Notes under the pieces: model-generated
The model's database searches: none
Seen by the model: only the letters and a program-made list of their open reading frames with translations
Told to the model about the DNA's origin: nothing
Shown here: positions 1-64,000 of the stretch, piece by piece
Layout of the letters: every line of letters starts with the position of its first letter
Position numbering within the stretch: position 1 is the first letter of the stretch
Position numbers and translations under genes: made by a program
IMG/VR virus record: IMGVR_UViG_3300043177_000122
Coordinates: 160,001 to 224,000 of that record
Length of the DNA stretch: 64,000 nt
Direction: 5' to 3' (one strand)
DNA from: a virus
Taxonomy: Duplodnaviria; Caudoviricetes

Positions 1-2
1 CG

Positions 3-341
3 ATGAGGCCATTTATGTGGAAAGAAGTGAAATACTTTTTAATTTTTTCTGAGATTTCTAAAAAGTGGTTTGCTAGAAATAATAATTGGTTCAAAGAGTA
101 TCAGCCTCGCAATTTTAATAAGCTAGGAGATTTTTCTCGTACTTTAGATGAAAAATCTTACAATCCAATTGTACATAGAACTAAGGGCGCTGATATTAGT
201 GATCGTTATAATATAGTCGAATATGTTGGTTGTGGTTGCGGTGCGACCGTATGGGCATTTAATAATGTCTCAGTACAAAAACGAGCAGAAATTACAAACC
301 GAAAGGGCAGATATAAATACCCTCAGAAGTTTTTGTATTGA
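3..341 (+). CDS. hypothetical protein, probably the 3' part of a gene starting before the window
   Basis: 112-aa ORF at window edge; no recognised motif. Confidence 0.4.
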   Translation: MRPFMWKEVKYFLIFSEISKKWFARNNNWFKEYQPRNFNKLGDFSRTLDEKSYNPIVHRTKGADISDRYNIVEYVGCGCGATVWAFNNVSVQKRAEITNRKGRYKYPQKFLY

Positions 342-738
342 GTTTTGGAAGTCGCTGACGCACTTGTTCTTCAAGCGATAAAAAATCATCAGCCAACTCT
401 TCAAATAACTTCCATTCACGATTAATTAGCCTGTAGCATGAATAGTAAGATAGTCTAGCTACAGTATCATAATATTCTTTGCTTGCAAATTGGAGATGTT
501 GAGGGGCTAGCGTATTAGCGAAAAAAATCCAATCTCCCAAATTTTGGTAGCGTAAAAAATCTTGTTTGTCACGGGCTTGTGCAAACAACAAAGTGACACT
601 ATCTTTTGACAGGTCGAACTCGGCGCTTTTGTATTTTCCATAAATGCTAACAATGTAAGCTTTCGTATCACGTTGGCAATGCAGATCGTTTAGTAGTTCT
701 TCAAAAAAAATACTAATATTCTTATGAAAGACATCCAT
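292..738 (-). CDS. conserved-looking helical hypothetical protein
   Basis: 148-aa ORF divergent from topA; YQNLGDWIFF...YY...LFEELADDF pattern recalls a bacterial hypothetical family (from memory, unverified). Confidence 0.65.
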   Translation of the reverse strand: MDVFHKNISIFFEELLNDLHCQRDTKAYIVSIYGKYKSAEFDLSKDSVTLLFAQARDKQDFLRYQNLGDWIFFANTLAPQHLQFASKEYYDTVARLSYYSCYRLINREWKLFEELADDFLSLEEQVRQRLPKLNTKTSEGIYICPFGL

Positions 739-775
739 AAAGATGATACAAGAATATTGAAAGACTCGGTGATAA

Positions 776-2575
776 ATGAAGACATTAGTGATAGTAGAAT
801 CGCCAGCTAAGGCGGAAAAGATTCAAGGTTATTTAGGTAAGGACTTTATTGTTCTTGCTAGCAAGGGCCATATCACTGACCTTGCTAAAGGGGGCCGTTT
901 TGGTCTAGGCGTTGATGTTGATAATGATTTTCGACCACGTTATGTTCTTCAAGAAGACAAAATCGAAACCCTTGATATGCTACTCAAAGCGGCTAAAAAA
1001 TGCGACGCTATCTTGATTGCAAGCGACCCTGACCGTGAAGGGGAAGCAATTGCATGGCACCTTCAAGAGAGACTTAAAGACACCGGATTGCCAATCAAAA
1101 GGGTTGTCTTTAATGAAATTAAGAAAGATAAAATTCAGAAAGCTATCAAATCACCACGAGATGTGGATGTGAATCTATTTCACTCCCAAGAAGCCCGTCG
1201 CATTTTGGATCGTTTGGTAGGATTTATGGCCTCACCATTTTTAATGAACTATTTTGGCCCCAAACTATCTGCTGGCCGTGTTCAGTCAGTTGTTACTCGT
1301 ATGGTGATTGATCGTGAGCGTGAAATTGAAGCATTTGTGCCAGAGACTTTTTGGACAATTAGTGTGATGCTTGCACCAGCCACTAATGTAAAAGCCGGCT
1401 TCATGACTAAGTTCAATGGTCGTCCAACCAATGAGAAAGATGCAAAATCTATTAAGGATACTTTAAATGTAGATCCTTATATTGTTTCAGAAGTAATTTC
1501 TGATGAAGAGGCAAAATATCCACAACCACCATTGGTAACTTCTACACTACAAAGAATTATGTCCAAGGAGCATGGCTTTAGCGCAGATCGTACTATGAAA
1601 GCCGCTCAGTCTCTTTATGAGAATGGCTATTGTACATATATTCGTACCGACTCAGTTCGTGTTGGTGATGAAGCTCTGGAAGATGTTCGTAAGTGGATTC
1701 AAGATCATAAGTATGGTCTACCTAAGAAAGCTTATACTTACAAAAATAAAGATGCAGCACAGGATGCACACGAATGTATCCGACCGTCTGATCTTTCATT
1801 AGAGCCCAACAATAACTATGCTATGGTCGACCCAGATGAAAAGTTGGTTTATGAAACTATTTGGAAGTATTTTGTGGCCAGTCAAATGATGCCGGCAGTA
1901 TATGATACCATGAAAATAACCGCTCATATTAAAGGCGATCCAACTCATGAGGTAAAGGCTTCTGGTAAAGCGCTTAAGAGTAAAGGTTTCCTTGAAGTTC
2001 TTGGCGTTCAGGATGATTCCAAGATTGATATTCCATTACTGAAAGTAGGAGATATCTTACAGCGCTTTGGAAAGATTCCAGTTCAATTGGAAAAGAAGCA
2101 GACTCAACCACCTCCTCGTTATTCTGAAGATAAGCTTATCAAAGAGCTAGTTAATAAGAACATTGGTCGACCAGCCACTTATGCTGAGCTATTAAGCAAG
2201 ATTAGCTCTCGTAACTATGTTGAGAAGAAAGGTAATGTTTTCCATGCCACAGATTTAGGTAAAAAGATTACTGATGAGCTTCTACAGTTTTTCACTTTTA
2301 TGGATTATGATTATACCGCCAAAATGGAGCAACAGCTTGATGAGATTGAAAGTGGTAAAGTCAATCATACCGATATGTTGAAAAAGTTTTATCCTGAATT
2401 TAAGAAAGAATTGGACAAGGCATATGTAGGACACGGAGCCAATATGTGTCCAAAATGTGGCAGTTCGATGTCAATTCGTACGACAAAGACTGGTAAGTTT
2501 TGGGGATGCTCCGGATATCCCAAGTGTAAACACACTGTAAATATTGCGTCTTCGCCATCAACAAATGTTGCTTAA
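776..2575 (+). CDS. topA: DNA topoisomerase I (type IA) with one C-terminal zinc ribbon
   Basis: LVIVESPAKA Toprim start, DPDREGEAIAWH, SAGRVQS, active-site TYIRTD, C-terminal CPKCG...FWGCSGYPKC. Confidence 0.97.
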   Translation: MKTLVIVESPAKAEKIQGYLGKDFIVLASKGHITDLAKGGRFGLGVDVDNDFRPRYVLQEDKIETLDMLLKAAKKCDAILIASDPDREGEAIAWHLQERLKDTGLPIKRVVFNEIKKDKIQKAIKSPRDVDVNLFHSQEARRILDRLVGFMASPFLMNYFGPKLSAGRVQSVVTRMVIDREREIEAFVPETFWTISVMLAPATNVKAGFMTKFNGRPTNEKDAKSIKDTLNVDPYIVSEVISDEEAKYPQPPLVTSTLQRIMSKEHGFSADRTMKAAQSLYENGYCTYIRTDSVRVGDEALEDVRKWIQDHKYGLPKKAYTYKNKDAAQDAHECIRPSDLSLEPNNNYAMVDPDEKLVYETIWKYFVASQMMPAVYDTMKITAHIKGDPTHEVKASGKALKSKGFLEVLGVQDDSKIDIPLLKVGDILQRFGKIPVQLEKKQTQPPPRYSEDKLIKELVNKNIGRPATYAELLSKISSRNYVEKKGNVFHATDLGKKITDELLQFFTFMDYDYTAKMEQQLDEIESGKVNHTDMLKKFYPEFKKELDKAYVGHGANMCPKCGSSMSIRTTKTGKFWGCSGYPKCKHTVNIASSPSTNVA

Positions 2576-2599
2576 AGAAAGAACGAGTACCTTGTTAAA

Positions 2600-3904
2600 A
2601 TGATAACTAAAGAACAATATCTAACTCCAGAGGTTTTGGAGAAACAGGAGCACCTTTCGCCTGAGAGATTGGCGAAACTTGCTCCTACCAATAGGGTAGT
2701 TCCAGATCAGAAAAGACCGCCAGCAAATTTCATTGATTTAATGAATTGGACAACTGAACAATTCAAGACTGCCCTCAAAGATCAAGTTGGTTTAGAGAAA
2801 TTTGTACATAACCGCATTATTGTTGATGGGCAATTCCTTCAGTTTGCTGAAGAGAATAATGTTACTATCGAATGCTTGTATAAAGATTCTTCTATCTCTT
2901 GGACTACTGAACATGATTATGAAAAGTTTTTTATGCAAGGAGTTTTCTATATTAAGGCTAGAGGGTTAGAATTTTTGCACGCCGCTTTGTTTCATAAAGG
3001 AAATCAACAAGAAGATGAAGTTAGCTTCTTTGTAGTTGTTTCAAAAAACAACTATGAAGCTTATGTTAAGTTTCGCAATCAGTTTGATGACTGGGTACAA
3101 GAACGCGATCGTAGCAACTTACATATTCGCGTAATTGAAGGCGATGACATTCCTTATACCAAAGATCATTCTTGGGAAGATTTGTTTTTACCAGAAACTA
3201 TTAAAGTTGAAATTAGGGGGTTAGTAGAGAGTTTCTTGTCTTCCAAGGAATTTTATCTAAAGAACAAAATTCCTTGGAAACGAGGAATTTTGTTATATGG
3301 TAAACCTGGTAATGGAAAAACATCAATTATTCGCACTGTTATCTCTCAATATAATTTCAAACCAGTTACTATTGTAGCTGGAGCAAATGATGATGCAGTA
3401 CGAGAAGCATTCTCTTATGCGGAGGAGCAAAGCCCTTCGCTGCTTTATTTTGAAGACTTAGACTCTCTTCTTGCAAAGAGTGTTGATATCTCATCCTTCC
3501 TTAATTTAATGGATGGTATTTCAGCAAAGAATGGGTTGTTAATTATTGCTACCGCAAATGAGGTAAAAAAATTAGCACCCAACATTACTGATAGGCCATC
3601 TAGGTTTGATAGAAAATTCGAGATACCACTTCCAAATGCAGAAATGGCTTATATATATCTTAAAAGATGGTTCGGTAATCTCATTACAGTAAAACAATGT
3701 AGAGAGCTTGCCAAATATGCTACTAAATACGAGTTTTCTTATGCTTACTTAAAGGAATTGTATATATCTTCTATGTTTGAAGCTCTTGCGAATAATCGTA
3801 AAAGTCCAACTGAAAAGGATATTCAAAAAGCCTTTAACCGAACAGTTAAAGACAAAAATGCTTTAAGTGGCGGTTCTGTTAATCTTGATAAGTACATTAA
3901 GTGA
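2600..3904 (+). CDS. AAA+ ATPase (BCS1/FtsH-like AAA clade), no transmembrane or protease domain
   Basis: WKRGILLYGKPGNGKT Walker A, LLYFEDLD Walker B, LNLMDG, IATAN sensor 1, RPSRFD arginine finger. Confidence 0.9.
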   Translation: MITKEQYLTPEVLEKQEHLSPERLAKLAPTNRVVPDQKRPPANFIDLMNWTTEQFKTALKDQVGLEKFVHNRIIVDGQFLQFAEENNVTIECLYKDSSISWTTEHDYEKFFMQGVFYIKARGLEFLHAALFHKGNQQEDEVSFFVVVSKNNYEAYVKFRNQFDDWVQERDRSNLHIRVIEGDDIPYTKDHSWEDLFLPETIKVEIRGLVESFLSSKEFYLKNKIPWKRGILLYGKPGNGKTSIIRTVISQYNFKPVTIVAGANDDAVREAFSYAEEQSPSLLYFEDLDSLLAKSVDISSFLNLMDGISAKNGLLIIATANEVKKLAPNITDRPSRFDRKFEIPLPNAEMAYIYLKRWFGNLITVKQCRELAKYATKYEFSYAYLKELYISSMFEALANNRKSPTEKDIQKAFNRTVKDKNALSGGSVNLDKYIK

Positions 3905-3928
3905 TAAGGTTAAAACGGGTCATTACAA

Positions 3929-4303
3929 ATGAAAGACCATAATAGAAAAGGTAAGAGGTTCTCTAAAAAGGCACCGAGGGGAGGTGAATCGCAGCCAGTC
4001 GCAGTCAACGACAAATTCGCACATATTGAAGCAGTGCAAGCCCAACCCCTCGAAGTTAAAGTGTATGGGAACAATTTCGATAAAGCTTTGAGAGCTTTTC
4101 GAGCCCTCGTTCAAAAAGAACGTATTCTCTCGTCATATAAAGAGAAGCAATCGTACGAGAAGCCATCTGACAAACGTAGGAGAAAGCGTAACGAATCCAA
4201 AAGGAAACAACTTGAACTTTGTAGCAAAGGTGACTGTAGACACTCAGGCCATGCTAAAAACCGCAAGGAAAGAAAGTTCAAGAGAGGCTCTTCTCCAGAA
4301 TAA
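3929..4303 (+). CDS. rpsU: ribosomal protein bS21 homolog with N- and C-terminal extensions
   Basis: Core LEVKVYGNNFDKALRAFRALVQKERIL...KQSYEKPSDKRRRKR matches the bS21 pattern (V-x-V...ALRxF...YEKPS..R). Confidence 0.85.
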   Translation: MKDHNRKGKRFSKKAPRGGESQPVAVNDKFAHIEAVQAQPLEVKVYGNNFDKALRAFRALVQKERILSSYKEKQSYEKPSDKRRRKRNESKRKQLELCSKGDCRHSGHAKNRKERKFKRGSSPE

Positions 4304-4315
4304 TCTGGAAACAAC

Positions 4316-5032
4316 ATGTCTGATACTGACGGTAAAATTAAACTAATCAAAAACCCTGATAGAAATAAACCTACGGCATATAAACCATATGTGCCGCAGT
4401 ATCAGGTACATGGTAAAGAACCTCAAGAATATCAAGGCGGTGCAGTGGCGCCTGGTCATCAAATGACTAGGCCCACTTCTCTGCCAAGTGATAATCCAAG
4501 ATCTAAAAGAGTGCCACTTCGTCAACCATATGCTGAGGTAGCTCCCTCACCTATTGGAAGGGGGCCGGTTCCAAATGTAGGAAATAATATGGAACATACA
4601 TGGTCTAGTGTAGATGGTGAAATTATTGATGATTTATCCAATCCGGAGTTTGACCCTAATCAACAAATGATTGATAATAATGATTTCGTGACTGAAACAG
4701 CTTTAGGATATCAAAGTGGACCAACAGCGGCAGATATTTTTCCACACTATCAAGCCTACGCTCCACAAGCTATTGAGCAGGAAATTGAAGCTATCCATCA
4801 GCCGGCCGATCCAGATGATTTGCTGCCCGTTCTAACCAGTTTAGATGATGAGTCTTATTTGTTAATTGTAGCTGGGGTGCCAGTTTGTTCTGGTCCTAAG
4901 ACCGAAATTGAAGACCAAGCTAGAGCTTTAGTATTTGGTGAGCACGAATTAAGCGACGGAAATCCTGTGCCAATTGATGATATAATTATTCTTAAGAGAG
5001 TCAAGGTAAAAGTTGGTTTATTCTTAGAATAA
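4316..5032 (+). CDS. hypothetical Pro/acidic-rich protein
   Basis: 238-aa ORF, tightly spaced in operon. Confidence 0.75.
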   Translation: MSDTDGKIKLIKNPDRNKPTAYKPYVPQYQVHGKEPQEYQGGAVAPGHQMTRPTSLPSDNPRSKRVPLRQPYAEVAPSPIGRGPVPNVGNNMEHTWSSVDGEIIDDLSNPEFDPNQQMIDNNDFVTETALGYQSGPTAADIFPHYQAYAPQAIEQEIEAIHQPADPDDLLPVLTSLDDESYLLIVAGVPVCSGPKTEIEDQARALVFGEHELSDGNPVPIDDIIILKRVKVKVGLFLE

Positions 5033-5039
5033 AGGTATC

Positions 5040-5855
5040 ATGGGACAAGAACCAAGAAAAGCTACTGATGTATTATTAGATTTAGAATCTAAAGTAGGTA
5101 TGTTATTAGACATCATACGTGCTCAAGATTTAAACATCAAAGTATTATCTAATAAATTAAATGATGTAATTGGGCGCTTAGATAAACAGCAAGCTGGTCC
5201 ACCTAAGATTGTTGTAGAAGCAATGCAGACTCCTGTACGGCAGGCATCTGTTGTTCCACCAGGGTTTACTCAAATTCCGGCTGGCGATCCAGAGAAGAAT
5301 ATTCCAATAGCTGCCGAATCTAAACTAATACAAACGGAAATGCCAAATGGCTTCCGCCGTAGTTCACGACCAGAAACTTATGCTGGTGATAATGTCTATT
5401 TACCTCATCCCGAAAATGAAATGAAGTTGCCAGTGCAGCTTCCAAAGCAAACACCTCGTCAACAAGCAATGACTCCGCCTCCTGGTCGCTCTGAAGCTAT
5501 AGTACCGCCCGAAGCAACTAAGAATACAAAAATAGCTCCTCCGCCAGCGCCCGATGAACCTTTACCTCAAGTTTCAACTGGTCAAATTCCAGTTCAACAA
5601 CGCTGTGTTGACAAGAATGGCAAATCTATTTTCTTGGCTCCCGTTGAAATTGTAGATGCAACAACTGGATTGCCAGTTTTTAAAACAAGAACAAATGGAA
5701 CTGGTAAATGGATGGCTGCACTTGGTATAGGTGTGTATCGAGTAACGATCACCAAGCAAGCTAATATAAGTAAAGAAAAGCTTGAAGCGGTACAAAACAT
5801 TCAAGTGGATGGCACCCAATCACCACTCGAATTACCGATGATCATCATCAAGTGA
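5040..5855 (+). CDS. hypothetical protein: N-terminal coiled coil, Pro-rich linker, C-terminal beta-sandwich (carboxypeptidase-regulatory-like)
   Basis: 271-aa ORF; C-terminal KTRTNGTGKW...GVYRVTITK pattern. Confidence 0.65.
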   Translation: MGQEPRKATDVLLDLESKVGMLLDIIRAQDLNIKVLSNKLNDVIGRLDKQQAGPPKIVVEAMQTPVRQASVVPPGFTQIPAGDPEKNIPIAAESKLIQTEMPNGFRRSSRPETYAGDNVYLPHPENEMKLPVQLPKQTPRQQAMTPPPGRSEAIVPPEATKNTKIAPPPAPDEPLPQVSTGQIPVQQRCVDKNGKSIFLAPVEIVDATTGLPVFKTRTNGTGKWMAALGIGVYRVTITKQANISKEKLEAVQNIQVDGTQSPLELPMIIIK

Positions 5856-5863
5856 GTGCAACA

Positions 5864-6094
5864 ATGTCTGTAAAAATTTCTACTGAAAGGGCTGAGCAAT
5901 TATTCTAAGCTGAACTAAAAATGAAGCTTATGAAATCTTTGCTTGAAGCAATGGACTCCGGCACATGGTCTATGTCAGAAAATAGACCAGATTTAGATAT
6001 TCATACTGGACATATTGGTGATACAGATATTGAGATTACGTTTAATCATCCAGAATTTGGAGAGATAAAAATTAGCGGTAAGAATTTCGTTTAA
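5864..6094 (+). pseudogene. 77-codon reading frame broken by one in-frame TAA (5906-5908)
   Basis: MSVKISTERAEQLF*AELKMKLMKSLLEAMDSG...GKNFV* fills the gap exactly in one frame. Confidence 0.55.
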
Positions 6095-6124
6095 CCCACC
6101 TTGGCATAATTTGCCGTGTAGGGT

Positions 6125-6658
6125 ATGCCAGATTACAAAAATTATAACGAAGATCGCACCAAGAAGCTTTGTTTTGCTTGTAAAGATATGCTTGACATCG
6201 AATTGTTTCGAATGAAAGAAAAGAAACGGGGTCGAGGTAAAGGTAAATATCGAAACAGTGTTTGCAAGAAATGCGAACAACGACAAGTCGAAGAATATAG
6301 AACAACTGATATTGGTATAGCAGCCGAGATTGCTCGTCGACATAAGCATGTTTGTAAAGTTGATTCATTACCATATGATTTGGATAAATATTGGATTTTA
6401 GAAAAACTTAACTCGATAAGTTGGAAATGTGAGCTAACAGGGCTGCCCTTTAACTTAAAAAGAAATATCAATGACAAACGACAGGGGTTTCAGTGGGACT
6501 CTGTGTCAGTTGATAGATTAAATCCTAAAGGCGGCTACACCAAAGATAACATAAGGTTCGTTATAAATCAGGTTAATGTCTTTAGGCAAAACCACCCTGA
6601 CGAACAGATGTATATGGTGGCTAAGGCACTGTTAGATTACAGGAGCAAAAGTGAGTAA
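6125..6658 (+). CDS. HNH-like (phage homing-endonuclease-type) protein
   Basis: N-terminal CxxC pairs; CELTG...SVSVDRLNPKGGYTKDNIRFV...N matches the SxDRI...GYxxxN motif of phage HNH-fold nucleases. Confidence 0.7.
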   Translation: MPDYKNYNEDRTKKLCFACKDMLDIELFRMKEKKRGRGKGKYRNSVCKKCEQRQVEEYRTTDIGIAAEIARRHKHVCKVDSLPYDLDKYWILEKLNSISWKCELTGLPFNLKRNINDKRQGFQWDSVSVDRLNPKGGYTKDNIRFVINQVNVFRQNHPDEQMYMVAKALLDYRSKSE

Positions 6659-7352
6659 GAAAAAATTCAGTGTGATTGTTGCCGATTGTCCATGGCCTTT
6701 CAAAGATTCTTTAAAAATGTCCGATGTCAAGCGTGGTGCCCAGGCTAACTACGACACCATGACAATGCAACAAATTCGTGAGATGCCCGTAACTGAGGCT
6801 TGCGATCCAGATGGGGCAGTCTTATGTTTATGGGTGCCCGGCTCATTGCTTCAGGATGGTCTCGACACTATGAAAGCGTGGGGGTTTGACCACAAACAAA
6901 CTTATGTATGGGTCAAAATCAAGAAGCACAGATTTCAGAGATTTACCAAGTGGATAAAGAAAAGTGTACTAAGACACCCACAAATTGCCTATGAGAGATT
7001 TGCTTGTGTAAGGGCAATTAATGCCATCATAGATAATTTACCTAATGTAAATTTTAATGAAGAATTAGCATTTGGAATGGGGCATTTATTTAGACAGACC
7101 CACGAGATTTGTTTAATTGGTACACGCGGGAAAATACTTAAGCAATTAGCTAACAAGTCACAGCGCTCTGTAAGCTTTGCTGAAAATTTGAGGCATTCGG
7201 CCAAACCGGATGACTTACAAGAATCTTTGGAAACTATGTTTCCAAAAGCTCGGAAACTAGAATTGTTCGCCAGAAGACTCCGACCTGGTTGGACTTGTCT
7301 AGGGAACGAGATTGATGGTAAGGACATATATGATGCTCTTGCCGAACTATAA
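6651..7352 (+). CDS. MT-A70 family adenine methyltransferase
   Basis: FSVIVADCPW (DPPW-type motif IV), LCLWV, WGF...TYVWVK, GMGHLFRQTHEICLIGTRG, HSAKP, LELFARR..PGW...GNE. Confidence 0.88.
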   Translation: MSKKKFSVIVADCPWPFKDSLKMSDVKRGAQANYDTMTMQQIREMPVTEACDPDGAVLCLWVPGSLLQDGLDTMKAWGFDHKQTYVWVKIKKHRFQRFTKWIKKSVLRHPQIAYERFACVRAINAIIDNLPNVNFNEELAFGMGHLFRQTHEICLIGTRGKILKQLANKSQRSVSFAENLRHSAKPDDLQESLETMFPKARKLELFARRLRPGWTCLGNEIDGKDIYDALAEL

Positions 7353-7367
7353 ACGGAGAATAGAACA

Positions 7368-7877
7368 ATGCCGAAGAAAACGCTATTATTGAATGCTAGT
7401 TATGAGGTGCTTTCTTTTATTCCAGAAAGGAAAGTTTTCAAGTTACTTTTCAAAGACAAGGTTGAAGTCGTCTCTAACTGGGATGAATTCATTACTTGGG
7501 GCAATGGAAAGATTAAGCACCCTTCTATCTTGAGATTGAAGACTCACGTAAAACGAAATTATTTCAACTCAAACTTCAGTCGTAAAGCTTTAGTTAAAAG
7601 AGATAGAAGCACTTGTCAGTACTGCGGTAAGAAGCTTACAGCTTCTCAAATTACAATCGACCACGTATTACCTAGAGCACAAGGCGGCATTACTTCCTTC
7701 GTGAACTGTGTAGTTTCATGCCAGATTTGTAACAATGCGAAGGCTGACAAAACGCCTGAACAAGTAAATATGAAGCTTCTTAAGAAGCCAACTCACCCAT
7801 CTTTCTCTGCACATTACTATGTCGCAGATCCTCAGGAATACTGGCATAAGGATTGGGATGACTTTTTGCGAGGCTAA
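7368..7877 (+). CDS. HNH endonuclease (McrA-like)
   Basis: LLLNASYEVL start, RDRSTCQYCG, TIDHVLPRAQGG...NCVVSCQICNNAK. Confidence 0.92.
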   Translation: MPKKTLLLNASYEVLSFIPERKVFKLLFKDKVEVVSNWDEFITWGNGKIKHPSILRLKTHVKRNYFNSNFSRKALVKRDRSTCQYCGKKLTASQITIDHVLPRAQGGITSFVNCVVSCQICNNAKADKTPEQVNMKLLKKPTHPSFSAHYYVADPQEYWHKDWDDFLRG

Positions 7878-7892
7878 AATCTGAGTTCCGTA

Positions 7893-7922
7893 AATGGGGA
7901 TAATCAAAATATTATCCCCATT
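7893..7922 (+). terminator. perfect 12-bp hairpin after the HNH gene (terminator or operator)
   Basis: AATGGGGATAAT-caaaat-ATTATCCCCATT; only a short T tract follows. Confidence 0.55.
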
Positions 7923-7978
7923 CTTCGGCCAATAATATGGAATACCTATATACTTTTCCATGATATATAGGAAGCACC

Positions 7979-8233
7979 ATGACCCAGGTAACATCTTGCA
8001 ACTGCATTGTTTGTGCAAAAGAATTTGATCCAGACGAGCTACAGAGCGTAGCTTTGTCTAAAATCAATGTTACTCGTTTCAAGATTTGCCAATCTTGTTT
8101 GGGTCATTGTGATCCTGCTGAAGATTATCGCCAAGCTCGCGAAATTATTAGTTCTTATTTGTGGTTTGCTGAGGCTAAAGGTTTATTCAAAGAAGCCTCT
8201 GATATCTTAGAGGATATTTCTAAGAAGAAATAA
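7979..8233 (+). CDS. small Cys-rich (putative zinc-binding) protein
   Basis: CNCIVC and CQSC pairs; GGAAG upstream. Confidence 0.7.
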   Translation: MTQVTSCNCIVCAKEFDPDELQSVALSKINVTRFKICQSCLGHCDPAEDYRQAREIISSYLWFAEAKGLFKEASDILEDISKKK

Positions 8234-8235
8234 TA

Positions 8236-8388
8236 TCACAATTCAATGATGATAACTCGTGGAGATTCTTCTTTATCATCTTTTTCTTGGCGTACTGGCG
8301 GCGGCTCTAATTCAACATAGAGGGGTTGTAGCTCTTCATCGTTCTTCTTTTTTTCGATTTTGTGGATAAAAGGGAAGAATGCGTCCAT
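8236..8388 (-). CDS. small hypothetical protein
   Basis: MDAFFPFIHK...RVIIIEL; GAGGT upstream of the ATG at 8388. Confidence 0.6.
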   Translation of the reverse strand: MDAFFPFIHKIEKKKNDEELQPLYVELEPPPVRQEKDDKEESPRVIIIEL

Positions 8389-8425
8389 AGTAACCTCTAG
8401 TCTGTGTATATGACGGAATATTAGT

Positions 8426-8626
8426 ATGATGTGCTCATCCTGCTCCAAGCTAGCTTTACTGTATGTTAGTAATAAGCAATGTATGCGTTGTCAAGGCGCA
8501 GTCGTTGTCAATATGGCTGTAATTTGTGAAGTTTGTTCCGCTACTGATAAAATTTGTACCGTTTGTTTGAAAAAACTAACTCCATTACAACCTAAACCTG
8601 GCGGTTGTAACTGTGGTAAAAAATGA
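8426..8626 (+). CDS. small Cys-rich zinc-finger-like protein
   Basis: Four CxxC pairs plus CNC in 66 aa. Confidence 0.65.
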   Translation: MMCSSCSKLALLYVSNKQCMRCQGAVVVNMAVICEVCSATDKICTVCLKKLTPLQPKPGGCNCGKK

Positions 8627-8654
8627 TTACGATCCTTGGGGACATAGGTAAAGC

Positions 8655-9182
8655 ATGATAATCACAAATAATGAAGCTGCGCTACGTGTATTTTGCGAAC
8701 CTGTTACCATGGAAGAGGTGGGTTCACTAATAGAAACTTTAGAAAAAGAGCTAGACTATGCTAATCGTTTAGGAAAAAATGGTATTGGTTTAGCTGCTCC
8801 ACAGATAGGTATCGCTAAAGATATTGCTATTGTACGATTACCAAAGATGAATTTCAATCTAGTAAATGCTAAATTGGTTCAAGGATATGACCCTGCTGTT
8901 TTTACAGATGAAGGGTGTTTGTCTTTTCCGGGTCGATTAGAGACTACTACGAGATTTCAAGAAGTACACATTACTAACAATTTGACTGAGCCACATAGTT
9001 TTATTGCTACTGGATTTGTAGCTGTTGTATGTCAACATGAATTAGATCATTTGAATTCAACTTTGTTTATGGATCGTAGTATTCCAAAACCAGTTCCAAT
9101 TGTAAATAAGGTTAAAATTGGGCCAAACCAACCATGCATTTGTGGTTCTGGTAAGAAATATAAGAAATGTTGTGGCAGATGA
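8655..9182 (+). CDS. def: peptide deformylase with C-terminal SEC-C motif
   Basis: GIGLAAPQIG, EGCLS, QHELDH motifs; C-terminal KIGPNQPCICGSGKKYKKCC. Confidence 0.95.
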   Translation: MIITNNEAALRVFCEPVTMEEVGSLIETLEKELDYANRLGKNGIGLAAPQIGIAKDIAIVRLPKMNFNLVNAKLVQGYDPAVFTDEGCLSFPGRLETTTRFQEVHITNNLTEPHSFIATGFVAVVCQHELDHLNSTLFMDRSIPKPVPIVNKVKIGPNQPCICGSGKKYKKCCGR

Positions 9183-9364
9183 AGTGTCCAAAATGCAACA
9201 GTTCAGATACCAAAAAAGTTTATGTTAGTGATCCTGAATGGCATATAGGTCATCAACGCTGCCAAAATCCACTTTGCAAATATCAGGGCGATTGGTTAGA
9301 ATTCTGTGACCTTCCTATTGTGTTTAAACAGGTTATAATAGATATAGGAGATAACAATGACTGA
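9179..9364 (+). CDS. small zinc-ribbon protein
   Basis: MKCPKC...CQNPLC; ATGA overlap with def. Confidence 0.6.
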   Translation: MKCPKCNSSDTKKVYVSDPEWHIGHQRCQNPLCKYQGDWLEFCDLPIVFKQVIIDIGDNND

Positions 9365-9620
9365 CAAAAAAGATGACAGAATAGAATTAAATACTGATAT
9401 TTTAGTGGCTGATGTGATGCTGAGAATAACTGCTTTAGAAAAACTTTTAATTGAAAAGGGAGTTTTTACGCAAGCAGAACTATCTGCTATAACTGATGAA
9501 ATAGCTAAAAAAGTAGCCAAAGTAGTTTTGGAAAAAGCAAAAGTTTCTAAAAATATAGAAGAATTCGTTGCGACACTAGAAAAGTCTGATAGTTCAGATA
9601 AGAAAGATTTTGATAATTAA
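9357..9620 (+). CDS. hypothetical helical protein
   Basis: 87-aa ORF, GGAG RBS. Confidence 0.75.
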   Translation: MTDKKDDRIELNTDILVADVMLRITALEKLLIEKGVFTQAELSAITDEIAKKVAKVVLEKAKVSKNIEEFVATLEKSDSSDKKDFDN

Positions 9621-9928
9621 TGCAATTCATCACTCAAGAAGAAGAAATACAAATAGACTTACCATTACAAGCTTTATATTTTTATGCTTCTTGGATGCCG
9701 TATCATCATAAGTTTATCACTATGATTTCTAAAATAGAAGAAAAGCACAAGAATATAGCATTCTTTGCTATTGATGTAGAGTCTTTTCCTAATCAGTGTA
9801 AAAGATTTTCTGTTGAATCTATACCTGAAGTTATTATTCTTAAAGGCGGTAAAGAGGTGAAAAGGATTAGCGGGCTTACTCTTACCAGCGCTTTTAGAAG
9901 TGCTTTTGCTGATATATGTACTTCTTGA
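9620..9928 (+). CDS. thioredoxin-fold protein lacking the CxxC motif
   Basis: YFYASWMPYH in place of WCxxC, AIDVE, FSVESIP cis-Pro motif, GGKEVKRISG. Confidence 0.8.
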   Translation: MQFITQEEEIQIDLPLQALYFYASWMPYHHKFITMISKIEEKHKNIAFFAIDVESFPNQCKRFSVESIPEVIILKGGKEVKRISGLTLTSAFRSAFADICTS

Positions 9929-9948
9929 ACCTTTAAATGGAGAAAGTT

Positions 9949-10359
9949 ATGCCAAAGAAAACCAGCAAGAAATCTAGTAAGAAAACCAAGGTTACTAAGC
10001 CTGCCAAAAAGACAGTAAAAACCAAGAAGGTAGATAAGCCGGTGGCACCTCCACAAACTGCTAACCCCCCAGTTCCTCAGGTATTGCCGCCAGTTGCTGT
10101 CAAGACGGAAGCAGAAAAGATTTGGGATGAAATTAAGAATCGTCCTATTGAAATGTTTGGTCTGCCAGATCAGTATGTATTTCAACACGCCACCTTTGTG
10201 CCTGTTGAACCAAATACGCTGTATGTAACTATTCGCTCTACTGCAACTCTCCCTTCACTGGAGGCTGCAATTGCCCCTCATTTTACTGTTGAGTTAGCTG
10301 ATAAGTTTGTGCTTATCAAGCGAGTTTCTAAACCATTAATTCCTTTCAAGAAGAGATAA
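9949..10359 (+). CDS. hypothetical protein with Lys-rich N-terminus
   Basis: MPKKTSKKSSKKTKVTKPAKK...; GGAG RBS. Confidence 0.75.
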   Translation: MPKKTSKKSSKKTKVTKPAKKTVKTKKVDKPVAPPQTANPPVPQVLPPVAVKTEAEKIWDEIKNRPIEMFGLPDQYVFQHATFVPVEPNTLYVTIRSTATLPSLEAAIAPHFTVELADKFVLIKRVSKPLIPFKKR

Positions 10360-10362
10360 TAT

Positions 10363-10893
10363 ATGACAAATAGAGGCGGCCCACCAAATCCACCCGGACA
10401 ACCAACATTACAAGGACCTGACGAATATACTCCTAAGATTGGAGTGAAAGGTCAAGGACAATCTATATTTGATAGTCGACGTAAAAAACCAACTCAGCAA
10501 GAATTTCAACAACAAGTACAACAAACGCAAGAAACTCTATCTGGTTACAAAAAACGAGCCGCCGAATTGTTTGTACAGTTTCAAAGAGCTATGGCCGATA
10601 AAACTCTACCACAGAATCGCAACATATTTAATCTAGAATCAGAAAAAGAACTTCTTCAGAATATGATTGTGTTGGCAGCAGAAATTAATAGTGATCCAAA
10701 TGAAAGAGAAAGTGAAGGCTCGCTTACTTGGATTGTGCTTTTATTAAAAACTTGTTTCACTCAAAGAGATAAGTTGAATGAGCTAGAATATGCAATAGCA
10801 CAGCTTCATAAAAAAACAGATCCTATTGCTATGGCTGATTTTATAAACAAAGAAATTACTAAAGCTCTTGACACGAAAAAAGGTAATGAATAA
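10363..10893 (+). CDS. hypothetical protein
   Basis: 176-aa ORF in operon. Confidence 0.75.
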   Translation: MTNRGGPPNPPGQPTLQGPDEYTPKIGVKGQGQSIFDSRRKKPTQQEFQQQVQQTQETLSGYKKRAAELFVQFQRAMADKTLPQNRNIFNLESEKELLQNMIVLAAEINSDPNERESEGSLTWIVLLLKTCFTQRDKLNELEYAIAQLHKKTDPIAMADFINKEITKALDTKKGNE

Positions 10894-11080
10894 ATTGACC
10901 ATGACACCCAAAGAGCTACTTTTATCTTTAATTTCTGAAGAAAAAGAGCGCTTCGGTCAATATTCTCAATTATGTGCCATATACCAAGTACCGCCCGATC
11001 CAATAGCAATAGCGAGACACCAGGGGAAACTGGAAGTGTTGCAGCGGCTTTTGCAGGAAAAGATTATTATCAAGAGTTGA
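10886..11080 (+). CDS. small hypothetical protein
   Basis: MNKLTMTPKELLL...; AGGT upstream; overlaps neighbours. Confidence 0.55.
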   Translation: MNKLTMTPKELLLSLISEEKERFGQYSQLCAIYQVPPDPIAIARHQGKLEVLQRLLQEKIIIKS

Positions 11081-11589
11081 TTAGTAGGGCCAATACAGTA
11101 CCCATTACAAAGTTATTTCGTCATTATGGCATCCGCCTGGATGAACATAATAAGAAAACAGCTTGTCCATTCAAATCGCATGCGGGTGGCCGTGAGCGTT
11201 CACCTTCATTCTGGTATTATCCTCATACAAATACGTTCCACTGTTTTGGTTGCCACAAAGGTCCATCTTGTTGTGACTTTGTAGTAGAGATGGAACAATG
11301 TACGAAGGTACAAGCAGCTCAAAAGATACTACATCTATTTGAATCAGATGTAGATGAGGATAATATGTACAACATGCAGGATTTTGATGAGCGTCTCAAA
11401 ATAATGATGGACTTTTCAAACACTGTACGTGAGTTTTATCAGACTTATTCGACCGAAAAAGCGGGGGTATATGTTGAGCAAGCGTGTAAAAAATTCGACA
11501 CGCTGAACCTAAAGAAAAAGCTTAATAATGAGGCGTTAAGCCGAACTGTTGAGAAACTGAAGGAATACATAAACCTATATAAACCATGA
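10972..11589 (+). CDS. stand-alone CHC2 zinc-finger (DnaG zinc-binding domain) protein; start may be TTG at 11077
   Basis: CPFKSH...ERSPSF...FHCFGC...DFVVEME; no Toprim domain. Confidence 0.88.
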   Translation: MCHIPSTARSNSNSETPGETGSVAAAFAGKDYYQELISRANTVPITKLFRHYGIRLDEHNKKTACPFKSHAGGRERSPSFWYYPHTNTFHCFGCHKGPSCCDFVVEMEQCTKVQAAQKILHLFESDVDEDNMYNMQDFDERLKIMMDFSNTVREFYQTYSTEKAGVYVEQACKKFDTLNLKKKLNNEALSRTVEKLKEYINLYKP

Positions 11590-11898
11590 AGAAAACTTGG
11601 GAAGAAAAACTAGAAGAAATTCTAGAAAATCATGATGATGTGTTCGGACATAATACCGAAGTAGATATCCATCGTTTTATGCGCGGGCTCAAAAAAAGCC
11701 GCTCGCACATGTGAAGAATTAGAGATTGATGTGGTTGATTATTACACCATAAGAATCAAGCTTCCTGATCTTGTTTTTAAAGAAAGAGCAAAAGATAGGG
11801 AATTGGTATTGTTGTATATCTTAACGTCAAGCCCAATGCCAACTGAATGCCGATACAATAAAAAGAAGGATCATTTGACTATAGAGTGGCATTATTAA
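11586..11898 (+). pseudogene. 104-codon gene split by one extra A in an A7 run (11691-11697)
   Basis: MKKTWEEKLEE...MRGLKK then AARTCEELEIDVV...EWHY* in the +1 frame. Confidence 0.6.
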
Positions 11899-11936
11899 TG
11901 GCGATGTGCATGTAGGTAAATTTTCACATTCATTGT

Positions 11937-12538
11937 ATGAAGTATTTTTATCTGTACAGGATTACAAACATAATTAACGGAAAAGTTTATATTGGGCAAA
12001 GTGTTAATCCATGGGCTCGTTGGCGCAGACATAAATCTGATGTTAAACTCGGCAAAGACAAAAAGCACTTTGCAAATGCTATTAGAAAGCATGGAGTACA
12101 TAATTTCATTTTGATGTGATTGCGCAAGCAAAAACTCTAGAAGATATTGATCAAACAGAAATCGATTGCATAAAACAGTACAAATCATCGGATAAAAAAT
12201 ATGGCTACAACATTGCGCTTGGTGGTAATGGTAAAAGGATAGTTTCCGAACGAACAAGAAAAAAAGATAGCTAAGTTTAGAATGGGCAAGAAAGCGACAG
12301 AAGAGACTAAACGTAGAATGTCTCAATCTATGATTGGTAAAATGCCGGAGAGAAGAATGGTATGTTCGGACTTTCAAGTGAAGATACCTCATGTGCTAAG
12401 TTGACATTGAGTCAAGCTAACGATATAAGAAGAGAGTACTTTGCTGGTGGCATTTCATCTATCAAATTAGCTGTGAAGTATGGCGTAAGCAAGAAAACTG
12501 TATGGAACATACTTCACAACAAGATTTACAAAAGCTAA
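11937..12538 (+). pseudogene. GIY-YIG homing endonuclease with NUMOD3 and C-terminal HTH, three frameshifts
   Basis: YLYRITN..NGKVYIGQS...RW..H; continues FDVIAQ...YGYNIALGG, ETKRRMS, AKLT...IR...YGVSKKTV after indels at 12109, 12259, 12339. Confidence 0.85.
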
Positions 12539-12546
12539 GGGACTGA

Positions 12547-13743
12547 ATGTCAACGGTAATAATTCTAGGTGATCCACACGTCGGTAAAGGAACAAACATC
12601 GGTAAAGGCGGTGTTGGTTCTACGCTCAATAGTCGCATTGTTGACCAACTAAACTTATTAGATTGGACGTTGGATCAGGCTGTTGAGCATCATGCAGATC
12701 ACATCATCATCACTGGAGATGTATTTGAAGAGCCAAAGCCTCATCCAGCTTTAATTACTCTATTTATTTCTTGGCTCAAAAAATGTCAAGTACATGACAT
12801 CAATGTGCATATCATTGTTGGCAACCACGATATTCTACGCAATGGTCTAGTATCAACTTCACCATTAGATATTGTGAGTGAAGTTGAATTAGACGGGATT
12901 AGTGTCTACAAAGACATTAACACAATCATAATTGGTACTACAGCTTTTACGCTCGTGCCATTTCGTGATAGAAAATCATTTAGCTCCAATTCTAACGCTG
13001 AAGCAATTGCGTTGGTTCGCGATAGTCTTGTCTATGAACTTGCTAGCATTCCAACCACCTATCGAAAAGTGTTGATAGGACATTTAGCGATCGAAGGTTC
13101 AATTCCAATTGGTGATGAAATTGACGATTTGGCTAACGAGTTGTTTTGTCCTTTGGATATGTTCCAAGGATATGATTATGTGTGGATGGGACATGTTCAT
13201 AAACCTCAAGTAATGAAAAAGAAAAACCCTTATATTGCACACATTGGCAGTATGGATATTTCTAATTTTGGTGAAACAGATCATAAGAAACACATTGTAA
13301 TTTTCCATTGTGATGAAGAGAATGGATGGAGTTCAGCGTATTTACCAACAAGACCATTGCAAAAAATCACAGTCAGTGTACCCAAAGGTACCGATGATAC
13401 CACGGCCTATGTTTTGAGCGAAATCAAGAAGGCTGGGGTTCAAGATAAGGCGATTGTAAAAGTAGAGGTATCACTTGCATCTCCTGAGTTGAAATCAATC
13501 AACAAATCAACAATCGAAAAGTATTTGACAGGGCAAGGCGCTTTCAATGTCAATGCAATCTCAGAATTTAAGAAAGTTAACCTTATCAAAAAGGATAATA
13601 ACAATACCATCGACTCAAAGATGGATGTGGCTGCCGCAATCAAAACTTATGCGCAAACCTATATAGAAGATGCTGTAAGACCTGGCTTTATTGAATTAGC
13701 TATGGATATTCTTACCATCTACAAGGCCGAGGGCAAAGAATGA
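12547..13743 (+). CDS. sbcD: SbcD/Mre11 family metallophosphoesterase nuclease
   Basis: GDPH, TGDVFE, GNHD, GH, MGHVH motifs; overlaps sbcC. Confidence 0.9.
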   Translation: MSTVIILGDPHVGKGTNIGKGGVGSTLNSRIVDQLNLLDWTLDQAVEHHADHIIITGDVFEEPKPHPALITLFISWLKKCQVHDINVHIIVGNHDILRNGLVSTSPLDIVSEVELDGISVYKDINTIIIGTTAFTLVPFRDRKSFSSNSNAEAIALVRDSLVYELASIPTTYRKVLIGHLAIEGSIPIGDEIDDLANELFCPLDMFQGYDYVWMGHVHKPQVMKKKNPYIAHIGSMDISNFGETDHKKHIVIFHCDEENGWSSAYLPTRPLQKITVSVPKGTDDTTAYVLSEIKKAGVQDKAIVKVEVSLASPELKSINKSTIEKYLTGQGAFNVNAISEFKKVNLIKKDNNNTIDSKMDVAAAIKTYAQTYIEDAVRPGFIELAMDILTIYKAEGKE

Positions 13744-15968
13744 AACCATCCAGGCTCTATGTAAAAGATTTTATGTGCTATGATGATGCTTATATTGATT
13801 TTTCTCAGTTTAGTTCAGCATTAATTGTTGGGAAAACAGAAAACAATAATGAAGTTTCTAATGGTGTAGGTAAAACTACACTATTCCGAGCGATCGAATA
13901 TTTACTCTTTAACTATTCAGATGTTAATCTAGAGGATATTATTCGTGATGATGCTGATAAGTGTAGTGTGACATTTGATTTTATTGTTGGTAACGAAGAA
14001 TATAGAGTCACGCGCACGCGCACGCGCAAAGGCGCCACCGATCTTACGCTCTACAAACGTACTGCTCTAGATGGCGATGAAACCGAAGCTCTTCACTCTA
14101 TTAGTGGCGATCGTTATACTCCTATTGTAGATGATACTGATAAGTATTGGAAAGACATATCGGGCCGTCGCTCTGCCGATACAGATAAAGAGTTAGCCAA
14201 GTTAGTTAAAGTGAACTTGAAATCTTTTAGAATTTTCATACATTTTCTACAGCGCGATTTTGGCGGTTTAACCACCGCTACTCCTGAGGCTCGTAAGAAA
14301 ATTCTCAAAGATGCCTTGAACCTTATTGTATATTCAAAGCTAGAAAAGATTGCTAAAGATAAATCATCAGCCCTTTCTAAAGAGGCTGATAAGTTTCGTA
14401 CACTTATAAGTAGCTTAGGAGATCCAGATGCTGTTATGACAGACATCTCTGCTAAACTTATGGATGTAGAAAAAGAAATATCCGTTCGTTCTCTTAAAGT
14501 AGGAGATTTTGAAGTTCAGATTAATGTCATTAATGAAAAAATTAATCAACTAGTAAATGAGCATTCTAATCTAGAAAGTAAATTCTCTAATTTGGTGGCT
14601 AAAGAACAATCTCTTAATATTGAAAAAACAAAGATAGAAACTTCTATTAAAGAATATACTACTAAGAAATCTAATATAGTTAAACTTGCTCACGAAACCG
14701 TAGCAGAATTAAAAGAGTTTGAAGATACTCAAATTAAATTGGCTGAGCTAGATTTTAACCAAATAGATATTCTTTCAGAGAAGATTATTGCAAATAAAGA
14801 AAAGATAGCTCAGTTAAGTTTAACTATTCAAAATGATATGACGCGAGCTGAAAAGCTAAGAAAACCAATTCCTGAAGATGGCGAATGTGAAGAATGTCGT
14901 CAGCCTATCACAATAGAACATAGAAAAATTTGTCAGAAAAAAATCGATCAAGAATTGCGTGAAAAGCAAATTAACATTCAAAATTGTAAGAAAGAGATTT
15001 CAACTTTGAATACGGAGAATGCTGTTCACCAGCAAACTATTAATACGCTTACATTGTCTAAACAGAATCTTGAAAGTATCAATGGTAAAATATCTGCCAA
15101 AAAGAAAGAAGTGGCAGATAGGCGCACTATTCATGATGAGTATAAGATCCTACTAGATAAATTCAATGAGGAGTTGGAAGAGAAGATAAAAGAAATGGAT
15201 GCTATATCCCAGCAACTTCAAAATTCTTCAGCAATTAAAGAAGCTAAGATTCTTGAAAAACAAATACAAGAAGAAAAGCAAAAGGCAAAAACTATTGAGT
15301 CACAAAACTTGATTAACAATAAAGAGCTAAACCATTTTAATAGTACTAAAGCTGTTCTTCAGCATGATTTAAACCAAAGGATTGATGAAAAGCGCAAAAA
15401 GATTGAATACAGTAAACTACTTAAAGAAATTGAAGATAAACTGGGAATGTATCCGGCCGTTGTACAAGCATTTTCTAGTACTGGTATTCCTAATCTAATA
15501 ATTCAAAATGTCCTTGATGATTTACAAATTGAGTCCAATGCTTTACTTACGCAATTAAAACCTGGGTTGCAGTTATCTTTTTCTGTTGAAAAGACTATTG
15601 AAAAGACAGGAGACCAAGCGGACACTTTAGATATTCATTATACTGTTAATGGTAAAAAACGATATTATGAGAATATCTCTGGTGCTATGCAGTTGGCTGT
15701 CAATTTTAGTTTGAAATTGGGGCTTTCATTTTTGTTACAAAAATTAAGTGGTGTAGATGTTCGATTCCTATTATTAGATGAAATTGATCAGTCTTTGGAT
15801 AAAGCAAGTGTAGATTTCTTTGCAGATATAGTTAAGCTTTTCTCAAAGGACTATACTATTTTAGTCATTACCCATAATGATCGTTTGAAAGATAAATTCT
15901 CACATGCAGTATTGGTAGAACAAGATATAAACATGGTATCACGTGCGAAAGTTGTTTCATCGTGGTAA
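13740..15968 (+). CDS. sbcC: SbcC/Rad50 family ATPase
   Basis: NGVGKTT Walker A, long coiled coil with CEEC zinc hook, ISGAM signature, LLLDEIDQSLD, VITH. Confidence 0.92.
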   Translation: MKPSRLYVKDFMCYDDAYIDFSQFSSALIVGKTENNNEVSNGVGKTTLFRAIEYLLFNYSDVNLEDIIRDDADKCSVTFDFIVGNEEYRVTRTRTRKGATDLTLYKRTALDGDETEALHSISGDRYTPIVDDTDKYWKDISGRRSADTDKELAKLVKVNLKSFRIFIHFLQRDFGGLTTATPEARKKILKDALNLIVYSKLEKIAKDKSSALSKEADKFRTLISSLGDPDAVMTDISAKLMDVEKEISVRSLKVGDFEVQINVINEKINQLVNEHSNLESKFSNLVAKEQSLNIEKTKIETSIKEYTTKKSNIVKLAHETVAELKEFEDTQIKLAELDFNQIDILSEKIIANKEKIAQLSLTIQNDMTRAEKLRKPIPEDGECEECRQPITIEHRKICQKKIDQELREKQINIQNCKKEISTLNTENAVHQQTINTLTLSKQNLESINGKISAKKKEVADRRTIHDEYKILLDKFNEELEEKIKEMDAISQQLQNSSAIKEAKILEKQIQEEKQKAKTIESQNLINNKELNHFNSTKAVLQHDLNQRIDEKRKKIEYSKLLKEIEDKLGMYPAVVQAFSSTGIPNLIIQNVLDDLQIESNALLTQLKPGLQLSFSVEKTIEKTGDQADTLDIHYTVNGKKRYYENISGAMQLAVNFSLKLGLSFLLQKLSGVDVRFLLLDEIDQSLDKASVDFFADIVKLFSKDYTILVITHNDRLKDKFSHAVLVEQDINMVSRAKVVSSW

Positions 15969-15976
15969 GGGGCCAG

Positions 15977-16579
15977 ATGTATAAGATTGCAATCTGCGGC
16001 AAAGCCAATACAGGCAAAAACACATTAGCCAATCTATTGCTAGATGAGATTTTCAAAATTAATAATAATGAGTATTTTACTCCTAAGTTTATGGCATTTG
16101 CTGATCCAATCAAAGAGATTATAATGACCATGTTTCCGCGTGCTAACAAAGAATTTCTATATGGACCATCTCATTTTAGAGCGGAGGTTATTCCAGGAGC
16201 ATTTAAGGATGGTAAGCCTCTTACTTACCGTCAAGCACTAATTGATATTGGAACAGAAGTTGGTCGTAAGTATAGTGACCGTATTTGGTTAGAGAATTTT
16301 GACCATCGTTTTGAAAACTTATCAAAAGAGTCTTTTACATCCAATGTCGTGATTGTAACGGATGTTCGATTCCGAAATGAATTTGATCACCTAAAAGAAA
16401 AAGGATTTTTTCAGATACGTTTGTATCGAGATACTGGTGCCCCCGAGATTCAACATATTAGTGAAACCGGCCAAAGTTCTATTAAGGATGAAGAATTTGA
16501 CTATGTATTGTTTAATACTAAATCATTGGAAGAGCTAAGAGAGGAGGTTCGTTGTCAGATCATACCCAGAATTTCTTAA
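15977..16579 (+). CDS. deoxynucleoside monophosphate kinase
   Basis: ICGKANTGKNT P-loop, FADPIK, RQALIDIGTEVGR, VTDVRFRNE, HISE. Confidence 0.88.
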   Translation: MYKIAICGKANTGKNTLANLLLDEIFKINNNEYFTPKFMAFADPIKEIIMTMFPRANKEFLYGPSHFRAEVIPGAFKDGKPLTYRQALIDIGTEVGRKYSDRIWLENFDHRFENLSKESFTSNVVIVTDVRFRNEFDHLKEKGFFQIRLYRDTGAPEIQHISETGQSSIKDEEFDYVLFNTKSLEELREEVRCQIIPRIS

Positions 16580-16614
16580 TAGGCAAGACTATTAATACTT
16601 TCGTATGTTCTCAA

Positions 16615-16929
16615 ATGAGCGTTGAAGCCCTAAAAAAGAATTTTGTACCGAAATACTTGGCGACAGGAGAGCGGAAATTCTATCGCTTTCTAATCCTTTA
16701 CGCTCTAAACAAACTAATATACATTGAAAAAGGCTCCTTCAAGGGTAAACCGCCCGAGTTGGAGTTTTTAGATTATTACGACCAATTCATAATTTTGTAT
16801 AGAAGAGAAGGTGAGGAAGTCTATTTAGAGCTAGCTAGAGTCTTTAGAAGGGTAGCTCATAAAGTTTATCGAGTTATGTTAAAAAAGAACATGACAGAAA
16901 GAAATGCAAAATTTCTCAATTTGGTATAA
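16615..16929 (+). CDS. hypothetical protein
   Basis: MSVEALKK...; ATG 7 nt after a promoter-like motif. Confidence 0.7.
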   Translation: MSVEALKKNFVPKYLATGERKFYRFLILYALNKLIYIEKGSFKGKPPELEFLDYYDQFIILYRREGEEVYLELARVFRRVAHKVYRVMLKKNMTERNAKFLNLV

Positions 16930-16930
16930 T

Positions 16931-17965
16931 ATGGCAGTTATTAGCGTTACAGTTACACAATCGTCAGAACAAGTAGTAGCAGGAATACCAAAAACAGTTT
17001 CCATTACTACTAACATCACATCCACTATTTTCTATACTTTGGATGGAACAGATCCAACCTTATTCTCTACTATTTATACTGGGCCTATTTTTTTACCATT
17101 TGACCAATTATTGGTTACGCTTAAAATATTAGCTACTAATGGTGTTGATTCATCTCCAATTGTGGTTGAGCAATATATGACCAACATAGTAGATGGTAAT
17201 GCACGTTTAGGGCATGCTGGAACTACCGCTCAAGCAGGGAGTGTAGTTCCGAATGCTTACCCATTTGGTACACCTCCATTTCAACCTCAACAAGGTTATG
17301 TTAATCCTGCCGAGGCTGGGCCATATGGTGGAGCTGTCTATAATCCAGAGCTACCAGCCACTCCTACAGGTTTTGATGGACAAGGTAACCCAACAGGGTA
17401 TACCAATCAGCCGTACAATATTACAAATTATCAGATAACATATACTAATAGAGATGCTTTGGGCAATCAAGGAAGCAACATCGGTAACTTACCAGGTAAA
17501 ACCATTTTACCCTATCCAAGTGATGTTCAACCAGACAAAGGGCAAACTTCAGGACAAGGTCCAGAAGAGACTAATCAATTTACATCATTATTTGATCCAC
17601 GAGCAATGGTTATTTTTCAGGATTTCAGTACCGAAGATCCAAGTGATCCTCCACAAATTAATAGACAGTTTTTCTCACTAGAAAATGCTGAGAGAGCAAG
17701 AGATGGAACTTTCTATTTTAATACAGGATTAGATGCTTCGGCTCCAGTTAGTGGTTCTTTTGTAAGAGCACATTACAATCCACGCACTAATACAATGACT
17801 CATTACTATAGAGATTCTTGGTCTAATAAATGGATTATTTCAACTGCACCTTATCAACCAACTGGAACATTTGATGGTAATATGGCTCAAATGGCAATGG
17901 GAACTAAGAGTGGCGCGGGAGTTATTTTTGAATGGTTGCCCTTCGCAAGACGTGTTCTATTCTAA
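16931..17965 (+). CDS. protein with N-terminal Fn3-associated/chitobiase C-terminal-like domain; possible virion protein
   Basis: TIFYTLDGTDPT...YTGPI...LKILA motif; Gly/Pro/Thr-rich remainder. Confidence 0.7.
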   Translation: MAVISVTVTQSSEQVVAGIPKTVSITTNITSTIFYTLDGTDPTLFSTIYTGPIFLPFDQLLVTLKILATNGVDSSPIVVEQYMTNIVDGNARLGHAGTTAQAGSVVPNAYPFGTPPFQPQQGYVNPAEAGPYGGAVYNPELPATPTGFDGQGNPTGYTNQPYNITNYQITYTNRDALGNQGSNIGNLPGKTILPYPSDVQPDKGQTSGQGPEETNQFTSLFDPRAMVIFQDFSTEDPSDPPQINRQFFSLENAERARDGTFYFNTGLDASAPVSGSFVRAHYNPRTNTMTHYYRDSWSNKWIISTAPYQPTGTFDGNMAQMAMGTKSGAGVIFEWLPFARRVLF

Positions 17966-18005
17966 ATCGATATATAAGTATTACACATTAAACGAAAGAA
18001 TATTA

Positions 18006-18791
18006 ATGACAGAAGATTTACGTTTGTCGGCGAGTAAAACCAAGACTTTCTTGGATTGTAAAGCCAAGTACAAGTTTTGTTATATTGAAAAACTGCCACG
18101 CAAAGACTGGGACTTTCATATTTTTGGCAAATTCTGCCATAGTGTTTTAGAGTTTTTTCACAAGCAGTATATTGAAGGTTGTTTGTTACCATACAATGTT
18201 ACAATGAATGATGCCTTTAAACATGCACTGGAAGAGTTTAAAGATAAGATGACTCCTGAAATGAAGAAGGAGTGTTTTCAAATTATTGACCAGTATTTGC
18301 GTTTAATTACCAAAGATAAACAAGGTGGCATGCCAGCCAACGTAATTGCGGTTGAAAAAAGATTTGACTTTGCCATCGCTGAAAATCTTGTATTAAACGG
18401 AGCAATTGACAGGATTCAATTGGATGTTGATAATGTAATCCACGTGGCGGACTACAAAACCACGAAAAACAAAAAATATCTCAAAAACGACTTCTTTCAG
18501 CTTTTAACATATGCTTATGTTATAGTGTCTGAAGACCCGAGTATAGAGAAAGTGCGAGCGTCTTATATTTTACTCAGACATAATTTTGAATATGTGACAG
18601 TTGAGTTTAATAAGGAAGAAATTTTAGCGGTAAAAGATAAGTACGAAGAGTATGCAAAGCAAATGCTTTCTGAGAAAGAGTTTAGACCAAATCCTACGAT
18701 TCTCTGTCGTTTCTGTGATTATTCTGATGTATGTGTAGAAGGAAAGAAAATGTTAGAACCTTCGAAAATATATGGAGAAGTTGCGTGGTAA
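18006..18791 (+). CDS. PD-(D/E)XK nuclease (RecB/Cas4-like)
   Basis: LSASK..TF..C..KY, G...HSVLE, VEKRF, GAIDRI, VADYKT, QLLTYA, C-terminal CRFCDYSDVC. Confidence 0.9.
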   Translation: MTEDLRLSASKTKTFLDCKAKYKFCYIEKLPRKDWDFHIFGKFCHSVLEFFHKQYIEGCLLPYNVTMNDAFKHALEEFKDKMTPEMKKECFQIIDQYLRLITKDKQGGMPANVIAVEKRFDFAIAENLVLNGAIDRIQLDVDNVIHVADYKTTKNKKYLKNDFFQLLTYAYVIVSEDPSIEKVRASYILLRHNFEYVTVEFNKEEILAVKDKYEEYAKQMLSEKEFRPNPTILCRFCDYSDVCVEGKKMLEPSKIYGEVAW

Positions 18792-18994
18792 ACAAAATTT
18801 GTAATAAAGCAATCAATGAAATTATTGAACAGCTTATTGCTAATGAAAGTCAACATAAAGTATCTCAAAGTGATCCGAATGCCACTTTTCAAGCTGTCGA
18901 TCTTAATGTTAAGTTTGTGCTAAACATTGAAGATAAAGATAACAGAGTAAAGCCGTTTCAGATGTTCTGCAATCCCGTAGTAGATTTAAAGTAA
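18785..18994 (+). CDS. small hypothetical protein
   Basis: GTG start overlapping the upstream stop; fills gap to tig. Confidence 0.5.
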   Translation: MVNKICNKAINEIIEQLIANESQHKVSQSDPNATFQAVDLNVKFVLNIEDKDNRVKPFQMFCNPVVDLK

Positions 18995-19003
18995 GAGGAA
19001 ACA

Positions 19004-20254
19004 ATGCAAATTGAAGTAACTGAATTAGAACCATGCAGATTGTCTGTTCACTATGAAGCTAACTTCCTGGAAATCTCTGATAAGAGAGCAGAAGTAGAAA
19101 ATGCTTTTAAGAAAGCCCCAGTGCCCGGATTTAGGCCAGGTAAGCCTGTACCACCAGACGCTATTAGGGTGTATTATCGTCAACAAATTGATGATTCTCT
19201 AAAGCGAGCTTTGGCAGAAGATGCATTTCACAATACTCTTTTCGAAAAGAAGATTAGACCACATGGCGCCCCTCGTTTCAATAATTTACTATTAGATGGT
19301 GGTAAGTTTACTTGTGATTTTGAAATTTTGACAAAACCAGATTTTGAAATTCCTGATTGGAAAAATATGGAAGTTGTAAAACCACATGGTGAAGTAGAGG
19401 CGTCTGTACTTGCCGAAAAGATGATGCAGGAGTTGCGTGTCCGTTTAGGTGAAGTATCTCCTTATGGCGATACGGACTTTGTTCAATCTGGCGATAATGT
19501 TCTCATCGATTACAAAGGTAGTGTAGACGGTGAAGTTGTAGAAAGCTTAGTTGCTGAAGGCGAAATGATTACCGTAGGTAATAGTCCATTAGCAGCATTT
19601 GATAACAACTTATTGGGCATGTCACTAGATGAGACTCGTGAATTTGATTTTATTGCTCCTGCTCAAGGGCTTCCTTCTTTAGCAGGAAAGACCATTCATT
19701 TCGTAGTTACTGTAAAGATGGGAACTAAAACTGTACCATGTGCTCTTGATGATGAAATGGCTAAGAAGATGGGTAAAACTACCTTTGCTGAATTGCAAGA
19801 AACTGTTGCTCAGGCTGCCTTTGCACGTTCAGCCAGTATGAAGAAACTAGCAATTCAAGAGGCTGTGGCCAGAAAGCTTGTTGATAGTGTTGATATTAAA
19901 GTTCCAAACTGGATGTCTTTGTCTGAGGCTCAATATTTGAGCCACCAATCACAAGTAGATTGGAATACTATGCCAGATGTAGACCGAGAGAAGATGATTG
20001 AAATGGCCGAGCAAAATGTTAAGCTATCTCTAATTTTAGATAAGATTAGAGAGGCTGAGCCAGAAGCACAGCTAACTGATCAAGAGGTGTTTGAAATCAT
20101 CAAGCAAAATTTGGCTAATACCAAAGTAACTCAAAGCTTAGATGAAGTTATTCAACAGATGAACAAGACTGGTTATTTGCAAATCTTGTTCTCACGTATT
20201 AAAGATGAAAATACTATGGACTTCATAGTGAAGTCAATAAAATTGATTGATTAA
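19004..20254 (+). CDS. tig: trigger factor
   Basis: VPGFRPGK ribosome-binding signature, GDNVLIDYKG FKBP-like domain, helical C-terminal domain; 416 aa. Confidence 0.9.
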   Translation: MQIEVTELEPCRLSVHYEANFLEISDKRAEVENAFKKAPVPGFRPGKPVPPDAIRVYYRQQIDDSLKRALAEDAFHNTLFEKKIRPHGAPRFNNLLLDGGKFTCDFEILTKPDFEIPDWKNMEVVKPHGEVEASVLAEKMMQELRVRLGEVSPYGDTDFVQSGDNVLIDYKGSVDGEVVESLVAEGEMITVGNSPLAAFDNNLLGMSLDETREFDFIAPAQGLPSLAGKTIHFVVTVKMGTKTVPCALDDEMAKKMGKTTFAELQETVAQAAFARSASMKKLAIQEAVARKLVDSVDIKVPNWMSLSEAQYLSHQSQVDWNTMPDVDREKMIEMAEQNVKLSLILDKIREAEPEAQLTDQEVFEIIKQNLANTKVTQSLDEVIQQMNKTGYLQILFSRIKDENTMDFIVKSIKLID

Positions 20255-20269
20255 CAGGGAGAAAGTATA

Positions 20270-20590
20270 ATGGGAAAGAAAGATAATGGTCCTTTAACCT
20301 CTTTACCAAAGAAGTGGGACGATCTCATTAAGAAGATGCCGGAATTCAAAGACACTGCTGATGCAGCTAGTGTTGATGAATTAAAGAAAATTATCGTTGA
20401 ATGTGAGGGTAATATCTACACAGTCAATCGAGAAGAAGATGCAGATGATAAGTTAACCGCAGCTAGAGAAATGTCTAAAGAGCTAGCTGCTCCTTATCGT
20501 GATGCTAAGAAAGTACAACAGGCAAAAATTCAATATGCTCTACTTTGCTTAGAGAGCAAGGGAGTAGACCTAGATAACAAAGGCGACTAA
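20270..20590 (+). CDS. hypothetical helical protein
   Basis: 106-aa ORF with GGGAG RBS. Confidence 0.75.
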   Translation: MGKKDNGPLTSLPKKWDDLIKKMPEFKDTADAASVDELKKIIVECEGNIYTVNREEDADDKLTAAREMSKELAAPYRDAKKVQQAKIQYALLCLESKGVDLDNKGD

Positions 20591-20868
20591 TGAAAGTCGA
20601 AAGGTTCCTTATTCAAGCATGCTGTAACAAGAAGCAAATAGTTTTTAAACTAGATAGGCCAATTGATAATAGCTTACTTGAAGTTCTGAAAAGTAATGGG
20701 TATACAGAAGCTGCCCACTTTACTAAAGCAGGAATGCTATATGCCGATAATCTGGACTTAATAGTGACGGGTCCATTTGGTGGCGATAAGCTAAATGCTA
20801 AGTGTAAAAGAGCAGACTGTGACCAAATCCTCAATGATCTTGAGGCGTTGCTTGTCAGAACGGAGTGA
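20590..20868 (+). CDS. hypothetical protein
   Basis: 92-aa ORF, TAATG coupling. Confidence 0.7.
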   Translation: MKVERFLIQACCNKKQIVFKLDRPIDNSLLEVLKSNGYTEAAHFTKAGMLYADNLDLIVTGPFGGDKLNAKCKRADCDQILNDLEALLVRTE

Positions 20869-20870
20869 GG

Positions 20871-21536
20871 ATGGCAAAGGGTAAAGGTTCTATCACTGAA
20901 GTCAGAAAGAAAGTTACCAAAACCCACGAATTTATTTCAACTTCCTATCATGAGGCAGGACATGCTGTTATTGCATTGTTATACCTTATGAAAGTTAGTT
21001 CCGTGTCTGTTTTTGAAAATAAGCAATTTAAAAGAATTCACGGTATTTGTTATTATGATTATCCTAGTGATTTTGATGAAATTCAAGACCCTGAATTATT
21101 GAATACTCTAGTTAGAGCAGAAATTGGTATTAGTTATGCTGGTTTAATTGCTGAAACTTCTTTATTTAGAAGTATTTCAGGGTCTAAACAAACTCCAACT
21201 TTTATCAGTTATGGTTCTGCAGATGATAACAAATCAGCCCGAGAGGTGATTAAAAAGTATAACCTGGCACCTCCAGGGCCTAAAAGAACAGCTTATAAAA
21301 GAAAATTAATGGCTGAAGTGCAAAATGAACTTCATGAACATTGGGACGCAGTGATGGCAATAGCTCATGCTCTTTTCCGTCATCGTCGATTGTCTTTTGT
21401 TGATTTACAAGAATTGCTGACTAAGAAGACTCGTAACAAAAAATTCTGGAAAGATCAATTCAAGAAGATTAGTTATTTTTACGATAATAGTCAGAACCTT
21501 GACGAAAAAGATTTGAAATCTATATTGTCAAGGTAA
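20871..21536 (+). CDS. stand-alone M41 (FtsH-type) zinc peptidase domain
   Basis: SYHEAGH, YAGLIAE (GGxxAE equivalent), GSADD (GAxND equivalent), MAIAHAL; no AAA or TM segment. Confidence 0.78.
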   Translation: MAKGKGSITEVRKKVTKTHEFISTSYHEAGHAVIALLYLMKVSSVSVFENKQFKRIHGICYYDYPSDFDEIQDPELLNTLVRAEIGISYAGLIAETSLFRSISGSKQTPTFISYGSADDNKSAREVIKKYNLAPPGPKRTAYKRKLMAEVQNELHEHWDAVMAIAHALFRHRRLSFVDLQELLTKKTRNKKFWKDQFKKISYFYDNSQNLDEKDLKSILSR

Positions 21537-21659
21537 CGTAACCACCACACCGTATTCCCTGGCACAGTACACGCAGTCTATCCTTAGACTGAAAACTCCC
21601 CTGAGATTGGGTAAGATGTACATACGTGTTACAATACACAAACCATATCAGGAGGTCTT

Positions 21660-24600
21660 ATGACCGACTTTGTTTCGCTGCATAATCAGACGCAGTTTTC
21701 TATTCTTGATTCTATCATCACACCCAAGGCATTGTTCAAGCGAGCAAAAGAACTAGGGCAAACAGCAGTGGCAATAACAGACCATGGTTCTTTAGCTGGA
21801 ACATGGGATGCATGGAAGGCTTCAAAAGAAACTGGTGTAAAACTTATTATTGGATGTGAATGTTATTTTCAAGATGATGCCTCCAATGTTAATGAGAAAT
21901 TTCGTCACATTGTATTATTAGCCAAGAATGCTGTTGGCTATCGTAATTTGTTGACATTGAATAAGAAAGGTTTCGATCAGAGTTCCTTTGTTGGTAAGCG
22001 CGTTTATTCTGTGCTTGATTGGAAATTATTGGAACAGTATTCTGAAGGACTAATTTGTTTGACCGCTTGCGGTAATGGCATCATCAGCCAGCCTATTATG
22101 AAGGGTAAAATGGATGAAGCAGAGAAAACTCTGTTGCGCCTCAAAGATTTGTTTGCTGATAATTTGGGGATTGAAATTCAGCCCAACAACATGAAGCGCG
22201 GTTCAAATATCTTTAATGATGAAATTGATCAAGATTTTTTGAACAGACAATTAGTAAAGCTCGGCAAAAAACACAATGTTCGTGTTGTGGCTGCCTGTAA
22301 TGCTCATTATCTAACAAAAGAAGATGCGGATGTACATGACGCATTCCTTGCTATTGGTGCGCATCAGCCAAAACATTCTGGTTTCCGCCTTAAGTATCCG
22401 GTTCCCGAGTTTTATCTTAAAACGGGCGATGAAGTTAAAGAATTTTTTGCACGTGTTTATAAAGACGAAGCGCAAACCTTCGTAGATAATTCTATTTACT
22501 TTGCTAACTTGTGCGAGAAGCCTGAATGGATTGATCCGAAGTTTTCTAATCCATCAGGAAAAGAATTGCCAGTATTCCCTGTTAAAGATGAGCCTGATTA
22601 TCCTCAATTCCGTGAATGGGTTACCAAACAGCCAGAAGACATTCAGAAATTGGATGAGGATAAATTGTTCTTGCGCTACCGCTGTATTGAACGATTTGAT
22701 TCTCGTGTCAAGAATCTTACCCCAGAGCAACGTGAGCAATATAATAAACGTATAGAAGAGGAGCTGGATGTTTTAGAATTCCATGGATTCTCCAGTTATA
22801 TGCTCATTGTTGCAGATTTTATAGATTGGGCTAGAAAGCATGAAATTGCTGTAGGAGAAGGTCGAGGTTCTGTTGGCGGCTCACTAGTAGCTTATCTATT
22901 GGGAATTCACCAGGCCGATCCGATTAAATACAATTTGATTTTTGCTCGTTTTCATAATAAAGAAAAGAGTTCATTTCCAGATATTGATACTGACTTTGCG
23001 CCATCTGGTCGTGAGTTAGTTCAAAATTATTTGCGTAAGAAATATGGCGAAGATCATGTAGCACACGTTAGTAATGTTAACACAATTACACCAAAAGTGT
23101 ACGTTAAAGATATTGCGCGTATTTTTGAATTTGGAGGATCCAAAGAAGAAGCGTTTAAGATTGGCAATGAAGTTGCAAACTGTATTCCTGCAGATATACA
23201 CTCTATTGATGACGCTTTGACAAAAGTTCCCCTCTTTGCAGAGTATGCTAAGAAATATCCAGAGTTTGTAAAATACAAAGATATCTGTGGTAAATATCGA
23301 GCTTGGTCTACCCATGCTGGTGGTATCATTATCTCTGCCCGCCCTTTGACTGGACTCGTTCCGCTTAGAAAGGATAAGGATGGAGCCTTAGCCATTGAGT
23401 ATGATAAGGATAAAGCAGAAGAAAACGGCCTGGTCAAGATGGATACTTTGGGACTTTCAACTCTAGATATCATTGGTCAAGCTATGAAGTTAATTAAGGA
23501 GTCTGGCAAACCAGTTCCAGAAAATATTAGTTATGATGAATATGATCAAGAAGCATATGATATCATTTCTAGTGGCGATACATTTTGTGTATTCCAGTTA
23601 GGAACCTCTGGCGGAACTATTGATCTTTGTAAGCAGATTAAACCAAAGTCGGTTAATGATATTAGTTATATTAACTCTTTGGCAAGACCTTCTGCCCGAG
23701 ACATGCGTAAAGATTTTATCTTAACCAAAGTCGGCAAAAAACCATTCGCACTGTTGCATCCAACATTAGGTCGAGCATTCAATAATACATTCGGTTTCGG
23801 TCTTTATGAAGAGTCTTTGATGTATCTTGCCCAGGACGTAGCTGGATGGAGCTTACATGAAGCAGACCGTCTTCGTAAGTTAACTAAAGAAAAAGGTAAG
23901 AATCCTAAGAAGGTTCAAGAATGGAGAAATGAGTTTATTAAAGGCGCTGTAGAAAATAATGTAGATGAGGCTATTGCTAAACGTATTTGGGACGAAGTTG
24001 TTGATAAGTTCCAGGGTTACGGTTTTAACATGTCTCACAGTATTTTATACTCAATGACGAGTTACAAGACCGCTTATCTTAAAGCTCATTATCCAATTGA
24101 ATTCTTAATGGCTAACTTAATGGCAGAAGTTAAATCGAACTCTCCAGATGCAAAGGGCAACATTGAGAAGATCAAAAAAGAGATTCGTAAACGCAGGGTC
24201 AAAATTGTCCCTCCGGATATTAACAAATCACAACTATCTTATACCATTGAAGATGGTAACAAATTAATTACTGGTTTGGATGCAATTAAGTTTGTTGGTG
24301 CTGATGCTATAAATGATATTCTTGAAAAGAGACCTTTTACTAGTTTCTTTGATTTTATGTCTAGAGTTAGTTCAAAAACAGTTCGAGCAAATAGTATTCA
24401 GGCTTTAGCTGCATGTGGCGCGTTAGATTCGTTTGGTATTCCGCGCAAATTGATGTACTTGTATGTTTCTGACTATCGTAAGAAATTGCAAGTTTGGTTA
24501 AAGAAGCATGATCCTACTCAAGAGGAATTTATTTATCCATGGCCACAAGAGTCTGCTTGGACTATGCCAGAGATTTATGCTCTTGAGCATTATTATCTAG

Positions 24601-25172
24601 GTGAGTCATTTAGCTGCAAACCATCACTAGCATATGGTAAATTCTTTGATGGAGATGCTACAACTGTACAAGAAATTAAACGAATGAAGGATAAGACCAA
24701 TGTATCTTCTGTCAAAGGTATCATTCGTGATTTCTTTGAATTCCGTGTGAAAAAAGAAGGTAAGTATTATGGTCAGTCTATGATTAAAGCTGTAATGGAA
24801 GATAAAAATGGCGACCAATGTACTCTAACTATTTTCCCGGACCGCTGGAAAACCGTACAGGAACGAATTGCAGAACTTAATAAGAAGGCTGAATTTGATA
24901 TAGGTATAGCATTGTACTTCTCGGGTAACACCAATTCTTATGAAGATGATATGGGAATCATATTGGATCAATTATACCATATCGCGTTGCCGCCGTCTTT
25001 GCCGGCCGATCTAAAAGCTAAGAAAATCAATCTTAAAGAGGCAAAAGCTAAGCTTTTTGGAGAGGTAAAAGAGGAAAAACCTAAGAGTCCTCAGGAGATA
25101 CTAGATCAAATTGAAGATACTCTCTATGATGAGGGCCTAATTGATTTAGATGACGAAAATGAAGATGATTGA
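21660..25172 (+). CDS. dnaE: DNA polymerase III alpha subunit (family C)
   Basis: PHP domain (LHNQT.FS.LD, AITDHG), GRGSVGGSL, PDIDTD, KMDTLGL, FQGYGFNMSH, OB fold; GGAGG RBS. Confidence 0.97.
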   Translation: MTDFVSLHNQTQFSILDSIITPKALFKRAKELGQTAVAITDHGSLAGTWDAWKASKETGVKLIIGCECYFQDDASNVNEKFRHIVLLAKNAVGYRNLLTLNKKGFDQSSFVGKRVYSVLDWKLLEQYSEGLICLTACGNGIISQPIMKGKMDEAEKTLLRLKDLFADNLGIEIQPNNMKRGSNIFNDEIDQDFLNRQLVKLGKKHNVRVVAACNAHYLTKEDADVHDAFLAIGAHQPKHSGFRLKYPVPEFYLKTGDEVKEFFARVYKDEAQTFVDNSIYFANLCEKPEWIDPKFSNPSGKELPVFPVKDEPDYPQFREWVTKQPEDIQKLDEDKLFLRYRCIERFDSRVKNLTPEQREQYNKRIEEELDVLEFHGFSSYMLIVADFIDWARKHEIAVGEGRGSVGGSLVAYLLGIHQADPIKYNLIFARFHNKEKSSFPDIDTDFAPSGRELVQNYLRKKYGEDHVAHVSNVNTITPKVYVKDIARIFEFGGSKEEAFKIGNEVANCIPADIHSIDDALTKVPLFAEYAKKYPEFVKYKDICGKYRAWSTHAGGIIISARPLTGLVPLRKDKDGALAIEYDKDKAEENGLVKMDTLGLSTLDIIGQAMKLIKESGKPVPENISYDEYDQEAYDIISSGDTFCVFQLGTSGGTIDLCKQIKPKSVNDISYINSLARPSARDMRKDFILTKVGKKPFALLHPTLGRAFNNTFGFGLYEESLMYLAQDVAGWSLHEADRLRKLTKEKGKNPKKVQEWRNEFIKGAVENNVDEAIAKRIWDEVVDKFQGYGFNMSHSILYSMTSYKTAYLKAHYPIEFLMANLMAEVKSNSPDAKGNIEKIKKEIRKRRVKIVPPDINKSQLSYTIEDGNKLITGLDAIKFVGADAINDILEKRPFTSFFDFMSRVSSKTVRANSIQALAACGALDSFGIPRKLMYLYVSDYRKKLQVWLKKHDPTQEEFIYPWPQESAWTMPEIYALEHYYLGESFSCKPSLAYGKFFDGDATTVQEIKRMKDKTNVSSVKGIIRDFFEFRVKKEGKYYGQSMIKAVMEDKNGDQCTLTIFPDRWKTVQERIAELNKKAEFDIGIALYFSGNTNSYEDDMGIILDQLYHIALPPSLPADLKAKKINLKEAKAKLFGEVKEEKPKSPQEILDQIEDTLYDEGLIDLDDENEDD

Positions 25173-25274
25173 TATATACGATGTTGGTTGATAACAAAAT
25201 TGGCCGTATCGTCGAAAAATGATAAAGATGATATCATTTGTATATAAAATCTATGCATAGTAAGGAATGTAGTT

Positions 25275-26213
25275 ATGTCAAGAATAAAGCTAAAGGAATG
25301 GGCAGATAGAAATAACCTGTCATACATTACCGCAAATAGACATTTCCACCAAGGATTAATCCCTGGGGCTGTCCAGCTTGATTCTGGTACTATCCTTGTA
25401 GAGGATGACTCTTTGGAGCAGAATATGGCAGCTAATTCTAGTGCAAATGATGCAATGTCCCTTTTTCTGAAAAAGACGGTCGAGTTCAGTAAAAATAATT
25501 CCACAGTGGAAGACTTTGCCGCTTTTATTATCTCGAATTTTCAGCTTAAACTAAATTCAGTTCCAGAGAGCCCTCGCTACTCTCGTAATAGACCAAAAGC
25601 AGATGAAGTGCAAAAACACTTTCAGCAATTCCTTCCAGATAAAGAATCTGTTGAACATATGAAAGCAGTCGCAGCTCTTTTGAAGCAAGGTAAAACGGCT
25701 GGAAATGTTGTGCCTGCTGCAAGTGTGCCTGCTGCAAGTGCGCCTGAGGCAGCAGCCACTTCACCTGCTGATGGTTTGTTAAGTGAAGAAGAATTGCAAA
25801 GTTTATTTGCGGCATCTCCTAGTGCCGTAACAGACATGCATGCGTATACAGGTGTACACATGTATGGGGGAGAAACTACTGAAGGTCTGGTATCACGAAG
25901 TGTTGATTTAAACACAACTCCACAACAAATCAACTATACCGGCTCTACAAGCCAGACCTTCAGTAGCACATCTTCTATTATTGGAGGTATGCAAGCCAAC
26001 GCTAGTCATCTTGTTGGCGCCGCTCCGTTTGGAGAAGTTGCTATGAATGGAATATTTTTAGCCGCTCCAGCATCTGCTAGTTCTGTGCCCGTTACTTTCC
26101 AACCAACTCAAAAAGAAATATTATCAGCAACTCAAATTATTGAAACTGTCGATTCTGATGAAGTTAATGAGTTCCCACGCAAACGTGGCAGAAAACCATC
26201 TAAGAAGAGATAA
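25275..26213 (+). CDS. IS607-TnpA-like MerR HTH fused to a low-complexity region with C-terminal AT-hook-like motif
   Basis: KLKEWA...SYITANRHFHQGLIPGAVQLDSGTILV; ends RKRGRKPSKKR; no recombinase catalytic domain. Confidence 0.7.
   Translation: MSRIKLKEWADRNNLSYITANRHFHQGLIPGAVQLDSGTILVEDDSLEQNMAANSSANDAMSLFLKKTVEFSKNNSTVEDFAAFIISNFQLKLNSVPESPRYSRNRPKADEVQKHFQQFLPDKESVEHMKAVAALLKQGKTAGNVVPAASVPAASAPEAAATSPADGLLSEEELQSLFAASPSAVTDMHAYTGVHMYGGETTEGLVSRSVDLNTTPQQINYTGSTSQTFSSTSSIIGGMQANASHLVGAAPFGEVAMNGIFLAAPASASSVPVTFQPTQKEILSATQIIETVDSDEVNEFPRKRGRKPSKKR
25710..25739 (+). repeat. 15-bp in-frame tandem repeat (2 exact copies plus a degenerate third)
   Basis: GTGCCTGCTGCAAGT x2, encoding VPAAS. 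Confidence 0.85.
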
Positions 26214-26215
26214 TA

Positions 26216-26938
26216 ATGCAATTGTCAAGTCGTCTTACAAAATTATTTCAATCACAAACTGATAAGATATTTAAATATCTTTTTTCAGAGAATCCTGATG
26301 TTATTAAGTCTTATGTCAATGGTGGTTTATCTGCTATTAGCATGATATTAGCACCAGTTAATGTATTTATGAGGCATCTACTAACGGTTCAAGGTTTAGA
26401 CCCTGATGCGGTTCCTGGGGAAGCTCAGAGAGAATTGCTTCAAACTGCTTTTAATAGTATATTTGAAGCCACTCATGAAAAAGATTATGATGACGATTAT
26501 GATGTTTCGTGGGCTCGTAATAGATATAAGTCTGTGAAAGAAAAGCTAGATATTACTGAAGATAATTATAAGTCTCTGACAGATTTATCTAGGTTTAATG
26601 ATGACCCACCAGTTTTGACTAAAGAAAAATTTGATGATTTAGTGCAAAAGGTTAATCCAGTAGCATTAGAGTCGGAAAAACGCGAATTACCATTAGTAAC
26701 AACTTATTTCCAAGATGAAATTCAAGCTCTTAAAAGTTTTGTTGATTCTATGGAAGAAAGCAAAGCTAAGAAAAATAATCTTAAACCATCCTCTAAAAAG
26801 GTAAATAAAGGTAAGAGATCGGGAGGTATAATTCGTAGAATAACTTCTAATGAGACGCCAAAAGAAGAACCATCAACTTTGGAGGTTAAATCTGATCGTA
26901 AAGTTCGTCCATCTTCTAAGAGACCCCCCAGGTCGTAA
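26216..26938 (+). CDS. hypothetical protein; may continue by +1 shift into the next frame
   Basis: 240-aa ORF ending AGA CCC CCC AGG TCG TAA. Confidence 0.75.
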   Translation: MQLSSRLTKLFQSQTDKIFKYLFSENPDVIKSYVNGGLSAISMILAPVNVFMRHLLTVQGLDPDAVPGEAQRELLQTAFNSIFEATHEKDYDDDYDVSWARNRYKSVKEKLDITEDNYKSLTDLSRFNDDPPVLTKEKFDDLVQKVNPVALESEKRELPLVTTYFQDEIQALKSFVDSMEESKAKKNNLKPSSKKVNKGKRSGGIIRRITSNETPKEEPSTLEVKSDRKVRPSSKRPPRS

Positions 26939-27233
26939 TTTAAGTGAATTAGCTGCGGAAAAGAAAGTTAAGGTAAAAGAAGCTATCCCAGAATTTCACG
27001 CAGAAATGAAAAGAAAACTAACTAAAGCTACAGAACTAACCAACCTAATGATTGCAAATGGTCTTTGTCAACCGGATAATAAATCTCGTAGAGACCAAAT
27101 TAAGTCAATGATAAATTGGACTGATAACAATTTTGAAGCTCTAGAAAGAGTTATCAAAAAAAAATACGCTCCCACGAAAGATGCAGTAGTTGAGAATAAA
27201 TTTAAAGGCTCTTTTAGAAGAGTTCGGAAATAA
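26931..27233 (+). CDS. coding frame without a convincing own start; likely C-terminal part of the 26216 gene
   Basis: GRNLSELAAEKK...GSFRRVRK*; first in-frame ATG after the upstream stop is at about 27007 without a clear RBS. Confidence 0.6.
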   Translation, partial: GRNLSELAAEKKVKVKEAIPEFHAEMKRKLTKATELTNLMIANGLCQPDNKSRRDQIKSMINWTDNNFEALERVIKKKYAPTKDAVVENKFKGSFRRVRK

Positions 27234-27240
27234 GGTATAA

Positions 27241-27702
27241 ATGCCAATTAGACGTGTTCAACAACAATCAGATAGTGGAAGTATCCAAAACCTACAAAAT
27301 AGGAACGAGGAAGAACTTCCTCCAACCGATTATGAGCTTCGAGTGAAAGAGCTTTATGAACATGCATTGGTAACTAGAAATCAAGCCCTAGTTGACTCCC
27401 TGAGTTTGATTCCACTTAATGGGGCTGCCAATGATCCGGTTTCTATTTTTTTTAGACACAGAGAATATGTTAAATCACTTAGCGCCTCGCTAGCTGAAAA
27501 AATTCGGCAGGCAGCTAAAGAAATTGCAAGCTGCTTACATGTGGATGAATCTTCTTTACCACAAGAAATAAAATGGTCTAGATATAAGCAATCTCATTAT
27601 CTTACAGCTATTACTGAAGATATTGATATAGTTAAAGTAGCAAGTGCTGATGGCCAAACTTATACGAGGACAAAAAGAAGTTTTAGAAGGGTAATCGAAT
27701 GA
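27241..27702 (+). CDS. hypothetical protein
   Basis: 153-aa ORF, AAGG RBS. Confidence 0.75.
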   Translation: MPIRRVQQQSDSGSIQNLQNRNEEELPPTDYELRVKELYEHALVTRNQALVDSLSLIPLNGAANDPVSIFFRHREYVKSLSASLAEKIRQAAKEIASCLHVDESSLPQEIKWSRYKQSHYLTAITEDIDIVKVASADGQTYTRTKRSFRRVIE

Positions 27703-28511
27703 AGTGCGTATCCTGTGAAATAGAAATTAATCCAAAATGGAAATATGCTATTGATATGAATGTGTGTCCCTTTTGTGGCAAACATATTATGGAAGAGCAT
27801 CTTAAGAACTGTCTAACTACTTTGGCTGCTGCTATGGAAGCGATGCTTAAGTACCCTGAACAGTTAGATGATTGGCTGCTATCTAATCATAACTATATTA
27901 AAACAGACTCTCCCGATCTAAAACAATATCTTCCAAAAGAAGCTTTCGAAGAAATACGCAAAGAACTTGATGAAGCAGAATTTCAAGAGAAGAAAAAGTC
28001 TGTTGTTAAGATTAAGGTTCCGACAGAAGATGGTGATGTTATTGAACAAGAAGTTGTTGTTGAAAAGATGGCAACCGATGATAGAACTCAAACTTTCCAC
28101 GATCGCGCAAACAATATGTTGAAGCAAGAGAAAGCTGTGAATGGTGACCCTAAAAGTGTCGCCGCAAAAACTAGGGATCTTAAAGCAATGGCAGAAAAAA
28201 TCAAGCGAGAAGCTGCAATTCAAGCGAAAGCCGAAGGTGGTATGGCACCTATGATGAGCAAGGAAATGATCGCTTCTGGTGATATAGTGTCTTCGAGCTT
28301 GCCACCAGCTTCCGATGGTGATGACGATGAAATTTCAGATGTTGTTTTAGCAATGAATAATATGAAAAAATTTGGAGGGGTTGGTGGTGCGAACGAAAAA
28401 GATTTGCATGCCCTAGCTAAGATGCAGGCAAAAGCTCAAGGCGCTTTCAAACGATTGGGTTCTGGTCAAGGAAGTTTTTCAAGAGTAAACCATGGCAATC
28501 AGAGTCGTTGA
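27699..28511 (+). CDS. hypothetical protein with N-terminal zinc ribbon
   Basis: MKCVSC...CPFCG; ATGA overlap. Confidence 0.78.
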   Translation: MKCVSCEIEINPKWKYAIDMNVCPFCGKHIMEEHLKNCLTTLAAAMEAMLKYPEQLDDWLLSNHNYIKTDSPDLKQYLPKEAFEEIRKELDEAEFQEKKKSVVKIKVPTEDGDVIEQEVVVEKMATDDRTQTFHDRANNMLKQEKAVNGDPKSVAAKTRDLKAMAEKIKREAAIQAKAEGGMAPMMSKEMIASGDIVSSSLPPASDGDDDEISDVVLAMNNMKKFGGVGGANEKDLHALAKMQAKAQGAFKRLGSGQGSFSRVNHGNQSR

Positions 28512-28779
28512 CAATAAGAAACTGGAAATGACAGATGATGAATGGGATATGTACCAAAAGATTTGTAAGTCTTATACAGATGTAACTGGTAAAGGCGAAG
28601 ATCTTTTTATGGATTTGTTTGAGACTAATGATGAAGGTATTATTATTTTTTTAAAACCTCCCGCTAAGAGAAGAACTAGTTTAGAAGTATTCTTATTTTT
28701 GATGTCATTAATGCAACACCAACATTTACGTTTAATGTATCAACAGATTGATGACGCCATTAAAGAAATCAAGAAGTAA
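28492..28779 (+). CDS. hypothetical protein
   Basis: 95-aa ORF. Confidence 0.75.
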   Translation: MAIRVVDNKKLEMTDDEWDMYQKICKSYTDVTGKGEDLFMDLFETNDEGIIIFLKPPAKRRTSLEVFLFLMSLMQHQHLRLMYQQIDDAIKEIKK

Positions 28780-28780
28780 A

Positions 28781-29035
28781 ATGGGACATTATTCCGAAAA
28801 GATAAGCAATAAAGATAAGCAATTTGTCAAAGATTTCATAATGGATAAAATATCTCATAAAATAGATGAGGCTTTAGCTAATTTAGAAAGTGCTTATGAT
28901 TACAACCATTTTTGTAATGAAATATGGATTGATAGTTTTCATGGTAGTTTTAAGCTACATTTTACGCCGGCCAATGAGATGAATGATGGGCAGAATTATT
29001 ATTTATCATTTGATTATTTTGGTCGTGGCAAATAA
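28781..29035 (+). CDS. hypothetical protein
   Basis: ATG 1 nt after the upstream stop. Confidence 0.65.
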   Translation: MGHYSEKISNKDKQFVKDFIMDKISHKIDEALANLESAYDYNHFCNEIWIDSFHGSFKLHFTPANEMNDGQNYYLSFDYFGRGK

Positions 29036-29088
29036 TTATTTGTCGAGAAAAAGTTCGGTTAATTCAATTATATAGGGGAAAGACAAAC

Positions 29089-29595
29089 ATGAGCCAACAA
29101 GTAAGACTCGGCGATGTTTTAGGTGCTAACCTTGAGGAAGACTTTAAGAATTTTGACCTTACGGAAATACAAAGTGTATTGGAACAATTAAGGGATGTAG
29201 ATGCTATTGATTTAGCACATGCAGAACTTTTACAACAAAAATCATTAAGAGGAGCAGATATTTTAGCAGATTATCTAGCTAAGATGGTAAAGACAGTAGC
29301 ATATCTAGAATCGAAAGTAAATAGTACAAAGAATAAAGTGTCCTTAGAATATGCGTCTCCTGATGGAGCGCGAACGACCGTGGACATGAAGAAATGGGCG
29401 GGAGAATCATCGCCCGAAGTCGAAGCAATACTAGTAAAATTAGCAGAAGCCAAAGGTGCTAAAATGGCCCTGGACCGAAAATACGAGATTTTGATCAAAG
29501 CTCACCACCATTTTAAAGACATTGCTGGCGGGCTCCGAAAGACGATCCTCGGTTATAGTTCAGGCACCGGCAACCCGCCAGGCGAGGGCTATTGA
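29089..29595 (+). CDS. coiled-coil protein, possibly UvsY-like recombination mediator
   Basis: All-helical 168 aa directly upstream of recA; function inferred from position and size only. Confidence 0.45.
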   Translation: MSQQVRLGDVLGANLEEDFKNFDLTEIQSVLEQLRDVDAIDLAHAELLQQKSLRGADILADYLAKMVKTVAYLESKVNSTKNKVSLEYASPDGARTTVDMKKWAGESSPEVEAILVKLAEAKGAKMALDRKYEILIKAHHHFKDIAGGLRKTILGYSSGTGNPPGEGY

Positions 29596-29606
29596 TAGGA
29601 GAAAAA

Positions 29607-30803
29607 ATGTCAGATGATAAAAAAAAGAAAGCCGATAAGCTAACCGCATTTTTCCGAAGCTTTGCAGAAGCAGACGCTCAGTTAGATGTTAGACTCGCCC
29701 ATGAAACTATTGGAGAAAAACTTCCTGTTATTTCATCTGGCTCTATGGTTCTTGACGATGCTTTGTCATCCGGTGGTTTACCAAAAGGCAGATTGATTCA
29801 GTATTATGGCGCCCCCGGCAGTGGCAAAACCCTAATGGCAATGCTGGCTATGAAAGAAGCGCAACTACAAGACCCAACATCTCAACAGATGTTCATTGAT
29901 GCAGAAGGCACATTCGATGCTAAGTGGGCAGAGATTCTTGGACTAGATGTCACTAGAATTATTGTTGTAGATGGTGAAACGGCCGTTATTGGTCGTAGCT
30001 GTTTTGAGATGATTCTTGGGGTTCCTAAGGAAGATAAAAAGACTCATGAGCTAGTCGGCAAATCTAAGCAAGGACTACTCGATATGATTATGGCGGGAGA
30101 ATTCAATATCAACATGGTTGTGTTGGATTCACTCGGCGCCATTATTCCACCAGGCGAAGATGTTTCGGTTGTTGGAAAGATGAATATGGCTTTACTTGCC
30201 AGATTCTTAACTACTACTTTCCGTAAGCTTTCTCTTGATGCAAATAGGGCAATGGTGCCATTTATTTTCATCAACCATAAGAAAGCCAATATGGATCCTT
30301 ATGGTGTAGACCACTCGTTTTCTGGCGGAAATACTTACGCTCACTTCTTGAGTGCTAACGTTTACTTTGAAGCGGTAGCTCGTGCAGATGCGCAAATCTT
30401 GGATGAAAAAGAGCAAAAGGTCGGACATACGATGCGTGCAACCATTGAAAAATCGAAGTTTGGCCCTTACCCTCGTAAGTGTGAATTCAAAGTAAACTTC
30501 GGAGTCGGCGTTATAGATAAGCATGAAGAAATTGCACAGCTAGCTTTAGATTACAACGTGGTCGTTAAGACCTCCACAGTATCTCATGAATATGGTGATA
30601 AGAAGTGGGTTGGATTTCCAAAGTTCTGTGAAGCTCTTAAAGATGATCCAGCTCTTGCGACTGAACTAGCTTTGAAGATTAGCCAGGCGCGTGAGCAAAA
30701 GTGGGAAACAGCTCGTAAGGAACAAGAGGCCAAGAAAAATGGCGTTACTGCTGATGAAGCTGGTATAGAAACAGAAGCAAAGAAGGGCAAGAAAGGTAAG
30801 TAA
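29607..30803 (+). CDS. recA: RecA/UvsX recombinase
   Basis: ISSGSMVLDDALSSGGLPKGR, GAPGSGKT, FIDAE, VVLDSLGA, IFINH, GG; GGAG RBS. Confidence 0.93.
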   Translation: MSDDKKKKADKLTAFFRSFAEADAQLDVRLAHETIGEKLPVISSGSMVLDDALSSGGLPKGRLIQYYGAPGSGKTLMAMLAMKEAQLQDPTSQQMFIDAEGTFDAKWAEILGLDVTRIIVVDGETAVIGRSCFEMILGVPKEDKKTHELVGKSKQGLLDMIMAGEFNINMVVLDSLGAIIPPGEDVSVVGKMNMALLARFLTTTFRKLSLDANRAMVPFIFINHKKANMDPYGVDHSFSGGNTYAHFLSANVYFEAVARADAQILDEKEQKVGHTMRATIEKSKFGPYPRKCEFKVNFGVGVIDKHEEIAQLALDYNVVVKTSTVSHEYGDKKWVGFPKFCEALKDDPALATELALKISQAREQKWETARKEQEAKKNGVTADEAGIETEAKKGKKGK

Positions 30804-30805
30804 TT

Positions 30806-31156
30806 ATGCCAATTGAGTTGGGTCCAAATAGTCTTTTAGGCGCTCAAGCTGCCTCCCTCAAGAAACCACCATTTTTAATTACATTAGAAGATGGTCTTTC
30901 TGGGAAGACTCGTAATTTTCAGAGATTTATTTCTTTGGATAAGCCTGAATCAATTAACGGTTTTGTCCAAGTCAAGGGAATTTTCTGTGATAAGGACGAA
31001 GAGGAAATAATCAAAACCTTTGCGGACATCTTGACAAATACTTCCAAAGAATTAATTTTGGAGATGATGTTTCCGCTACATAGAATTCATAGCATTAGAA
31101 GCTTAGTATTCAATGCTGTAAAGACTGTGACAGTTCCTAATAAAGAACAGAAGTAA
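30806..31156 (+). CDS. hypothetical protein
   Basis: 116-aa ORF. Confidence 0.72.
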   Translation: MPIELGPNSLLGAQAASLKKPPFLITLEDGLSGKTRNFQRFISLDKPESINGFVQVKGIFCDKDEEEIIKTFADILTNTSKELILEMMFPLHRIHSIRSLVFNAVKTVTVPNKEQK

Positions 31157-31174
31157 GATATTACGAATAGGAAA

Positions 31175-31465
31175 GTGAGTAATACAATGGTTAACGCGAA
31201 TGAAACAAATGAGGTGATTTTTCGTGGGGTCACCTCAGTAATAGAACAATCTGGAGGCATTTGGAAAGGAACGATGACAAATTTGACTACTGCTTTGAAC
31301 CGTGTTCTTAGTCAACGTCAGAGGACTCTTCTTCCTGGTTCACCAGGCGCCCTCAGAGTGGTGATTAACAGAATAGCTAATAGGCTACGTAATAGAGGTA
31401 TTGGAGTAAGATTTGGCCGTACCACTGACCACACCCGCACTCGCTACGTACGATTTACACACTAA
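31175..31465 (+). CDS. basic winged-helix-like protein
   Basis: WKGTMTNL...PGSPGALRVVINRIANRLRNRGIGVRFGR; resembles C-terminal wHTH of primase/helicase-type replication proteins (from memory). Confidence 0.55.
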   Translation: MSNTMVNANETNEVIFRGVTSVIEQSGGIWKGTMTNLTTALNRVLSQRQRTLLPGSPGALRVVINRIANRLRNRGIGVRFGRTTDHTRTRYVRFTH

Positions 31466-31549
31466 TGTGATAGAAAATACGATCGATTGTTTTTGTTAAG
31501 TAGATAAACGTACTATAAGTACAAAATAGAATAACATTTGGAGATCAAA

Positions 31550-32269
31550 ATGAGTACATTCGGTGAAGTATCTTGGAATGATGATGTGTTCCCAGGCGAT
31601 AACAAGAAGCAAACAAACAGCAAAGACCTCTTTCTTCGTTTAGATGAGGGCCCGAACGAAATCCGTATTCTGACCCAACCATACCAGTACTTGGTTCATA
31701 AGTACAAGAAAGAAGGTGACAACGGTTTCGGACAGAAAGTTCAGTGTTCTGCAATTCATGGAAGCTGCCCTCTCTGTGCGGATGGCGACAAGGCTAAGCC
31801 GCGTTGGTTACTAGGAGTTATTAGTCGTAAGACTGGTACCTACAAGATTTTGGACATCTCTTTTGCTGTGTTTTCACAGATTAGAAAATATAACAAAAAT
31901 CCAAGATTTGGTGATCCAACTAAGTATGACATCAACATTGAAGTTGATAAGAACGGCGGTGCCACTGGATACTACAGTGTTCAAGCCTTGCCAAAGGAAC
32001 CACTATCAGCCGCTGACCAAGTAATTAAGGACAGCATTGACTTTGATGACCTGAAGCGCAGAGTCACTCCACCTACTCCTGAAAAAGTTCAGGCTAGATT
32101 GGACAAAATCAATGGTGTAACGACCAGCGGTGCACCTGCAACTTCTGCTCCGGCTCCTGCCGCTGTAAAGAAGAGCACCAAGGCTGCCGCTCCAGCCGTC
32201 AGCATGACTGATGATGAAGAACTAGACAAAACTTTCCCTGACTATGAAGGTGAAGACGCCCAGTCCTAA
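31550..32269 (+). CDS. single-stranded DNA-binding protein (T4 gp32-like)
   Basis: LRLDEG.NEIRIL, C...CPLC zinc site, GDP..YDINI, acidic tail DYEGEDAQS; between recA and resolvase. Confidence 0.75.
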   Translation: MSTFGEVSWNDDVFPGDNKKQTNSKDLFLRLDEGPNEIRILTQPYQYLVHKYKKEGDNGFGQKVQCSAIHGSCPLCADGDKAKPRWLLGVISRKTGTYKILDISFAVFSQIRKYNKNPRFGDPTKYDINIEVDKNGGATGYYSVQALPKEPLSAADQVIKDSIDFDDLKRRVTPPTPEKVQARLDKINGVTTSGAPATSAPAPAAVKKSTKAAAPAVSMTDDEELDKTFPDYEGEDAQS

Positions 32270-32291
32270 ATCTATCACTCCCTAGATAGTT

Positions 32292-32330
32292 GAAAGACCC
32301 ATAACCAATTTGGTTATGGGTCTTTCTGTT
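32292..32330 (+). terminator. intrinsic terminator after SSB
   Basis: Perfect 16-bp stem GAAAGACCCATAACCA-att-TGGTTATGGGTCTTTC followed by TGTTTT. Confidence 0.85.
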
Positions 32331-32351
32331 TTATTGGATATATTACCAAGT

Positions 32352-32924
32352 ATGGCTAAAACTATACTTGGCTTTGACGCCTCTTCTACTACTATTGGTT
32401 ATTCTATATTAAGTTGGGATGAAACAACAAATAATATTTCTTTTGTAAAAGCTGGATATATCAAGCCCAAAAAGAAAGGTTCTATTATCGAAAGGATAGT
32501 AGATACCAGAAATCAAGTTCAAAGGGTCATCGTAGCTGCTCAGCCAGATTATATCTCTATTGAAGAGATAATTCAGTTTATGAAAGGTAAGAGTACTGCT
32601 AAGACTATTATCATGTTAACTACTTTTAATAGGATGATTTGTCTAACTGCTTATGATTATCTTGGTAAGGAACCTACTCTTTATAGTGTTATGACAATTC
32701 GTCATGGGCTAAAGACGGGTAAAGATTTACCAAAAAAAGAAGAAATGCCGGCCCTTGTCGCCCAACATTTAGGAATTACGTTTCCCTATGAGTATAATAA
32801 GAAGGGCAGTATTAAGGTCGAAAGCTACGATAAAGCTGACGGCATTGCAGTTGGCCTGTATCATACGCTTGCTTTAGCGGGCAAGGTAAAGACTAAAGGA
32901 AAGCCTAAGGGTAAGAAAAAATGA
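32352..32924 (+). CDS. RuvC-like Holliday junction resolvase
   Basis: ILGFDASSTTIGYS, YISIEE, DKADGIAVG acidic triad pattern. Confidence 0.8.
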   Translation: MAKTILGFDASSTTIGYSILSWDETTNNISFVKAGYIKPKKKGSIIERIVDTRNQVQRVIVAAQPDYISIEEIIQFMKGKSTAKTIIMLTTFNRMICLTAYDYLGKEPTLYSVMTIRHGLKTGKDLPKKEEMPALVAQHLGITFPYEYNKKGSIKVESYDKADGIAVGLYHTLALAGKVKTKGKPKGKKK

Positions 32925-33844
32925 AGCGTGCAGAAGCCTATTCAATCCTAGAAATATCAGAAGCCTCTTCGGTGGAGGACGCCAAAAAAGCGTTTCGTCA
33001 ACTTTCTAAAAAGTATCACCCAGATAATAAAGATACCGGCTCTGAAGAAAAATTTAAGAAGATTAATGAAGCTTATCAGTCTATTTCCAATAATAAGTTC
33101 GATGATACTCCACAACGCCAAAATGGTTTTGGTGGGTTTCATCGCCAACAAGTTGTTCATTTAGAGAATGTAGAAACAAATATTACTATTTCTTTTAAGG
33201 AGTCTGTTTTGGGCTGCAAGAAAGAACTTCAGTTTGATCGTCAAACCAAATGTCGTAACTGTAATGGACAGGGAGAAGTTAGGATAAACAACGGCTGTAA
33301 GAAGTGCGGTGGTCGTGGACAAGTAACTAGTCGACAGGGTAATATGATTGTTATGTCGACCTGTGATGAGTGCTATGGCCGCTCTAATGTAGAAGGATGT
33401 AATATTTGTAGTGGTTATGGTACCGTTCAGGCACGCGCATCTGTACACGTGACTGTGCCTGCGGGCACTACTAATGGTAGTACATTACGATTACCTGGTA
33501 TGGGGAATTTTGCAGGCTCTTTTATGGGGTTGGCAGATCAGCATACTGATGTATTTTTGCATGTTACTGTCACTCCAGACAGTGATTTAACGTTAAATGG
33601 TCAACATGTAATAAGTTATCTCACTATTTCGTTATTAGATGCTTTACAAGGATGCAGTCGTAAAGTAAAAACTATTCATGGAGAAAAAGAAATACAAGTT
33701 AAACCACAGTCCCGTAATCGTGATGAGGTAATTATACCCCATCATGGAGTAGCTAACGCAGGTGATCAAAAGGTCATTTTAGATGTTGAATATCCAAAGA
33801 ACACTGATAAATTGATTGGCGTTCTTCTAGATGAGGTAATATAA
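32921..33844 (+). CDS. dnaJ: DnaJ chaperone (type A, short G/F region)
   Basis: J-domain KYHPD, four CxxCxGxG-type repeats, C-terminal beta domain. Confidence 0.93.
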   Translation: MKRAEAYSILEISEASSVEDAKKAFRQLSKKYHPDNKDTGSEEKFKKINEAYQSISNNKFDDTPQRQNGFGGFHRQQVVHLENVETNITISFKESVLGCKKELQFDRQTKCRNCNGQGEVRINNGCKKCGGRGQVTSRQGNMIVMSTCDECYGRSNVEGCNICSGYGTVQARASVHVTVPAGTTNGSTLRLPGMGNFAGSFMGLADQHTDVFLHVTVTPDSDLTLNGQHVISYLTISLLDALQGCSRKVKTIHGEKEIQVKPQSRNRDEVIIPHHGVANAGDQKVILDVEYPKNTDKLIGVLLDEVI

Positions 33845-34191
33845 TGCCATTCGCAATGTTTTGTCAACACAAGGGATGTAAAGGAACCGTGGATCAAATG
33901 GAGCCATATTTGGATCCTAAAACAGATAAGGTGTATTGCAATACGTGCGATCAAGAGCTACCAAATATTACGCACTTTGTCAAAGTTCAAATGAAAACTT
34001 TGAAACAATTTAGACAAAAACAAGCTATTGCATTCGGAGTTAAGTGTCAAAAATGTGAAAAAGAGGCGCAGCCAAAGGTGGTCAATGACGATATAGTGTG
34101 CCCAGGATGTGCTCAGCCTCATGACCATTTAAGTGATACTTTCAAAAGAATGTTGAAAGATAAGCTCCGTACTGCCAATAAAGAGTTGTAA
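33844..34191 (+). CDS. double zinc-ribbon protein
   Basis: CQHKGC, CNTC, CQKC, CPGC; abuts primase gene. Confidence 0.75.
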   Translation: MPFAMFCQHKGCKGTVDQMEPYLDPKTDKVYCNTCDQELPNITHFVKVQMKTLKQFRQKQAIAFGVKCQKCEKEAQPKVVNDDIVCPGCAQPHDHLSDTFKRMLKDKLRTANKEL

Positions 34192-34956
34192 ATGCTAGAA
34201 AAGATAGTTGAATCATGTCGGTTTCTGTTGAATAACTATCCGGATGCTCGACCAAGTAAGTCCTATCTCGATTTGCGTTTAAACGATAAAAGTCAGGAAA
34301 TTTTCCAGTTTGGTTATTTCCCAGGCGTACAGAATATCTCTGTGTTGGCTGACTTAGTAGGGGAAGAAACTCTTACAAATGAAAAACTTCTCTTTACTAA
34401 AGAAATAGAAGATTCACTCTTCCCTCGCAAGGTACAGTCTTGTTATTTTGAAGATTATCCGCTAGTTATGCCATTTCGAGATCAGTATGGCAAAGTAGCT
34501 GGAATAGTAGGGCGCACTATTCTATCAGATAAAGAGCAAAAAGAAAAAGGAATATCTAAATACAAAAATACTAAGTTTGAGAAGGGCAATTTACTTTTTG
34601 GACTTTATGAGAATAAGCGTCATATTTTAGAGCGGAATTGTGTTTACATCGTAGAAGGTCAAATAGATGTAATTAAGGCGTCTGAGATAGGATTTAGAAA
34701 TATTGTTGCTTTAGGTAATTCTAATATGACTTCCTATCAATTTTCAGTCATTAACAGATACTCCAATAACATATTTTTGCTATTGGATAATGATGAAGCT
34801 GGCCAAAAGGGGAGGAAACGAATAGTTAATAAGTTTGGGCAGTTTGCCAACATTCATAATTTATACTTACCAGACGACTACAAAGATATAGATGAATACA
34901 TCACTAAGGGAGGAATTAGTGATTACGGAGAGCTATCTTTTGGCGTCAAAGATTGA
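34192..34956 (+). CDS. dnaG: DnaG-type primase catalytic core (no zinc-binding domain)
   Basis: LVMPFRDQYG..AGIVGR, KYKNT, LFGLYE, VEGQID, LLLDNDEAGQKG, KDIDE. Confidence 0.9.
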   Translation: MLEKIVESCRFLLNNYPDARPSKSYLDLRLNDKSQEIFQFGYFPGVQNISVLADLVGEETLTNEKLLFTKEIEDSLFPRKVQSCYFEDYPLVMPFRDQYGKVAGIVGRTILSDKEQKEKGISKYKNTKFEKGNLLFGLYENKRHILERNCVYIVEGQIDVIKASEIGFRNIVALGNSNMTSYQFSVINRYSNNIFLLLDNDEAGQKGRKRIVNKFGQFANIHNLYLPDDYKDIDEYITKGGISDYGELSFGVKD

Positions 34957-35032
34957 AATTTCTTAGGAAATTTTCATCTTTCCTCTATTGATATATTGTG
35001 ATTGTGTCTTTTACTATATCTAGGGGTCAAAG

Positions 35033-35473
35033 ATGGAACGTAGAAAGAATCGTAGCGACAAATACCAGTGGGTTTTATTAGAAACAGTTTGCTCAAATGA
35101 CATGATGGAAGCATTTTGTAATGAGGATAGTATCTCTGCAAGGTTGAATCCATTTGAGTACAACGAAGATTTAATTGAGTTGGAAGAGCAGCTCAAGAAA
35201 GAGTTTTGGAGAGTCGTAGATACGCTACTGACCCCAAGACAAAGAGAAGTAATTAGACTTTATGCAGATGGCTATACTCAAATGGAGATAGCTAAGATGC
35301 TAAATGTGAACCAAAGTTCAATAACGAAGTCGCTTAACGGGAACGTAGATTATAAGAATGGAAAGAAAATATACGGCGGTGCTCGCAAAAAGATTAGAAA
35401 GATAATCGAAAACGACGATAAGATAAAAGACATCTTACAGAAGATGGCGGAGTGTCGTGACGAAAAATGGTAA
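35033..35473 (+). CDS. sigma-70 region 4/LuxR-like HTH protein, candidate transcription regulator
   Basis: LLTPRQREVIRLYADGYTQMEIAKMLNVNQSSITKSL; no region 2 visible. Confidence 0.8.
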   Translation: MERRKNRSDKYQWVLLETVCSNDMMEAFCNEDSISARLNPFEYNEDLIELEEQLKKEFWRVVDTLLTPRQREVIRLYADGYTQMEIAKMLNVNQSSITKSLNGNVDYKNGKKIYGGARKKIRKIIENDDKIKDILQKMAECRDEKW

Positions 35474-35648
35474 CCATGGAAAATTTACAGGCAAAACCTG
35501 AAAAATCATTGATAGAAAGAGGGTTTGGCTTGATAAATAGGGTAATATTCTGAAATCTACGTAGTAGGTATACCACTAATAAAGTGCAGAATTAGTATCA
35601 ATATTACTCTATTTAAGGTAGAGTACGTTCTGTTCAATGGGAGACACG

Positions 35649-36110
35649 ATGCCAAAATATTCGTTAGATTACTCAAAGTTGGCCAATCAGATTACAAAGA
35701 AGGCTTATCGTCTTTCTGATGTGAAAGATCAGCTAGAGACTGTGGCTTTTGATGTGGTTAGATTTAAGGATGGCGATAAGGGTGCTGACCTCTGGCAAAT
35801 CCAGAGCGCAGATGATGGTGATTACATTGTGGCTCTTTATGATGATGAAGTCGAAAAGACCGCTTCTACCAATCCTTGGGGCGTTTACGTTTCTAAGAAT
35901 GGACATGATGTGCAAATTTCTTACAAGGGCGATCCTCTTGTAAGATTTGCTGCATCTAAACTGGGAATTCCAAGCTCTGAGTTACATAAGGCTGAACAGT
36001 ACCTACCAGAGAAGCTTGCCACCAACAAGAAGCTCGTCAAAGCTCTTTTGAGTGAGCTAAGTGAGACGGCTAGACTAGAGGTATCCAAGAGATACCCAGA
36101 ACTGGTATAA
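35649..36110 (+). CDS. hypothetical protein, first gene of the virion module
   Basis: GGGAG RBS; KKAY and KTAS motifs. Confidence 0.75.
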   Translation: MPKYSLDYSKLANQITKKAYRLSDVKDQLETVAFDVVRFKDGDKGADLWQIQSADDGDYIVALYDDEVEKTASTNPWGVYVSKNGHDVQISYKGDPLVRFAASKLGIPSSELHKAEQYLPEKLATNKKLVKALLSELSETARLEVSKRYPELV

Positions 36111-36125
36111 TAGAATAGGTGTTCA

Positions 36126-37724
36126 ATGAGCCTTGGTAAAATACATCAACTAGTAGGTACCTTAGCAAAAGCGGTAGATGGCAATCAAAAAATTGCCACT
36201 CCAATTTTGGCTGCCAAATTGGCAAGATACGTTGAAGCTTATCCTCAAGATAAAACTATCGGCGCTATGTCCCGAGTTATTAGCAAGATGGCTAGCAACA
36301 ATACAAATTTTATTCGTAAAGCTGAGCTAAATTCTCTTTACGGGAAATTGTATCAGCACGGCACTAAGTTTGCCGAGTTATTTACAGATGAGCTTGGAGA
36401 AACGGCCGAGCCAGAAATTACTACTTATCAGCGTGATGAAGCTGTAAAACCTGTTGATTATCGTGCTGGTGATCAGGTTTTGGCTAATGCTTTAGAGAGT
36501 GTTTTTGACAAGCATGCTCCGCTCAAAATGTACTCACAGCCAATTGCTGAAAAAGCAATGAAGTCGGTTGGCACTACTTTAGATGCTTGGAATTTGAAGC
36601 CATCTCGCCTTGCAATTAGTGATGGTAATGATAAATTCATTGTAATCAAAGCAGATTATGAGACTCCAAAAGGTGTTACTTCATTCTATGTTCCAGTAGA
36701 AGTTAATAAAAATGATGTTATTGAGCCGGAAGTTTTTATGGGTAATACTGGCCCAGAAGATTTGAATCACACCACAATTAAAGCTTATATTACTCAACAA
36801 GCAGGTTCTAAGACTAAAGTTGGTGCTACCGATATTCTAACTGCGTTAACTCATGCGGCTAGTGGCAAACGTGAAATTTCTGCTGCTGAATTAGCCGTTA
36901 TTCGCATGAATGCTGAGCGTGCTGGTCAATCTGAATTTTTCCAAGGACAAGTTGTTGGGCTAAAAGTTGAAGCCGCTCCAAAAAAAGATGTTTCTCTTCC
37001 TAAGTCTGATGAGTTTATGTCATTTGAAGACAAATTTACTACTCCGCAAGGGCTTGCATCTTGGAGATTTGGTGTAGAAAAAGTAAGCGCTGCTAGGGCT
37101 CATGTTTCTCGCGAACTACAGTCTATGGGATTTACTAATCACCAAGTGGTAATTGCTGGTAATGATGAAAGTACTATTCATGTTGGCGTTTCTCTAGAAA
37201 CTGGCAAAGTTGCTTTTATGGTGCCTGTTAAGGTTGCAAATGACAAGTTACAGAAACCAACAGTTATGTTATGCAATGGCTCTCTTGCCTCTTTTGATAA
37301 GAAAGGCATTAACAATTTAGTTTCAGAAAACAAGACTGATTCTAAAATGGCTGCAGTTGCATCTAATATGTCTACTCTAAAGCCAAGTGAAATTGTCAAT
37401 AATTTGCGTCAGGCGCTAGCAGAAGAAAATTACGCTAAGGCAGAAGATGCGCTTAACGTTCTTAAGAATGCAGGTGATGAGAAAGCATATGCTTTAGCAT
37501 TCAATCTTTATATGACTGGTTTGTCTGGTGTTAAAACTGCTGAGACACAATGTTCTAAGATGATTAAGAGCGCGAATAGTGAGCACCCAATTTGTTCTCA
37601 CACTGGTCTACCAGTTAATAAAGTATACCAAGATAAGAATGGATACTGTCGCCCACTATATCGTAAAGGTATGGATGAGACTTATGAAGGAGCTTCCTTT
37701 ATTAACGCCAAGATTTTTGGGTGA
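36126..37724 (+). CDS. hypothetical 532-aa protein (probable virion component)
   Basis: Long ORF with internal DxxTPxGxxxF.VPV-like duplication (DYETPKGVTSFYVPVEV vs SLETGKVAFMVPVKV) and C-terminal Cys cluster. Confidence 0.75.
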   Translation: MSLGKIHQLVGTLAKAVDGNQKIATPILAAKLARYVEAYPQDKTIGAMSRVISKMASNNTNFIRKAELNSLYGKLYQHGTKFAELFTDELGETAEPEITTYQRDEAVKPVDYRAGDQVLANALESVFDKHAPLKMYSQPIAEKAMKSVGTTLDAWNLKPSRLAISDGNDKFIVIKADYETPKGVTSFYVPVEVNKNDVIEPEVFMGNTGPEDLNHTTIKAYITQQAGSKTKVGATDILTALTHAASGKREISAAELAVIRMNAERAGQSEFFQGQVVGLKVEAAPKKDVSLPKSDEFMSFEDKFTTPQGLASWRFGVEKVSAARAHVSRELQSMGFTNHQVVIAGNDESTIHVGVSLETGKVAFMVPVKVANDKLQKPTVMLCNGSLASFDKKGINNLVSENKTDSKMAAVASNMSTLKPSEIVNNLRQALAEENYAKAEDALNVLKNAGDEKAYALAFNLYMTGLSGVKTAETQCSKMIKSANSEHPICSHTGLPVNKVYQDKNGYCRPLYRKGMDETYEGASFINAKIFG

Positions 37725-37727
37725 GCA

Positions 37728-38558
37728 ATGAGAATATTTAGGTTGGCAGACCTCGTAGCGCATAAGTATGAGCTGGTGTCTGAGGGAGCCGCCTCATTGC
37801 AGACCGTCTTGCGTGATGTCGAGTCAAAAATAAAGGATGCCTTCAGAAACTATATTGACCTTAAGACGGTTACGTCTAAGGCGTATAATGCTATTCCAGT
37901 AATGGCTCATCATGGCGAACCGCACTGTCAAAAGATAGTGGGTCACATGCAGATTATTACTGCAAATATCAAAGAACTCATTGCGCATCCTACTCGCTTA
38001 TTCAAAGCGCTTAACAAAGTTTTGGCACTTATTTCTTCTCTAGATGAAGCAATTAAGAATACTAAAAAGAAGTCGCCTGAACATTTACCAACCCAACAAG
38101 TTCTTAATGCTACATTAAGTGATTTAAGTAGGTTAGAAAATTCATTGAAACGTTTTTCCTCACTAATAGTTAGTGCTGCTAAATTATTACAACCATTTGT
38201 TCCGCCCGATGAAGAGGGAAAAGGTGCAGAGCTTGAAGGAAACGTCGTTGTTCCTGAGGCTTTGCCGCTAACAAAGAATGAAAGAAGAAATTTCTTCTTA
38301 GAACATCCAAATGAGGCTGCCGCCTATGGATTTACGGGGCCGACCTTATTGGATAATCTAGATATTGTGCTTAAGATACTCGAAGAGCCTGGAATGTCTA
38401 GAGAATTCGATAAATTTGTTAGAGCTATAAAAGGTAAGGGAAATCCGGAAAATGGTAATGTGATTAGACAAATGGCTCAATCTATTTCTGAGTTAATTCA
38501 AAGACGTCAGTCAACTAATCTTCCCGCATTAGAGAGTAAACCAATTTTTGAGGAATAA
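37728..38558 (+). CDS. hypothetical helical protein
   Basis: 276-aa ORF. Confidence 0.75.
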   Translation: MRIFRLADLVAHKYELVSEGAASLQTVLRDVESKIKDAFRNYIDLKTVTSKAYNAIPVMAHHGEPHCQKIVGHMQIITANIKELIAHPTRLFKALNKVLALISSLDEAIKNTKKKSPEHLPTQQVLNATLSDLSRLENSLKRFSSLIVSAAKLLQPFVPPDEEGKGAELEGNVVVPEALPLTKNERRNFFLEHPNEAAAYGFTGPTLLDNLDIVLKILEEPGMSREFDKFVRAIKGKGNPENGNVIRQMAQSISELIQRRQSTNLPALESKPIFEE

Positions 38559-38569
38559 GAGGCTATACT

Positions 38570-39283
38570 ATGAGAATTTCTGAACTATTGAATGCAATGG
38601 CTTCCTGGCTAGAAAGTCCAAATAATGAAGCTATGTTGCTTGCAGAAGCTGATGAAAAGTGCATGCATATAGTAGCAGAGTCTTGTGTTCTGGCTGCCGC
38701 ATTGCTCAAGAAGGCCGCTGATGAAGTAGATGTTCTTGAGCCACCTACTGAATCTGTTCTTACTCCAGAAGCTATTGAAGAGACTGCTGCATTAGCTACG
38801 GCTCTTGATCAGAGTGGTGACCCGCAACTTAAGAGAATGGCCTCTGTATTGGACGAGCTTCTTTTAACTATTGCTGCTCCACCAAATGCCTATGCTGAAC
38901 GTAAAGATTTAGTAGATTCTAGGGCAGATGAAATCAGAAAAAAGTACGAAGAGCCACGTAAGGAATTGCATAAGGTAAATCACCTTGGACGTTCTGAAAA
39001 GGCTATTGAAAATAGTGGATTTACCAAAGAATATAAGATTCTAGAGGCTCCCCTAAGCTCTCGTTACTGTCCAGATCATCCTGGCGCTCAAATTGCACGT
39101 GTAGGCGAACACGTATGGCAGTGTGAACTTGATAAAAAAACTTATAATTTTGAAACTGGCTTCGAATTAATTAACGGATCTAAAGTTCCTGGTGGAGACG
39201 TATCTCAACAGACTAACGGATTAAACACTCCATTCCATGCTATTTTTGATACGCGTGAAGGTAGACTAGGTTACAACAAGTGA
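38570..39283 (+). CDS. hypothetical protein with C-terminal CPDH...C cluster
   Basis: MRISELL N-terminus, ALDQSG motif, SSRYCPDHPG. Confidence 0.78.
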   Translation: MRISELLNAMASWLESPNNEAMLLAEADEKCMHIVAESCVLAAALLKKAADEVDVLEPPTESVLTPEAIEETAALATALDQSGDPQLKRMASVLDELLLTIAAPPNAYAERKDLVDSRADEIRKKYEEPRKELHKVNHLGRSEKAIENSGFTKEYKILEAPLSSRYCPDHPGAQIARVGEHVWQCELDKKTYNFETGFELINGSKVPGGDVSQQTNGLNTPFHAIFDTREGRLGYNK

Positions 39284-39432
39284 TAGATGAGCACATCTCA
39301 AAATTTCAAGAGGCCATAAGAGAGGTTTTGTCACAGTTAGATCCGGAGGCGGCTCAGCTTTTCTTAGACCGTTTCATGGAGAAATTGAATGAACAAAAAC
39401 GCACTCAAGAAAATTCTGGAACATCCAGATAA
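39280..39432 (+). CDS. 50-aa mini-protein paralogous to the C-terminus of the next gene (not in ORF track)
   Basis: GTGA overlap; IDEHISKFQEAIREVLSQLDPEAAQLFLDRFMEKL, 19/35 identical to the end of 39389..40147. Confidence 0.6.
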   Translation: MIDEHISKFQEAIREVLSQLDPEAAQLFLDRFMEKLNEQKRTQENSGTSR

Positions 39433-40147
39433 AGATGAAATCATCGGTAAACTAGTCTTAGATTATCCACCAAAAGAAATTCATGAATGGCTTGCTGGCA
39501 AATATACTAATGTTAGTGAAGCTAAGTTTGTTATTGCTGAAAAATCTATTAAAGTATTCAAAGATAATTATTTAGATGTCTATTCTATGATCCGTGAGGA
39601 TATGATTAAGACCAAACAAGCTGTAGCTACCAGTACAGAAGAACAGTTAGAATTAGCTGTTAAGAATAATTCCACTTACAAAAGCAAAATGTTGGAATTA
39701 GCTGGTAAAGAAATAGATGTTCGTCAAATGGTGGCTCATTTGTGCATTGCTATTGAAACACGTTTAGGTCAAGTATTTGATGAAATTCAAGAAGACCCAC
39801 GTAATATCAATACTAAAATTGATCGTGTTTTGATTGAATACGGTGAATTGTTAGGTAGTTTATTAGAAAAATATTATAAATTCACCGAGAATCCAGCAGA
39901 CTTGGTCATTCAACACAACGTGACTTTGCAAGCAGTAGATCAGCATATTTCGGTATTTCATGATGTAATCCGAGATGTTTTGTCTCAGCTAGATTTAGAA
40001 AGCTCAATGCTATTTATGGAGCTTTTCCAAGAAAAAATGGCTAAATTAAAAGCGCCAGCTCACGAACAACCGCTTAACACAGATATGAAACTTGCTGAAG
40101 CAAAACTTCTCAACGAAACCATTAACAAAAAGTTGAATAATCAATAA
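39389..40147 (+). CDS. helical protein, candidate small terminase subunit
   Basis: N-terminal HTH-like KILEHPDKDEII...EIHEWL plus coiled coil, recalling Mu gp27/DUF3486-like proteins; unverified. Confidence 0.45.
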   Translation: MNKNALKKILEHPDKDEIIGKLVLDYPPKEIHEWLAGKYTNVSEAKFVIAEKSIKVFKDNYLDVYSMIREDMIKTKQAVATSTEEQLELAVKNNSTYKSKMLELAGKEIDVRQMVAHLCIAIETRLGQVFDEIQEDPRNINTKIDRVLIEYGELLGSLLEKYYKFTENPADLVIQHNVTLQAVDQHISVFHDVIRDVLSQLDLESSMLFMELFQEKMAKLKAPAHEQPLNTDMKLAEAKLLNETINKKLNNQ

Positions 40148-41949
40148 TGCCAGAGAACAAACCTTCTAAAAAACCAATTATCGATATGCCTTCCAAAAAG
40201 CAATTGGCAAAGGTCGTTGGCCCATATTCTGATAAGGAGCTAGAGCTTACGCCAGAGATGGAAGAAAAGATGAAGAAGGACATGGAGTTTTTCGATCTCT
40301 ATGGTATTGATTATAGTAAATTTAAACCAGAGTTTCTTTCTTTTATCACTGATAAAAAAGCTTATCCTAACTATGACCAGTATCAGTATATTGCTGGCCA
40401 ACATGATCTAAAAAAGTGGATGTATGCTCTTAAAAACATTCACTATAAGCAAAAAGCAGGATTTCCATATCGTGAGGCCATTAAGACTGCAACTCAGGGT
40501 TGGAATAAAATGGAAATTTACGATTTCTTAAATTGGTTAAGGTTCTACGGAGAGGGGACTCACATGAAATATAAGTTTGCACAAGTCTGGTACACCAATG
40601 ATCAGCCAGGCTACTTCTTACATATCAAACCAGATCCTCCTAAAGAACCTGAGCCTCGCTATGATGCTAATGCTGTAAATGATGCTCGTGAAGAAGCTGA
40701 ACGCAAAGAAGAAAAAAGACAAATCATTGAAAAGCAACGTGCAAAAATTATTGGCCGCTTAGACTCTGCTGAGAAGTTGTTGCGCTCTCAAGATGGCCAA
40801 GAATTTGCTGGTAAAGAGTTAGAAAACTTGATGGAAGCAATTTATGCTCTCAAGAAAAAAGTTCAACTTGTTAACAAATTAAGCATTTCTACTCGTTTAT
40901 ATGAAGACATGATTGTGCGTGAAGGAAACGTACTCAAGCGTAACGGTTTTACTAAAGCTGCAGAAATATTGTATTCTCTCGCTCAAACTCCAGGCGCCTC
41001 TGCTGAAGTGGCACAAGAACAGTCAGCTGGAGATGCAGTTCCGCCACCAGTCCCACCTCCACCACCAACTGATCCATCTGGTGCCCCAGGAGGTCTACCA
41101 GCTACTCTGCCAACTACACCTAGTGTTCAAACAGAAAAGCCAACCTCAAAAGCTATAAATGAGTTCATTAGTAATATGAATGAAGGTAATAAAACTGATG
41201 CCACTAATTCTGAAGACGATCAATTAGAAGTAGAAGATTCAGAAGAGCCGTTGATGGTAACTGAGGCACAAATTACTCCTGCACCGCCTCCGCCACCTGC
41301 TGTTTTGGAAGATATTCCAACTACAGACACCCCAGCTCCTGATAGAAATCCTCCAGCATTCATTCCAGAAGCCACGCCTAAAGCTAAAAAACCTTTAAAA
41401 GAAGAACCACTAGAAGTAACCGAAGAAGATTTACCTCCACCAGGTGGTGAGGGACCATCTACAGAAGGTAAACCTTTGGGCGGTGTAAGTTTAGATAAAA
41501 TTGATAACGTATTCAAAGATGTTTCAATGGAAGAAATTGTAGCCGAATTAGAAGATATTTCTACTTACTATAAAGTACGTGAAATGCCAAGACGACTTGC
41601 TCGCCTAGATATGATGTTTGATGCTAAAGGAATTTCAGTATATTTTCCAAGTTTATCAGAAGCTCAGAATAGGGCGTTAGATGCTAATAATTATATTGCT
41701 ACTCGTATTGATGATATCTTGGCTAAGGTTCGTGGTGCTATGGTAACCAACGATATAGCCTCTAAATTGAAGACTGATCAAGATAAAGAGAAGCAGCGTA
41801 AGCAAATGAGAAAAGAACAAGAAAATGCTGAATTAGAAGGCGGTCCGACCCCTCCAGAAGGCAAAGAAACACCAAACGTTGAATTAGGAGAACTAGGAAC
41901 TCCAGCAACACCTCTACCAGCAGCTCCAGCAAGACCGTCAGCAGTTTAA
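40147..41949 (+). CDS. 600-aa acidic, Pro-rich protein (probable head/internal protein)
   Basis: KFAQ site, NGFTKAAEIL motif, long Pro/Glu-rich linkers. Confidence 0.75.
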   Translation: MPENKPSKKPIIDMPSKKQLAKVVGPYSDKELELTPEMEEKMKKDMEFFDLYGIDYSKFKPEFLSFITDKKAYPNYDQYQYIAGQHDLKKWMYALKNIHYKQKAGFPYREAIKTATQGWNKMEIYDFLNWLRFYGEGTHMKYKFAQVWYTNDQPGYFLHIKPDPPKEPEPRYDANAVNDAREEAERKEEKRQIIEKQRAKIIGRLDSAEKLLRSQDGQEFAGKELENLMEAIYALKKKVQLVNKLSISTRLYEDMIVREGNVLKRNGFTKAAEILYSLAQTPGASAEVAQEQSAGDAVPPPVPPPPPTDPSGAPGGLPATLPTTPSVQTEKPTSKAINEFISNMNEGNKTDATNSEDDQLEVEDSEEPLMVTEAQITPAPPPPPAVLEDIPTTDTPAPDRNPPAFIPEATPKAKKPLKEEPLEVTEEDLPPPGGEGPSTEGKPLGGVSLDKIDNVFKDVSMEEIVAELEDISTYYKVREMPRRLARLDMMFDAKGISVYFPSLSEAQNRALDANNYIATRIDDILAKVRGAMVTNDIASKLKTDQDKEKQRKQMRKEQENAELEGGPTPPEGKETPNVELGELGTPATPLPAAPARPSAV

Positions 41950-41957
41950 GGAGATAA

Positions 41958-42731
41958 ATGAAACTCCGTGAACTGCTTCAAGAGATGAAGAGAGTCCAAA
42001 CGAATATAGGCGCTTCAACGCCGTATATTTGCGGAGGTACGCCTAGAGATAAGTATATGGGCAAGCTAGAAAACATTGCAGATATAGATATTACTACTGG
42101 TGATAAAACAGTTGACTATTTATCACAAGAATTTTATCTTAATTTGCGAAAGAAATTTAATGTGACTCGTAAAACTATGGAAGATGGACATAGTACCATT
42201 TTTATTGGTAGTTTAAAAGTTGATTTCTCATCTAATTTTAATGCACCAAATATCGATCAAGAGCTTGCTAAAATAGGAATTGCCAATCCTACTAATATGC
42301 AGCGTGAAATGTTTAGTCGTGATTTTACTTGTAATACATTATTGCTTTCTACCGATCTTAAACAACTTGTAGATCCAACTAAAAGAGGGTTCAAAGATAT
42401 TAAAGAAAAGAAAATAAGAACCTGTTTGGCCCCAGAAATAACTTTAACATCCAATAGAAATAGAGTGGTTAGAGCAATCTATTTAGCTTGTAAGTTAGAT
42501 TTTGATCTAGATGAATCAATTATTGAATTTGTACGTAAACATCCTGATTCAGTTAAGATCTCTACCGAGAAAGCGATGAATGATAAGTTAAATGAAGCTT
42601 TCTCAAGAAACCCAGAAAAGGCTGCCGTTCTTATCACTCAAATGAATATATGGAGCTATATTCCAATTACAGAAAAAGTATATCCATACTATATGAAGCA
42701 GGTAAAAGGGAAAATCAATGTCAAGAAATAA
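41958..42731 (+). CDS. tRNA nucleotidyltransferase/poly(A) polymerase family protein (class II, head and neck only)
   Basis: YICGGTPRD, DIDITT, RDFTCNT, NRVVRAIYLA motifs; 257 aa. Confidence 0.88.
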   Translation: MKLRELLQEMKRVQTNIGASTPYICGGTPRDKYMGKLENIADIDITTGDKTVDYLSQEFYLNLRKKFNVTRKTMEDGHSTIFIGSLKVDFSSNFNAPNIDQELAKIGIANPTNMQREMFSRDFTCNTLLLSTDLKQLVDPTKRGFKDIKEKKIRTCLAPEITLTSNRNRVVRAIYLACKLDFDLDESIIEFVRKHPDSVKISTEKAMNDKLNEAFSRNPEKAAVLITQMNIWSYIPITEKVYPYYMKQVKGKINVKK

Positions 42732-43554
42732 GCAAGCTTATTTCCAGGGTGGTGGCGGGGTAAATGAACCTGAGCCAAAGAAAAAGAAGTATAAGTCCGA
42801 GCCGGCTATTGTAGTTCAACCAAGGTTCAAGGAGCCGCTTTATCGCAATTACGATTTATACAATACTCCCGGCGAGCACGGCCCAGGTGCTGGTTGGCAT
42901 GATATGGAAAAGTATAAAAGCATCGACGAATTTTTAAAAGCCAAAAGAAAGAAGCTCAAGGATAAGTATAAGGCCAACGACTCTTGGATCCAGGACGATA
43001 ATTCTAAAATAAAGAAAAACCCAAACATTAAAGCTAGAGCAGCTATTTTTGAGGAAATCATTAAAACAGCTAGAATGCCGGGCATGGGAATTTACCATAC
43101 ACTTCGTAGAAAATTTGGTCCTACCAGAAGAGAAATTCTGGAGTATCTTGAATCAATGGATGAAAACAATATTGATTTTCCAATTGATGAACAAATTGAT
43201 AGTGAAATGATAGGCTCAAGCATTGATGATGTTAACAATAATCCAGTGGGTAATAGTAATTTAACTGGTGGTAAATTGGATGAATATCTTCCTAAAAATG
43301 ATTTTGAGGGCAAGCATCCTACTACTTTAAATTTTGGCAGAGATTATTCTGAGGAGTCTATTCCTAATAATGAGGTCCTTGAAAAACTTATTAATAAGTA
43401 TCTATCTTCATCGGAGCCAGACTTATTTGGTTTACCAAACGGCATTGATCCTAATTCTGATTTAGATGCTGAGAAGACTATGGATACGGAAGAACCATTC
43501 AAAGGGACATCCGATATTGGTACGGATATGTATAGAGATAATTGGGTTATCTAA
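42718..43554 (+). CDS. hypothetical acidic protein sharing its N-terminus with the scaffold repeat
   Basis: Starts MSRNKQAYFQGGGGVNEP. Confidence 0.75.
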   Translation: MSRNKQAYFQGGGGVNEPEPKKKKYKSEPAIVVQPRFKEPLYRNYDLYNTPGEHGPGAGWHDMEKYKSIDEFLKAKRKKLKDKYKANDSWIQDDNSKIKKNPNIKARAAIFEEIIKTARMPGMGIYHTLRRKFGPTRREILEYLESMDENNIDFPIDEQIDSEMIGSSIDDVNNNPVGNSNLTGGKLDEYLPKNDFEGKHPTTLNFGRDYSEESIPNNEVLEKLINKYLSSSEPDLFGLPNGIDPNSDLDAEKTMDTEEPFKGTSDIGTDMYRDNWVI

Positions 43555-43621
43555 AACCAACTATTATCATTGCATACAACCGCATATTATCATATAAAGA
43601 AAGCACTCTAGAGGTACCTAA

Positions 43622-44692
43622 ATGACTTTACAATCCACAGCACAACAGCTATACGTCATAGACCCGATCTCCCCGGCGTCACAGCTACCGGCCCATGACG
43701 AACATTCAGTAGTAGCTATTCCTGCGCATTTTGATCATGGTGGCGAAGAAGAGCTTATGAGTGGACCGCTTGAAGTAACAGAACCTGGCGAAATTGAAAT
43801 TGTCGTAGAAAAAATTCCAGGTGCTCCAGATGGCCCAGATCCAGTTATTGAAGTTGCTGATGAGTCAATTCATGTTGAGGATAATGAGCCAAAGAAAGAA
43901 TCTGAAAAAGATGAGAAGGGTAGCAAATGGAATTGGTCTAAACACGGTCCGCATGGATTTGTGGCTTGGGTTAAAGAAAGACTTGATTCCGTTCCAAAGC
44001 ATTCCGGGTATGATAGTGCTGGGCTAGAACGCGCTATGGCATATATGGAAAAACTTGATAGTGAAATTTCTAAGGCCATGAGAATGGATCTTGATTCTGA
44101 ATTGGATGCTAACCAAGTAGAAAAAATTCGTACTCAACTCGATGATGGCCTTGCTCGTTTACGTGATCGTCTAGAGAAGGTTAAGGATTCAAAAAAGTCT
44201 TCCAAGAAGCGCAAGAAGAGCGCACAAGAATTACAACCACAAATCGACAAAGTTCTTGAAAAGTATGCAGATGAAGATTTGCAAGCCTGGGTAGAAGATA
44301 CTGGTGTTCCAGGTGAAGAATGGGATGCAAAAAAAGTAATCATTCAATTAGCTAACGATGGTTTTGAGCCAGGTTTTGAAGGAACTAATATCATTAAAGA
44401 GGCACAAAAGATTACCGGAGTTCAAGGCGTTTATGTTACCGTTCCTCTTTTGATCTCTAGAGTGGCACGTGTTTGCATTAATGGTACTATTTCTGCTGGA
44501 CATGATATTGAAGATTTATACAAGCGTCAAGTGGCTAAGTATAAGTTAGACGATCGTGAACAAGCAGAAGTCAGACAGCTATTATGTGATATGGGCTATC
44601 CACTTCGTGAGGACCGCGGTTTCTTTCCAGATGATGATCTAGAGGTTTGGGACAGCGACAATATGGATTGGTCCGCAAACTACAAGGCATAA
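43622..44692 (+). CDS. hypothetical acidic protein
   Basis: 356-aa ORF, GAGG RBS; KSAQ and KEAQ sites. Confidence 0.78.
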   Translation: MTLQSTAQQLYVIDPISPASQLPAHDEHSVVAIPAHFDHGGEEELMSGPLEVTEPGEIEIVVEKIPGAPDGPDPVIEVADESIHVEDNEPKKESEKDEKGSKWNWSKHGPHGFVAWVKERLDSVPKHSGYDSAGLERAMAYMEKLDSEISKAMRMDLDSELDANQVEKIRTQLDDGLARLRDRLEKVKDSKKSSKKRKKSAQELQPQIDKVLEKYADEDLQAWVEDTGVPGEEWDAKKVIIQLANDGFEPGFEGTNIIKEAQKITGVQGVYVTVPLLISRVARVCINGTISAGHDIEDLYKRQVAKYKLDDREQAEVRQLLCDMGYPLREDRGFFPDDDLEVWDSDNMDWSANYKA

Positions 44693-44693
44693 A

Positions 44694-45353
44694 ATGACTA
44701 AAAATTACAGGCGCCAAGGTGTTGTTAATAGACAATCTGATGAGTCATATAGTGAGGATCATTGGTTAAAAGAGTTTGAAAATAAACTTCAAAAGACCAG
44801 TGTTCAGCCTCGTGGTCAGAGTCTGTATGATCAAATTAGTTCAATCATGAACTCTAAATCTAAATATCCATCAGTACAAGCTGCTGTTGATGATATGATG
44901 CACCGTAGTGGATTAACAGCCTATCTAGAAAATGTAAAAACTTCTACTGAAGAAGCCTCTGATAAACCAAAAAAGATTGCACAAGATAATCAACAGGCTA
45001 AGCACACGCATGAACATAAAAATAAGCCTTCCCTTAAAATTTTAGAGAAGATTCCTGGCCTCAAACGTACTCTTGAGAATATTATTAAAGAGACCAGAGG
45101 TAACATGCCAATCTCAGCGGTTGTAGCCCGCTTGCAATCATTGCATTCTAGAGATACATCTGATGAATCTATTTGGGATGATGATGAGTTGTTGCGTTTA
45201 ATTAGTCACTGTAATCTAGAAGCTAAAAAATCTAACCCTGGTGTGTTTGAAAATTTTGATAATCTTGGCCAAACAGATCATGGTAGCAATGAATCAGACA
45301 TTGATGCCTCAAATACTGATGCTTTCAACGCATTAATGCCTGCCAAAATTTAA
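44694..45353 (+). CDS. hypothetical protein
   Basis: 219-aa ORF; KIAQ site. Confidence 0.75.
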   Translation: MTKNYRRQGVVNRQSDESYSEDHWLKEFENKLQKTSVQPRGQSLYDQISSIMNSKSKYPSVQAAVDDMMHRSGLTAYLENVKTSTEEASDKPKKIAQDNQQAKHTHEHKNKPSLKILEKIPGLKRTLENIIKETRGNMPISAVVARLQSLHSRDTSDESIWDDDELLRLISHCNLEAKKSNPGVFENFDNLGQTDHGSNESDIDASNTDAFNALMPAKI

Positions 45354-45921
45354 GTTGCTTTGCACTTACCCGGCCTGTTTTTTCAGGTTCTGAAGGATAT
45401 TTTTCATTCCACAACTTACTATATTTACAGTTGTAACATAATAGCTTTTTGTCTTTAGTAATATTGAGGTGTTCAACCTTATCACTATTACATATTTGAC
45501 AACATCCACCATAGTATTTGACTAGTTTGTGTCTGTAGGATTCGGCATATTTGTTTTTGAAAACTTTACCATATCTGCAATTGTAACATAACACCTGATA
45601 TCCACTTTTTAATACGATATTGTTATACAGATAATTGATGTCTCCATTGATTGTTAACTTAGTATACTCATCTTCGCCACAATTTACGCAAGCATTACCA
45701 TAAGCAAAAATAACAGCACTTCGTTTCATACGATAGCGGCCGTTTTGTTTTTTAGAGTAGTTTGGATCTGATTGATGATATTTTTGATCCACGATTTTAC
45801 GACAAGGCTTGCAGATATAATATCCCTTCTTTTTGTCGCTATTGGCCCGGTTTTTAGGTGACAATGAAATGCCACATTTGAGGCATCCGCGTTTTCTTCG
45901 TTTTTTCGTGGAAGCAATCAT
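45325..45921 (-). CDS. degenerate HNH/endonuclease VII-like protein with duplicated zinc modules (strand mislabelled in the ORF track)
   Basis: CAT at 45919-45921 and TCA at 45325-45327 on +; YGNACVNCGE...LTI...QVLCYNC and YGGCCQIC...LLCYNC; the usual DH after LTI is absent. Confidence 0.7.
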   Translation of the reverse strand: MIASTKKRRKRGCLKCGISLSPKNRANSDKKKGYYICKPCRKIVDQKYHQSDPNYSKKQNGRYRMKRSAVIFAYGNACVNCGEDEYTKLTINGDINYLYNNIVLKSGYQVLCYNCRYGKVFKNKYAESYRHKLVKYYGGCCQICNSDKVEHLNITKDKKLLCYNCKYSKLWNEKYPSEPEKTGRVSAKQLKFWQALMR

Positions 45922-45944
45922 ACTGAATATACGATCATTTTAGT

Positions 45945-47828
45945 ATGCCAAATTTAAATATAGAGAACAAAGAAATTTTTGAGAAGATGAAGAAACAACT
46001 TCTCATGATGGATCCGGTATCATTTTGCGAAGCCAACTTAACTTTAGATGGTGAACCATTCTCACTCACAAGCAATGGGTACAAGCCCTTCAGTGATATC
46101 TACAGATACATTGGGATCAAAGCATTAGAGAAAGATTCCAAACCAGTTATTCTAGTAAAGGGACGTCAGGTGGGAGCTACTACCATGGCAAGTGCTCTTG
46201 AGATGTATTTTATGGGATCTGGTTTGTTTGGAGATGGATTCCGTCCACCAATTCGTGTCATTCATGCATTTCCTCAGTTAGAACTGGCGGCAGCCTATTC
46301 AAAAACTAAACTTCAACAAATGATTGCTCAGGCTAAGATTCCTGAAGGTACGCCAGAAAACAAATCATCTCGTCCAAAGTCTTTCATGCAACAATTGCTT
46401 GATACTACAACTCCGACTAATGACTCCTTGCATTTTAAGCAGTTTATGGGAGGAAACCACTTGTGGATTGAGTCTACTGGTGTAGATGCTGACAGAATCA
46501 TGGGTCGTACTGCTGATATTCTTTTCTTTGATGAAGTGCAGAAAACAACAAGTGTAGCTATTGGAAATGCTCTTAAGATTTTAACCAACGCTAAGTATGG
46601 TAAGCCTACTAAGGGTGTACAGGTATTTTTCGGAACGCCTCGTCGTAAAGGTTCAGATTACCATAAGATGTGGCAATCTTCTTCCCAACAGTATTATTAT
46701 CTTGGATGTGGGAAATGTAAAGAGTATTTCCCACTTTATACTCCAGGCTCTGATGACTGGGAAAAAGTTTGGATTTATGGTATGACTGTTAAATGTACAC
46801 ACTGCGGTCATGAACAAAATAAACTAGAAGCTCAGGAGCGTGGTAAGTGGGTTGCACTTAAGGATCCTAATGATCCAGATTGTGCTATGGTTGGATTTCA
46901 TATCAATCAGCTTTACATGCCTAAATTTACTAGAGAGGATATTGAAAAAGAAAAACCAGGTAAACATCCAATCAATACAGAGCGCGTATTTCAAAATGAA
47001 GTTTTGGGAGAGTTTTATCAAGGCGATGCGACACCAATGTCTCCAGAAGATATTCGTGTTAACTGTGCCGATTTTGAAAGAAAATTTAGTCCTCGCATCA
47101 TGTCTCCAAAAGGTATGACACAGTATTTAACTGTTCTTGGAATAGACTATGGCGCCCGTTCAGATTTAGAACAATTAGCTGATCCAGAAAAAGTTAGACC
47201 AGCAGGGCAGTCATATAGTACTGCCGTTGTTTTGCAAACCAAAGGTCCAAGTATATTGTCAATTGAGTTTGCAACTAAATTCAAACGTAATGATATTGAG
47301 GGCAAGAAAGGCCTCATTGATCAGCTAATGAGACAATACAGCATTCAATTAGCTATTGGAGATATTGGTTATTCTAATGACTTTTCTGCGCTACTTCATA
47401 ATACATATGGAGATAGATACTTAGTATCACGTGCCCATAATAAGGTAAATGAGCATGTTAAGTTTAATCACGAAGCATTTCCAAAAGAAATCATTTTTGA
47501 AAGAGACTTTTATATTAGCGAACTCTACGATCAGATGAAAAAAGGATTGATTAGATTTCCTTATGGAGATTATGAAAAAGTTGCGTGGTTAATTGATCAT
47601 TGTTGTAGTATGGAATTAAAGCCTTCTATTTCTAAATATGGTGATCATACTGTACATTATGTTAAAGGCGGCACACCAAATGACGGATTTATGGCACTAT
47701 TGAACGCTTATTTGGCATTTAAATTCCTAGTAAGTAGAGGATTTACAAATAATAACCCTACATTGCATAATACTAAAAACCTGACCAAACCCATGGTAAT
47801 GACTGGATATGTTCCTAGGAAATTCTAA
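45945..47828 (+). CDS. terL: terminase large subunit (GpA-like)
   Basis: KGRQVGATT Walker A, LFFDEVQ Walker B, FGTP motif, CGKC...CTHC zinc finger, IDYG RNase H-like nuclease, PNDGFMAL. Confidence 0.9.
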   Translation: MPNLNIENKEIFEKMKKQLLMMDPVSFCEANLTLDGEPFSLTSNGYKPFSDIYRYIGIKALEKDSKPVILVKGRQVGATTMASALEMYFMGSGLFGDGFRPPIRVIHAFPQLELAAAYSKTKLQQMIAQAKIPEGTPENKSSRPKSFMQQLLDTTTPTNDSLHFKQFMGGNHLWIESTGVDADRIMGRTADILFFDEVQKTTSVAIGNALKILTNAKYGKPTKGVQVFFGTPRRKGSDYHKMWQSSSQQYYYLGCGKCKEYFPLYTPGSDDWEKVWIYGMTVKCTHCGHEQNKLEAQERGKWVALKDPNDPDCAMVGFHINQLYMPKFTREDIEKEKPGKHPINTERVFQNEVLGEFYQGDATPMSPEDIRVNCADFERKFSPRIMSPKGMTQYLTVLGIDYGARSDLEQLADPEKVRPAGQSYSTAVVLQTKGPSILSIEFATKFKRNDIEGKKGLIDQLMRQYSIQLAIGDIGYSNDFSALLHNTYGDRYLVSRAHNKVNEHVKFNHEAFPKEIIFERDFYISELYDQMKKGLIRFPYGDYEKVAWLIDHCCSMELKPSISKYGDHTVHYVKGGTPNDGFMALLNAYLAFKFLVSRGFTNNNPTLHNTKNLTKPMVMTGYVPRKF

Positions 47829-47906
47829 AGCTACCTAAATATTGAGCTTTACTGATATATCATATTTAGTGTATTCTAGTAGAGGGTATAGTGGAACAGA
47901 GGTTAC

Positions 47907-49790
47907 ATGGCTGGCATTAAAAAATCAGGATTAGGAGAACATCCGTCCTTTTCAGCGAAGTTCTTACAGGGTAGATCCACAATTCCTCAAGTAAGTGCTA
48001 TTATGGCACAAGGTGTTTCTGGTGAAAGAAGAATAATTCTTTCAGATGAAGTAGATCAAGGTTATTTTAGAGATGGCTCAGGACCAAATATTAATAAGAT
48101 GTCTGCTAATATGCCGACCAATGCTTCTAACGTAGCATTTTCTGTTGGTATGAAGAAAAATGCTCAAGCTGTTAGCAGTTCTGGCGGCATGTTTCGTGGC
48201 ATTCATGGAGATTCTGTTAAACAAACTCCTGAAGTTTATTCTCCTCTTTGGCTAAATTCTAATTTAAATCTACCTCGTGATAGAGCTACCATTAACGCGT
48301 GGTGCCGCAGCTTTTTTGCTTTGAATCCATTTGTGCATAATGCTATTAGTTTGCATAGCACATACCCTATTAGTAAGCTATCTATCAAATGCCCCAACAA
48401 GGATATTGAAAAATTCTTCGATGACATGATCGAAGAAATTGATTTAATGAATATCTGTGTACAAATAGCTCAAGAATATTGGCTTTTAGGAGAAGCATTC
48501 GTTTATGCAGAACTGGATGAAGGTAAAGGTAAGTGGAGTCGCCTACACATTCAAAATCCAGATTTCATGATCGTTAAGCGTACCGTCGTAGCTAGCGAAC
48601 CAATCATCATGTTGCGCCCCGATGAGAATCTCAAAAAAATCATTTTTTCTAATCGTCCAACCGACATTGAGCAACGTAAGCAGCTTAACCAGCATATTAT
48701 TGACTCAGTTAGACGTGGTGAAAATATTCAACTAGATAATTTCCATGTATCACACTTGGCTCGTAGAATCAGTCCTTATGAAATTAGAGGTACTGGACTT
48801 CCAGTTTGTATTTTTCGTCAGTTGATGCTTTTCGATAAGCTACGTGAATCTAAATATGCTCAATCTGATAATATGATTAATCCATTGACTTTGGTTAAGA
48901 TTGGTTCGGCAGATTATAAACCAACTTTTGCCGATCTTGAAGCTTGGAGAAGTGTATTTGAAGAAGCACAATATGACAAAGACTTCAAAATTTTTACCCA
49001 TGAGGGTGTAGCAGTTGAAAGAGTGGGTTGGGGTCAGGGCATCTATGATATCTCTGGTGATATTACCCAAATACTTAAAGAAGTATTTATTGGTTTATTC
49101 GTTCCACCAGTTATGATGGATGGTGGTGATACAACCACTTATGCTAATGCAGGTGTTGCTTTGGACATTCTACGTCAAAGATATATGCAATTCCGTAATA
49201 TGATGTCTATTTGGCTAAAGAATAAGATTTTTGCACCAATTTCTAAAATCCAAGGATTTTATGATTACTCTGGCGGTGAGAAACAACTTATTGTTCCAGA
49301 AATTGACTGGAATCACATGTCTCTATTTGATGCAGGTGATTACATCAATAGCTTAATTACATTATCTCAAGGACAAGCTGACCAAAAGAGAGTTTCTATT
49401 CATACTCTTTACCGTTCATTGGGTCTTGAATATGAAGATGAAGTACGCAAGATGCGTAAAGAAAATATTCAGAATGCAATTGCTAAGAAAGAAATTGCAG
49501 CTCTAGATCAATTAGATCTTAATGCTCTTCGTGCGCTGGATGATGAGGATGAAATCCCAGAACCAAAACAACCGGGTGCAGGACAAGAGCAGCCAGTGCC
49601 AGGAGAATCTTCAGGCGGAGCACCAGGCGGATTACCAGATTTGGGTCTACCAGGAGGCGCCCCACCTCCCCCACCACCTCCAGGCGGTGGCCCACCTCCT
49701 CCACCACCTCCAGCAAGCCCTCCAGCAAGCCCTCCAGCAGGCGGTCCTCCAGCAGGTGGCGAAGCTCCCCCACCCCCGCCTCCAGCATAA
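47907..49790 (+). CDS. portal protein with N-terminal leader and Pro/Gly-rich tail
   Basis: Directly after terL; WCRSFFALNPFVHNAI, EYWLLGEAF, RGTGL...IF, IKIG clip, GLFVPP...G...YANA pattern. Confidence 0.82.
   Translation: MAGIKKSGLGEHPSFSAKFLQGRSTIPQVSAIMAQGVSGERRIILSDEVDQGYFRDGSGPNINKMSANMPTNASNVAFSVGMKKNAQAVSSSGGMFRGIHGDSVKQTPEVYSPLWLNSNLNLPRDRATINAWCRSFFALNPFVHNAISLHSTYPISKLSIKCPNKDIEKFFDDMIEEIDLMNICVQIAQEYWLLGEAFVYAELDEGKGKWSRLHIQNPDFMIVKRTVVASEPIIMLRPDENLKKIIFSNRPTDIEQRKQLNQHIIDSVRRGENIQLDNFHVSHLARRISPYEIRGTGLPVCIFRQLMLFDKLRESKYAQSDNMINPLTLVKIGSADYKPTFADLEAWRSVFEEAQYDKDFKIFTHEGVAVERVGWGQGIYDISGDITQILKEVFIGLFVPPVMMDGGDTTTYANAGVALDILRQRYMQFRNMMSIWLKNKIFAPISKIQGFYDYSGGEKQLIVPEIDWNHMSLFDAGDYINSLITLSQGQADQKRVSIHTLYRSLGLEYEDEVRKMRKENIQNAIAKKEIAALDQLDLNALRALDDEDEIPEPKQPGAGQEQPVPGESSGGAPGGLPDLGLPGGAPPPPPPPGGGPPPPPPPASPPASPPAGGPPAGGEAPPPPPPA
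49707..49739 (+). repeat. 12-bp in-frame tandem repeat in portal tail
   Basis: CCTCCAGCAAGC x2 plus partial third copy. Confidence 0.8.
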
Positions 49791-49869
49791 TCTAATTCAA
49801 TTGAATAACCCTCTATTTGTGAATAATCTAGCATTGTTTTAGTTATTGCGCACAAGTAGAGGGTTTTCC

Positions 49870-51171
49870 ATGGATAAATTAGCTCAAAGCAAAAGACAAA
49901 CAGGTCGAGGCTTCTTCAACAAAGTACGTGAAGTTGCTAATAAACCTACTGGTTTTTTGGAAGGCATTTTTAAGCCTGAATTAGACCGAGTAATGACCGC
50001 TCTCAATGATCTAGATGATCGTATTCGTTCTGAAATTACAGGTACAAAAATTGGTAGAGCTGAAGAGCCAGCTATTAAAATGTCCGGCAAAGACCTATTA
50101 AAAGAATCTCGTAAGGCTTTTAATAGAAGAGAGTACATCACTGGCGTTTCTGATTTAGCCATGTTCCATAAAAAGATACAAAACATGGTAAATGAGATTG
50201 ATAAGTTTTTTGTCGATGTAAATAAAATACATCACAAATTTTTATTCCAAGGTGTTAATGAAGATAAGATAAAGCAACTTCGTGAACACATGGAGCCGAA
50301 GGCTGCATCTCTTATTGCCGATCAATTACTCAAAGAGGCTGGTCTTATTGATGATATTGTAAACATTGTTTCTAAGCGTGGTCGTGGATTGGCTGCTTAT
50401 GAGAAAACTTATCCAAAAGAGACTAAAGATCTTCGTGATATTGGTCTCAATGTATTAAGCCAAGCTGATACACTATTAGAAACTGTTATTGCTTCTCTTA
50501 AAGAAATGGCCACCGCACGCGCCACTCGTAGTCCAGATGATTATATGAATGCTGGTCATAAAATTAAATCAGCTTTTGCTAAGTTTGACAAATCATTTAA
50601 AATGTACTACCAAGAGGCAGTATTACCTTGGATGAAAATTAAGGATGATGTTGAAAAGCAAATTGCTCAACAGAAACAGCAATCAACTAATGTATCAAAT
50701 ATTGGCAAGACTGAATTAGGCGTTGATATGCCAGGGCCACCTCCAACAACTCCTGGCGGAGGATCTCCTGTTGCACAGCCGGTTCCTGTTCCGAATGCCA
50801 CCCCTACTCCAGTAGCAAATCCAAATGATCAGGCACCAGATACTCAAAGAACTCCATTTGTACCGCCAACAGATCCTAAAACTAACCCATTTCTAACACC
50901 AGCAGATTCTCAACATGATCCATTTGCGAAGGCTGAGCAGTCAAAGATTCGTATTGCTCCTATTGAGCCTCCTAAAGTTAGAGCGTCCCCCGTTAATCCG
51001 CCAAAAGTTAGGGTGGCCCACGCTAATTTCTATAAATCATTAGAATCAATGAGTAATGAGGACCCTCGCATTTTGTGCGCTTATATTGCTAAGTATGCAA
51101 GGTCTATTCAAGGAGATGACCCAGAAACAGCGATTAAGTTATTTTCTGTTGTTAAGCAATTGAAAGGCTAA
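49870..51171 (+). CDS. hypothetical protein (helical N-half, Pro-rich C-half)
   Basis: MDKLAQ start with GAGGG RBS. Confidence 0.78.
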   Translation: MDKLAQSKRQTGRGFFNKVREVANKPTGFLEGIFKPELDRVMTALNDLDDRIRSEITGTKIGRAEEPAIKMSGKDLLKESRKAFNRREYITGVSDLAMFHKKIQNMVNEIDKFFVDVNKIHHKFLFQGVNEDKIKQLREHMEPKAASLIADQLLKEAGLIDDIVNIVSKRGRGLAAYEKTYPKETKDLRDIGLNVLSQADTLLETVIASLKEMATARATRSPDDYMNAGHKIKSAFAKFDKSFKMYYQEAVLPWMKIKDDVEKQIAQQKQQSTNVSNIGKTELGVDMPGPPPTTPGGGSPVAQPVPVPNATPTPVANPNDQAPDTQRTPFVPPTDPKTNPFLTPADSQHDPFAKAEQSKIRIAPIEPPKVRASPVNPPKVRVAHANFYKSLESMSNEDPRILCAYIAKYARSIQGDDPETAIKLFSVVKQLKG

Positions 51172-51180
51172 GGGAGAGTT

Positions 51181-52197
51181 ATGGGAAAACAAGTACCTAA
51201 GACTAGTACACCAGTCTCAGATACGCAAATGGCACAGGCAATCATTAATGTCTGGAAGCGTTTGTTTGGTACAGCTCCGTCTAAAGAACAGGTGTATATT
51301 ATTATGGCTCAAAACGCTATTGAAACTGGTCGTAATAGAAAGGCTATGCATAACTATAATGTTGGTAATATTATAGTTGGTAATACAGATCATGATTATT
51401 TTGTAGGTGGTGATTGGATGTATGCTGATAAATCGCAAACCACCAAAAAGAAAATTACTCAGAAATTCAGAGCATATAATACTCTAGAAGAGGGTGTGGC
51501 AGATTATCTTAATTTACTAAGTAAGAGTAAACGTTATGCTACATCTTGGCAACATATTCTTCATCCAGATATTCGCGCTTATTCAAAAGCCCTCCATGAC
51601 GCTGGGTATTATGGAGCTAAAGAAGAAGAATATACTAAAGGGTTATTAGGGCAATTTAGTAGTTTTAATAAAGGAACCTCATATTCTTCTGCAATGTCCG
51701 GTGATAAGACCCAACCACCGGCAATGATTGCGAAACAAGATACAAGTGATACAGGCTTTATGAACTTGCTAAATCAATTTCTCGCTCAATTTAGGAAAGC
51801 TGCAACCAATTACAATCTAAAAAAATTGTATAAAGCGGCAATGCCAACCCATGATATTTTAATCAAGATATCAGCGCCAGATCGCGTTAGTGCAGTGGAA
51901 TTCTCTCAAATTCTTTGTACCGCTTTAGAAGAAGACTTACTTGCAACTACATATCCATATACTGATGGTCGTGAAGTAGAAGTTGAATGTTCCATCTCTG
52001 GCCCAGAGAAAGAATGTTTTGCGGCAGTAAAGCAAATGTCAGAGGCTATCTCTGAAGCATTTAAGGATGCTACATCTAAAATTGGTGGAATTACTATTGA
52101 AACTAAACCGATTATGAATAAAAAGTCATCTTATCAACCTATTAGCCCAAGAAGCGCTGATACCAACCACAGGAACTTCCTGCTTAAATTTATTTAA
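51181..52197 (+). CDS. GH73/FlgJ-like peptidoglycan hydrolase domain plus C-terminal unknown domain
   Basis: IMAQNAIETG, YNVGNI, KFRAYNTLEEGVADYLNLL, RY, YSKALHDAGYY. Confidence 0.78.
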   Translation: MGKQVPKTSTPVSDTQMAQAIINVWKRLFGTAPSKEQVYIIMAQNAIETGRNRKAMHNYNVGNIIVGNTDHDYFVGGDWMYADKSQTTKKKITQKFRAYNTLEEGVADYLNLLSKSKRYATSWQHILHPDIRAYSKALHDAGYYGAKEEEYTKGLLGQFSSFNKGTSYSSAMSGDKTQPPAMIAKQDTSDTGFMNLLNQFLAQFRKAATNYNLKKLYKAAMPTHDILIKISAPDRVSAVEFSQILCTALEEDLLATTYPYTDGREVEVECSISGPEKECFAAVKQMSEAISEAFKDATSKIGGITIETKPIMNKKSSYQPISPRSADTNHRNFLLKFI

Positions 52198-52205
52198 GGA
52201 ACAAG

Positions 52206-52595
52206 ATGCCAACTGAAAAAGAAATTGTGGATGCCGTAAAAACTCATCAAGGTTCCGGAAAAACTTTTGCTGAATTTTTAGCAGAAGTTTTTAAGGACAA
52301 GTTTATTGAAATTTATGTTGGCGACTCTTATGAGGACGTAAGTACCGAACAGGTATCCACTACTTATCCCGCTGTATTTTGTGGTAAAGTTGTATCAGCT
52401 TATCGTGAATGTCTTATTGTTAACTGTGCATTCGTAACTAGAAATAAAACTTTAACGCTTGGTAATATTATGTTTATTAATGAAAGAGCCATAAGAGCGC
52501 TTAATGAAATTGATGGCAATGGTACCTTAGAAGAAATGATGCTTAGAAGTAAAGAATCTTTAGAAATCAGAGAAAGATTTATCCTTAACAAATGA
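52206..52595 (+). CDS. hypothetical protein
   Basis: 129-aa ORF, AAGGA RBS. Confidence 0.75.
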   Translation: MPTEKEIVDAVKTHQGSGKTFAEFLAEVFKDKFIEIYVGDSYEDVSTEQVSTTYPAVFCGKVVSAYRECLIVNCAFVTRNKTLTLGNIMFINERAIRALNEIDGNGTLEEMMLRSKESLEIRERFILNK

Positions 52596-52603
52596 AGTGA
52601 AAA

Positions 52604-53356
52604 ATGACTAACTTGGACGATATCCTACAGCTTGCCAGCACTTATGAAGAACAGTGCTTACAGGGTCTGGTGAAGTTGGCAAAGATTCGCCAACTACCAG
52701 ATGGTAGTTATCGTGTACTTTCTCAAAAAGGCAAAGATTTAGGTACGTATAAATCTAGAAAGGCCGCCGAGAAACGTTTGCGTCAAGTAGAATTTTTTAA
52801 ACATCTTGATAAATCTAAAGCAGATGATCAAGGAAACGCTATTGCGGCTATTGATTTAACTAAGGCTGATGAGTTTAGTTATTCTGCTATTATGCGCAAG
52901 CTACGTCAAAAAGCTAGTCCTGAGCAAGTAAAAACATTCCTTACTTTGTTTAAATCTCAATTTGATAGAGCTGTGAAAAACAAAGTTCACAAACCAGAGA
53001 GAATAGCACTACAAAATGCTATCATCAAGTTTCATAAAATCCATCCCATCAAACTTGACAAGAAAATGGTTAAATGTGCAGCTATTGCCGAATTGGGCAG
53101 CCCTGATAGTGTGGGCAAGTACTTATCTGACATTGTTAAGTTTATGTTGTTTAGATTGCCAGTTCAAAAACGTCCAAGAGCAGCACAGATATTGAAACAA
53201 AAATTCTTAGTACTCAGTGAGAATGCTATTGCTGGCAAGAAAATGCCAGCAGCTTCTGTGTATGGTCAAGCTATTACGTTTATTAAGCATGTACTATTTA
53301 ATCAAGATGCTACTTATATTAGAAACGTACTAAATAGTTTATCGAGGAACTTATGA
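52604..53356 (+). CDS. hypothetical protein with small basic beta-hairpin module
   Basis: IRQLPDGSYRVLSQKGKDLGTYKSRKAAEKRLRQVEFFKH after a KLAK site. Confidence 0.75.
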   Translation: MTNLDDILQLASTYEEQCLQGLVKLAKIRQLPDGSYRVLSQKGKDLGTYKSRKAAEKRLRQVEFFKHLDKSKADDQGNAIAAIDLTKADEFSYSAIMRKLRQKASPEQVKTFLTLFKSQFDRAVKNKVHKPERIALQNAIIKFHKIHPIKLDKKMVKCAAIAELGSPDSVGKYLSDIVKFMLFRLPVQKRPRAAQILKQKFLVLSENAIAGKKMPAASVYGQAITFIKHVLFNQDATYIRNVLNSLSRNL

Positions 53357-54123
53357 TCATAAGATTTCGTCCAGTTATTCCTGGCATTTTATATCGTGGT
53401 TCAGCTCCAACACCAAGAGATGTATTAGAGTTAAAAGATAAACTAGGAATCAAAAAAATCATCAGCCTTGACAAAAATGCAGGCGAGAAAATCTCTCGCA
53501 CATGTAAGATGTTAGGTATTAATCAGGTCAAATTATATATAGATCATAATAGAAAGAGCTTATATCATTTTTTATCACAAGATATAAAAAAACTATTTCT
53601 ACAAGATGGCCCTACTTTTATTCACTGTCAACAGGGTAAAGATAGAACTGGATTAGCATCTGCATTAGTTAAATGTAAATTTCTAGGAGTAGATCCGGAA
53701 AAAGCAATTCAAGAAGCAAAATCATTAGGATTTGGTATTGGTTTACCAGAAAAAACAGTAAAAACTTTCGAGAAGATCATTAGACACTGTAAGCCAGAGA
53801 AAGATATTAATAACGCTGATATAGTGTCTTTAGAGAGGGAATATAAGAGCGATCCTCGTGATTCTTTCTTAGATGAAGCACATCAAGGATCATTCGCCCC
53901 GCACTTGGATCCTACCAAACAATATCCAATGGATGCGGTTTATCCATATATAAATGACCAATCACCTACTCGCCAAAATTATCCAGATACATCATTATTC
54001 TGGCATGATCCTGAGAAGGGTAATGTAATTCCTAATGTTGGTGAATTCGATAATGATGCTGGTCAAAGGGGTTTCGGTCCAACAGAAAACTACAACGGTT
54101 TCTTTTCAGAGGTAGGCCACTGA
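53353..54123 (+). CDS. dual-specificity/tyrosine phosphatase (CX5R)
   Basis: LYRGSAP, IISL, FIHCQQGKDRTG; ATGA overlap with upstream gene. Confidence 0.9.
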   Translation: MIIRFRPVIPGILYRGSAPTPRDVLELKDKLGIKKIISLDKNAGEKISRTCKMLGINQVKLYIDHNRKSLYHFLSQDIKKLFLQDGPTFIHCQQGKDRTGLASALVKCKFLGVDPEKAIQEAKSLGFGIGLPEKTVKTFEKIIRHCKPEKDINNADIVSLEREYKSDPRDSFLDEAHQGSFAPHLDPTKQYPMDAVYPYINDQSPTRQNYPDTSLFWHDPEKGNVIPNVGEFDNDAGQRGFGPTENYNGFFSEVGH

Positions 54124-54774
54124 ATGATTAAAAAATCTTATTCTGTACAAATGAGTTATGACGTGTCTGATAGCGAAAAGCATCAGGCAGAAAAGGCTCT
54201 TGTGTATTTTAAGGCTGCCAAAAAGTATCTTGTACAAGCCTCAGATCATCTAAACATCATGAAAACTCCATTTAAGGATAATCAGGATGTAACGCCAGAA
54301 GAGATTATTAAATCACGTGCTGTTATTAGGCGCTTCCGTGATAAGGCTATTGAAAATTTTGATAAGTTTAAAAAGGCGGCATTTGATTGTGTTAATCTAA
54401 TGCAAACATTCTCTAGTGATACTCAAACTCTTAAATTAATGAAATCATTCATTTCATCAGTTGACGATCTAGAAGTTAGTGTTAATCAGTTTGCTGAACT
54501 ATTTGATGATTTACAGTCTAAAGAGTTCTCAAAAGATGTAGTTACGGCAATAGAAGGCATTCAAAAGCAATGTGATGAGATTGATGAAATTATTGATGAA
54601 AGAATCAAATCTCATATTCAAACGAATATTCTAGCTACTAGTTGGGTAGATGCTATTAGCAATGATTTGCAGATGAAAATAGAGAAGAAAACACCATTAA
54701 TTGTAGATCTTTATAATCAAAGACAAGAACAATTAAATGATGCAGTAGAGGAAAGGAATACCACCAGAGAGTAA
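54124..54774 (+). CDS. hypothetical coiled-coil protein
   Basis: 216-aa helical ORF abutting the phosphatase. Confidence 0.78.
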   Translation: MIKKSYSVQMSYDVSDSEKHQAEKALVYFKAAKKYLVQASDHLNIMKTPFKDNQDVTPEEIIKSRAVIRRFRDKAIENFDKFKKAAFDCVNLMQTFSSDTQTLKLMKSFISSVDDLEVSVNQFAELFDDLQSKEFSKDVVTAIEGIQKQCDEIDEIIDERIKSHIQTNILATSWVDAISNDLQMKIEKKTPLIVDLYNQRQEQLNDAVEERNTTRE

Positions 54775-54781
54775 GAGATGG

Positions 54782-54798
54782 TAATATCGCTGTATAAT
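54782..54798 (+). promoter_or_regulatory. candidate phage promoter TAATA-N5-G-TATAAT upstream of protease/scaffold operon
   Basis: TAATATCGCTGTATAAT; near-identical copy at 62760. Confidence 0.6.
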
Positions 54799-54877
54799 AG
54801 ATGAAGTTTTCGGGTTCAAACCGGAAATTTGTAGCAATATTATATTATACCTGTGTGGCCTCCCATTTGGAGAGTTT

Positions 54878-55033
54878 ATGTTTATTAAACACGGTGATGG
54901 AAAAATATTAAACGTCGTAGACGGTGAAGAGCTGACTGAAGAGCAGAAGAAAGCTGTCAAAAACGTGTCTAAAGAGTTCGTCAAACAATCTGATGAGTCG
55001 ACTGATTCTGTAAAAAAGAAGTCAGGGAGCTAA
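54878..55033 (+). CDS. 51-aa small protein (not in ORF track)
   Basis: GGAGAG RBS; MFIKHGDGKILNVVDGEELTEEQKKAVK...; ends 5 nt before the next ATG. Confidence 0.7.
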   Translation: MFIKHGDGKILNVVDGEELTEEQKKAVKNVSKEFVKQSDESTDSVKKKSGS

Positions 55034-55038
55034 TATAC

Positions 55039-58000
55039 ATGGTTATTGTTAAATTAGGCGAAGCCCACGAGATTAAATTGGAGAGTGTAGAGTCATGTCT
55101 TCCAGAAGTAAGCGCTGAGGTTTTAGAAAACTTCAAGAAGTTTGCAACTAATCTAAAGAAGATTGCCCCTAAAGCTGAAGACTTTCTATATTTCTCCGCT
55201 GTCATGATGCATGCAGCCGAAGCATCTGCATTAAATGAAGACGGTACACCTAGATTAACACTTAAAGGCGAACCAGTACAAGTAGGTTGGGACACTAGTG
55301 GTGGTACATGGAAATGGGCCAGTAATGATCCAAATGTTCGCCCATATAAGAATTCTAATGGCGATATATTTCCAGAAGCCGAACTAATTAAAGCTTACAA
55401 GAAATGGAAGCACAAGCCTCTTTGCGTGGATCATAAATCAAGTTCCGTAGAACACGTAAGAGGATTTATTGTTGATACCTATTATGATCGCAATCTCAAG
55501 AGAGTAATTGCATTATGCGCCTTAGATAAGGCAGGATTCCCTCAATTAGCTAGACAAATTTCAACAGGCGTTTCTAACTGTGTATCCATGGGCACCGCAG
55601 TAGGAAGAGCTATTTGTTATGATTGTGGTAGAGTCGCTCGTGCAGAGGCAGACTTCTGTAATCATATGAAAAACAAGACTTGCTACGGTGAAATTAACGT
55701 AGACCTCAACCCGATTGAGTTATCTATCGTTGTAAATGGTGCTGATCCTAGAGCCAACATCAAAAACATTATCGCCGCAGCTAATACCATGAACACTTAT
55801 CTAGAAAACCGTGCTAAGGAACTAGAAAAGGTGGCATCATCCTATCAAGCTACTATTATCAAGAGTAACGAGACAGGTGGTGCAGAGGTATCTGACACTA
55901 ATTCCATTACTGTCAGGGGTGAATCATTAGAGTCTTTCAAGCAAGATTTTGAACGAGGACTAGAAGAATTAGAGTCTCTTAATTCAAAATTTTCTCAAAA
56001 AGGTACTAATTCTTCAGCATCTAATCAATCGTCGGGGTCGATTGCCACGGATGACGGCGCACCCACGGATTCAGGATTGGCTCTCCAAACTCCGCAAACT
56101 AACAGGTTTGCATCCGCAGATGTAGAGGCGGAATCATTAGCTGAGCTTCAGCAAGTAACTGCGTCAATCGAAGCAACGCTAAGTCAAATGAAAAAGAGCT
56201 TGGATAAGTTAGCTAAAACTACTTCTACAAAAACACAAGAGGAAAATATGTCTGGATCAAAAGAAATTAATAAGCAAGCTTATTTCCAGGGTGGTGGTGG
56301 CGTTAATGAGCCAACTCCAGGTCAAGTTAAGTATCCAAAAGACGGGCTCAATGAGCAGCTTCGTGAGAACGAGGACAAGCACATGTTGGGTCAGCCTCCT
56401 TTCCCTGAGGTAGGTCCAGTCAATGGAATGCACCCTTCACCAGCTTCGGCTGATCCTTCTGGAGAGTTAGAGCGTAAGAAAATGCTTGCTCGTGCAGAAG
56501 CAGAAGAGCGTGCTCTCAAGCGTAACTCTATTGTAAATATGGTTAAGGATACCTTGAAGAACAAAGAGGCTTACTGGCAAGGCGCTGGTGGTGTTAACGA
56601 GCCAACACCAGGTAAAGTTAAGTATCCAAAGGATAAGCTAAACGAAGAGCTTCGTGATTACGAAGATAAGCAGATGGTTGGCCAATCACCATTCCCAGGT
56701 GTTGGACCAGTTGATGGTATGCATCCATCTCCAGCTTCTGCCGATCCTAAGGATGAACTAAAGCGTAAGCAGATGCTTGCTCGTGCTCAATTAAGAGCAA
56801 GATTTGTTAAAGCTGCCAATGGCGATGGTACTCAGAACAAAGCAAAAAGTGCTTGGGAAGTATTCCTAGGCGATAAGCTATTGCTTACTGCTTCTGTTGA
56901 TGAATTAGCTGGTGGAAATACTGCTGTCCTATATGACTCAATTGCAACTAAAGAATTTGGTGCCAAATTGATCGAAAAGGTTAAGGTACAAGGCGCTGAT
57001 GCAGTATCTAAGCTAATTAAGAAGGCACAGGCAACTCCTCCAGCTCCTCCAGCCGGCCCACCAGGTGATCCATCTAGCGCTACTCCAGGTGATATGGGTG
57101 GTGGCGATGCAGGCGGGCCTCCAGTAGAAGATGCTGGTAACTCTGGCGATCCAAAGCAACAAGCTTTAGATTTGGCTGAGAAAAATGTACAGATCAGCTC
57201 TGATTTGCAAGAGGCCGTTCGCGCTCTAACTGGCGAAAAAGCTGAAATGGGTAACTCAGATGCTGGCGGCGCAGCCCCAATGGCCGCTGATGACAGCAAA
57301 GAGTCTACTGCTTCTGATAAGTTTAGTTCAGCTACTCTGAACACTTTAAGAAGAGAACTTAATGGCGCACTAACTCATGCTATGAAGGAATCTATTGCAG
57401 AACTTGCAGAACACAAGCAAGAACTAGATATGATTGTTGGTATGTATGATAAGGGTGCTGTAACTCCGAACAACCAGGAATTTGTAGGAGCTATTGTAGA
57501 AGATGCTTTTAATGAGGCCAAGACTGCTATGGCAGATGGTTTCAAGTTAATGGCAGCTTTCGTTAAGTATGCTCGTGGTACTAAGGCCATTGTCAAGCGT
57601 GCTGAAATTGAATCAGAATTGCAAGCACTAGCCGAAGGAGATACCGAAATGAGCGACGAAAAAGATAGTCACTCCGCAGACGGCGGTGACTTGATGGATC
57701 TAATCAACGATACCAACGCAGATTTGGATGCCGTTCAAGAGATGATGGGTGATGATCAAGATCATGAATATCATGAAGGTGGCCTAGATTCACTTCTAGA
57801 AACCGATCCAATGGTCACTGATGAGCCACTAGCTATTGAAAATGAAGACCCTCTTACAGGTTTGGCTGACGACAATGATATCATCTTTGAACAAGGTGAG
57901 AAAATTCCACCAGAGTTGGCCGGAAAGAAGTTGACTATGGCATCTTATGATGATAGAGCAGGCCGCGCTGCCCTCAGGGCCAAGTTAGCTGCCGATGCTC

Positions 58001-58707
58001 TTGGTAAGGAAGAAGACGGAGAAATCCAGGATATGTCCAAGCAGAAGTTTAGTGACATGTTAGATGCTTCCCAGAAGCACACTGATGGTCAAACTGAATT
58101 GGACGTTAAGCCATCCGATAATCTCGGATTGGTAGAAACTGTTCAAGAAGTGAACAAGGCCATGATGGAAGTTGCAAAGGTTCCACCAAAGGTTCGTAAA
58201 GAAGCAGAAGTCATTCAGAAGTTAGTTTCTGAAGGCAAGCTTGATCCAAAAGACGTAGATGCTCTAGCATCCTACGGATTGGATGGTGAAGCAGTTGCTT
58301 ACTGGAAGAAGTACTTTGGTGAGGTTGAAGGCGGAAGCGAATTTGCCAGTGAAATGGTAAAGGAGCATGTCAAGTCTGCAATGGAAGAAGAACTTAACCA
58401 GTTCCGTGTCAAGTTAGCTCGTGCATACGAATTAGCTTATGATATGGCTGACCGTGGTCTCTGCTCTCACAATAGAGCAACCATCTCTGATCAGGTTGAT
58501 CAAATTATGAAGTTCAATGATGATGCATTCGAATCTCTAAAGAAGGTTGTTGCTCGTCATGAACCAGGTGTTCTCCGTAAGACAGTAGGTACCATTCCAC
58601 AAGTTGGTCTCAGAGTTGATGGAGAATTCTCTCCAGCTCAAGCAGTAGAGGATGACTCTTACGCCCAGTTGTCAGCCCTCTTTGGTAACAAAAAGGGTGT
58701 GTTCTAA
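55039..58707 (+). CDS. prohead maturation protease fused to long scaffolding/internal domain
   Basis: N.NGD.F...EL, PL.VDH (catalytic His), VSMG (catalytic Ser region), ELSIV..GADP.A; acidic coiled-coil C-terminal two thirds. Confidence 0.8.
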   Translation: MVIVKLGEAHEIKLESVESCLPEVSAEVLENFKKFATNLKKIAPKAEDFLYFSAVMMHAAEASALNEDGTPRLTLKGEPVQVGWDTSGGTWKWASNDPNVRPYKNSNGDIFPEAELIKAYKKWKHKPLCVDHKSSSVEHVRGFIVDTYYDRNLKRVIALCALDKAGFPQLARQISTGVSNCVSMGTAVGRAICYDCGRVARAEADFCNHMKNKTCYGEINVDLNPIELSIVVNGADPRANIKNIIAAANTMNTYLENRAKELEKVASSYQATIIKSNETGGAEVSDTNSITVRGESLESFKQDFERGLEELESLNSKFSQKGTNSSASNQSSGSIATDDGAPTDSGLALQTPQTNRFASADVEAESLAELQQVTASIEATLSQMKKSLDKLAKTTSTKTQEENMSGSKEINKQAYFQGGGGVNEPTPGQVKYPKDGLNEQLRENEDKHMLGQPPFPEVGPVNGMHPSPASADPSGELERKKMLARAEAEERALKRNSIVNMVKDTLKNKEAYWQGAGGVNEPTPGKVKYPKDKLNEELRDYEDKQMVGQSPFPGVGPVDGMHPSPASADPKDELKRKQMLARAQLRARFVKAANGDGTQNKAKSAWEVFLGDKLLLTASVDELAGGNTAVLYDSIATKEFGAKLIEKVKVQGADAVSKLIKKAQATPPAPPAGPPGDPSSATPGDMGGGDAGGPPVEDAGNSGDPKQQALDLAEKNVQISSDLQEAVRALTGEKAEMGNSDAGGAAPMAADDSKESTASDKFSSATLNTLRRELNGALTHAMKESIAELAEHKQELDMIVGMYDKGAVTPNNQEFVGAIVEDAFNEAKTAMADGFKLMAAFVKYARGTKAIVKRAEIESELQALAEGDTEMSDEKDSHSADGGDLMDLINDTNADLDAVQEMMGDDQDHEYHEGGLDSLLETDPMVTDEPLAIENEDPLTGLADDNDIIFEQGEKIPPELAGKKLTMASYDDRAGRAALRAKLAADALGKEEDGEIQDMSKQKFSDMLDASQKHTDGQTELDVKPSDNLGLVETVQEVNKAMMEVAKVPPKVRKEAEVIQKLVSEGKLDPKDVDALASYGLDGEAVAYWKKYFGEVEGGSEFASEMVKEHVKSAMEEELNQFRVKLARAYELAYDMADRGLCSHNRATISDQVDQIMKFNDDAFESLKKVVARHEPGVLRKTVGTIPQVGLRVDGEFSPAQAVEDDSYAQLSALFGNKKGVF
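56269..56787 (+). repeat. 76-codon internal duplication (56269-56496 and 56560-56787, period 291 nt)
   Basis: NK[QE]AY[FW]QG.GGVNEPTPG.VKYPKD.LNE.LR..EDK.M.GQ.PFP.VGPV.GMHPSPASADP..EL.RK.MLARA in both copies. Confidence 0.95.
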
Positions 58708-58730
58708 AGCAACATAGAACGGGGATACAA

Positions 58731-59336
58731 ATGAAAAACCAAAGCGTATCAGATTTTGTAGCTGCAACAATGGATGCAGTTCTAAACAGCAAAGAACACA
58801 AGTCTCTATTTGATGTTCAGTACAAGTATGCCCAAGACATGAATGCTGCAAAGGATTCATGCAAGAAGTGTGGTAGTGGCCATTCTGACAAGGATTCTTG
58901 TATGGCAGATGATAACGATGCACGTAAATCTAAGAAAGATGACGAGGACGAGTCTTCAGCTTGGGACGATAACGATGCTCGCAAGAAGAAGGATGATGAG
59001 GATGATAAGAAGGATGACAGTGATGCATCTGATAGCCTTGAACCTTCTGTTGCTTTCGATGTCGCTATCGATAGTCTATTAACTGCCTCCGCAGCTCTTG
59101 ACCAAGTCGGCCTTGAACGTGGTTCTGCTCTTGTTCTAAAGATTGCTTCTTTGACTGTTGAAGCTAAGAAGAAGGATAAGAAGGATTCTCAGTCTGCTAA
59201 AGACAAGAAATCCGACAAGAAGGATTCCAAGAAGTCTGATAAGAAGGACTCTCAGTCTGCTAAAGACAAGAAGTCTGACAAGAAAGACTCTAAGAAAGAC
59301 TCTAAGAAAGACGATAAGAAATCTTCTAAGAAGTAA
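58731..59336 (+). CDS. polyampholyte protein with K/D/S repeats
   Basis: KYAQ site, DDNDAR duplication, C-terminal KKDSQSAKDKKSDKKDSKK repeats. Confidence 0.8.
   Translation: MKNQSVSDFVAATMDAVLNSKEHKSLFDVQYKYAQDMNAAKDSCKKCGSGHSDKDSCMADDNDARKSKKDDEDESSAWDDNDARKKKDDEDDKKDDSDASDSLEPSVAFDVAIDSLLTASAALDQVGLERGSALVLKIASLTVEAKKKDKKDSQSAKDKKSDKKDSKKSDKKDSQSAKDKKSDKKDSKKDSKKDDKKSSKK
59176..59315 (+). repeat. 63-nt in-frame duplication and 12-nt AAGAAAGACTCT units
   Basis: GATAAGAAGGAYTCTCAGTCTGCTAAAGACAAGAAR... twice; boundaries approximate. Confidence 0.8.
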
Positions 59337-59350
59337 ATTGGATTTAAACA

Positions 59351-59581
59351 ATGTTCAAACAAGGCAGCTTTGAGGACGAACTCTATCGTTCGATGGAGAA
59401 GACTTTAGTCAAAAACCAAACCGAAAATAGACACGGATTCAATAAGTTAGCTAAAGCTGCTGATCTTTTGAATACTGCGGCTGATATTTTTGACCGCGCA
59501 GGTATGCACAAAGAAGCAGAAGAGGTTGTAAAATTGTTACAAGCTCTGGCCATTGATATTAAAGAAGGTCAAAATGGCTAA
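59351..59581 (+). CDS. small helical protein, paralog of the next gene's N-terminus
   Basis: SFEDELYRSMEKTL...LAKAADLL...FDRAGMHKEA vs LFENELIAGMEQQL...LTKAADCL...LEEQGLTARA. Confidence 0.8.
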   Translation: MFKQGSFEDELYRSMEKTLVKNQTENRHGFNKLAKAADLLNTAADIFDRAGMHKEAEEVVKLLQALAIDIKEGQNG

Positions 59582-60491
59582 GTCGCTTTTCGAAAATGAA
59601 CTAATTGCAGGAATGGAGCAGCAATTGCGCAAGCAAGCCTTGGCTGAGAAGCCGAGCCTTACTAAGGCCGCTGATTGCCTCCATGCCGCTTTAGAAATTC
59701 TTGAAGAACAAGGATTGACTGCCAGGGCCGACCAGCTTTTGCAAATTCTACAAAAGATTGGACAAGCTAATGAAGCCCGTGATGTGCAGGAAATGCCATC
59801 GCTACCAGCATTAATGGAAGCCGGAATGACTCAACGTGATTTCCATGAGTTTTCGAAAGGTAATCCAATAGCAAAAGCGAAGTTCAATCTAGTATTGCGC
59901 AGTTTAGGATACTCTGATCATCAAATTGGTAATTTCATTGGTAAAACCAATGTTATGTCTGAAGATGATGCTAAAGCTGTGTTAGATCCAAATCGTTCTT
60001 TTAGTAAAATTTATGATTGGATGAAAGATCCAACTCAACCAGTAGATCCTACAAGCCCTCAGCCAGGGGAAACTATTTCTATGAAGAGTTTGCCAATCAC
60101 TGTTCCAGGAGACACTATTTCTTTTAAGAGCATGAAAGAACCAACTGTTCCAAACAAAGATGATTTAGTGTTCAAAAGTATTGCCGCTAAAAAACCAGGC
60201 AGGCCAGATAAGCATACTAAAAGATTAACTCCTGAAAAAATGCTTAAGAATTTAGAAGGTCATGGCTTTGTATTTAACTTAGCTGATGATGGTATGTTAG
60301 ATGTACCACCACCATTAGATATGAATAATCTGAAAGAATCGGATTTTGAGCCAGAATTTGGCGAATTTGCGACTTTATTAAAATCCGATATAGATGATTC
60401 TGATGATCTGTTTGCAACAGACATCAACGACACTCTAGAGGTATCAGAAAATGATATTCCAATAGATGATTTCGAGGACGAAAGAGATTAA
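59574..60491 (+). CDS. hypothetical acidic protein
   Basis: GAAGG RBS; shares N-terminal module with 59351..59581. Confidence 0.78.
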   Translation: MAKSLFENELIAGMEQQLRKQALAEKPSLTKAADCLHAALEILEEQGLTARADQLLQILQKIGQANEARDVQEMPSLPALMEAGMTQRDFHEFSKGNPIAKAKFNLVLRSLGYSDHQIGNFIGKTNVMSEDDAKAVLDPNRSFSKIYDWMKDPTQPVDPTSPQPGETISMKSLPITVPGDTISFKSMKEPTVPNKDDLVFKSIAAKKPGRPDKHTKRLTPEKMLKNLEGHGFVFNLADDGMLDVPPPLDMNNLKESDFEPEFGEFATLLKSDIDDSDDLFATDINDTLEVSENDIPIDDFEDERD

Positions 60492-61321
60492 CTTTTTATA
60501 AATTCTAAATACTTTTTGTATTTTCTCGGTAGATAAATGGTAGCATCTTGATATAACCAATCAAGAATTTTTCTGACTTGAAGATTGCCGCTGACTGATA
60601 ATGTAGTGGTTATTTGATTGGTTTTAGGTCTTGATAATGATTGAGAGCAACTTATATTAAGTTGCTCTTTTAATATTTTGGCCGCTTGCTGACAAAATTG
60701 TTTGGTAGATACAATTTTCCAAATAGTATTAATGGCCTTTTTATTTTTAAATTTGTTTTGATAAATACAACCATTTCCATCACTATAGCCACGTAGAAAA
60801 TGTCTAATTAACTCATTAGGAACTGTTGTAGGAAAATTTAGAATAAGAGATTTATTGGGAACACAGCCATGCGAGATAAGTTGTTCACATATTTCTTTTT
60901 GGTTAATTCGAAAGTACGAGTAGCTATATGGAACTGCCCCAGGAGACTCAACTTTTGATATTTTGATAGGTGAAGATGGAGACATTATATCTCTGAACTT
61001 TTCTAAAATATATTGATCAGTAGATTTGAGTTTAAGAGATATTGTATAAGCATTATTTTTATTTTGGACACACCCATCAGAATAAAGAAATCCTAAGAAG
61101 TATGCCGCCTTCTCATTATTGATATCTTGAAAAAATGATTTATTGATGTCATTGTATATAATCTTTTTACCAATTTTTGTTTTAATTCCATTACGTTTTA
61201 GAATGCCAGAAATGCTTGTTTGAGCACAATTTAGTTGTGCAGCTATTTCCCATTGTTGTTTTCCACTGTTATATAAATTGATAATGGAGCTAATTTCGGA
61301 TTGTGTGAATTTTCTTCGCAT
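60488..61321 (-). CDS. free-standing double-motif LAGLIDADG homing endonuclease with N-terminal HTH (strand mislabelled in the ORF track)
   Basis: TTA at 60488-60490 on +; AYFLGFLYSDGCV and HFLRGYSDGNGCI motifs, KSLIL. Confidence 0.88.
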   Translation of the reverse strand: MRRKFTQSEISSIINLYNSGKQQWEIAAQLNCAQTSISGILKRNGIKTKIGKKIIYNDINKSFFQDINNEKAAYFLGFLYSDGCVQNKNNAYTISLKLKSTDQYILEKFRDIMSPSSPIKISKVESPGAVPYSYSYFRINQKEICEQLISHGCVPNKSLILNFPTTVPNELIRHFLRGYSDGNGCIYQNKFKNKKAINTIWKIVSTKQFCQQAAKILKEQLNISCSQSLSRPKTNQITTTLSVSGNLQVRKILDWLYQDATIYLPRKYKKYLEFIKS

Positions 61322-61418
61322 AACCAAGTATATAACTAATAGTGGTATAGTTGTGATAAGGATAGTTCATGAAAAATAAAAATCTTTGCACGCATTTTGA
61401 AATCTGTAATGATTTCGG

Positions 61419-62117
61419 GTGGATACCATTTTAAGGCTGGTCCAGGTGGGCAACACTTTGCCCGTCAGTTTCATTGTTGATCCATCCGCGGAATTTCAGC
61501 CGGGCCAAATTGCAGAATTAACAGTTATTGGTAATCAAGTTATGGCTACCGTTAGTAACGGAACGGCTCCTATTGGCGTTATCGATGATATTAAAACCAA
61601 GGCATTTACCAATGTTTCATGGAACGAAACAGTTATTGTTCCTGCTGTTGGTGTTCCTGGACCAAACAACACTTTAGTTACACCAGTTGATATAAAAGCC
61701 GAATTAAGAAAACCAAATATTGTTCCATCCAGTTTTAATTCTACTGTTAATGTAGTATTAAATCCTGTGAATGGAATTATTACTTTTGTGGCCGGCACTC
61801 TATTAAATTTTGATTTATCAGGTACAGGGCAGCCAAATGCCATCAAAGCAATTGTTAATTATACTTATCAAGTAGCTAATATTCCAGGAGATGATAGTAC
61901 TGCCGGTTCTGGTAGAATGACTGTTTGGTATGAAAGAATGTTTTTTCAAACTGACCAGTATGAAACCAATCAACAATATCCAGTTCGTGCTAATTTATAT
62001 GTTAGTGAAAATGGATTTTTGACTACTCGTAGACCAAGCCCAATTCATCCGGCCGTAGGTATGGTTACTGCGCCCCCTACTCCAATGAATCCCATGATTG
62101 AGGTTTTGTGGTTTTGA
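61419..62117 (+). CDS. probable head decoration/structural protein
   Basis: FQPGQIA...PIGVIDD, DSTAGSGRMTVW, FQTDQYE...Y...LYV...G.LT...VGMV...P pattern of beta-rich capsid accessory proteins; start codon uncertain. Confidence 0.55.
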   Translation: MDTILRLVQVGNTLPVSFIVDPSAEFQPGQIAELTVIGNQVMATVSNGTAPIGVIDDIKTKAFTNVSWNETVIVPAVGVPGPNNTLVTPVDIKAELRKPNIVPSSFNSTVNVVLNPVNGIITFVAGTLLNFDLSGTGQPNAIKAIVNYTYQVANIPGDDSTAGSGRMTVWYERMFFQTDQYETNQQYPVRANLYVSENGFLTTRRPSPIHPAVGMVTAPPTPMNPMIEVLWF

Positions 62118-62118
62118 C

Positions 62119-62762
62119 TTGACGCGTCATTGTTTGACGCAGTTATACAAATACTTTGCAAGATATCCAGAGCAAACTGTACAATATATTCATTATGCAA
62201 TGTCAAAATACGGTGTTGATAATTTTGTTTTTGAGCCGATAGCCACTTGTAAAACTCAAGAAGATACGGATGAAGTAGAGTCTCTTTTAATTATCCAGTA
62301 TGATAGTAGAAATAAAAACAAAGGGTACAATTCAAGAATTGGTGGAATAGAGGGCGGCCGTGGCGCAATTTCTGATGAAACTAAAGAGAAAATACGCCAA
62401 GCCACTATTCGACAAATTGCTGAAAAGGACATCCTGCTGCTGGTCGTATAGTTTATCAAGAGACCCGTGAATTGATGCGTAAAATCAGACTTGAAAACCC
62501 AATTGAATACACTGAAGAAATTCGACAACACATGTCAGAAGTTCACATTGGAATCAAAGACTCCGAAGAAACCAAAGCAAAGAAATCCGAAAGTGCCAAA
62601 GAAGCTTGGGATAAACGAATTGATTATTCTCGAAAATGCGATGCTCCTGGTTGCGAGGTCTCAGGCAAAGCAAAATACAAGATAATCAATGGAATTCGTT
62701 ATTGTAACAAGCATGGTTTGCGACTACTGCGCTATAATAGATTAGATTGTTTAAGCGACTAA
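62119..62762 (+). pseudogene. GIY-YIG homing endonuclease relic: catalytic core missing and one frameshift
   Basis: LYK joined directly to YFAR...IHYAMSKYGVDNF...GYN...GG, ETKEKI NUMOD3 repeats; -1 indel in A4 at 62423-62426. Confidence 0.8.
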
Positions 62763-62776
62763 TATCGCAGTATATT
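62760..62776 (+). promoter_or_regulatory. candidate phage promoter TAATA-N5-G-TATATT
   Basis: TAATATCGCAGTATATT, 29 nt before the ATG at 62806. Confidence 0.6.
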
Positions 62777-62805
62777 ATAGACAATCTACTCATTTGAGGA
62801 CCACA

Positions 62806-64000
62806 ATGACTTTTAAACACATGAAATTTGAGGATTCTCCAACAATGCGTGCCTTGGAAAAGGTTGCTAAGGAGAGAGGTTTGGTTAAGCCAGAAACTCT
62901 TCAAAAGAAGGCGTCTATTGCTAAAAAGGCAGATTATACACCAACTTCTGATCTAATGGAAAATATTTTTAAGCTATGTTCTGGTTTAAGAGCATCTGGT
63001 CTGGAAAAAGAAGCACTTGAGATTGAGACCAGTTATTTTAACTACAAACGTGCTCAGACTCTTTATGAAACTTCAAAAGAAAAAGGCGAAGACCTAGTTC
63101 AATCAGCTCACCCAAAAGGTAGTCATAAATTAGAAGGTGTTGAAGGCGACGAGGCAACTATTGAAGATATTCTTGATCAACATCTTAAAATGATGAAGTC
63201 TGTTGAAAAGAAACCTACTGGTAAATTATCTTCTTCTCGTGCCATTCTTAATGCAGTTAAGGTAGTTTTAGCTCAAGAAGTGGCTCCAGAAGAAACCGAA
63301 GAAGAATTAAGTCGACAGCTTATTGCACAAGCCACTAAAATTATCCCTATGATCAATAGTTTGATTAGTAGACTTAAAGAATATGGAGGCAACGGTTTTG
63401 ATAAAGCTAAGGCTGAAGTATTTGGTAACACTATTACTAGTAATTTAGCTAAGACTCCAATTGGTAGAGAGCAACTAAATATTATTTCAGACAACTGGAG
63501 AAAATTAATCACATGGGCCAGAGGCGCTGGTAAGTTTGGTGGAGATTTTGGTAGTAAACTTGTTCCATGGGAAACGGATTCTGAAAGGGCGGGTGCTCAA
63601 AATTGGAATGCCAATATATCAGGCTATGCTAATAGGGTTGTTGCTGAGATTAATAAACTAGCACCGCTTGTTAATAAGAAGGCAACCATTCAATTTATGA
63701 AAGACAGTGGATCTTATCAAGGTCCAGGCCAGCCAGCTATGGGAGAGGGCGAGGATGATGCTAAACCAAGACAAGGCGTTGTAGTAGTTTTAAATCGTGA
63801 GGCTGCGAATATTGCCTCTATAGCTAATAATGCTTTATCTGATCTTACTAGATGGCAAGGCTGGATCACCATGAAGAGAGATTCTATGAAAAAAGCAGAT
63901 TTCGATACTGCAATGGCATGGCTTAAATCTCAATATACTAAGATTGATAATATCAAAAAGCAGTTCATGGAAATGAGTAATGATCCAGAAAGACAAAATC
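62806..64000 (+). CDS. large hypothetical virion-module protein, runs off the window (not in ORF track)
   Basis: GAGGA RBS; open frame MTFKHMKFEDSPTMRALEKVAKER... to the end; LRASGLEKEA motif and KRAQ site. Confidence 0.85.
   Translation, partial: MTFKHMKFEDSPTMRALEKVAKERGLVKPETLQKKASIAKKADYTPTSDLMENIFKLCSGLRASGLEKEALEIETSYFNYKRAQTLYETSKEKGEDLVQSAHPKGSHKLEGVEGDEATIEDILDQHLKMMKSVEKKPTGKLSSSRAILNAVKVVLAQEVAPEETEEELSRQLIAQATKIIPMINSLISRLKEYGGNGFDKAKAEVFGNTITSNLAKTPIGREQLNIISDNWRKLITWARGAGKFGGDFGSKLVPWETDSERAGAQNWNANISGYANRVVAEINKLAPLVNKKATIQFMKDSGSYQGPGQPAMGEGEDDAKPRQGVVVVLNREAANIASIANNALSDLTRWQGWITMKRDSMKKADFDTAMAWLKSQYTKIDNIKKQFMEMSNDPERQN

Follow-up and report, generated by a model that had tools for sequence, protein, structure and literature searches.

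The genes for a bS21 homologue, a peptide deformylase (PDF) with a SEC-C tail, a trigger factor (TF) and a DnaJ, all located in a 64,000-nucleotide stretch of phage DNA (hereafter the window), are maintained phage equipment for protein production, and the products may act at the ribosome. The reading we favor, with a chance somewhat better than even, is that they belong to the vertically inherited core set of one huge-phage clade and supplement its capacity for protein maturation, rather than select messages. The first-pass annotation had singled out these four genes, and they are indeed real: all lie on the + strand, match their family profiles and retain intact motifs. They are also dispersed, as had been noted, with a spacing of 4-14 kb in the window.

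The window is part of a single 358,993-bp contig with 57 tRNAs, which represents the 359-kb genome of an uncultured, tRNA-rich phage. Its phage genes include a gpA-type terminase, PolIII alpha, topoisomerase I, RecA, RuvC, and Mre11/Rad50-like proteins, and the GC content is uniform along the whole 64 kb. A host insert or chimera was rejected for the window on the basis of this even GC content. With a genome of >200 kb, many tRNAs, and translation factors (IF3, bS21, PDF), the phage shows the translation repertoire of the huge phages (Al-Shayeb et al. 2020, Nature, PMC7162821), which have the same size of >200 kb, dozens of tRNAs, an extended bS21, PDF, and initiation factors.

Relatives were picked by similarity to the large terminase alone (TerL, PF05876, 45945..47828, + strand), which does not belong to the four genes, served as the clade marker, and matches 149 related viral contigs; several related contigs are flagged 'provirus' in IMG/VR. 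Each of the 15 long contigs selected in this way contains one copy each of TF, PDF, bS21, and DnaJ (15/15 for every gene), in identical order. Among the six informative contigs of more distant relatives, PDF, TF, and DnaJ were found in 6/6 and bS21 in 5/6; one of them apparently lacks bS21 and still has the other three genes. For the 21 contigs covering the region, this corresponds to 21/21 for PDF, TF, and DnaJ, and 20/21 for bS21. The distance matrices of the four genes agree with that of TerL (rho 0.62-0.83, Mantel p 0.0005), and dN/dS values of 0.02-0.17 indicate purifying selection. A patchy and independent distribution, which would speak against the joint set proposed in the first-pass annotation, is not seen; the genes are co-inherited throughout the clade, in fixed order. 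Nevertheless, the flanking replication/recombination genes are as conserved and syntenic as the four genes, so that co-occurrence is no proof of functional coupling: vertical descent of a core block with rigid synteny accounts for it.

The same data bear on whether these genes were merely carried over from a host, or arose as an assembly artefact, and do nothing for the phage. All four belong to host-like gene families and the 'provirus' flags on several relatives could be read in this way, but the GC content is even, phage replication genes lie between the four, their order is the same in 21 independent contigs, dN/dS is well below 1, and no close cellular homologue exists. Conservation and selection already contradict this explanation, which we regard as barely credible.

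Other maturation genes are also core in the clade. A type I methionine aminopeptidase (MAP) is encoded outside the window (325227-326030 of the 358,993-bp contig); it matches TIGR00500 with 224 bits (equivalog cut-off 171.35), its five metal ligands (D, D, H, E, E) align with those of P. aeruginosa MAP (4fo7), and it is present in 9/10 genomes; those of at least 90% completeness all have it (6/6). IF3 is found in 4/5 near-complete genomes and two tandem ClpP genes in 5/5. The presence of IF3, MAP, and two ClpP genes strengthens the picture, put forward initially from the four genes, of a phage that covers the path from initiation to folding. The phage has homologues of all three members of the E. 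coli exit-tunnel triad PDF/MAP/TF (7d80, 6j45), with catalytic or docking motifs kept, whereas its genes are scattered and its PDF tether is different; the likeness comes from homology only.

The bS21 homologue (124 aa, 3929..4303, + strand) matches PF01165 (E 3.9e-15, 55.7 bits, cut-off 27) over profile positions 1-54 of 55, and TIGR00030 with 54.4 bits (cut-off 28.95). Its core, residues 42-94, lies between a 41-aa basic N-terminal extension and a basic C-terminal extension; in the clade alignment, the core is invariant and both extensions are conserved, with a dN/dS of 0.12-0.15. N-terminal extensions of huge-phage bS21 were remarked on by Al-Shayeb et al. (PMC7162821). The stop codon of a YjoB/VAT/Cdc48-like AAA+ ATPase gene (PF00004, 2600..3904, + strand) occurs 24 nt before bS21, and the two genes are adjacent in 15/15 relatives. 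The top PDB match of this ATPase is B. subtilis YjoB (7w42), and it is possibly a further proteostasis component.

The clade-conserved basic extensions of bS21, together with the phage IF3, might indicate that the extended bS21 and IF3 reprogram the ribosome and shift start-site selection to phage mRNAs, the exit-site factors being accessory. A short-leader GATATA-N-ATG pattern, with the motif fixed 14-16 nt before the ATG, is consistent with this idea, but it occurs in only ~20 genes. An SD-like core precedes only ~38% of ORFs, and nothing sets phage signals apart from host ones. IF3, like ribosomes that contain bS21, selects against leaderless mRNAs, contrary to the earlier suggestion that phage mRNAs, several with apparently very short leaders, are favored; selective translation of phage messages is left unsupported. 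Moreover, the relative apparently without bS21 keeps the other three genes, and we know of no role of PDF, MAP, TF, or DnaJ in message choice. Altogether, we consider such reprogramming to be quite unlikely. Shared regulation of the four genes is not visible in the window, where promoter-like sites are at chance level and DnaJ belongs to a separate unit (see below). We find the overall reading in the first-pass annotation partly supported: the genes are intact, selected, and co-inherited.

The PDF (175 aa, 8655..9182, + strand) consists of a minimal core (residues 1-141), a flexible Pro-rich linker, and a SecA-type zinc knuckle (residues ~158-175). The core matches PF01327 (E 1.4e-26, 93.4 bits, gathering score 22.8) and contains all the catalytic motifs GxGxAAxQ, EGCxS, and HExxH, here GIGLAAPQ, EGCLS, and HELDH. 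The tail matches PF02810 (E 4.4e-9, 36.5 bits, cut-off 20.4), with an intact C-x-C-x8-CC pattern and the zinc-ligand consensus GxNxPCxCGSGKKYKxC. Neither the three motifs nor the four Cys vary among 16 clade sequences or among 26 divergent fusion proteins. The score against the NCBIfam equivalog TIGR00079 is below the cut-off (94.9 vs 103.95 bits), as also observed for DnaJ (see below), so altered function is possible in both proteins. The C-terminal α-helix by which type 1 deformylases dock on the ribosome is absent: in the AF2 model, where the core has a pLDDT above 96 and a linker of low confidence precedes the knuckle, the helices stop at residue 141, and alignments to solved PDFs end at approximately residue 145. 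The PDFs of cyanophage S-SSM7 and vibriophage Vp16 (PMC3660681; 3uwa, 5mtc) share the minimal core, the three motifs, and the missing helix, the consequence of which was left as an open question for known phage PDFs (PMC3660681). Here, unlike in those proteins, the place of the helix is taken by a linker with a zinc knuckle of the SecA type. Fusions of PDF and SEC-C are common in viral sequences, and none turned up in the top cellular hits. Matches to deposited phage PDFs in INPHARED never extend past approximately residue 150, and our literature search found no paper discussing this fusion.

The tail aligns to the SecA metal-binding domain (1sx0/1ozb/1tf2) and to YchJ (9l6b). It shares with the SecA domain (1sx0, 1ozb) nearly the same 22-residue sequence and the Zn ligands, although that domain sits on a translocase and the phage SEC-C on a deformylase. 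In isolation, the metal-binding domain of E. coli SecA co-sediments with 70S ribosomes, and cross-links to uL23 form from the C-terminal tail of SecA, of which this domain is a part (Jamshad et al. 2019, PMC6620043). Binding to SecB is another property of SEC-C motifs, which are also present in unrelated proteins such as YchJ. A speculative extension of our reading, which we hold to be quite unlikely, is a private exit-tunnel platform, in which the PDF would be held at uL23 by SEC-C and work there with phage MAP and TF, perhaps displacing host SecA, SRP, or TF, and in which DnaJ would capture host DnaK for the same clients. If true, ribosomes of the infected cell would be turned over to the processing and folding of cytosolic phage proteins.

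The near identity of the tail to the SecA domain, the ribosome contacts of the latter (PMC6620043), the typically viral nature of the fusion, which is missing from the best cellular hits, and a DnaJ encoded without phage DnaK or GrpE would also fit a role in interference: SEC-C would place the PDF on the uL23 site of SecA, SRP, and host TF, the orphan DnaJ would titrate DnaK, and host secretion and heat-shock response would be shut down. However, the invariant catalytic motifs of the PDF argue for selection on the enzyme activity itself, and SEC-C motifs are shared with the unrelated YchJ and can bind SecB as well. Interference seems very improbable to us.

The TF is full-length (416 aa, 19004..20254, + strand), with Trigger_N, FKBP_C, and Trigger_C domains (PF05697, PF00254, PF05698) and a score of 194.2 bits against TIGR00115 (cut-off 180.2); the FKBP_C match is weak (E 6.6e-5) and limited to residues 159-215. 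The N domain has the ribosome-docking signature GFRxGxxP; its loop, GFRPGKPVP, has one extra residue after GK compared to GFRKGK-VP of V. cholerae. Within the clade, G42, R44, and G46 never vary, and F43 and K47 hardly do. The protein aligns to the E. coli and V. cholerae TFs across residues 2-367, and its Atlas structure model has a TM of 0.72 to bacterial TF over residues 1-416. Identity to studied TFs is only ~25%, which fits specialization as well as simple supplementation. The dN/dS of the gene is 0.05-0.09. None of the cellular genomes searched contained the conserved TF peptides of the clade, and no paper discussing a phage TF was found in our literature search.

DnaJ is class-A-like (307 aa, 32921..33844, + strand; PF00226, PF00684, PF01556). 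The J domain has KYHPD at residues 31-35, and the HPD and Cys residues are invariant in the clade. Among the zinc repeats (CRNCNGQG, CKKCGGRG, CDECYGRS, and CNICSGYG), the third is degenerate, and the DnaJ_C domain is recognized with an E value of 2.3e-25. The Gly/Phe linker comprises ~25 residues with a single GFGGF, versus ~35 in class A, and it varies, with gaps, across the aligned clade sequences. The score is under the NCBIfam equivalog cut-off (TIGR02349, 195.6 vs 377.2 bits). DnaJ forms a unit with a RuvC-like resolvase (PF02075, 32352..32924, + strand), which is its first gene, with a likely start at the ATG at 32352, and whose stop overlaps the DnaJ start (ATGA); RuvC is upstream of DnaJ in 15/15 relatives. 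A strong intrinsic-terminator-like hairpin (32292..32326, + strand; 16-bp stem, T tail) parts the unit from the upstream genes and is followed by GATATAT-N8-ATG at 32337-32354.

HSP70 and GrpE were not found in five near-complete genomes, nor Cpn60/GroEL and SecB in the phage genomes searched; with no phage DnaK, GrpE, or GroEL, DnaJ would have to use host DnaK. Polyomavirus T antigens are viral J-proteins that use host Hsp70, and the T4 co-chaperonin gp31 replaces GroES for the capsid protein; in both cases, a co-chaperone is likewise encoded without the ATPase chaperone. The DnaJ described here is more than a bare J domain: it is a near-full class A protein that also has zinc and client-binding domains. 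Full-length DnaJ genes resembling it occur in Lak and 630-640-kb phages.

The divergence of these chaperones raises the question of whether TF, DnaJ, and AAA/ClpP have specialized for particular phage clients, e.g. large virion or replication proteins, comparable to T4 gp31. The TF is ~25% identical to bacterial TFs, with clade peptides present in no cellular genome, yet it is under strong purifying selection; DnaJ is shortened, with a minimal G/F linker and a score far under the equivalog cut-off; and the phage encodes proteins of 1170-1222 aa. Nevertheless, the TF keeps the docking loop and three-domain architecture expected of a generalist, and PDF, MAP, and IF3 are enzymes or factors without client specificity. 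We consider client specialization unlikely.

Under the favored reading, supplementation of protein maturation, phage factors would top up or replace the host ones at the ribosome during a long infection, as host expression falls. bS21 and IF3 would act on the 30S subunit, the SecA-like zinc knuckle, in place of a C-terminal helix, would hold the deformylase near the exit tunnel, MAP and TF would work at the same exit site, and clients would be passed from DnaJ to host DnaK. The genes form no operon, and such a scheme would not require co-regulation. The net effect would be capacity and robustness in making and folding a large phage proteome.

Among published genomes, SR-VP_4-6_scaffold_141_2630357 (PMC7162821 supplementary GenBank) has S21, PDF, TF, and DnaJ in the same order, and S27_BME27_1069154 and S16_GE16_scaffold_55267 (PMC7162821 supplement) have a TF start nearly identical to that of our phage. 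TF, DnaJ, MAP, Clp, and the SEC-C tail go unmentioned in the main text of PMC7162821, being present as automatic annotations only, and the clade-wide conservation of the gene set is not described in Al-Shayeb et al. 2020. The bS21-encoding freshwater phages of Chen et al. (2022, ISME Commun, PMC9723584) are likewise large, with a conserved bS21, and chaperone and Clp genes are mentioned briefly; neither TF nor deformylase appears in that paper or its supplementary text. In those phages bS21 lies among late structural genes, whereas here it is in the replication block beside the AAA+ ATPase.

Phage bS21, deformylase, and initiation factors are already known, and prior discussion has centered on initiation and the maintenance of host photosynthesis. 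The PDF-SEC-C fusion offers a testable answer to the question, raised in 2013, of how helix-less phage deformylases reach nascent chains, and constitutes a natural experiment on the binding partner of the SecA zinc domain. That the clade keeps all three exit-tunnel factors, and a DnaJ without DnaK, suggests that co-translational maturation and folding may be a limiting step for very large phages.

The bS21, PDF-SEC-C, trigger factor (TF), and DnaJ genes, grouped by the first-pass annotation as a nascent-chain handling set, are all present on the plus strand, as judged from domain and motif matches. The bS21 gene (3929-4303, +) matches PF01165 along the entire profile (55 positions) and scores above the NCBIfam equivalog cut-off, its core occupying residues 42-94 with basic extensions on both sides. 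The peptide deformylase (PDF) gene (8655-9182, +) encodes the three catalytic motifs and, at the C-terminal end, a SEC-C (SecA-type) zinc motif. TF (19004-20254, +) is complete in its three domains, has the GFRxGK loop for ribosome docking, scores above the tig equivalog cut-off, and aligns over residues 2-367 with the TFs of E. coli and V. cholerae, at low identity. DnaJ (32921-33844, +) features HPD, four Cys repeats, and the C-terminal domains.

The terminase, PolIII alpha, topoisomerase I, RecA, RuvC, Mre11/Rad50-like, and split primase genes found in the window identify it as phage DNA. The source, G000, is a single contig of 358,993 bp with 38% GC and 57 tRNA genes. GC content is uniform along the window, and contamination or chimerism was ruled out by this evenness, by the same gene set and order in 15 relatives, and by conserved flanking genes. 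Two separate genes 23 kb apart make up the split DnaG-type primase, one for the CHC2 zinc ribbon (10972-11589) and one for DnaG_N and Toprim (34192-34956). The co-directional array in the window also holds a small sigma-70 region-4-like protein (35033-35473), a CCA-adding/poly(A)-polymerase-family gene (41958-42731), and a tyrosine-phosphatase-family gene (53353-54123). The genes of the window read normally in code 11, despite two adjoining CUA-anticodon tRNAs (amber suppressors) among the 57, outside the window at G000:144353-144509.

Relatives were picked by their large terminase (TerL) alone, so that the choice is independent of the four genes; 149 viral contigs carry a related TerL. Each of the 15 long contigs (93-481 kb, TerL 67-92% identical) has a full-length TF, a syntenic PDF, a bS21, and a DnaJ in exactly one copy apiece, in the constant order bS21, PDF, TF, DnaJ, TerL and with similar spacing. 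A second set was reached by an outward walk starting at the most distant terminase. Among these distant relatives, those covering the region upstream of TerL carry TF, PDF, and DnaJ in 6/6 cases and bS21 in 5/6; bS21 was not detected in G022, a 59-kb contig that keeps PDF, TF, and DnaJ. All four genes are missing from two contigs that stop less than 10 kb from TerL on that side, which makes these two uninformative. The patchy, independent distribution that would have spoken against the grouping is thus not what we observe, TF, PDF, and DnaJ being present in 21 of 21 relatives covering the region and bS21 in 20.

Key residues of the four genes are invariant in 16-sequence alignments, and in comparisons with the three closest relatives dN/dS lies at 0.02-0.17, with dS mostly saturated. 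Pairwise distances of each gene track those of TerL and one another (rho 0.62-0.83, Mantel p 0.0005). Presence, fixed order, and TerL-correlated distances indicate that the four predicted genes are co-inherited with the phage core. Their neighbors are equally conserved, namely the AAA+ ATPase, a PD-(D/E)XK nuclease, RuvC, the Toprim half of the primase, and small ORFs (12-15 of 15, mostly 14-15), and on these comparisons the block in its entirety is rigid and core. Because the flanking genes are just as conserved, finding the four genes together within the clade is a matter of shared descent and by itself no proof that they act together. Two further features were seen among the relatives. G008, one of the 15 long contigs, has a second, divergent PDF elsewhere (G008:345888-346289, 41.8 bits). 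In four related contigs (L194, L196, L204, and L208) the terminase match starts only at query residue ~150-190, which suggests that the large-terminase gene is split or interrupted in some relatives.

Additional translation and proteostasis genes were sought in G000 and near-complete relatives. An IF3 gene that passes the infC equivalog cut-off lies 13 kb before the window (G000:146107-146748), and IF1 was found in the four complete relatives, with none in G000, an 83%-complete contig. A type I methionine aminopeptidase (MAP) is encoded outside the window (G000:325227-326030, L227:428-1231); its score exceeds the TIGR00500 cut-off, and none of the five metal ligands is lost. Of 10 genomes tested, 9 have this gene, among them all six with a completeness of 90% or more. 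By these criteria MAP is intact and clade-core and completes a predicted PDF-MAP pair for N-terminal processing, such that the phage encodes homologs of all three bacterial exit-tunnel factors, PDF, MAP, and TF. Two tandem ClpP genes (G000:153948-155098, ~5 kb before the window) are present in 5/5 genomes; the second ClpP match has one in-frame stop in G000, G004, and G009 and none in G008 and G011. The AAA+ ATPase (2600-3904), for which YjoB of B. subtilis is the best solved relative, followed by VAT/Cdc48, ends 24 nt 5' of bS21 and adjoins it in 15/15 relatives; it may be the unfoldase partner of the ClpP pair, or another chaperone.

No Hsp70, GrpE, Cpn60, or SecB was found in G000 and the near-complete relatives; since Hsp70 and GrpE are among these, the predicted phage J-protein must use host DnaK. 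That the set interferes with host DnaK and with SecA/SRP/TF seems to us very improbable. We favor, as slightly more probable than not, the reading that the phage supplements the protein-biogenesis factors of its host: a phage of very large size, whose cycle is long and whose proteome is big, would, with host synthesis declining, supply its own factors for initiation, N-terminal processing, co-translational folding, and downstream triage.

The first-pass interpretation is supported in part. Promoter-like sites, terminator, and gene layout give no sign of common regulation of the four genes. Sigma-70-like sites occur at chance frequency (62 vs 62.8, and 64 vs 54.5), and a shared promoter was dropped for that reason. 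A strong terminator with a 16-bp stem (32292-32326) divides the RuvC-DnaJ pair, in which the DnaJ start overlaps the RuvC stop, from everything upstream. The terminator is directly followed by GATATAT-N8-ATG (32292-32354 overall), and the true RuvC start is likely the ATG at 32352. Over the whole genome, 12 of 24 GATATA-to-ATG distances are 15 nt, a sharp peak. The short-leader GATATA-N-ATG class is confined to ~20 genes. The small size of this class and an SD-like core before only ~38% of ORFs argue against selective translation via bS21 and IF3, and IF3 and bS21 are known to disfavor leaderless initiation, which makes this reading quite improbable.

With the clade TF alignment as query, no cellular genome (one per prokaryote species) carried the conserved TF peptides of the clade, and its Atlas neighbors, TF clusters of bacteria belonging to many phyla, give no clear donor signal. 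INPHARED gave 21 matches at 23-29% identity; these were rejected as cultured-phage TFs, since most come from short 'Bacteriophage sp.' contigs that have no annotation or from host-like multi-contig drafts. The strong divergence of TF and DnaJ would fit client-specialized chaperones, a possibility that we consider unlikely. About 600 nt 3' of TF lies a 223-aa protein (20865-21536) with weak M41/M50B metalloprotease matches and no PDB or NCBIfam match.

The PDF fusion was modeled with AlphaFold on 26 diverse fusion proteins. The PDF core (residues 1-141) is predicted confidently (pLDDT above 96); a Pro-rich linker of low confidence leads to a small knuckle (residues 161-175), and a C-terminal helix is lacking. 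Aligned with the SecA metal-binding domain (1sx0, 1ozb, 1tf2) or with YchJ, the tail corresponds at nearly every residue. Of the 150 nearest cluster representatives at 50% identity, 125 have a SEC-C-type ending, which indicates that the fusion is not unique to this clade. Indeed, the ESM Atlas holds a dozen clusters auto-named PDF/SEC-C, the three best-scoring being 95-97% viral among members with taxon records, and two divergent examples lie in phage-like contexts. Deposited phage PDFs gave no match beyond ~residue 150 of the fusion protein, and the best 80 cellular matches listed (one genome per prokaryote species) were all PDF-only or SEC-C-only, as those seemingly spanning both parts lack PDF motifs and are YchJ-like, SecA, or further SEC-C proteins. 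On its own, the metal-binding domain of SecA co-sediments with 70S ribosomes, and the C-terminal tail to which it belongs cross-links to uL23 (PMC6620043); known phage PDFs are without the helix through which the E. coli enzyme docks on the ribosome, the consequence of which was left open (PMC3660681). Given both, the natural reading is that the SEC-C tail would serve as a ribosome tether of the phage PDF.

The bS21, PDF, and initiation factors of huge phages were described by Al-Shayeb et al. 2020 (PMC7162821); TF, DnaJ, aminopeptidase, and Clp are absent from its main text, and its supplementary GenBank files carry these genes as automatic annotations. One of those genomes has S21, PDF, TF, and DnaJ in the same order as here, and two others have a TF start nearly identical to ours. 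Chen et al. 2022 (PMC9723584) mention chaperones and Clp only in passing, and a phrase search of the literature found no paper on a phage-encoded TF, a PDF-SEC-C fusion, or a phage MAP. The set thus comprises, as far as homology defines it, clade-core, host-like protein-biogenesis genes in a published type of huge phage. Two elements are undescribed, first the phage TF as part of a full exit-tunnel triad and second the virus-typical PDF-SEC-C fusion, and both are open to ordinary experiments.

What the first reader, a model, noticed from the sequence alone, without database searches (positions are those of the whole stretch)
39280..40147. Hidden 50-aa ORF that duplicates the C-terminal helices of the downstream candidate small terminase
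Seen: the apparent intergenic gap 39284-39388 is fully coding from a GTG overlapping the upstream stop. Its product aligns without gaps, 19/35 identical, to VDQHISVFHDVIRDVLSQLDLESSMLFMELFQEKM near the end of 39389..40147, with synonymous differences in conserved codons (TCA CAG TTA vs TCT CAG CTA), which points to protein-level constraint. Inference: either a mini-subunit that co-assembles with or titrates the full-length oligomer (a possible packaging-timing regulator) or the leftover 3' end of a replaced homolog.
Basis: partly seen in the sequence, partly recalled or inferred. Interest (0 to 1): 0.6.

Follow-up and report, generated by a model that had tools for sequence, protein, structure and literature searches.

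The report
Conserved mini-gene copying neighbour's helical hairpin
A 50-codon gene hidden in an apparent gap of an uncultivated jumbo phage is a real, selected copy of a two-helix hairpin from the next gene, born in a recombination hotspot; what it does is still unknown.

Summary
ORF 39280..39432 (+, GTG overlapping the upstream TGA, 50 aa) matches residues 183-217 of the downstream 252-aa protein (39389..40147) at 19/35 identities without gaps (in-genome E 3e-9; profile-profile 97.7%, E 2e-12).

It is more than a scar. The ORF is open in all 10 related viral loci that carry it and was called in 16 protein clusters. Its start always overlaps or abuts the upstream stop. Variation by codon position runs 3>1>2, and deep pairs give pN/pS 0.27-0.5 (p down to 4e-8). 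All mini-ORFs form one clade apart from the parent segments. AlphaFold2 predicts a confident helix-turn-helix hairpin (pLDDT 88).

It is also dispensable. It is absent from several close relatives, and the same intergenic site holds a homing-endonuclease gene, its remnants, or other partial copies of the 252-aa gene in other relatives. One of these is an independent recent duplication of the same hairpin.

The 'small terminase' label for the 252-aa protein has no support. Binding between the two proteins is not shown.

The parts
39280..39432 (+). Mini-ORF, 50 aa, GTG start overlapping the upstream TGA (GTGA). Predicted helix (2-18), turn, helix (22-46).
39283..39387 (+). Core of the mini-ORF (residues 2-36), paralogous to residues 183-217 of the 252-aa protein. 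This is the only part free of overlap with another gene.
39389..39432 (+). 44-nt dual-coding overlap: the tail of the mini-ORF (NEQKRTQENSGTSR*) is read in the +2 frame of the conserved N-terminus of the 252-aa gene. In 9 of the 10 carrier loci the stop falls at this same place; in L023 the overlap is 47 nt.
39379..39383 (+). GGAGA Shine-Dalgarno-like motif for the 252-aa gene, lying inside the mini-ORF coding sequence.
   Evidence: read from the sequence
38570..39283 (+). Upstream conserved 237-aa gene of unknown function. Its stop codon overlaps the mini-ORF start, the geometry of translational coupling.
39389..40147 (+). Parent gene: a conserved 252-aa all-helical protein of unknown function, with 252 clusters at 50% identity in public data.
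39935..40039 (+). Segment of the 252-aa gene (residues 183-217, within helices 171-200 and 203-220) that the mini-ORF duplicates.
39938..39970 (+). 33-nt element inside the parent segment, conserved at synonymous sites across about 60 diverged relatives. Its function is unknown and the mini-ORF copy does not keep it.

Best explanation
The mini-ORF is a genuine accessory protein-coding gene of a clade of uncultivated jumbo phages. It arose once, long ago, as a partial copy of the C-terminal two-helix hairpin of the neighbouring 252-aa core protein. The copy formed at the junction between the 237-aa and 252-aa genes, a site repeatedly remodelled by a free-standing homing endonuclease and by illegitimate recombination. 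It is translated by coupling to the upstream gene (start codon on or next to that gene's stop) and yields a free 35-45-residue helical hairpin plus a tail forced by the overlap. Inferred, not shown: the free hairpin occupies the surface that the parent's own hairpin normally contacts, either on the 252-aa protein or on its partner, and so modulates that protein's assembly or activity. The gene is dispensable and has moved or been lost many times.
For: SHOWN. (1) The homology is real. (2) The frame is open in all 10 carrier loci, while the other five frames carry 0-6 stops each, mostly at least one. Sixteen protein clusters have been called by others, many with ATG starts. (3) Starts overlap or abut the upstream stop: GTGA, TAATG, TAAATG, TAAACCATG. 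(4) Mean pairwise difference at codon positions 1, 2, 3 is 0.40, 0.29, 0.56. Deep pairs have saturated synonymous sites but conserved residues, for example window vs L023 pS 0.92, pN 0.25, Fisher p 4e-8, and vs L016 p 3e-6. (5) All mini-ORFs form one clade (support 0.97) apart from the parent segments, so the constraint acts on the mini-ORF itself and not through gene conversion. (6) Conserved mini positions L17, D21, A25, F28 coincide with the parent's invariant or nearly invariant L198, D202, S206, F209. (7) AlphaFold2 gives a helical hairpin at pLDDT 88, the same secondary structure as parent helices 171-200 and 203-220. (8) Hotspot and origin: endonuclease genes (phrog_681, 559, 3339; DUF723/DUF4379 zinc fingers) or their 3' remnants sit at the same site in at least 10 relatives. 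An independent, recent, internally deleted copy of the same hairpin is present in L031/L069, 90% nt identical to its own parent.
Against: No expression data exist. The window copy starts with GTG and has no clear Shine-Dalgarno motif. Among the closest carriers pN/pS is 0.6-1.2 and not significantly below 1, and the N-terminal third is hypervariable with indels. The gene is missing from close relatives (L004, L006-8, L010-13) and reduced to a 12-codon stub in L064, so it is not essential. In the five closest carriers its 3' half is far less diverged at synonymous sites than the flanking genes (pS about 0.2 against 0.6-0.7). That could reflect a nucleotide-level role or recent lateral spread rather than protein function. 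The function and oligomeric state of the parent protein are unknown, so the proposed target interface is pure inference.
Confidence: 0.5

Rival explanations
1. It is a non-functional recombination scar: the leftover hairpin-coding piece of a duplicated or replaced copy of the 252-aa gene. It remains open only because it is short and was once coding.
For: The site is a hotspot littered with other fragments: L047/L049 carry pieces like residues 115-165, L031 carries an internally deleted copy, and L012/13 and L025 carry endonuclease remnants. Distribution is patchy with repeated loss. Close pairs have pN/pS near 1.
Against: The frame is open in every carrier across lineages whose synonymous sites are saturated. 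The chance for about 36 AT-rich codons is roughly 0.1 per independent lineage, and at least five such lineages exist. Deep pN/pS is 0.27-0.5 with p down to 4e-8. Start codons are kept, several as ATG. Mini-ORFs form a separate clade with their own conserved residues. Loss occurs by deletion, never by stop or frameshift.
Confidence: 0.13
2. The act of translation or the DNA insert matters, not the peptide. The ORF would relay ribosomes from the 237-aa gene across the ribosome-binding site of the 252-aa gene to tune its translation. Alternatively, the insert separates the two conserved gene ends and so destroys the target of the homing endonuclease that invades this junction.
For: The start is coupled to the upstream stop. 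The ORF runs through the GGAGA and ATG of the 252-aa gene and stops 44 nt inside it (47 nt in L023) in all carriers. No carrier of the mini-ORF has the endonuclease gene, which in relatives sits exactly at this junction. There is an island of 91-97% nt identity over 39330-39430 in five lineages.
Against: Neither role requires amino-acid conservation with saturated synonymous sites or retention of the hairpin core positions. RNA folding of the region is unremarkable (z -1.8). Relatives with a 9-45-nt spacer manage without it.
Confidence: 0.17
3. It is a functional small protein that has taken on a role unrelated to the 252-aa protein, for example binding a host or other phage factor. Only the hairpin scaffold is retained.
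For: Mini-ORFs evolve much faster than the parent segment, with long branches against near-zero branches. The surface and N-terminal residues are hypervariable, as is often seen in host-interaction or conflict genes.
Against: The most conserved positions are those shared with the parent. The gene has stayed welded to the parent's start codon in every carrier. There is no hit to any other family.
Confidence: 0.2

Closest known systems
Eukaryotic microProteins / small interfering peptides (e.g. LITTLE ZIPPER vs HD-ZIPIII, Id vs bHLH; from general knowledge)
   Same: A very small single-domain protein that evolved by partial duplication of one helical module of a larger protein and lacks the rest of that protein.
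   Different: Those are shown to heterodimerise with and inhibit transcription factors. Here neither binding nor the parent's function is known, the system is a phage operon, and the copy sits immediately upstream of, and overlaps, its parent.
Inhibitory protein fragments that bind native interfaces of their parent protein (PMC11831152, abstract)
   Same: The concept that a fragment of a protein can regulate it by occupying one of its interfaces.
   Different: Those are engineered fragments measured in E. coli. This is a naturally fixed, diverged copy (54% identity), and no inhibition has been tested.
Free-standing homing endonucleases of T4-like and ICP1 phages that drive gene conversion of flanking DNA and mark recombination boundaries (PMC2330249, PMC2790892, PMC10448857, abstracts)
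   Same: The junction between the 237-aa and 252-aa genes carries an endonuclease gene in many relatives, with degenerate remnants in others and patchy lateral distribution of inserts.
   Different: The window has no endonuclease gene. The link between nuclease activity and the birth of the mini-ORF is inferred from co-location only. No cleavage site has been mapped.
Nested C-terminal products of phage genes made from internal in-frame starts (e.g. lambda Nu3 within C, T7 4B within 4A; from general knowledge)
   Same: A short protein sharing a C-terminal module with a longer one encoded in the same operon.
   Different: Here the short protein comes from a separate, duplicated and diverged ORF upstream of the long gene, not from an internal start.

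Membership tests
Protein-coding gene (as opposed to a chance ORF or scar) | Frame kept open in diverged homologous sequences | tested here: met
   Open in 10 of 10 loci, while the other frames carry 0-6 stops each, mostly at least one. Sixteen called protein clusters.
Protein-coding gene (as opposed to a chance ORF or scar) | Excess of synonymous over non-synonymous change | tested here: met
   Deep pairs give pN/pS 0.27-0.56, Fisher p 4e-8 to 4e-3. Close pairs give 0.6-1.2, not significant. Codon-position variability runs 3>1>2.
Protein-coding gene (as opposed to a chance ORF or scar) | Evidence of translation | not testable with these tools
   No ribosome-profiling or proteome data are available. 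Only the coupling geometry of start and stop codons can be read.
microProtein-type regulator of its parent | Small protein homologous to one module of a larger protein and lacking the rest | tested here: met
   50 aa against residues 180-229 of 252; hhalign 97.7%. Hairpin model at pLDDT 88.
microProtein-type regulator of its parent | The copied module is an interaction or oligomerisation interface of the parent | not tested
   The monomer model of the parent is of low confidence (pLDDT 66, pTM 0.30). Its oligomeric state is unknown.
microProtein-type regulator of its parent | Physical binding to, and functional interference with, the parent | not testable with these tools
   Needs co-purification and a functional assay.
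   No Pfam, PHROG, NCBIfam or PDB-sequence match for the protein, for 34 aligned relatives, or for 10 remote relatives. The only trace is an Atlas lead to a Terminase_5 cluster at 0.89 with 131 shared features, below the level the tool calls reliable.
   The model is all-helical but of low confidence. Foldseek against viral models finds nothing at E<=0.001. VIA-align finds only generic helical hairpins over residues 106-171, Z about 9.
   terL is at 45945..47828 (phrog_675, E 1e-57), 5.8 kb and six ORFs downstream. The block of 237-aa, 252-aa, about 600-aa and CCA-type nucleotidyltransferase genes is syntenic even in remote relatives.
Homing-endonuclease-associated gene fragment | Truncated gene copy next to a nuclease gene or its remnant | tested here: not met
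   Met in relatives (L047, L049, L133). Not met in the window or in any mini-ORF carrier. The genome as assembled has no such nuclease, so the link is historical at most.

The most novel reading that the evidence does not exclude
The mini-ORF is a phage-encoded microProtein that caps or poisons the assembly of a core jumbo-phage protein through a free copy of its hairpin. Selection has produced such a copy at least twice independently: the old mini-ORF clade and the recent L031 copy. A bolder version holds that the 252-aa protein is a divergent small terminase and that the 33-nt synonymously conserved element at codons 184-194 is its pac or nuclease site. Breaks at that element would have seeded the recurrent partial duplications, which begin within a few codons upstream of it, and a HEG-p252 junction falls inside it in L133.
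Probability: 0.15. Interest if true: 0.75.

Novelty: new variant of a known kind. Interest (0 to 1): 0.45.

Why it matters
Small ORFs in apparent intergenic gaps are routinely missed in phage annotation. Here one can be shown by comparative evidence alone to be a selected gene, with a traceable birth: a partial duplication of a neighbour's helical hairpin at a homing-endonuclease hotspot. If the free hairpin does act on its parent, it would be a natural prokaryotic-virus example of microProtein-style regulation and a handle on a widespread but uncharacterised core protein family of huge phages (252 clusters at 50% identity). If it does not, the locus still documents how nuclease-driven recombination creates new small genes.

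Tried and rejected
- Complex prediction of the mini-protein with the 252-aa protein, using both family alignments, gave no verdict (score 0.12, mark 0.32). It is not used as evidence either way.
- The search for sequencing runs listed no RNA holder. Only two freshwater DNA runs, which may be the source sample, and small-share soil runs appeared. Expression could not be examined and read laying was not run.
- Identifying the 252-aa protein led nowhere. Tried: Pfam, PHROGs and NCBIfam on the protein, Pfam on its 34 aligned relatives and PHROGs on 10 remote relatives; a PDB sequence profile; Foldseek against BFVD; VIA-align against 48,000 PDB chains, generic hairpins only; and ESM Atlas, a sub-threshold Terminase_5 / Mu gp27 lead only.
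- Neighbourhoods of remote relatives show the same synteny and no terL adjacency.
- A -1 frameshift fusion of the 237-aa protein to the mini-ORF is rejected. There is no slippery heptamer in the 18 nt available, and in L055, L074 and L079 stops in the mini frame sit immediately before its ATG.
- Ongoing gene conversion from the parent as the source of conservation is rejected. Mini-ORFs are 31-56% identical to their own parent segment but up to 82% identical to each other, and they form their own clade.
- RNA structure over the mini-ORF (z -1.8) and over the 33-nt element (z -0.5) is not significant. The promoter and terminator scan found nothing above shuffles.
- The search for a longer contig with the L133 arrangement found none in viral contigs.
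- A scan of viral contigs with the mini-ORF alignment returned mainly parent segments and no new carriers.
- The search for short homologues of the 252-aa protein returned mostly contig-end truncations.

Full report
CONTEXT

The window is bases 160001-224000 of a 359-kb IMG/VR viral record, estimated 83% complete. PHROG matches place the finding between two modules. Upstream is a replication module: DNA polymerase 21660..25172, UvsX-like 29592..30803, SSB and primase. Downstream is the packaging and head module: terL 45945..47828, portal 47907..49790 and a protease-domain protein 55039..58707. The finding lies in a block of conserved genes of unknown function: 532, 276, 237, 252 and 600 aa, followed by a CCA-type nucleotidyltransferase. 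This block is syntenic in 80 related viral contigs and in remote relatives.

THE OBSERVATION

ORF 39280..39432 (+) starts with a GTG whose TG belongs to the TGA stop of 38570..39283. It encodes 50 aa and ends 44 nt inside 39389..40147. Residues 2-36 align without gaps to residues 183-217 of the 252-aa protein, 19/35 identical.

A six-frame search of the whole genome with the mini protein finds only itself and that segment (E 3.1e-9). A profile-profile comparison of the two families gives 97.7% probability and E 2.1e-12.

IS IT A GENE?

Carriers and absences
- In the 80 related loci, the spacer between the 237-aa and 252-aa genes ranges from 9 nt to 2 kb.
- A homologue of the mini-ORF is present in L003, L005, L009, L014, L016, L023 and L079 (close relatives).
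- It is also present in L055/56 and L074/76, whose 252-aa proteins are only 58-66% identical to the window's.
- A protein search found 16 further clusters that gene callers had already predicted, many starting with ATG.

Frame and start codon
- In all 10 loci examined the frame is open, while the other five frames of the same stretch carry 0-6 stops each, mostly at least one.
- The start codon overlaps or abuts the upstream stop (GTGA, TAATG, TAAATG, TAAACCATG). This is the usual geometry of translational coupling.
- The stop falls at the same point 44 nt into the 252-aa gene (47 nt in L023), because that frame of the conserved HPDKD codons reads TAA.

Substitution pattern
- Mean pairwise difference at codon positions 1, 2, 3 is 0.40, 0.29, 0.56.
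- Between deep lineages synonymous sites are saturated while residues are kept. Window vs L023: pS 0.92, pN 0.25, Fisher p 4e-8. Window vs L016: p 3e-6. Window vs L074: p 2e-4.

The constraint is the mini-ORF's own
- Each copy is 31-56% identical to its own parent segment but up to 82% identical to other mini-ORFs.
- All ten form one clade (support 0.97) separate from the parent segments. This rules out gene conversion from the parent as the source of conservation.

Structure
- The best-conserved mini positions (L17, D21, A25, F28) coincide with the parent's invariant or nearly invariant L198, D202, S206 and F209.
- AlphaFold2 folds the mini alignment as helix 2-18, turn, helix 22-46 at pLDDT 88.
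- This matches the secondary structure of parent helices 171-200 and 203-220.

I conclude with about 85% confidence that it is a real protein-coding gene.

REASONS FOR CAUTION

- The gene is accessory. Close relatives L004, L006-8 and L010-13 lack it, and L064 keeps only a 12-codon stub. On the tree of the 252-aa protein the carriers fall in three separate places.
- Among the five closest carriers pN/pS is 0.6-1.2 and not significant. The N-terminal third is hypervariable.
- In those five carriers synonymous divergence of the mini-ORF is only 0.17-0.24, although the flanking genes in the same genomes show 0.57-0.71. A sliding window shows an island of 91-97% nucleotide identity over 39330-39430. 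This points to recent lateral spread of the cassette among these phages, or to an added nucleotide-level constraint near the ribosome-binding site of the 252-aa gene.

ORIGIN

The junction between the 237-aa and 252-aa genes is a hotspot.
- In L017-20, L024, L037, L047/57, L049, L054 and L075 it holds a 243-376-aa gene. That gene has repeated treble-clef zinc fingers (DUF723/DUF4379) and a Vsr/REase-like C-terminus, and it matches PHROG endonuclease and homing-endonuclease families (phrog_681 E 5e-63, phrog_559, phrog_3339).
- L012/13 and L025 keep only its last codons. This is the gain, decay and loss cycle typical of homing endonuclease genes.
- L047 and L049 carry, after the nuclease gene, a 47-54-aa ORF resembling residues about 115-165 of the 252-aa protein.
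- L031/L069 carry a 55-aa ORF made of the first 8 codons of the 252-aa gene fused to its codons 180-222. It is 90% nt identical to that phage's own gene and groups with it. This is an independent, recent duplication of the same hairpin.
- L009 and L063 carry yet another small ORF. In L063 it begins with a copy of the 252-aa protein's N-terminus (MNKDALEKL).

The mini-ORF is thus one of several products of break repair or template switching at this site. It is the one that has persisted under selection. The causal link to the nuclease is inferred from co-location. The window genome has no copy of the nuclease.

A RELATED ODDITY IN THE PARENT GENE

- Across 65 distinct 252-aa genes from the related loci, synonymous codon identity is about 0.5. 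It rises to 0.87 over codons 184-192 and stays at 0.73-0.76 in the next two 9-codon windows, which reach codon 198.
- The 33 nt GATCAGCATATTTCGGTATTTCATGATGTAATC (39938-39970) are nearly invariant.
- The element is unique in the window. It has no open alternative frame and no significant RNA fold.
- It lies at the start of the duplicated segment, but the mini-ORF copy has not kept it.
- In one 1-kb contig (L133), the end of a nuclease gene is followed by a C-terminal piece of the 252-aa gene whose homology begins in the middle of this element.
- It may be a nuclease or packaging site. I could not test this.
- Remote homologues of the 252-aa protein carry DP...A in the hairpin turn, like the mini-ORF. 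All 34 aligned clade members have DLE.S. The duplication may therefore predate the clade or derive from outside it.

WHAT THE PARENT PROTEIN IS

It remains unknown.
- It is a widespread family: 616 hits at 90% clustering and 252 clusters at 50%.
- It is all-helical, with two consecutive hairpins in a low-confidence model (pLDDT 66).
- No family, solved structure or fold match was found.
- The only hint towards a small terminase is a sub-threshold Atlas neighbour.
- It is not adjacent to terL.

MECHANISM

Shown:
- a conserved, coupled small ORF encoding a hairpin paralogous to the parent's hairpin;
- the hairpin core positions are retained.

Inferred:
- the free hairpin docks where the parent's hairpin docks and modulates that protein.

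Rivals:
- a functionless scar (0.13);
- a role for the act of translation, or for the insert as a spacer that destroys the nuclease target (0.17);
- a neofunctionalised small protein acting elsewhere (0.20).

A complex prediction gave no verdict and no RNA data set was listed. Neither is used as evidence.

COMPARISON AND NOVELTY

The closest concept is the eukaryotic microProtein, or more generally a fragment that inhibits its parent (PMC11831152). The closest evolutionary setting is homing-endonuclease-driven recombination in phages (PMC2330249, PMC2790892, PMC10448857). A selected mini-paralog of a neighbour's hairpin, overlapping its parent's start, is to my knowledge not a described phage arrangement. 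I rate it a new variant of a known kind.

Interest is moderate (0.45). The gene is real and its birth is traceable, but its function and that of its parent are unknown, and the phage is uncultivated.

Noticed in passing
window 39938-39970 (codons 184-194 of 39389..40147): A 33-nt stretch is conserved at synonymous sites across about 60 diverged relatives (synonymous codon identity 0.87 against about 0.5 background). It is unique in the window, has no alternative open frame and no significant RNA fold. It may be a nuclease or pac-type site.
   Followed up: partly
L017, L024, L037, L047, L049, L054, L075 (junction of the 237-aa and 252-aa gene homologues); remnants in L012/13, L025: A free-standing homing-endonuclease-like gene (zinc-finger repeats plus a Vsr/REase-like C-terminus; phrog_681, 559, 3339) occupies exactly the site where the window has the mini-ORF. 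Decayed 3' remnants are present in other relatives.
   Followed up: partly
L031:3977-4144 (same in L069): An independent, recent 55-aa ORF is made of codons 1-8 fused to codons 180-222 of that phage's own 252-aa gene, at 90% nt identity. It sits next to an unrelated 156-aa inserted ORF.
   Followed up: partly
L047:3861-4004, L049:3980-4144: 47-54-aa ORFs between the endonuclease gene and the 252-aa gene resemble residues about 115-165 of the 252-aa protein at 32-42% identity. They are another old partial copy.
   Followed up: no
L133:1-1023 (1-kb Logan contig): The end of an endonuclease gene is followed by an 85-aa ORF consisting of a novel N-terminus plus the 252-aa protein from F190 onward, then the 600-aa gene homologue. 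The breakpoint lies in the middle of the 33-nt conserved element. This may be a split gene or a defective variant; the contig is too short to tell.
   Followed up: partly
L009:3766-4017, L063:404-763: Another small accessory ORF (83 and 119 aa) is inserted at the same junction. The L063 copy begins MNKDALEKL, a copy of the 252-aa protein's N-terminus.
   Followed up: no
window 39330-39430: An island of 91-97% nucleotide identity is shared with L014, L003, L005 and L079, although the flanking genes in these genomes are near synonymous saturation (pS 0.57-0.71). This suggests recent lateral exchange of the cassette or a cis-acting role.
   Followed up: partly
L166:664-1449, L168:4728-5585: Remote homologues of the 252-aa protein carry DP/NP...A in the hairpin turn, as the mini-ORF does. 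All 34 aligned members of the window's clade have DLE.S.
   Followed up: no
window 36126-42731: The block of 532-, 276-, 237-, 252- and about 600-aa genes (the last proline-rich) plus a CCA-type nucleotidyltransferase is syntenic even in relatives with only E 1e-18 similarity. None of the first five has any family match.
   Followed up: partly
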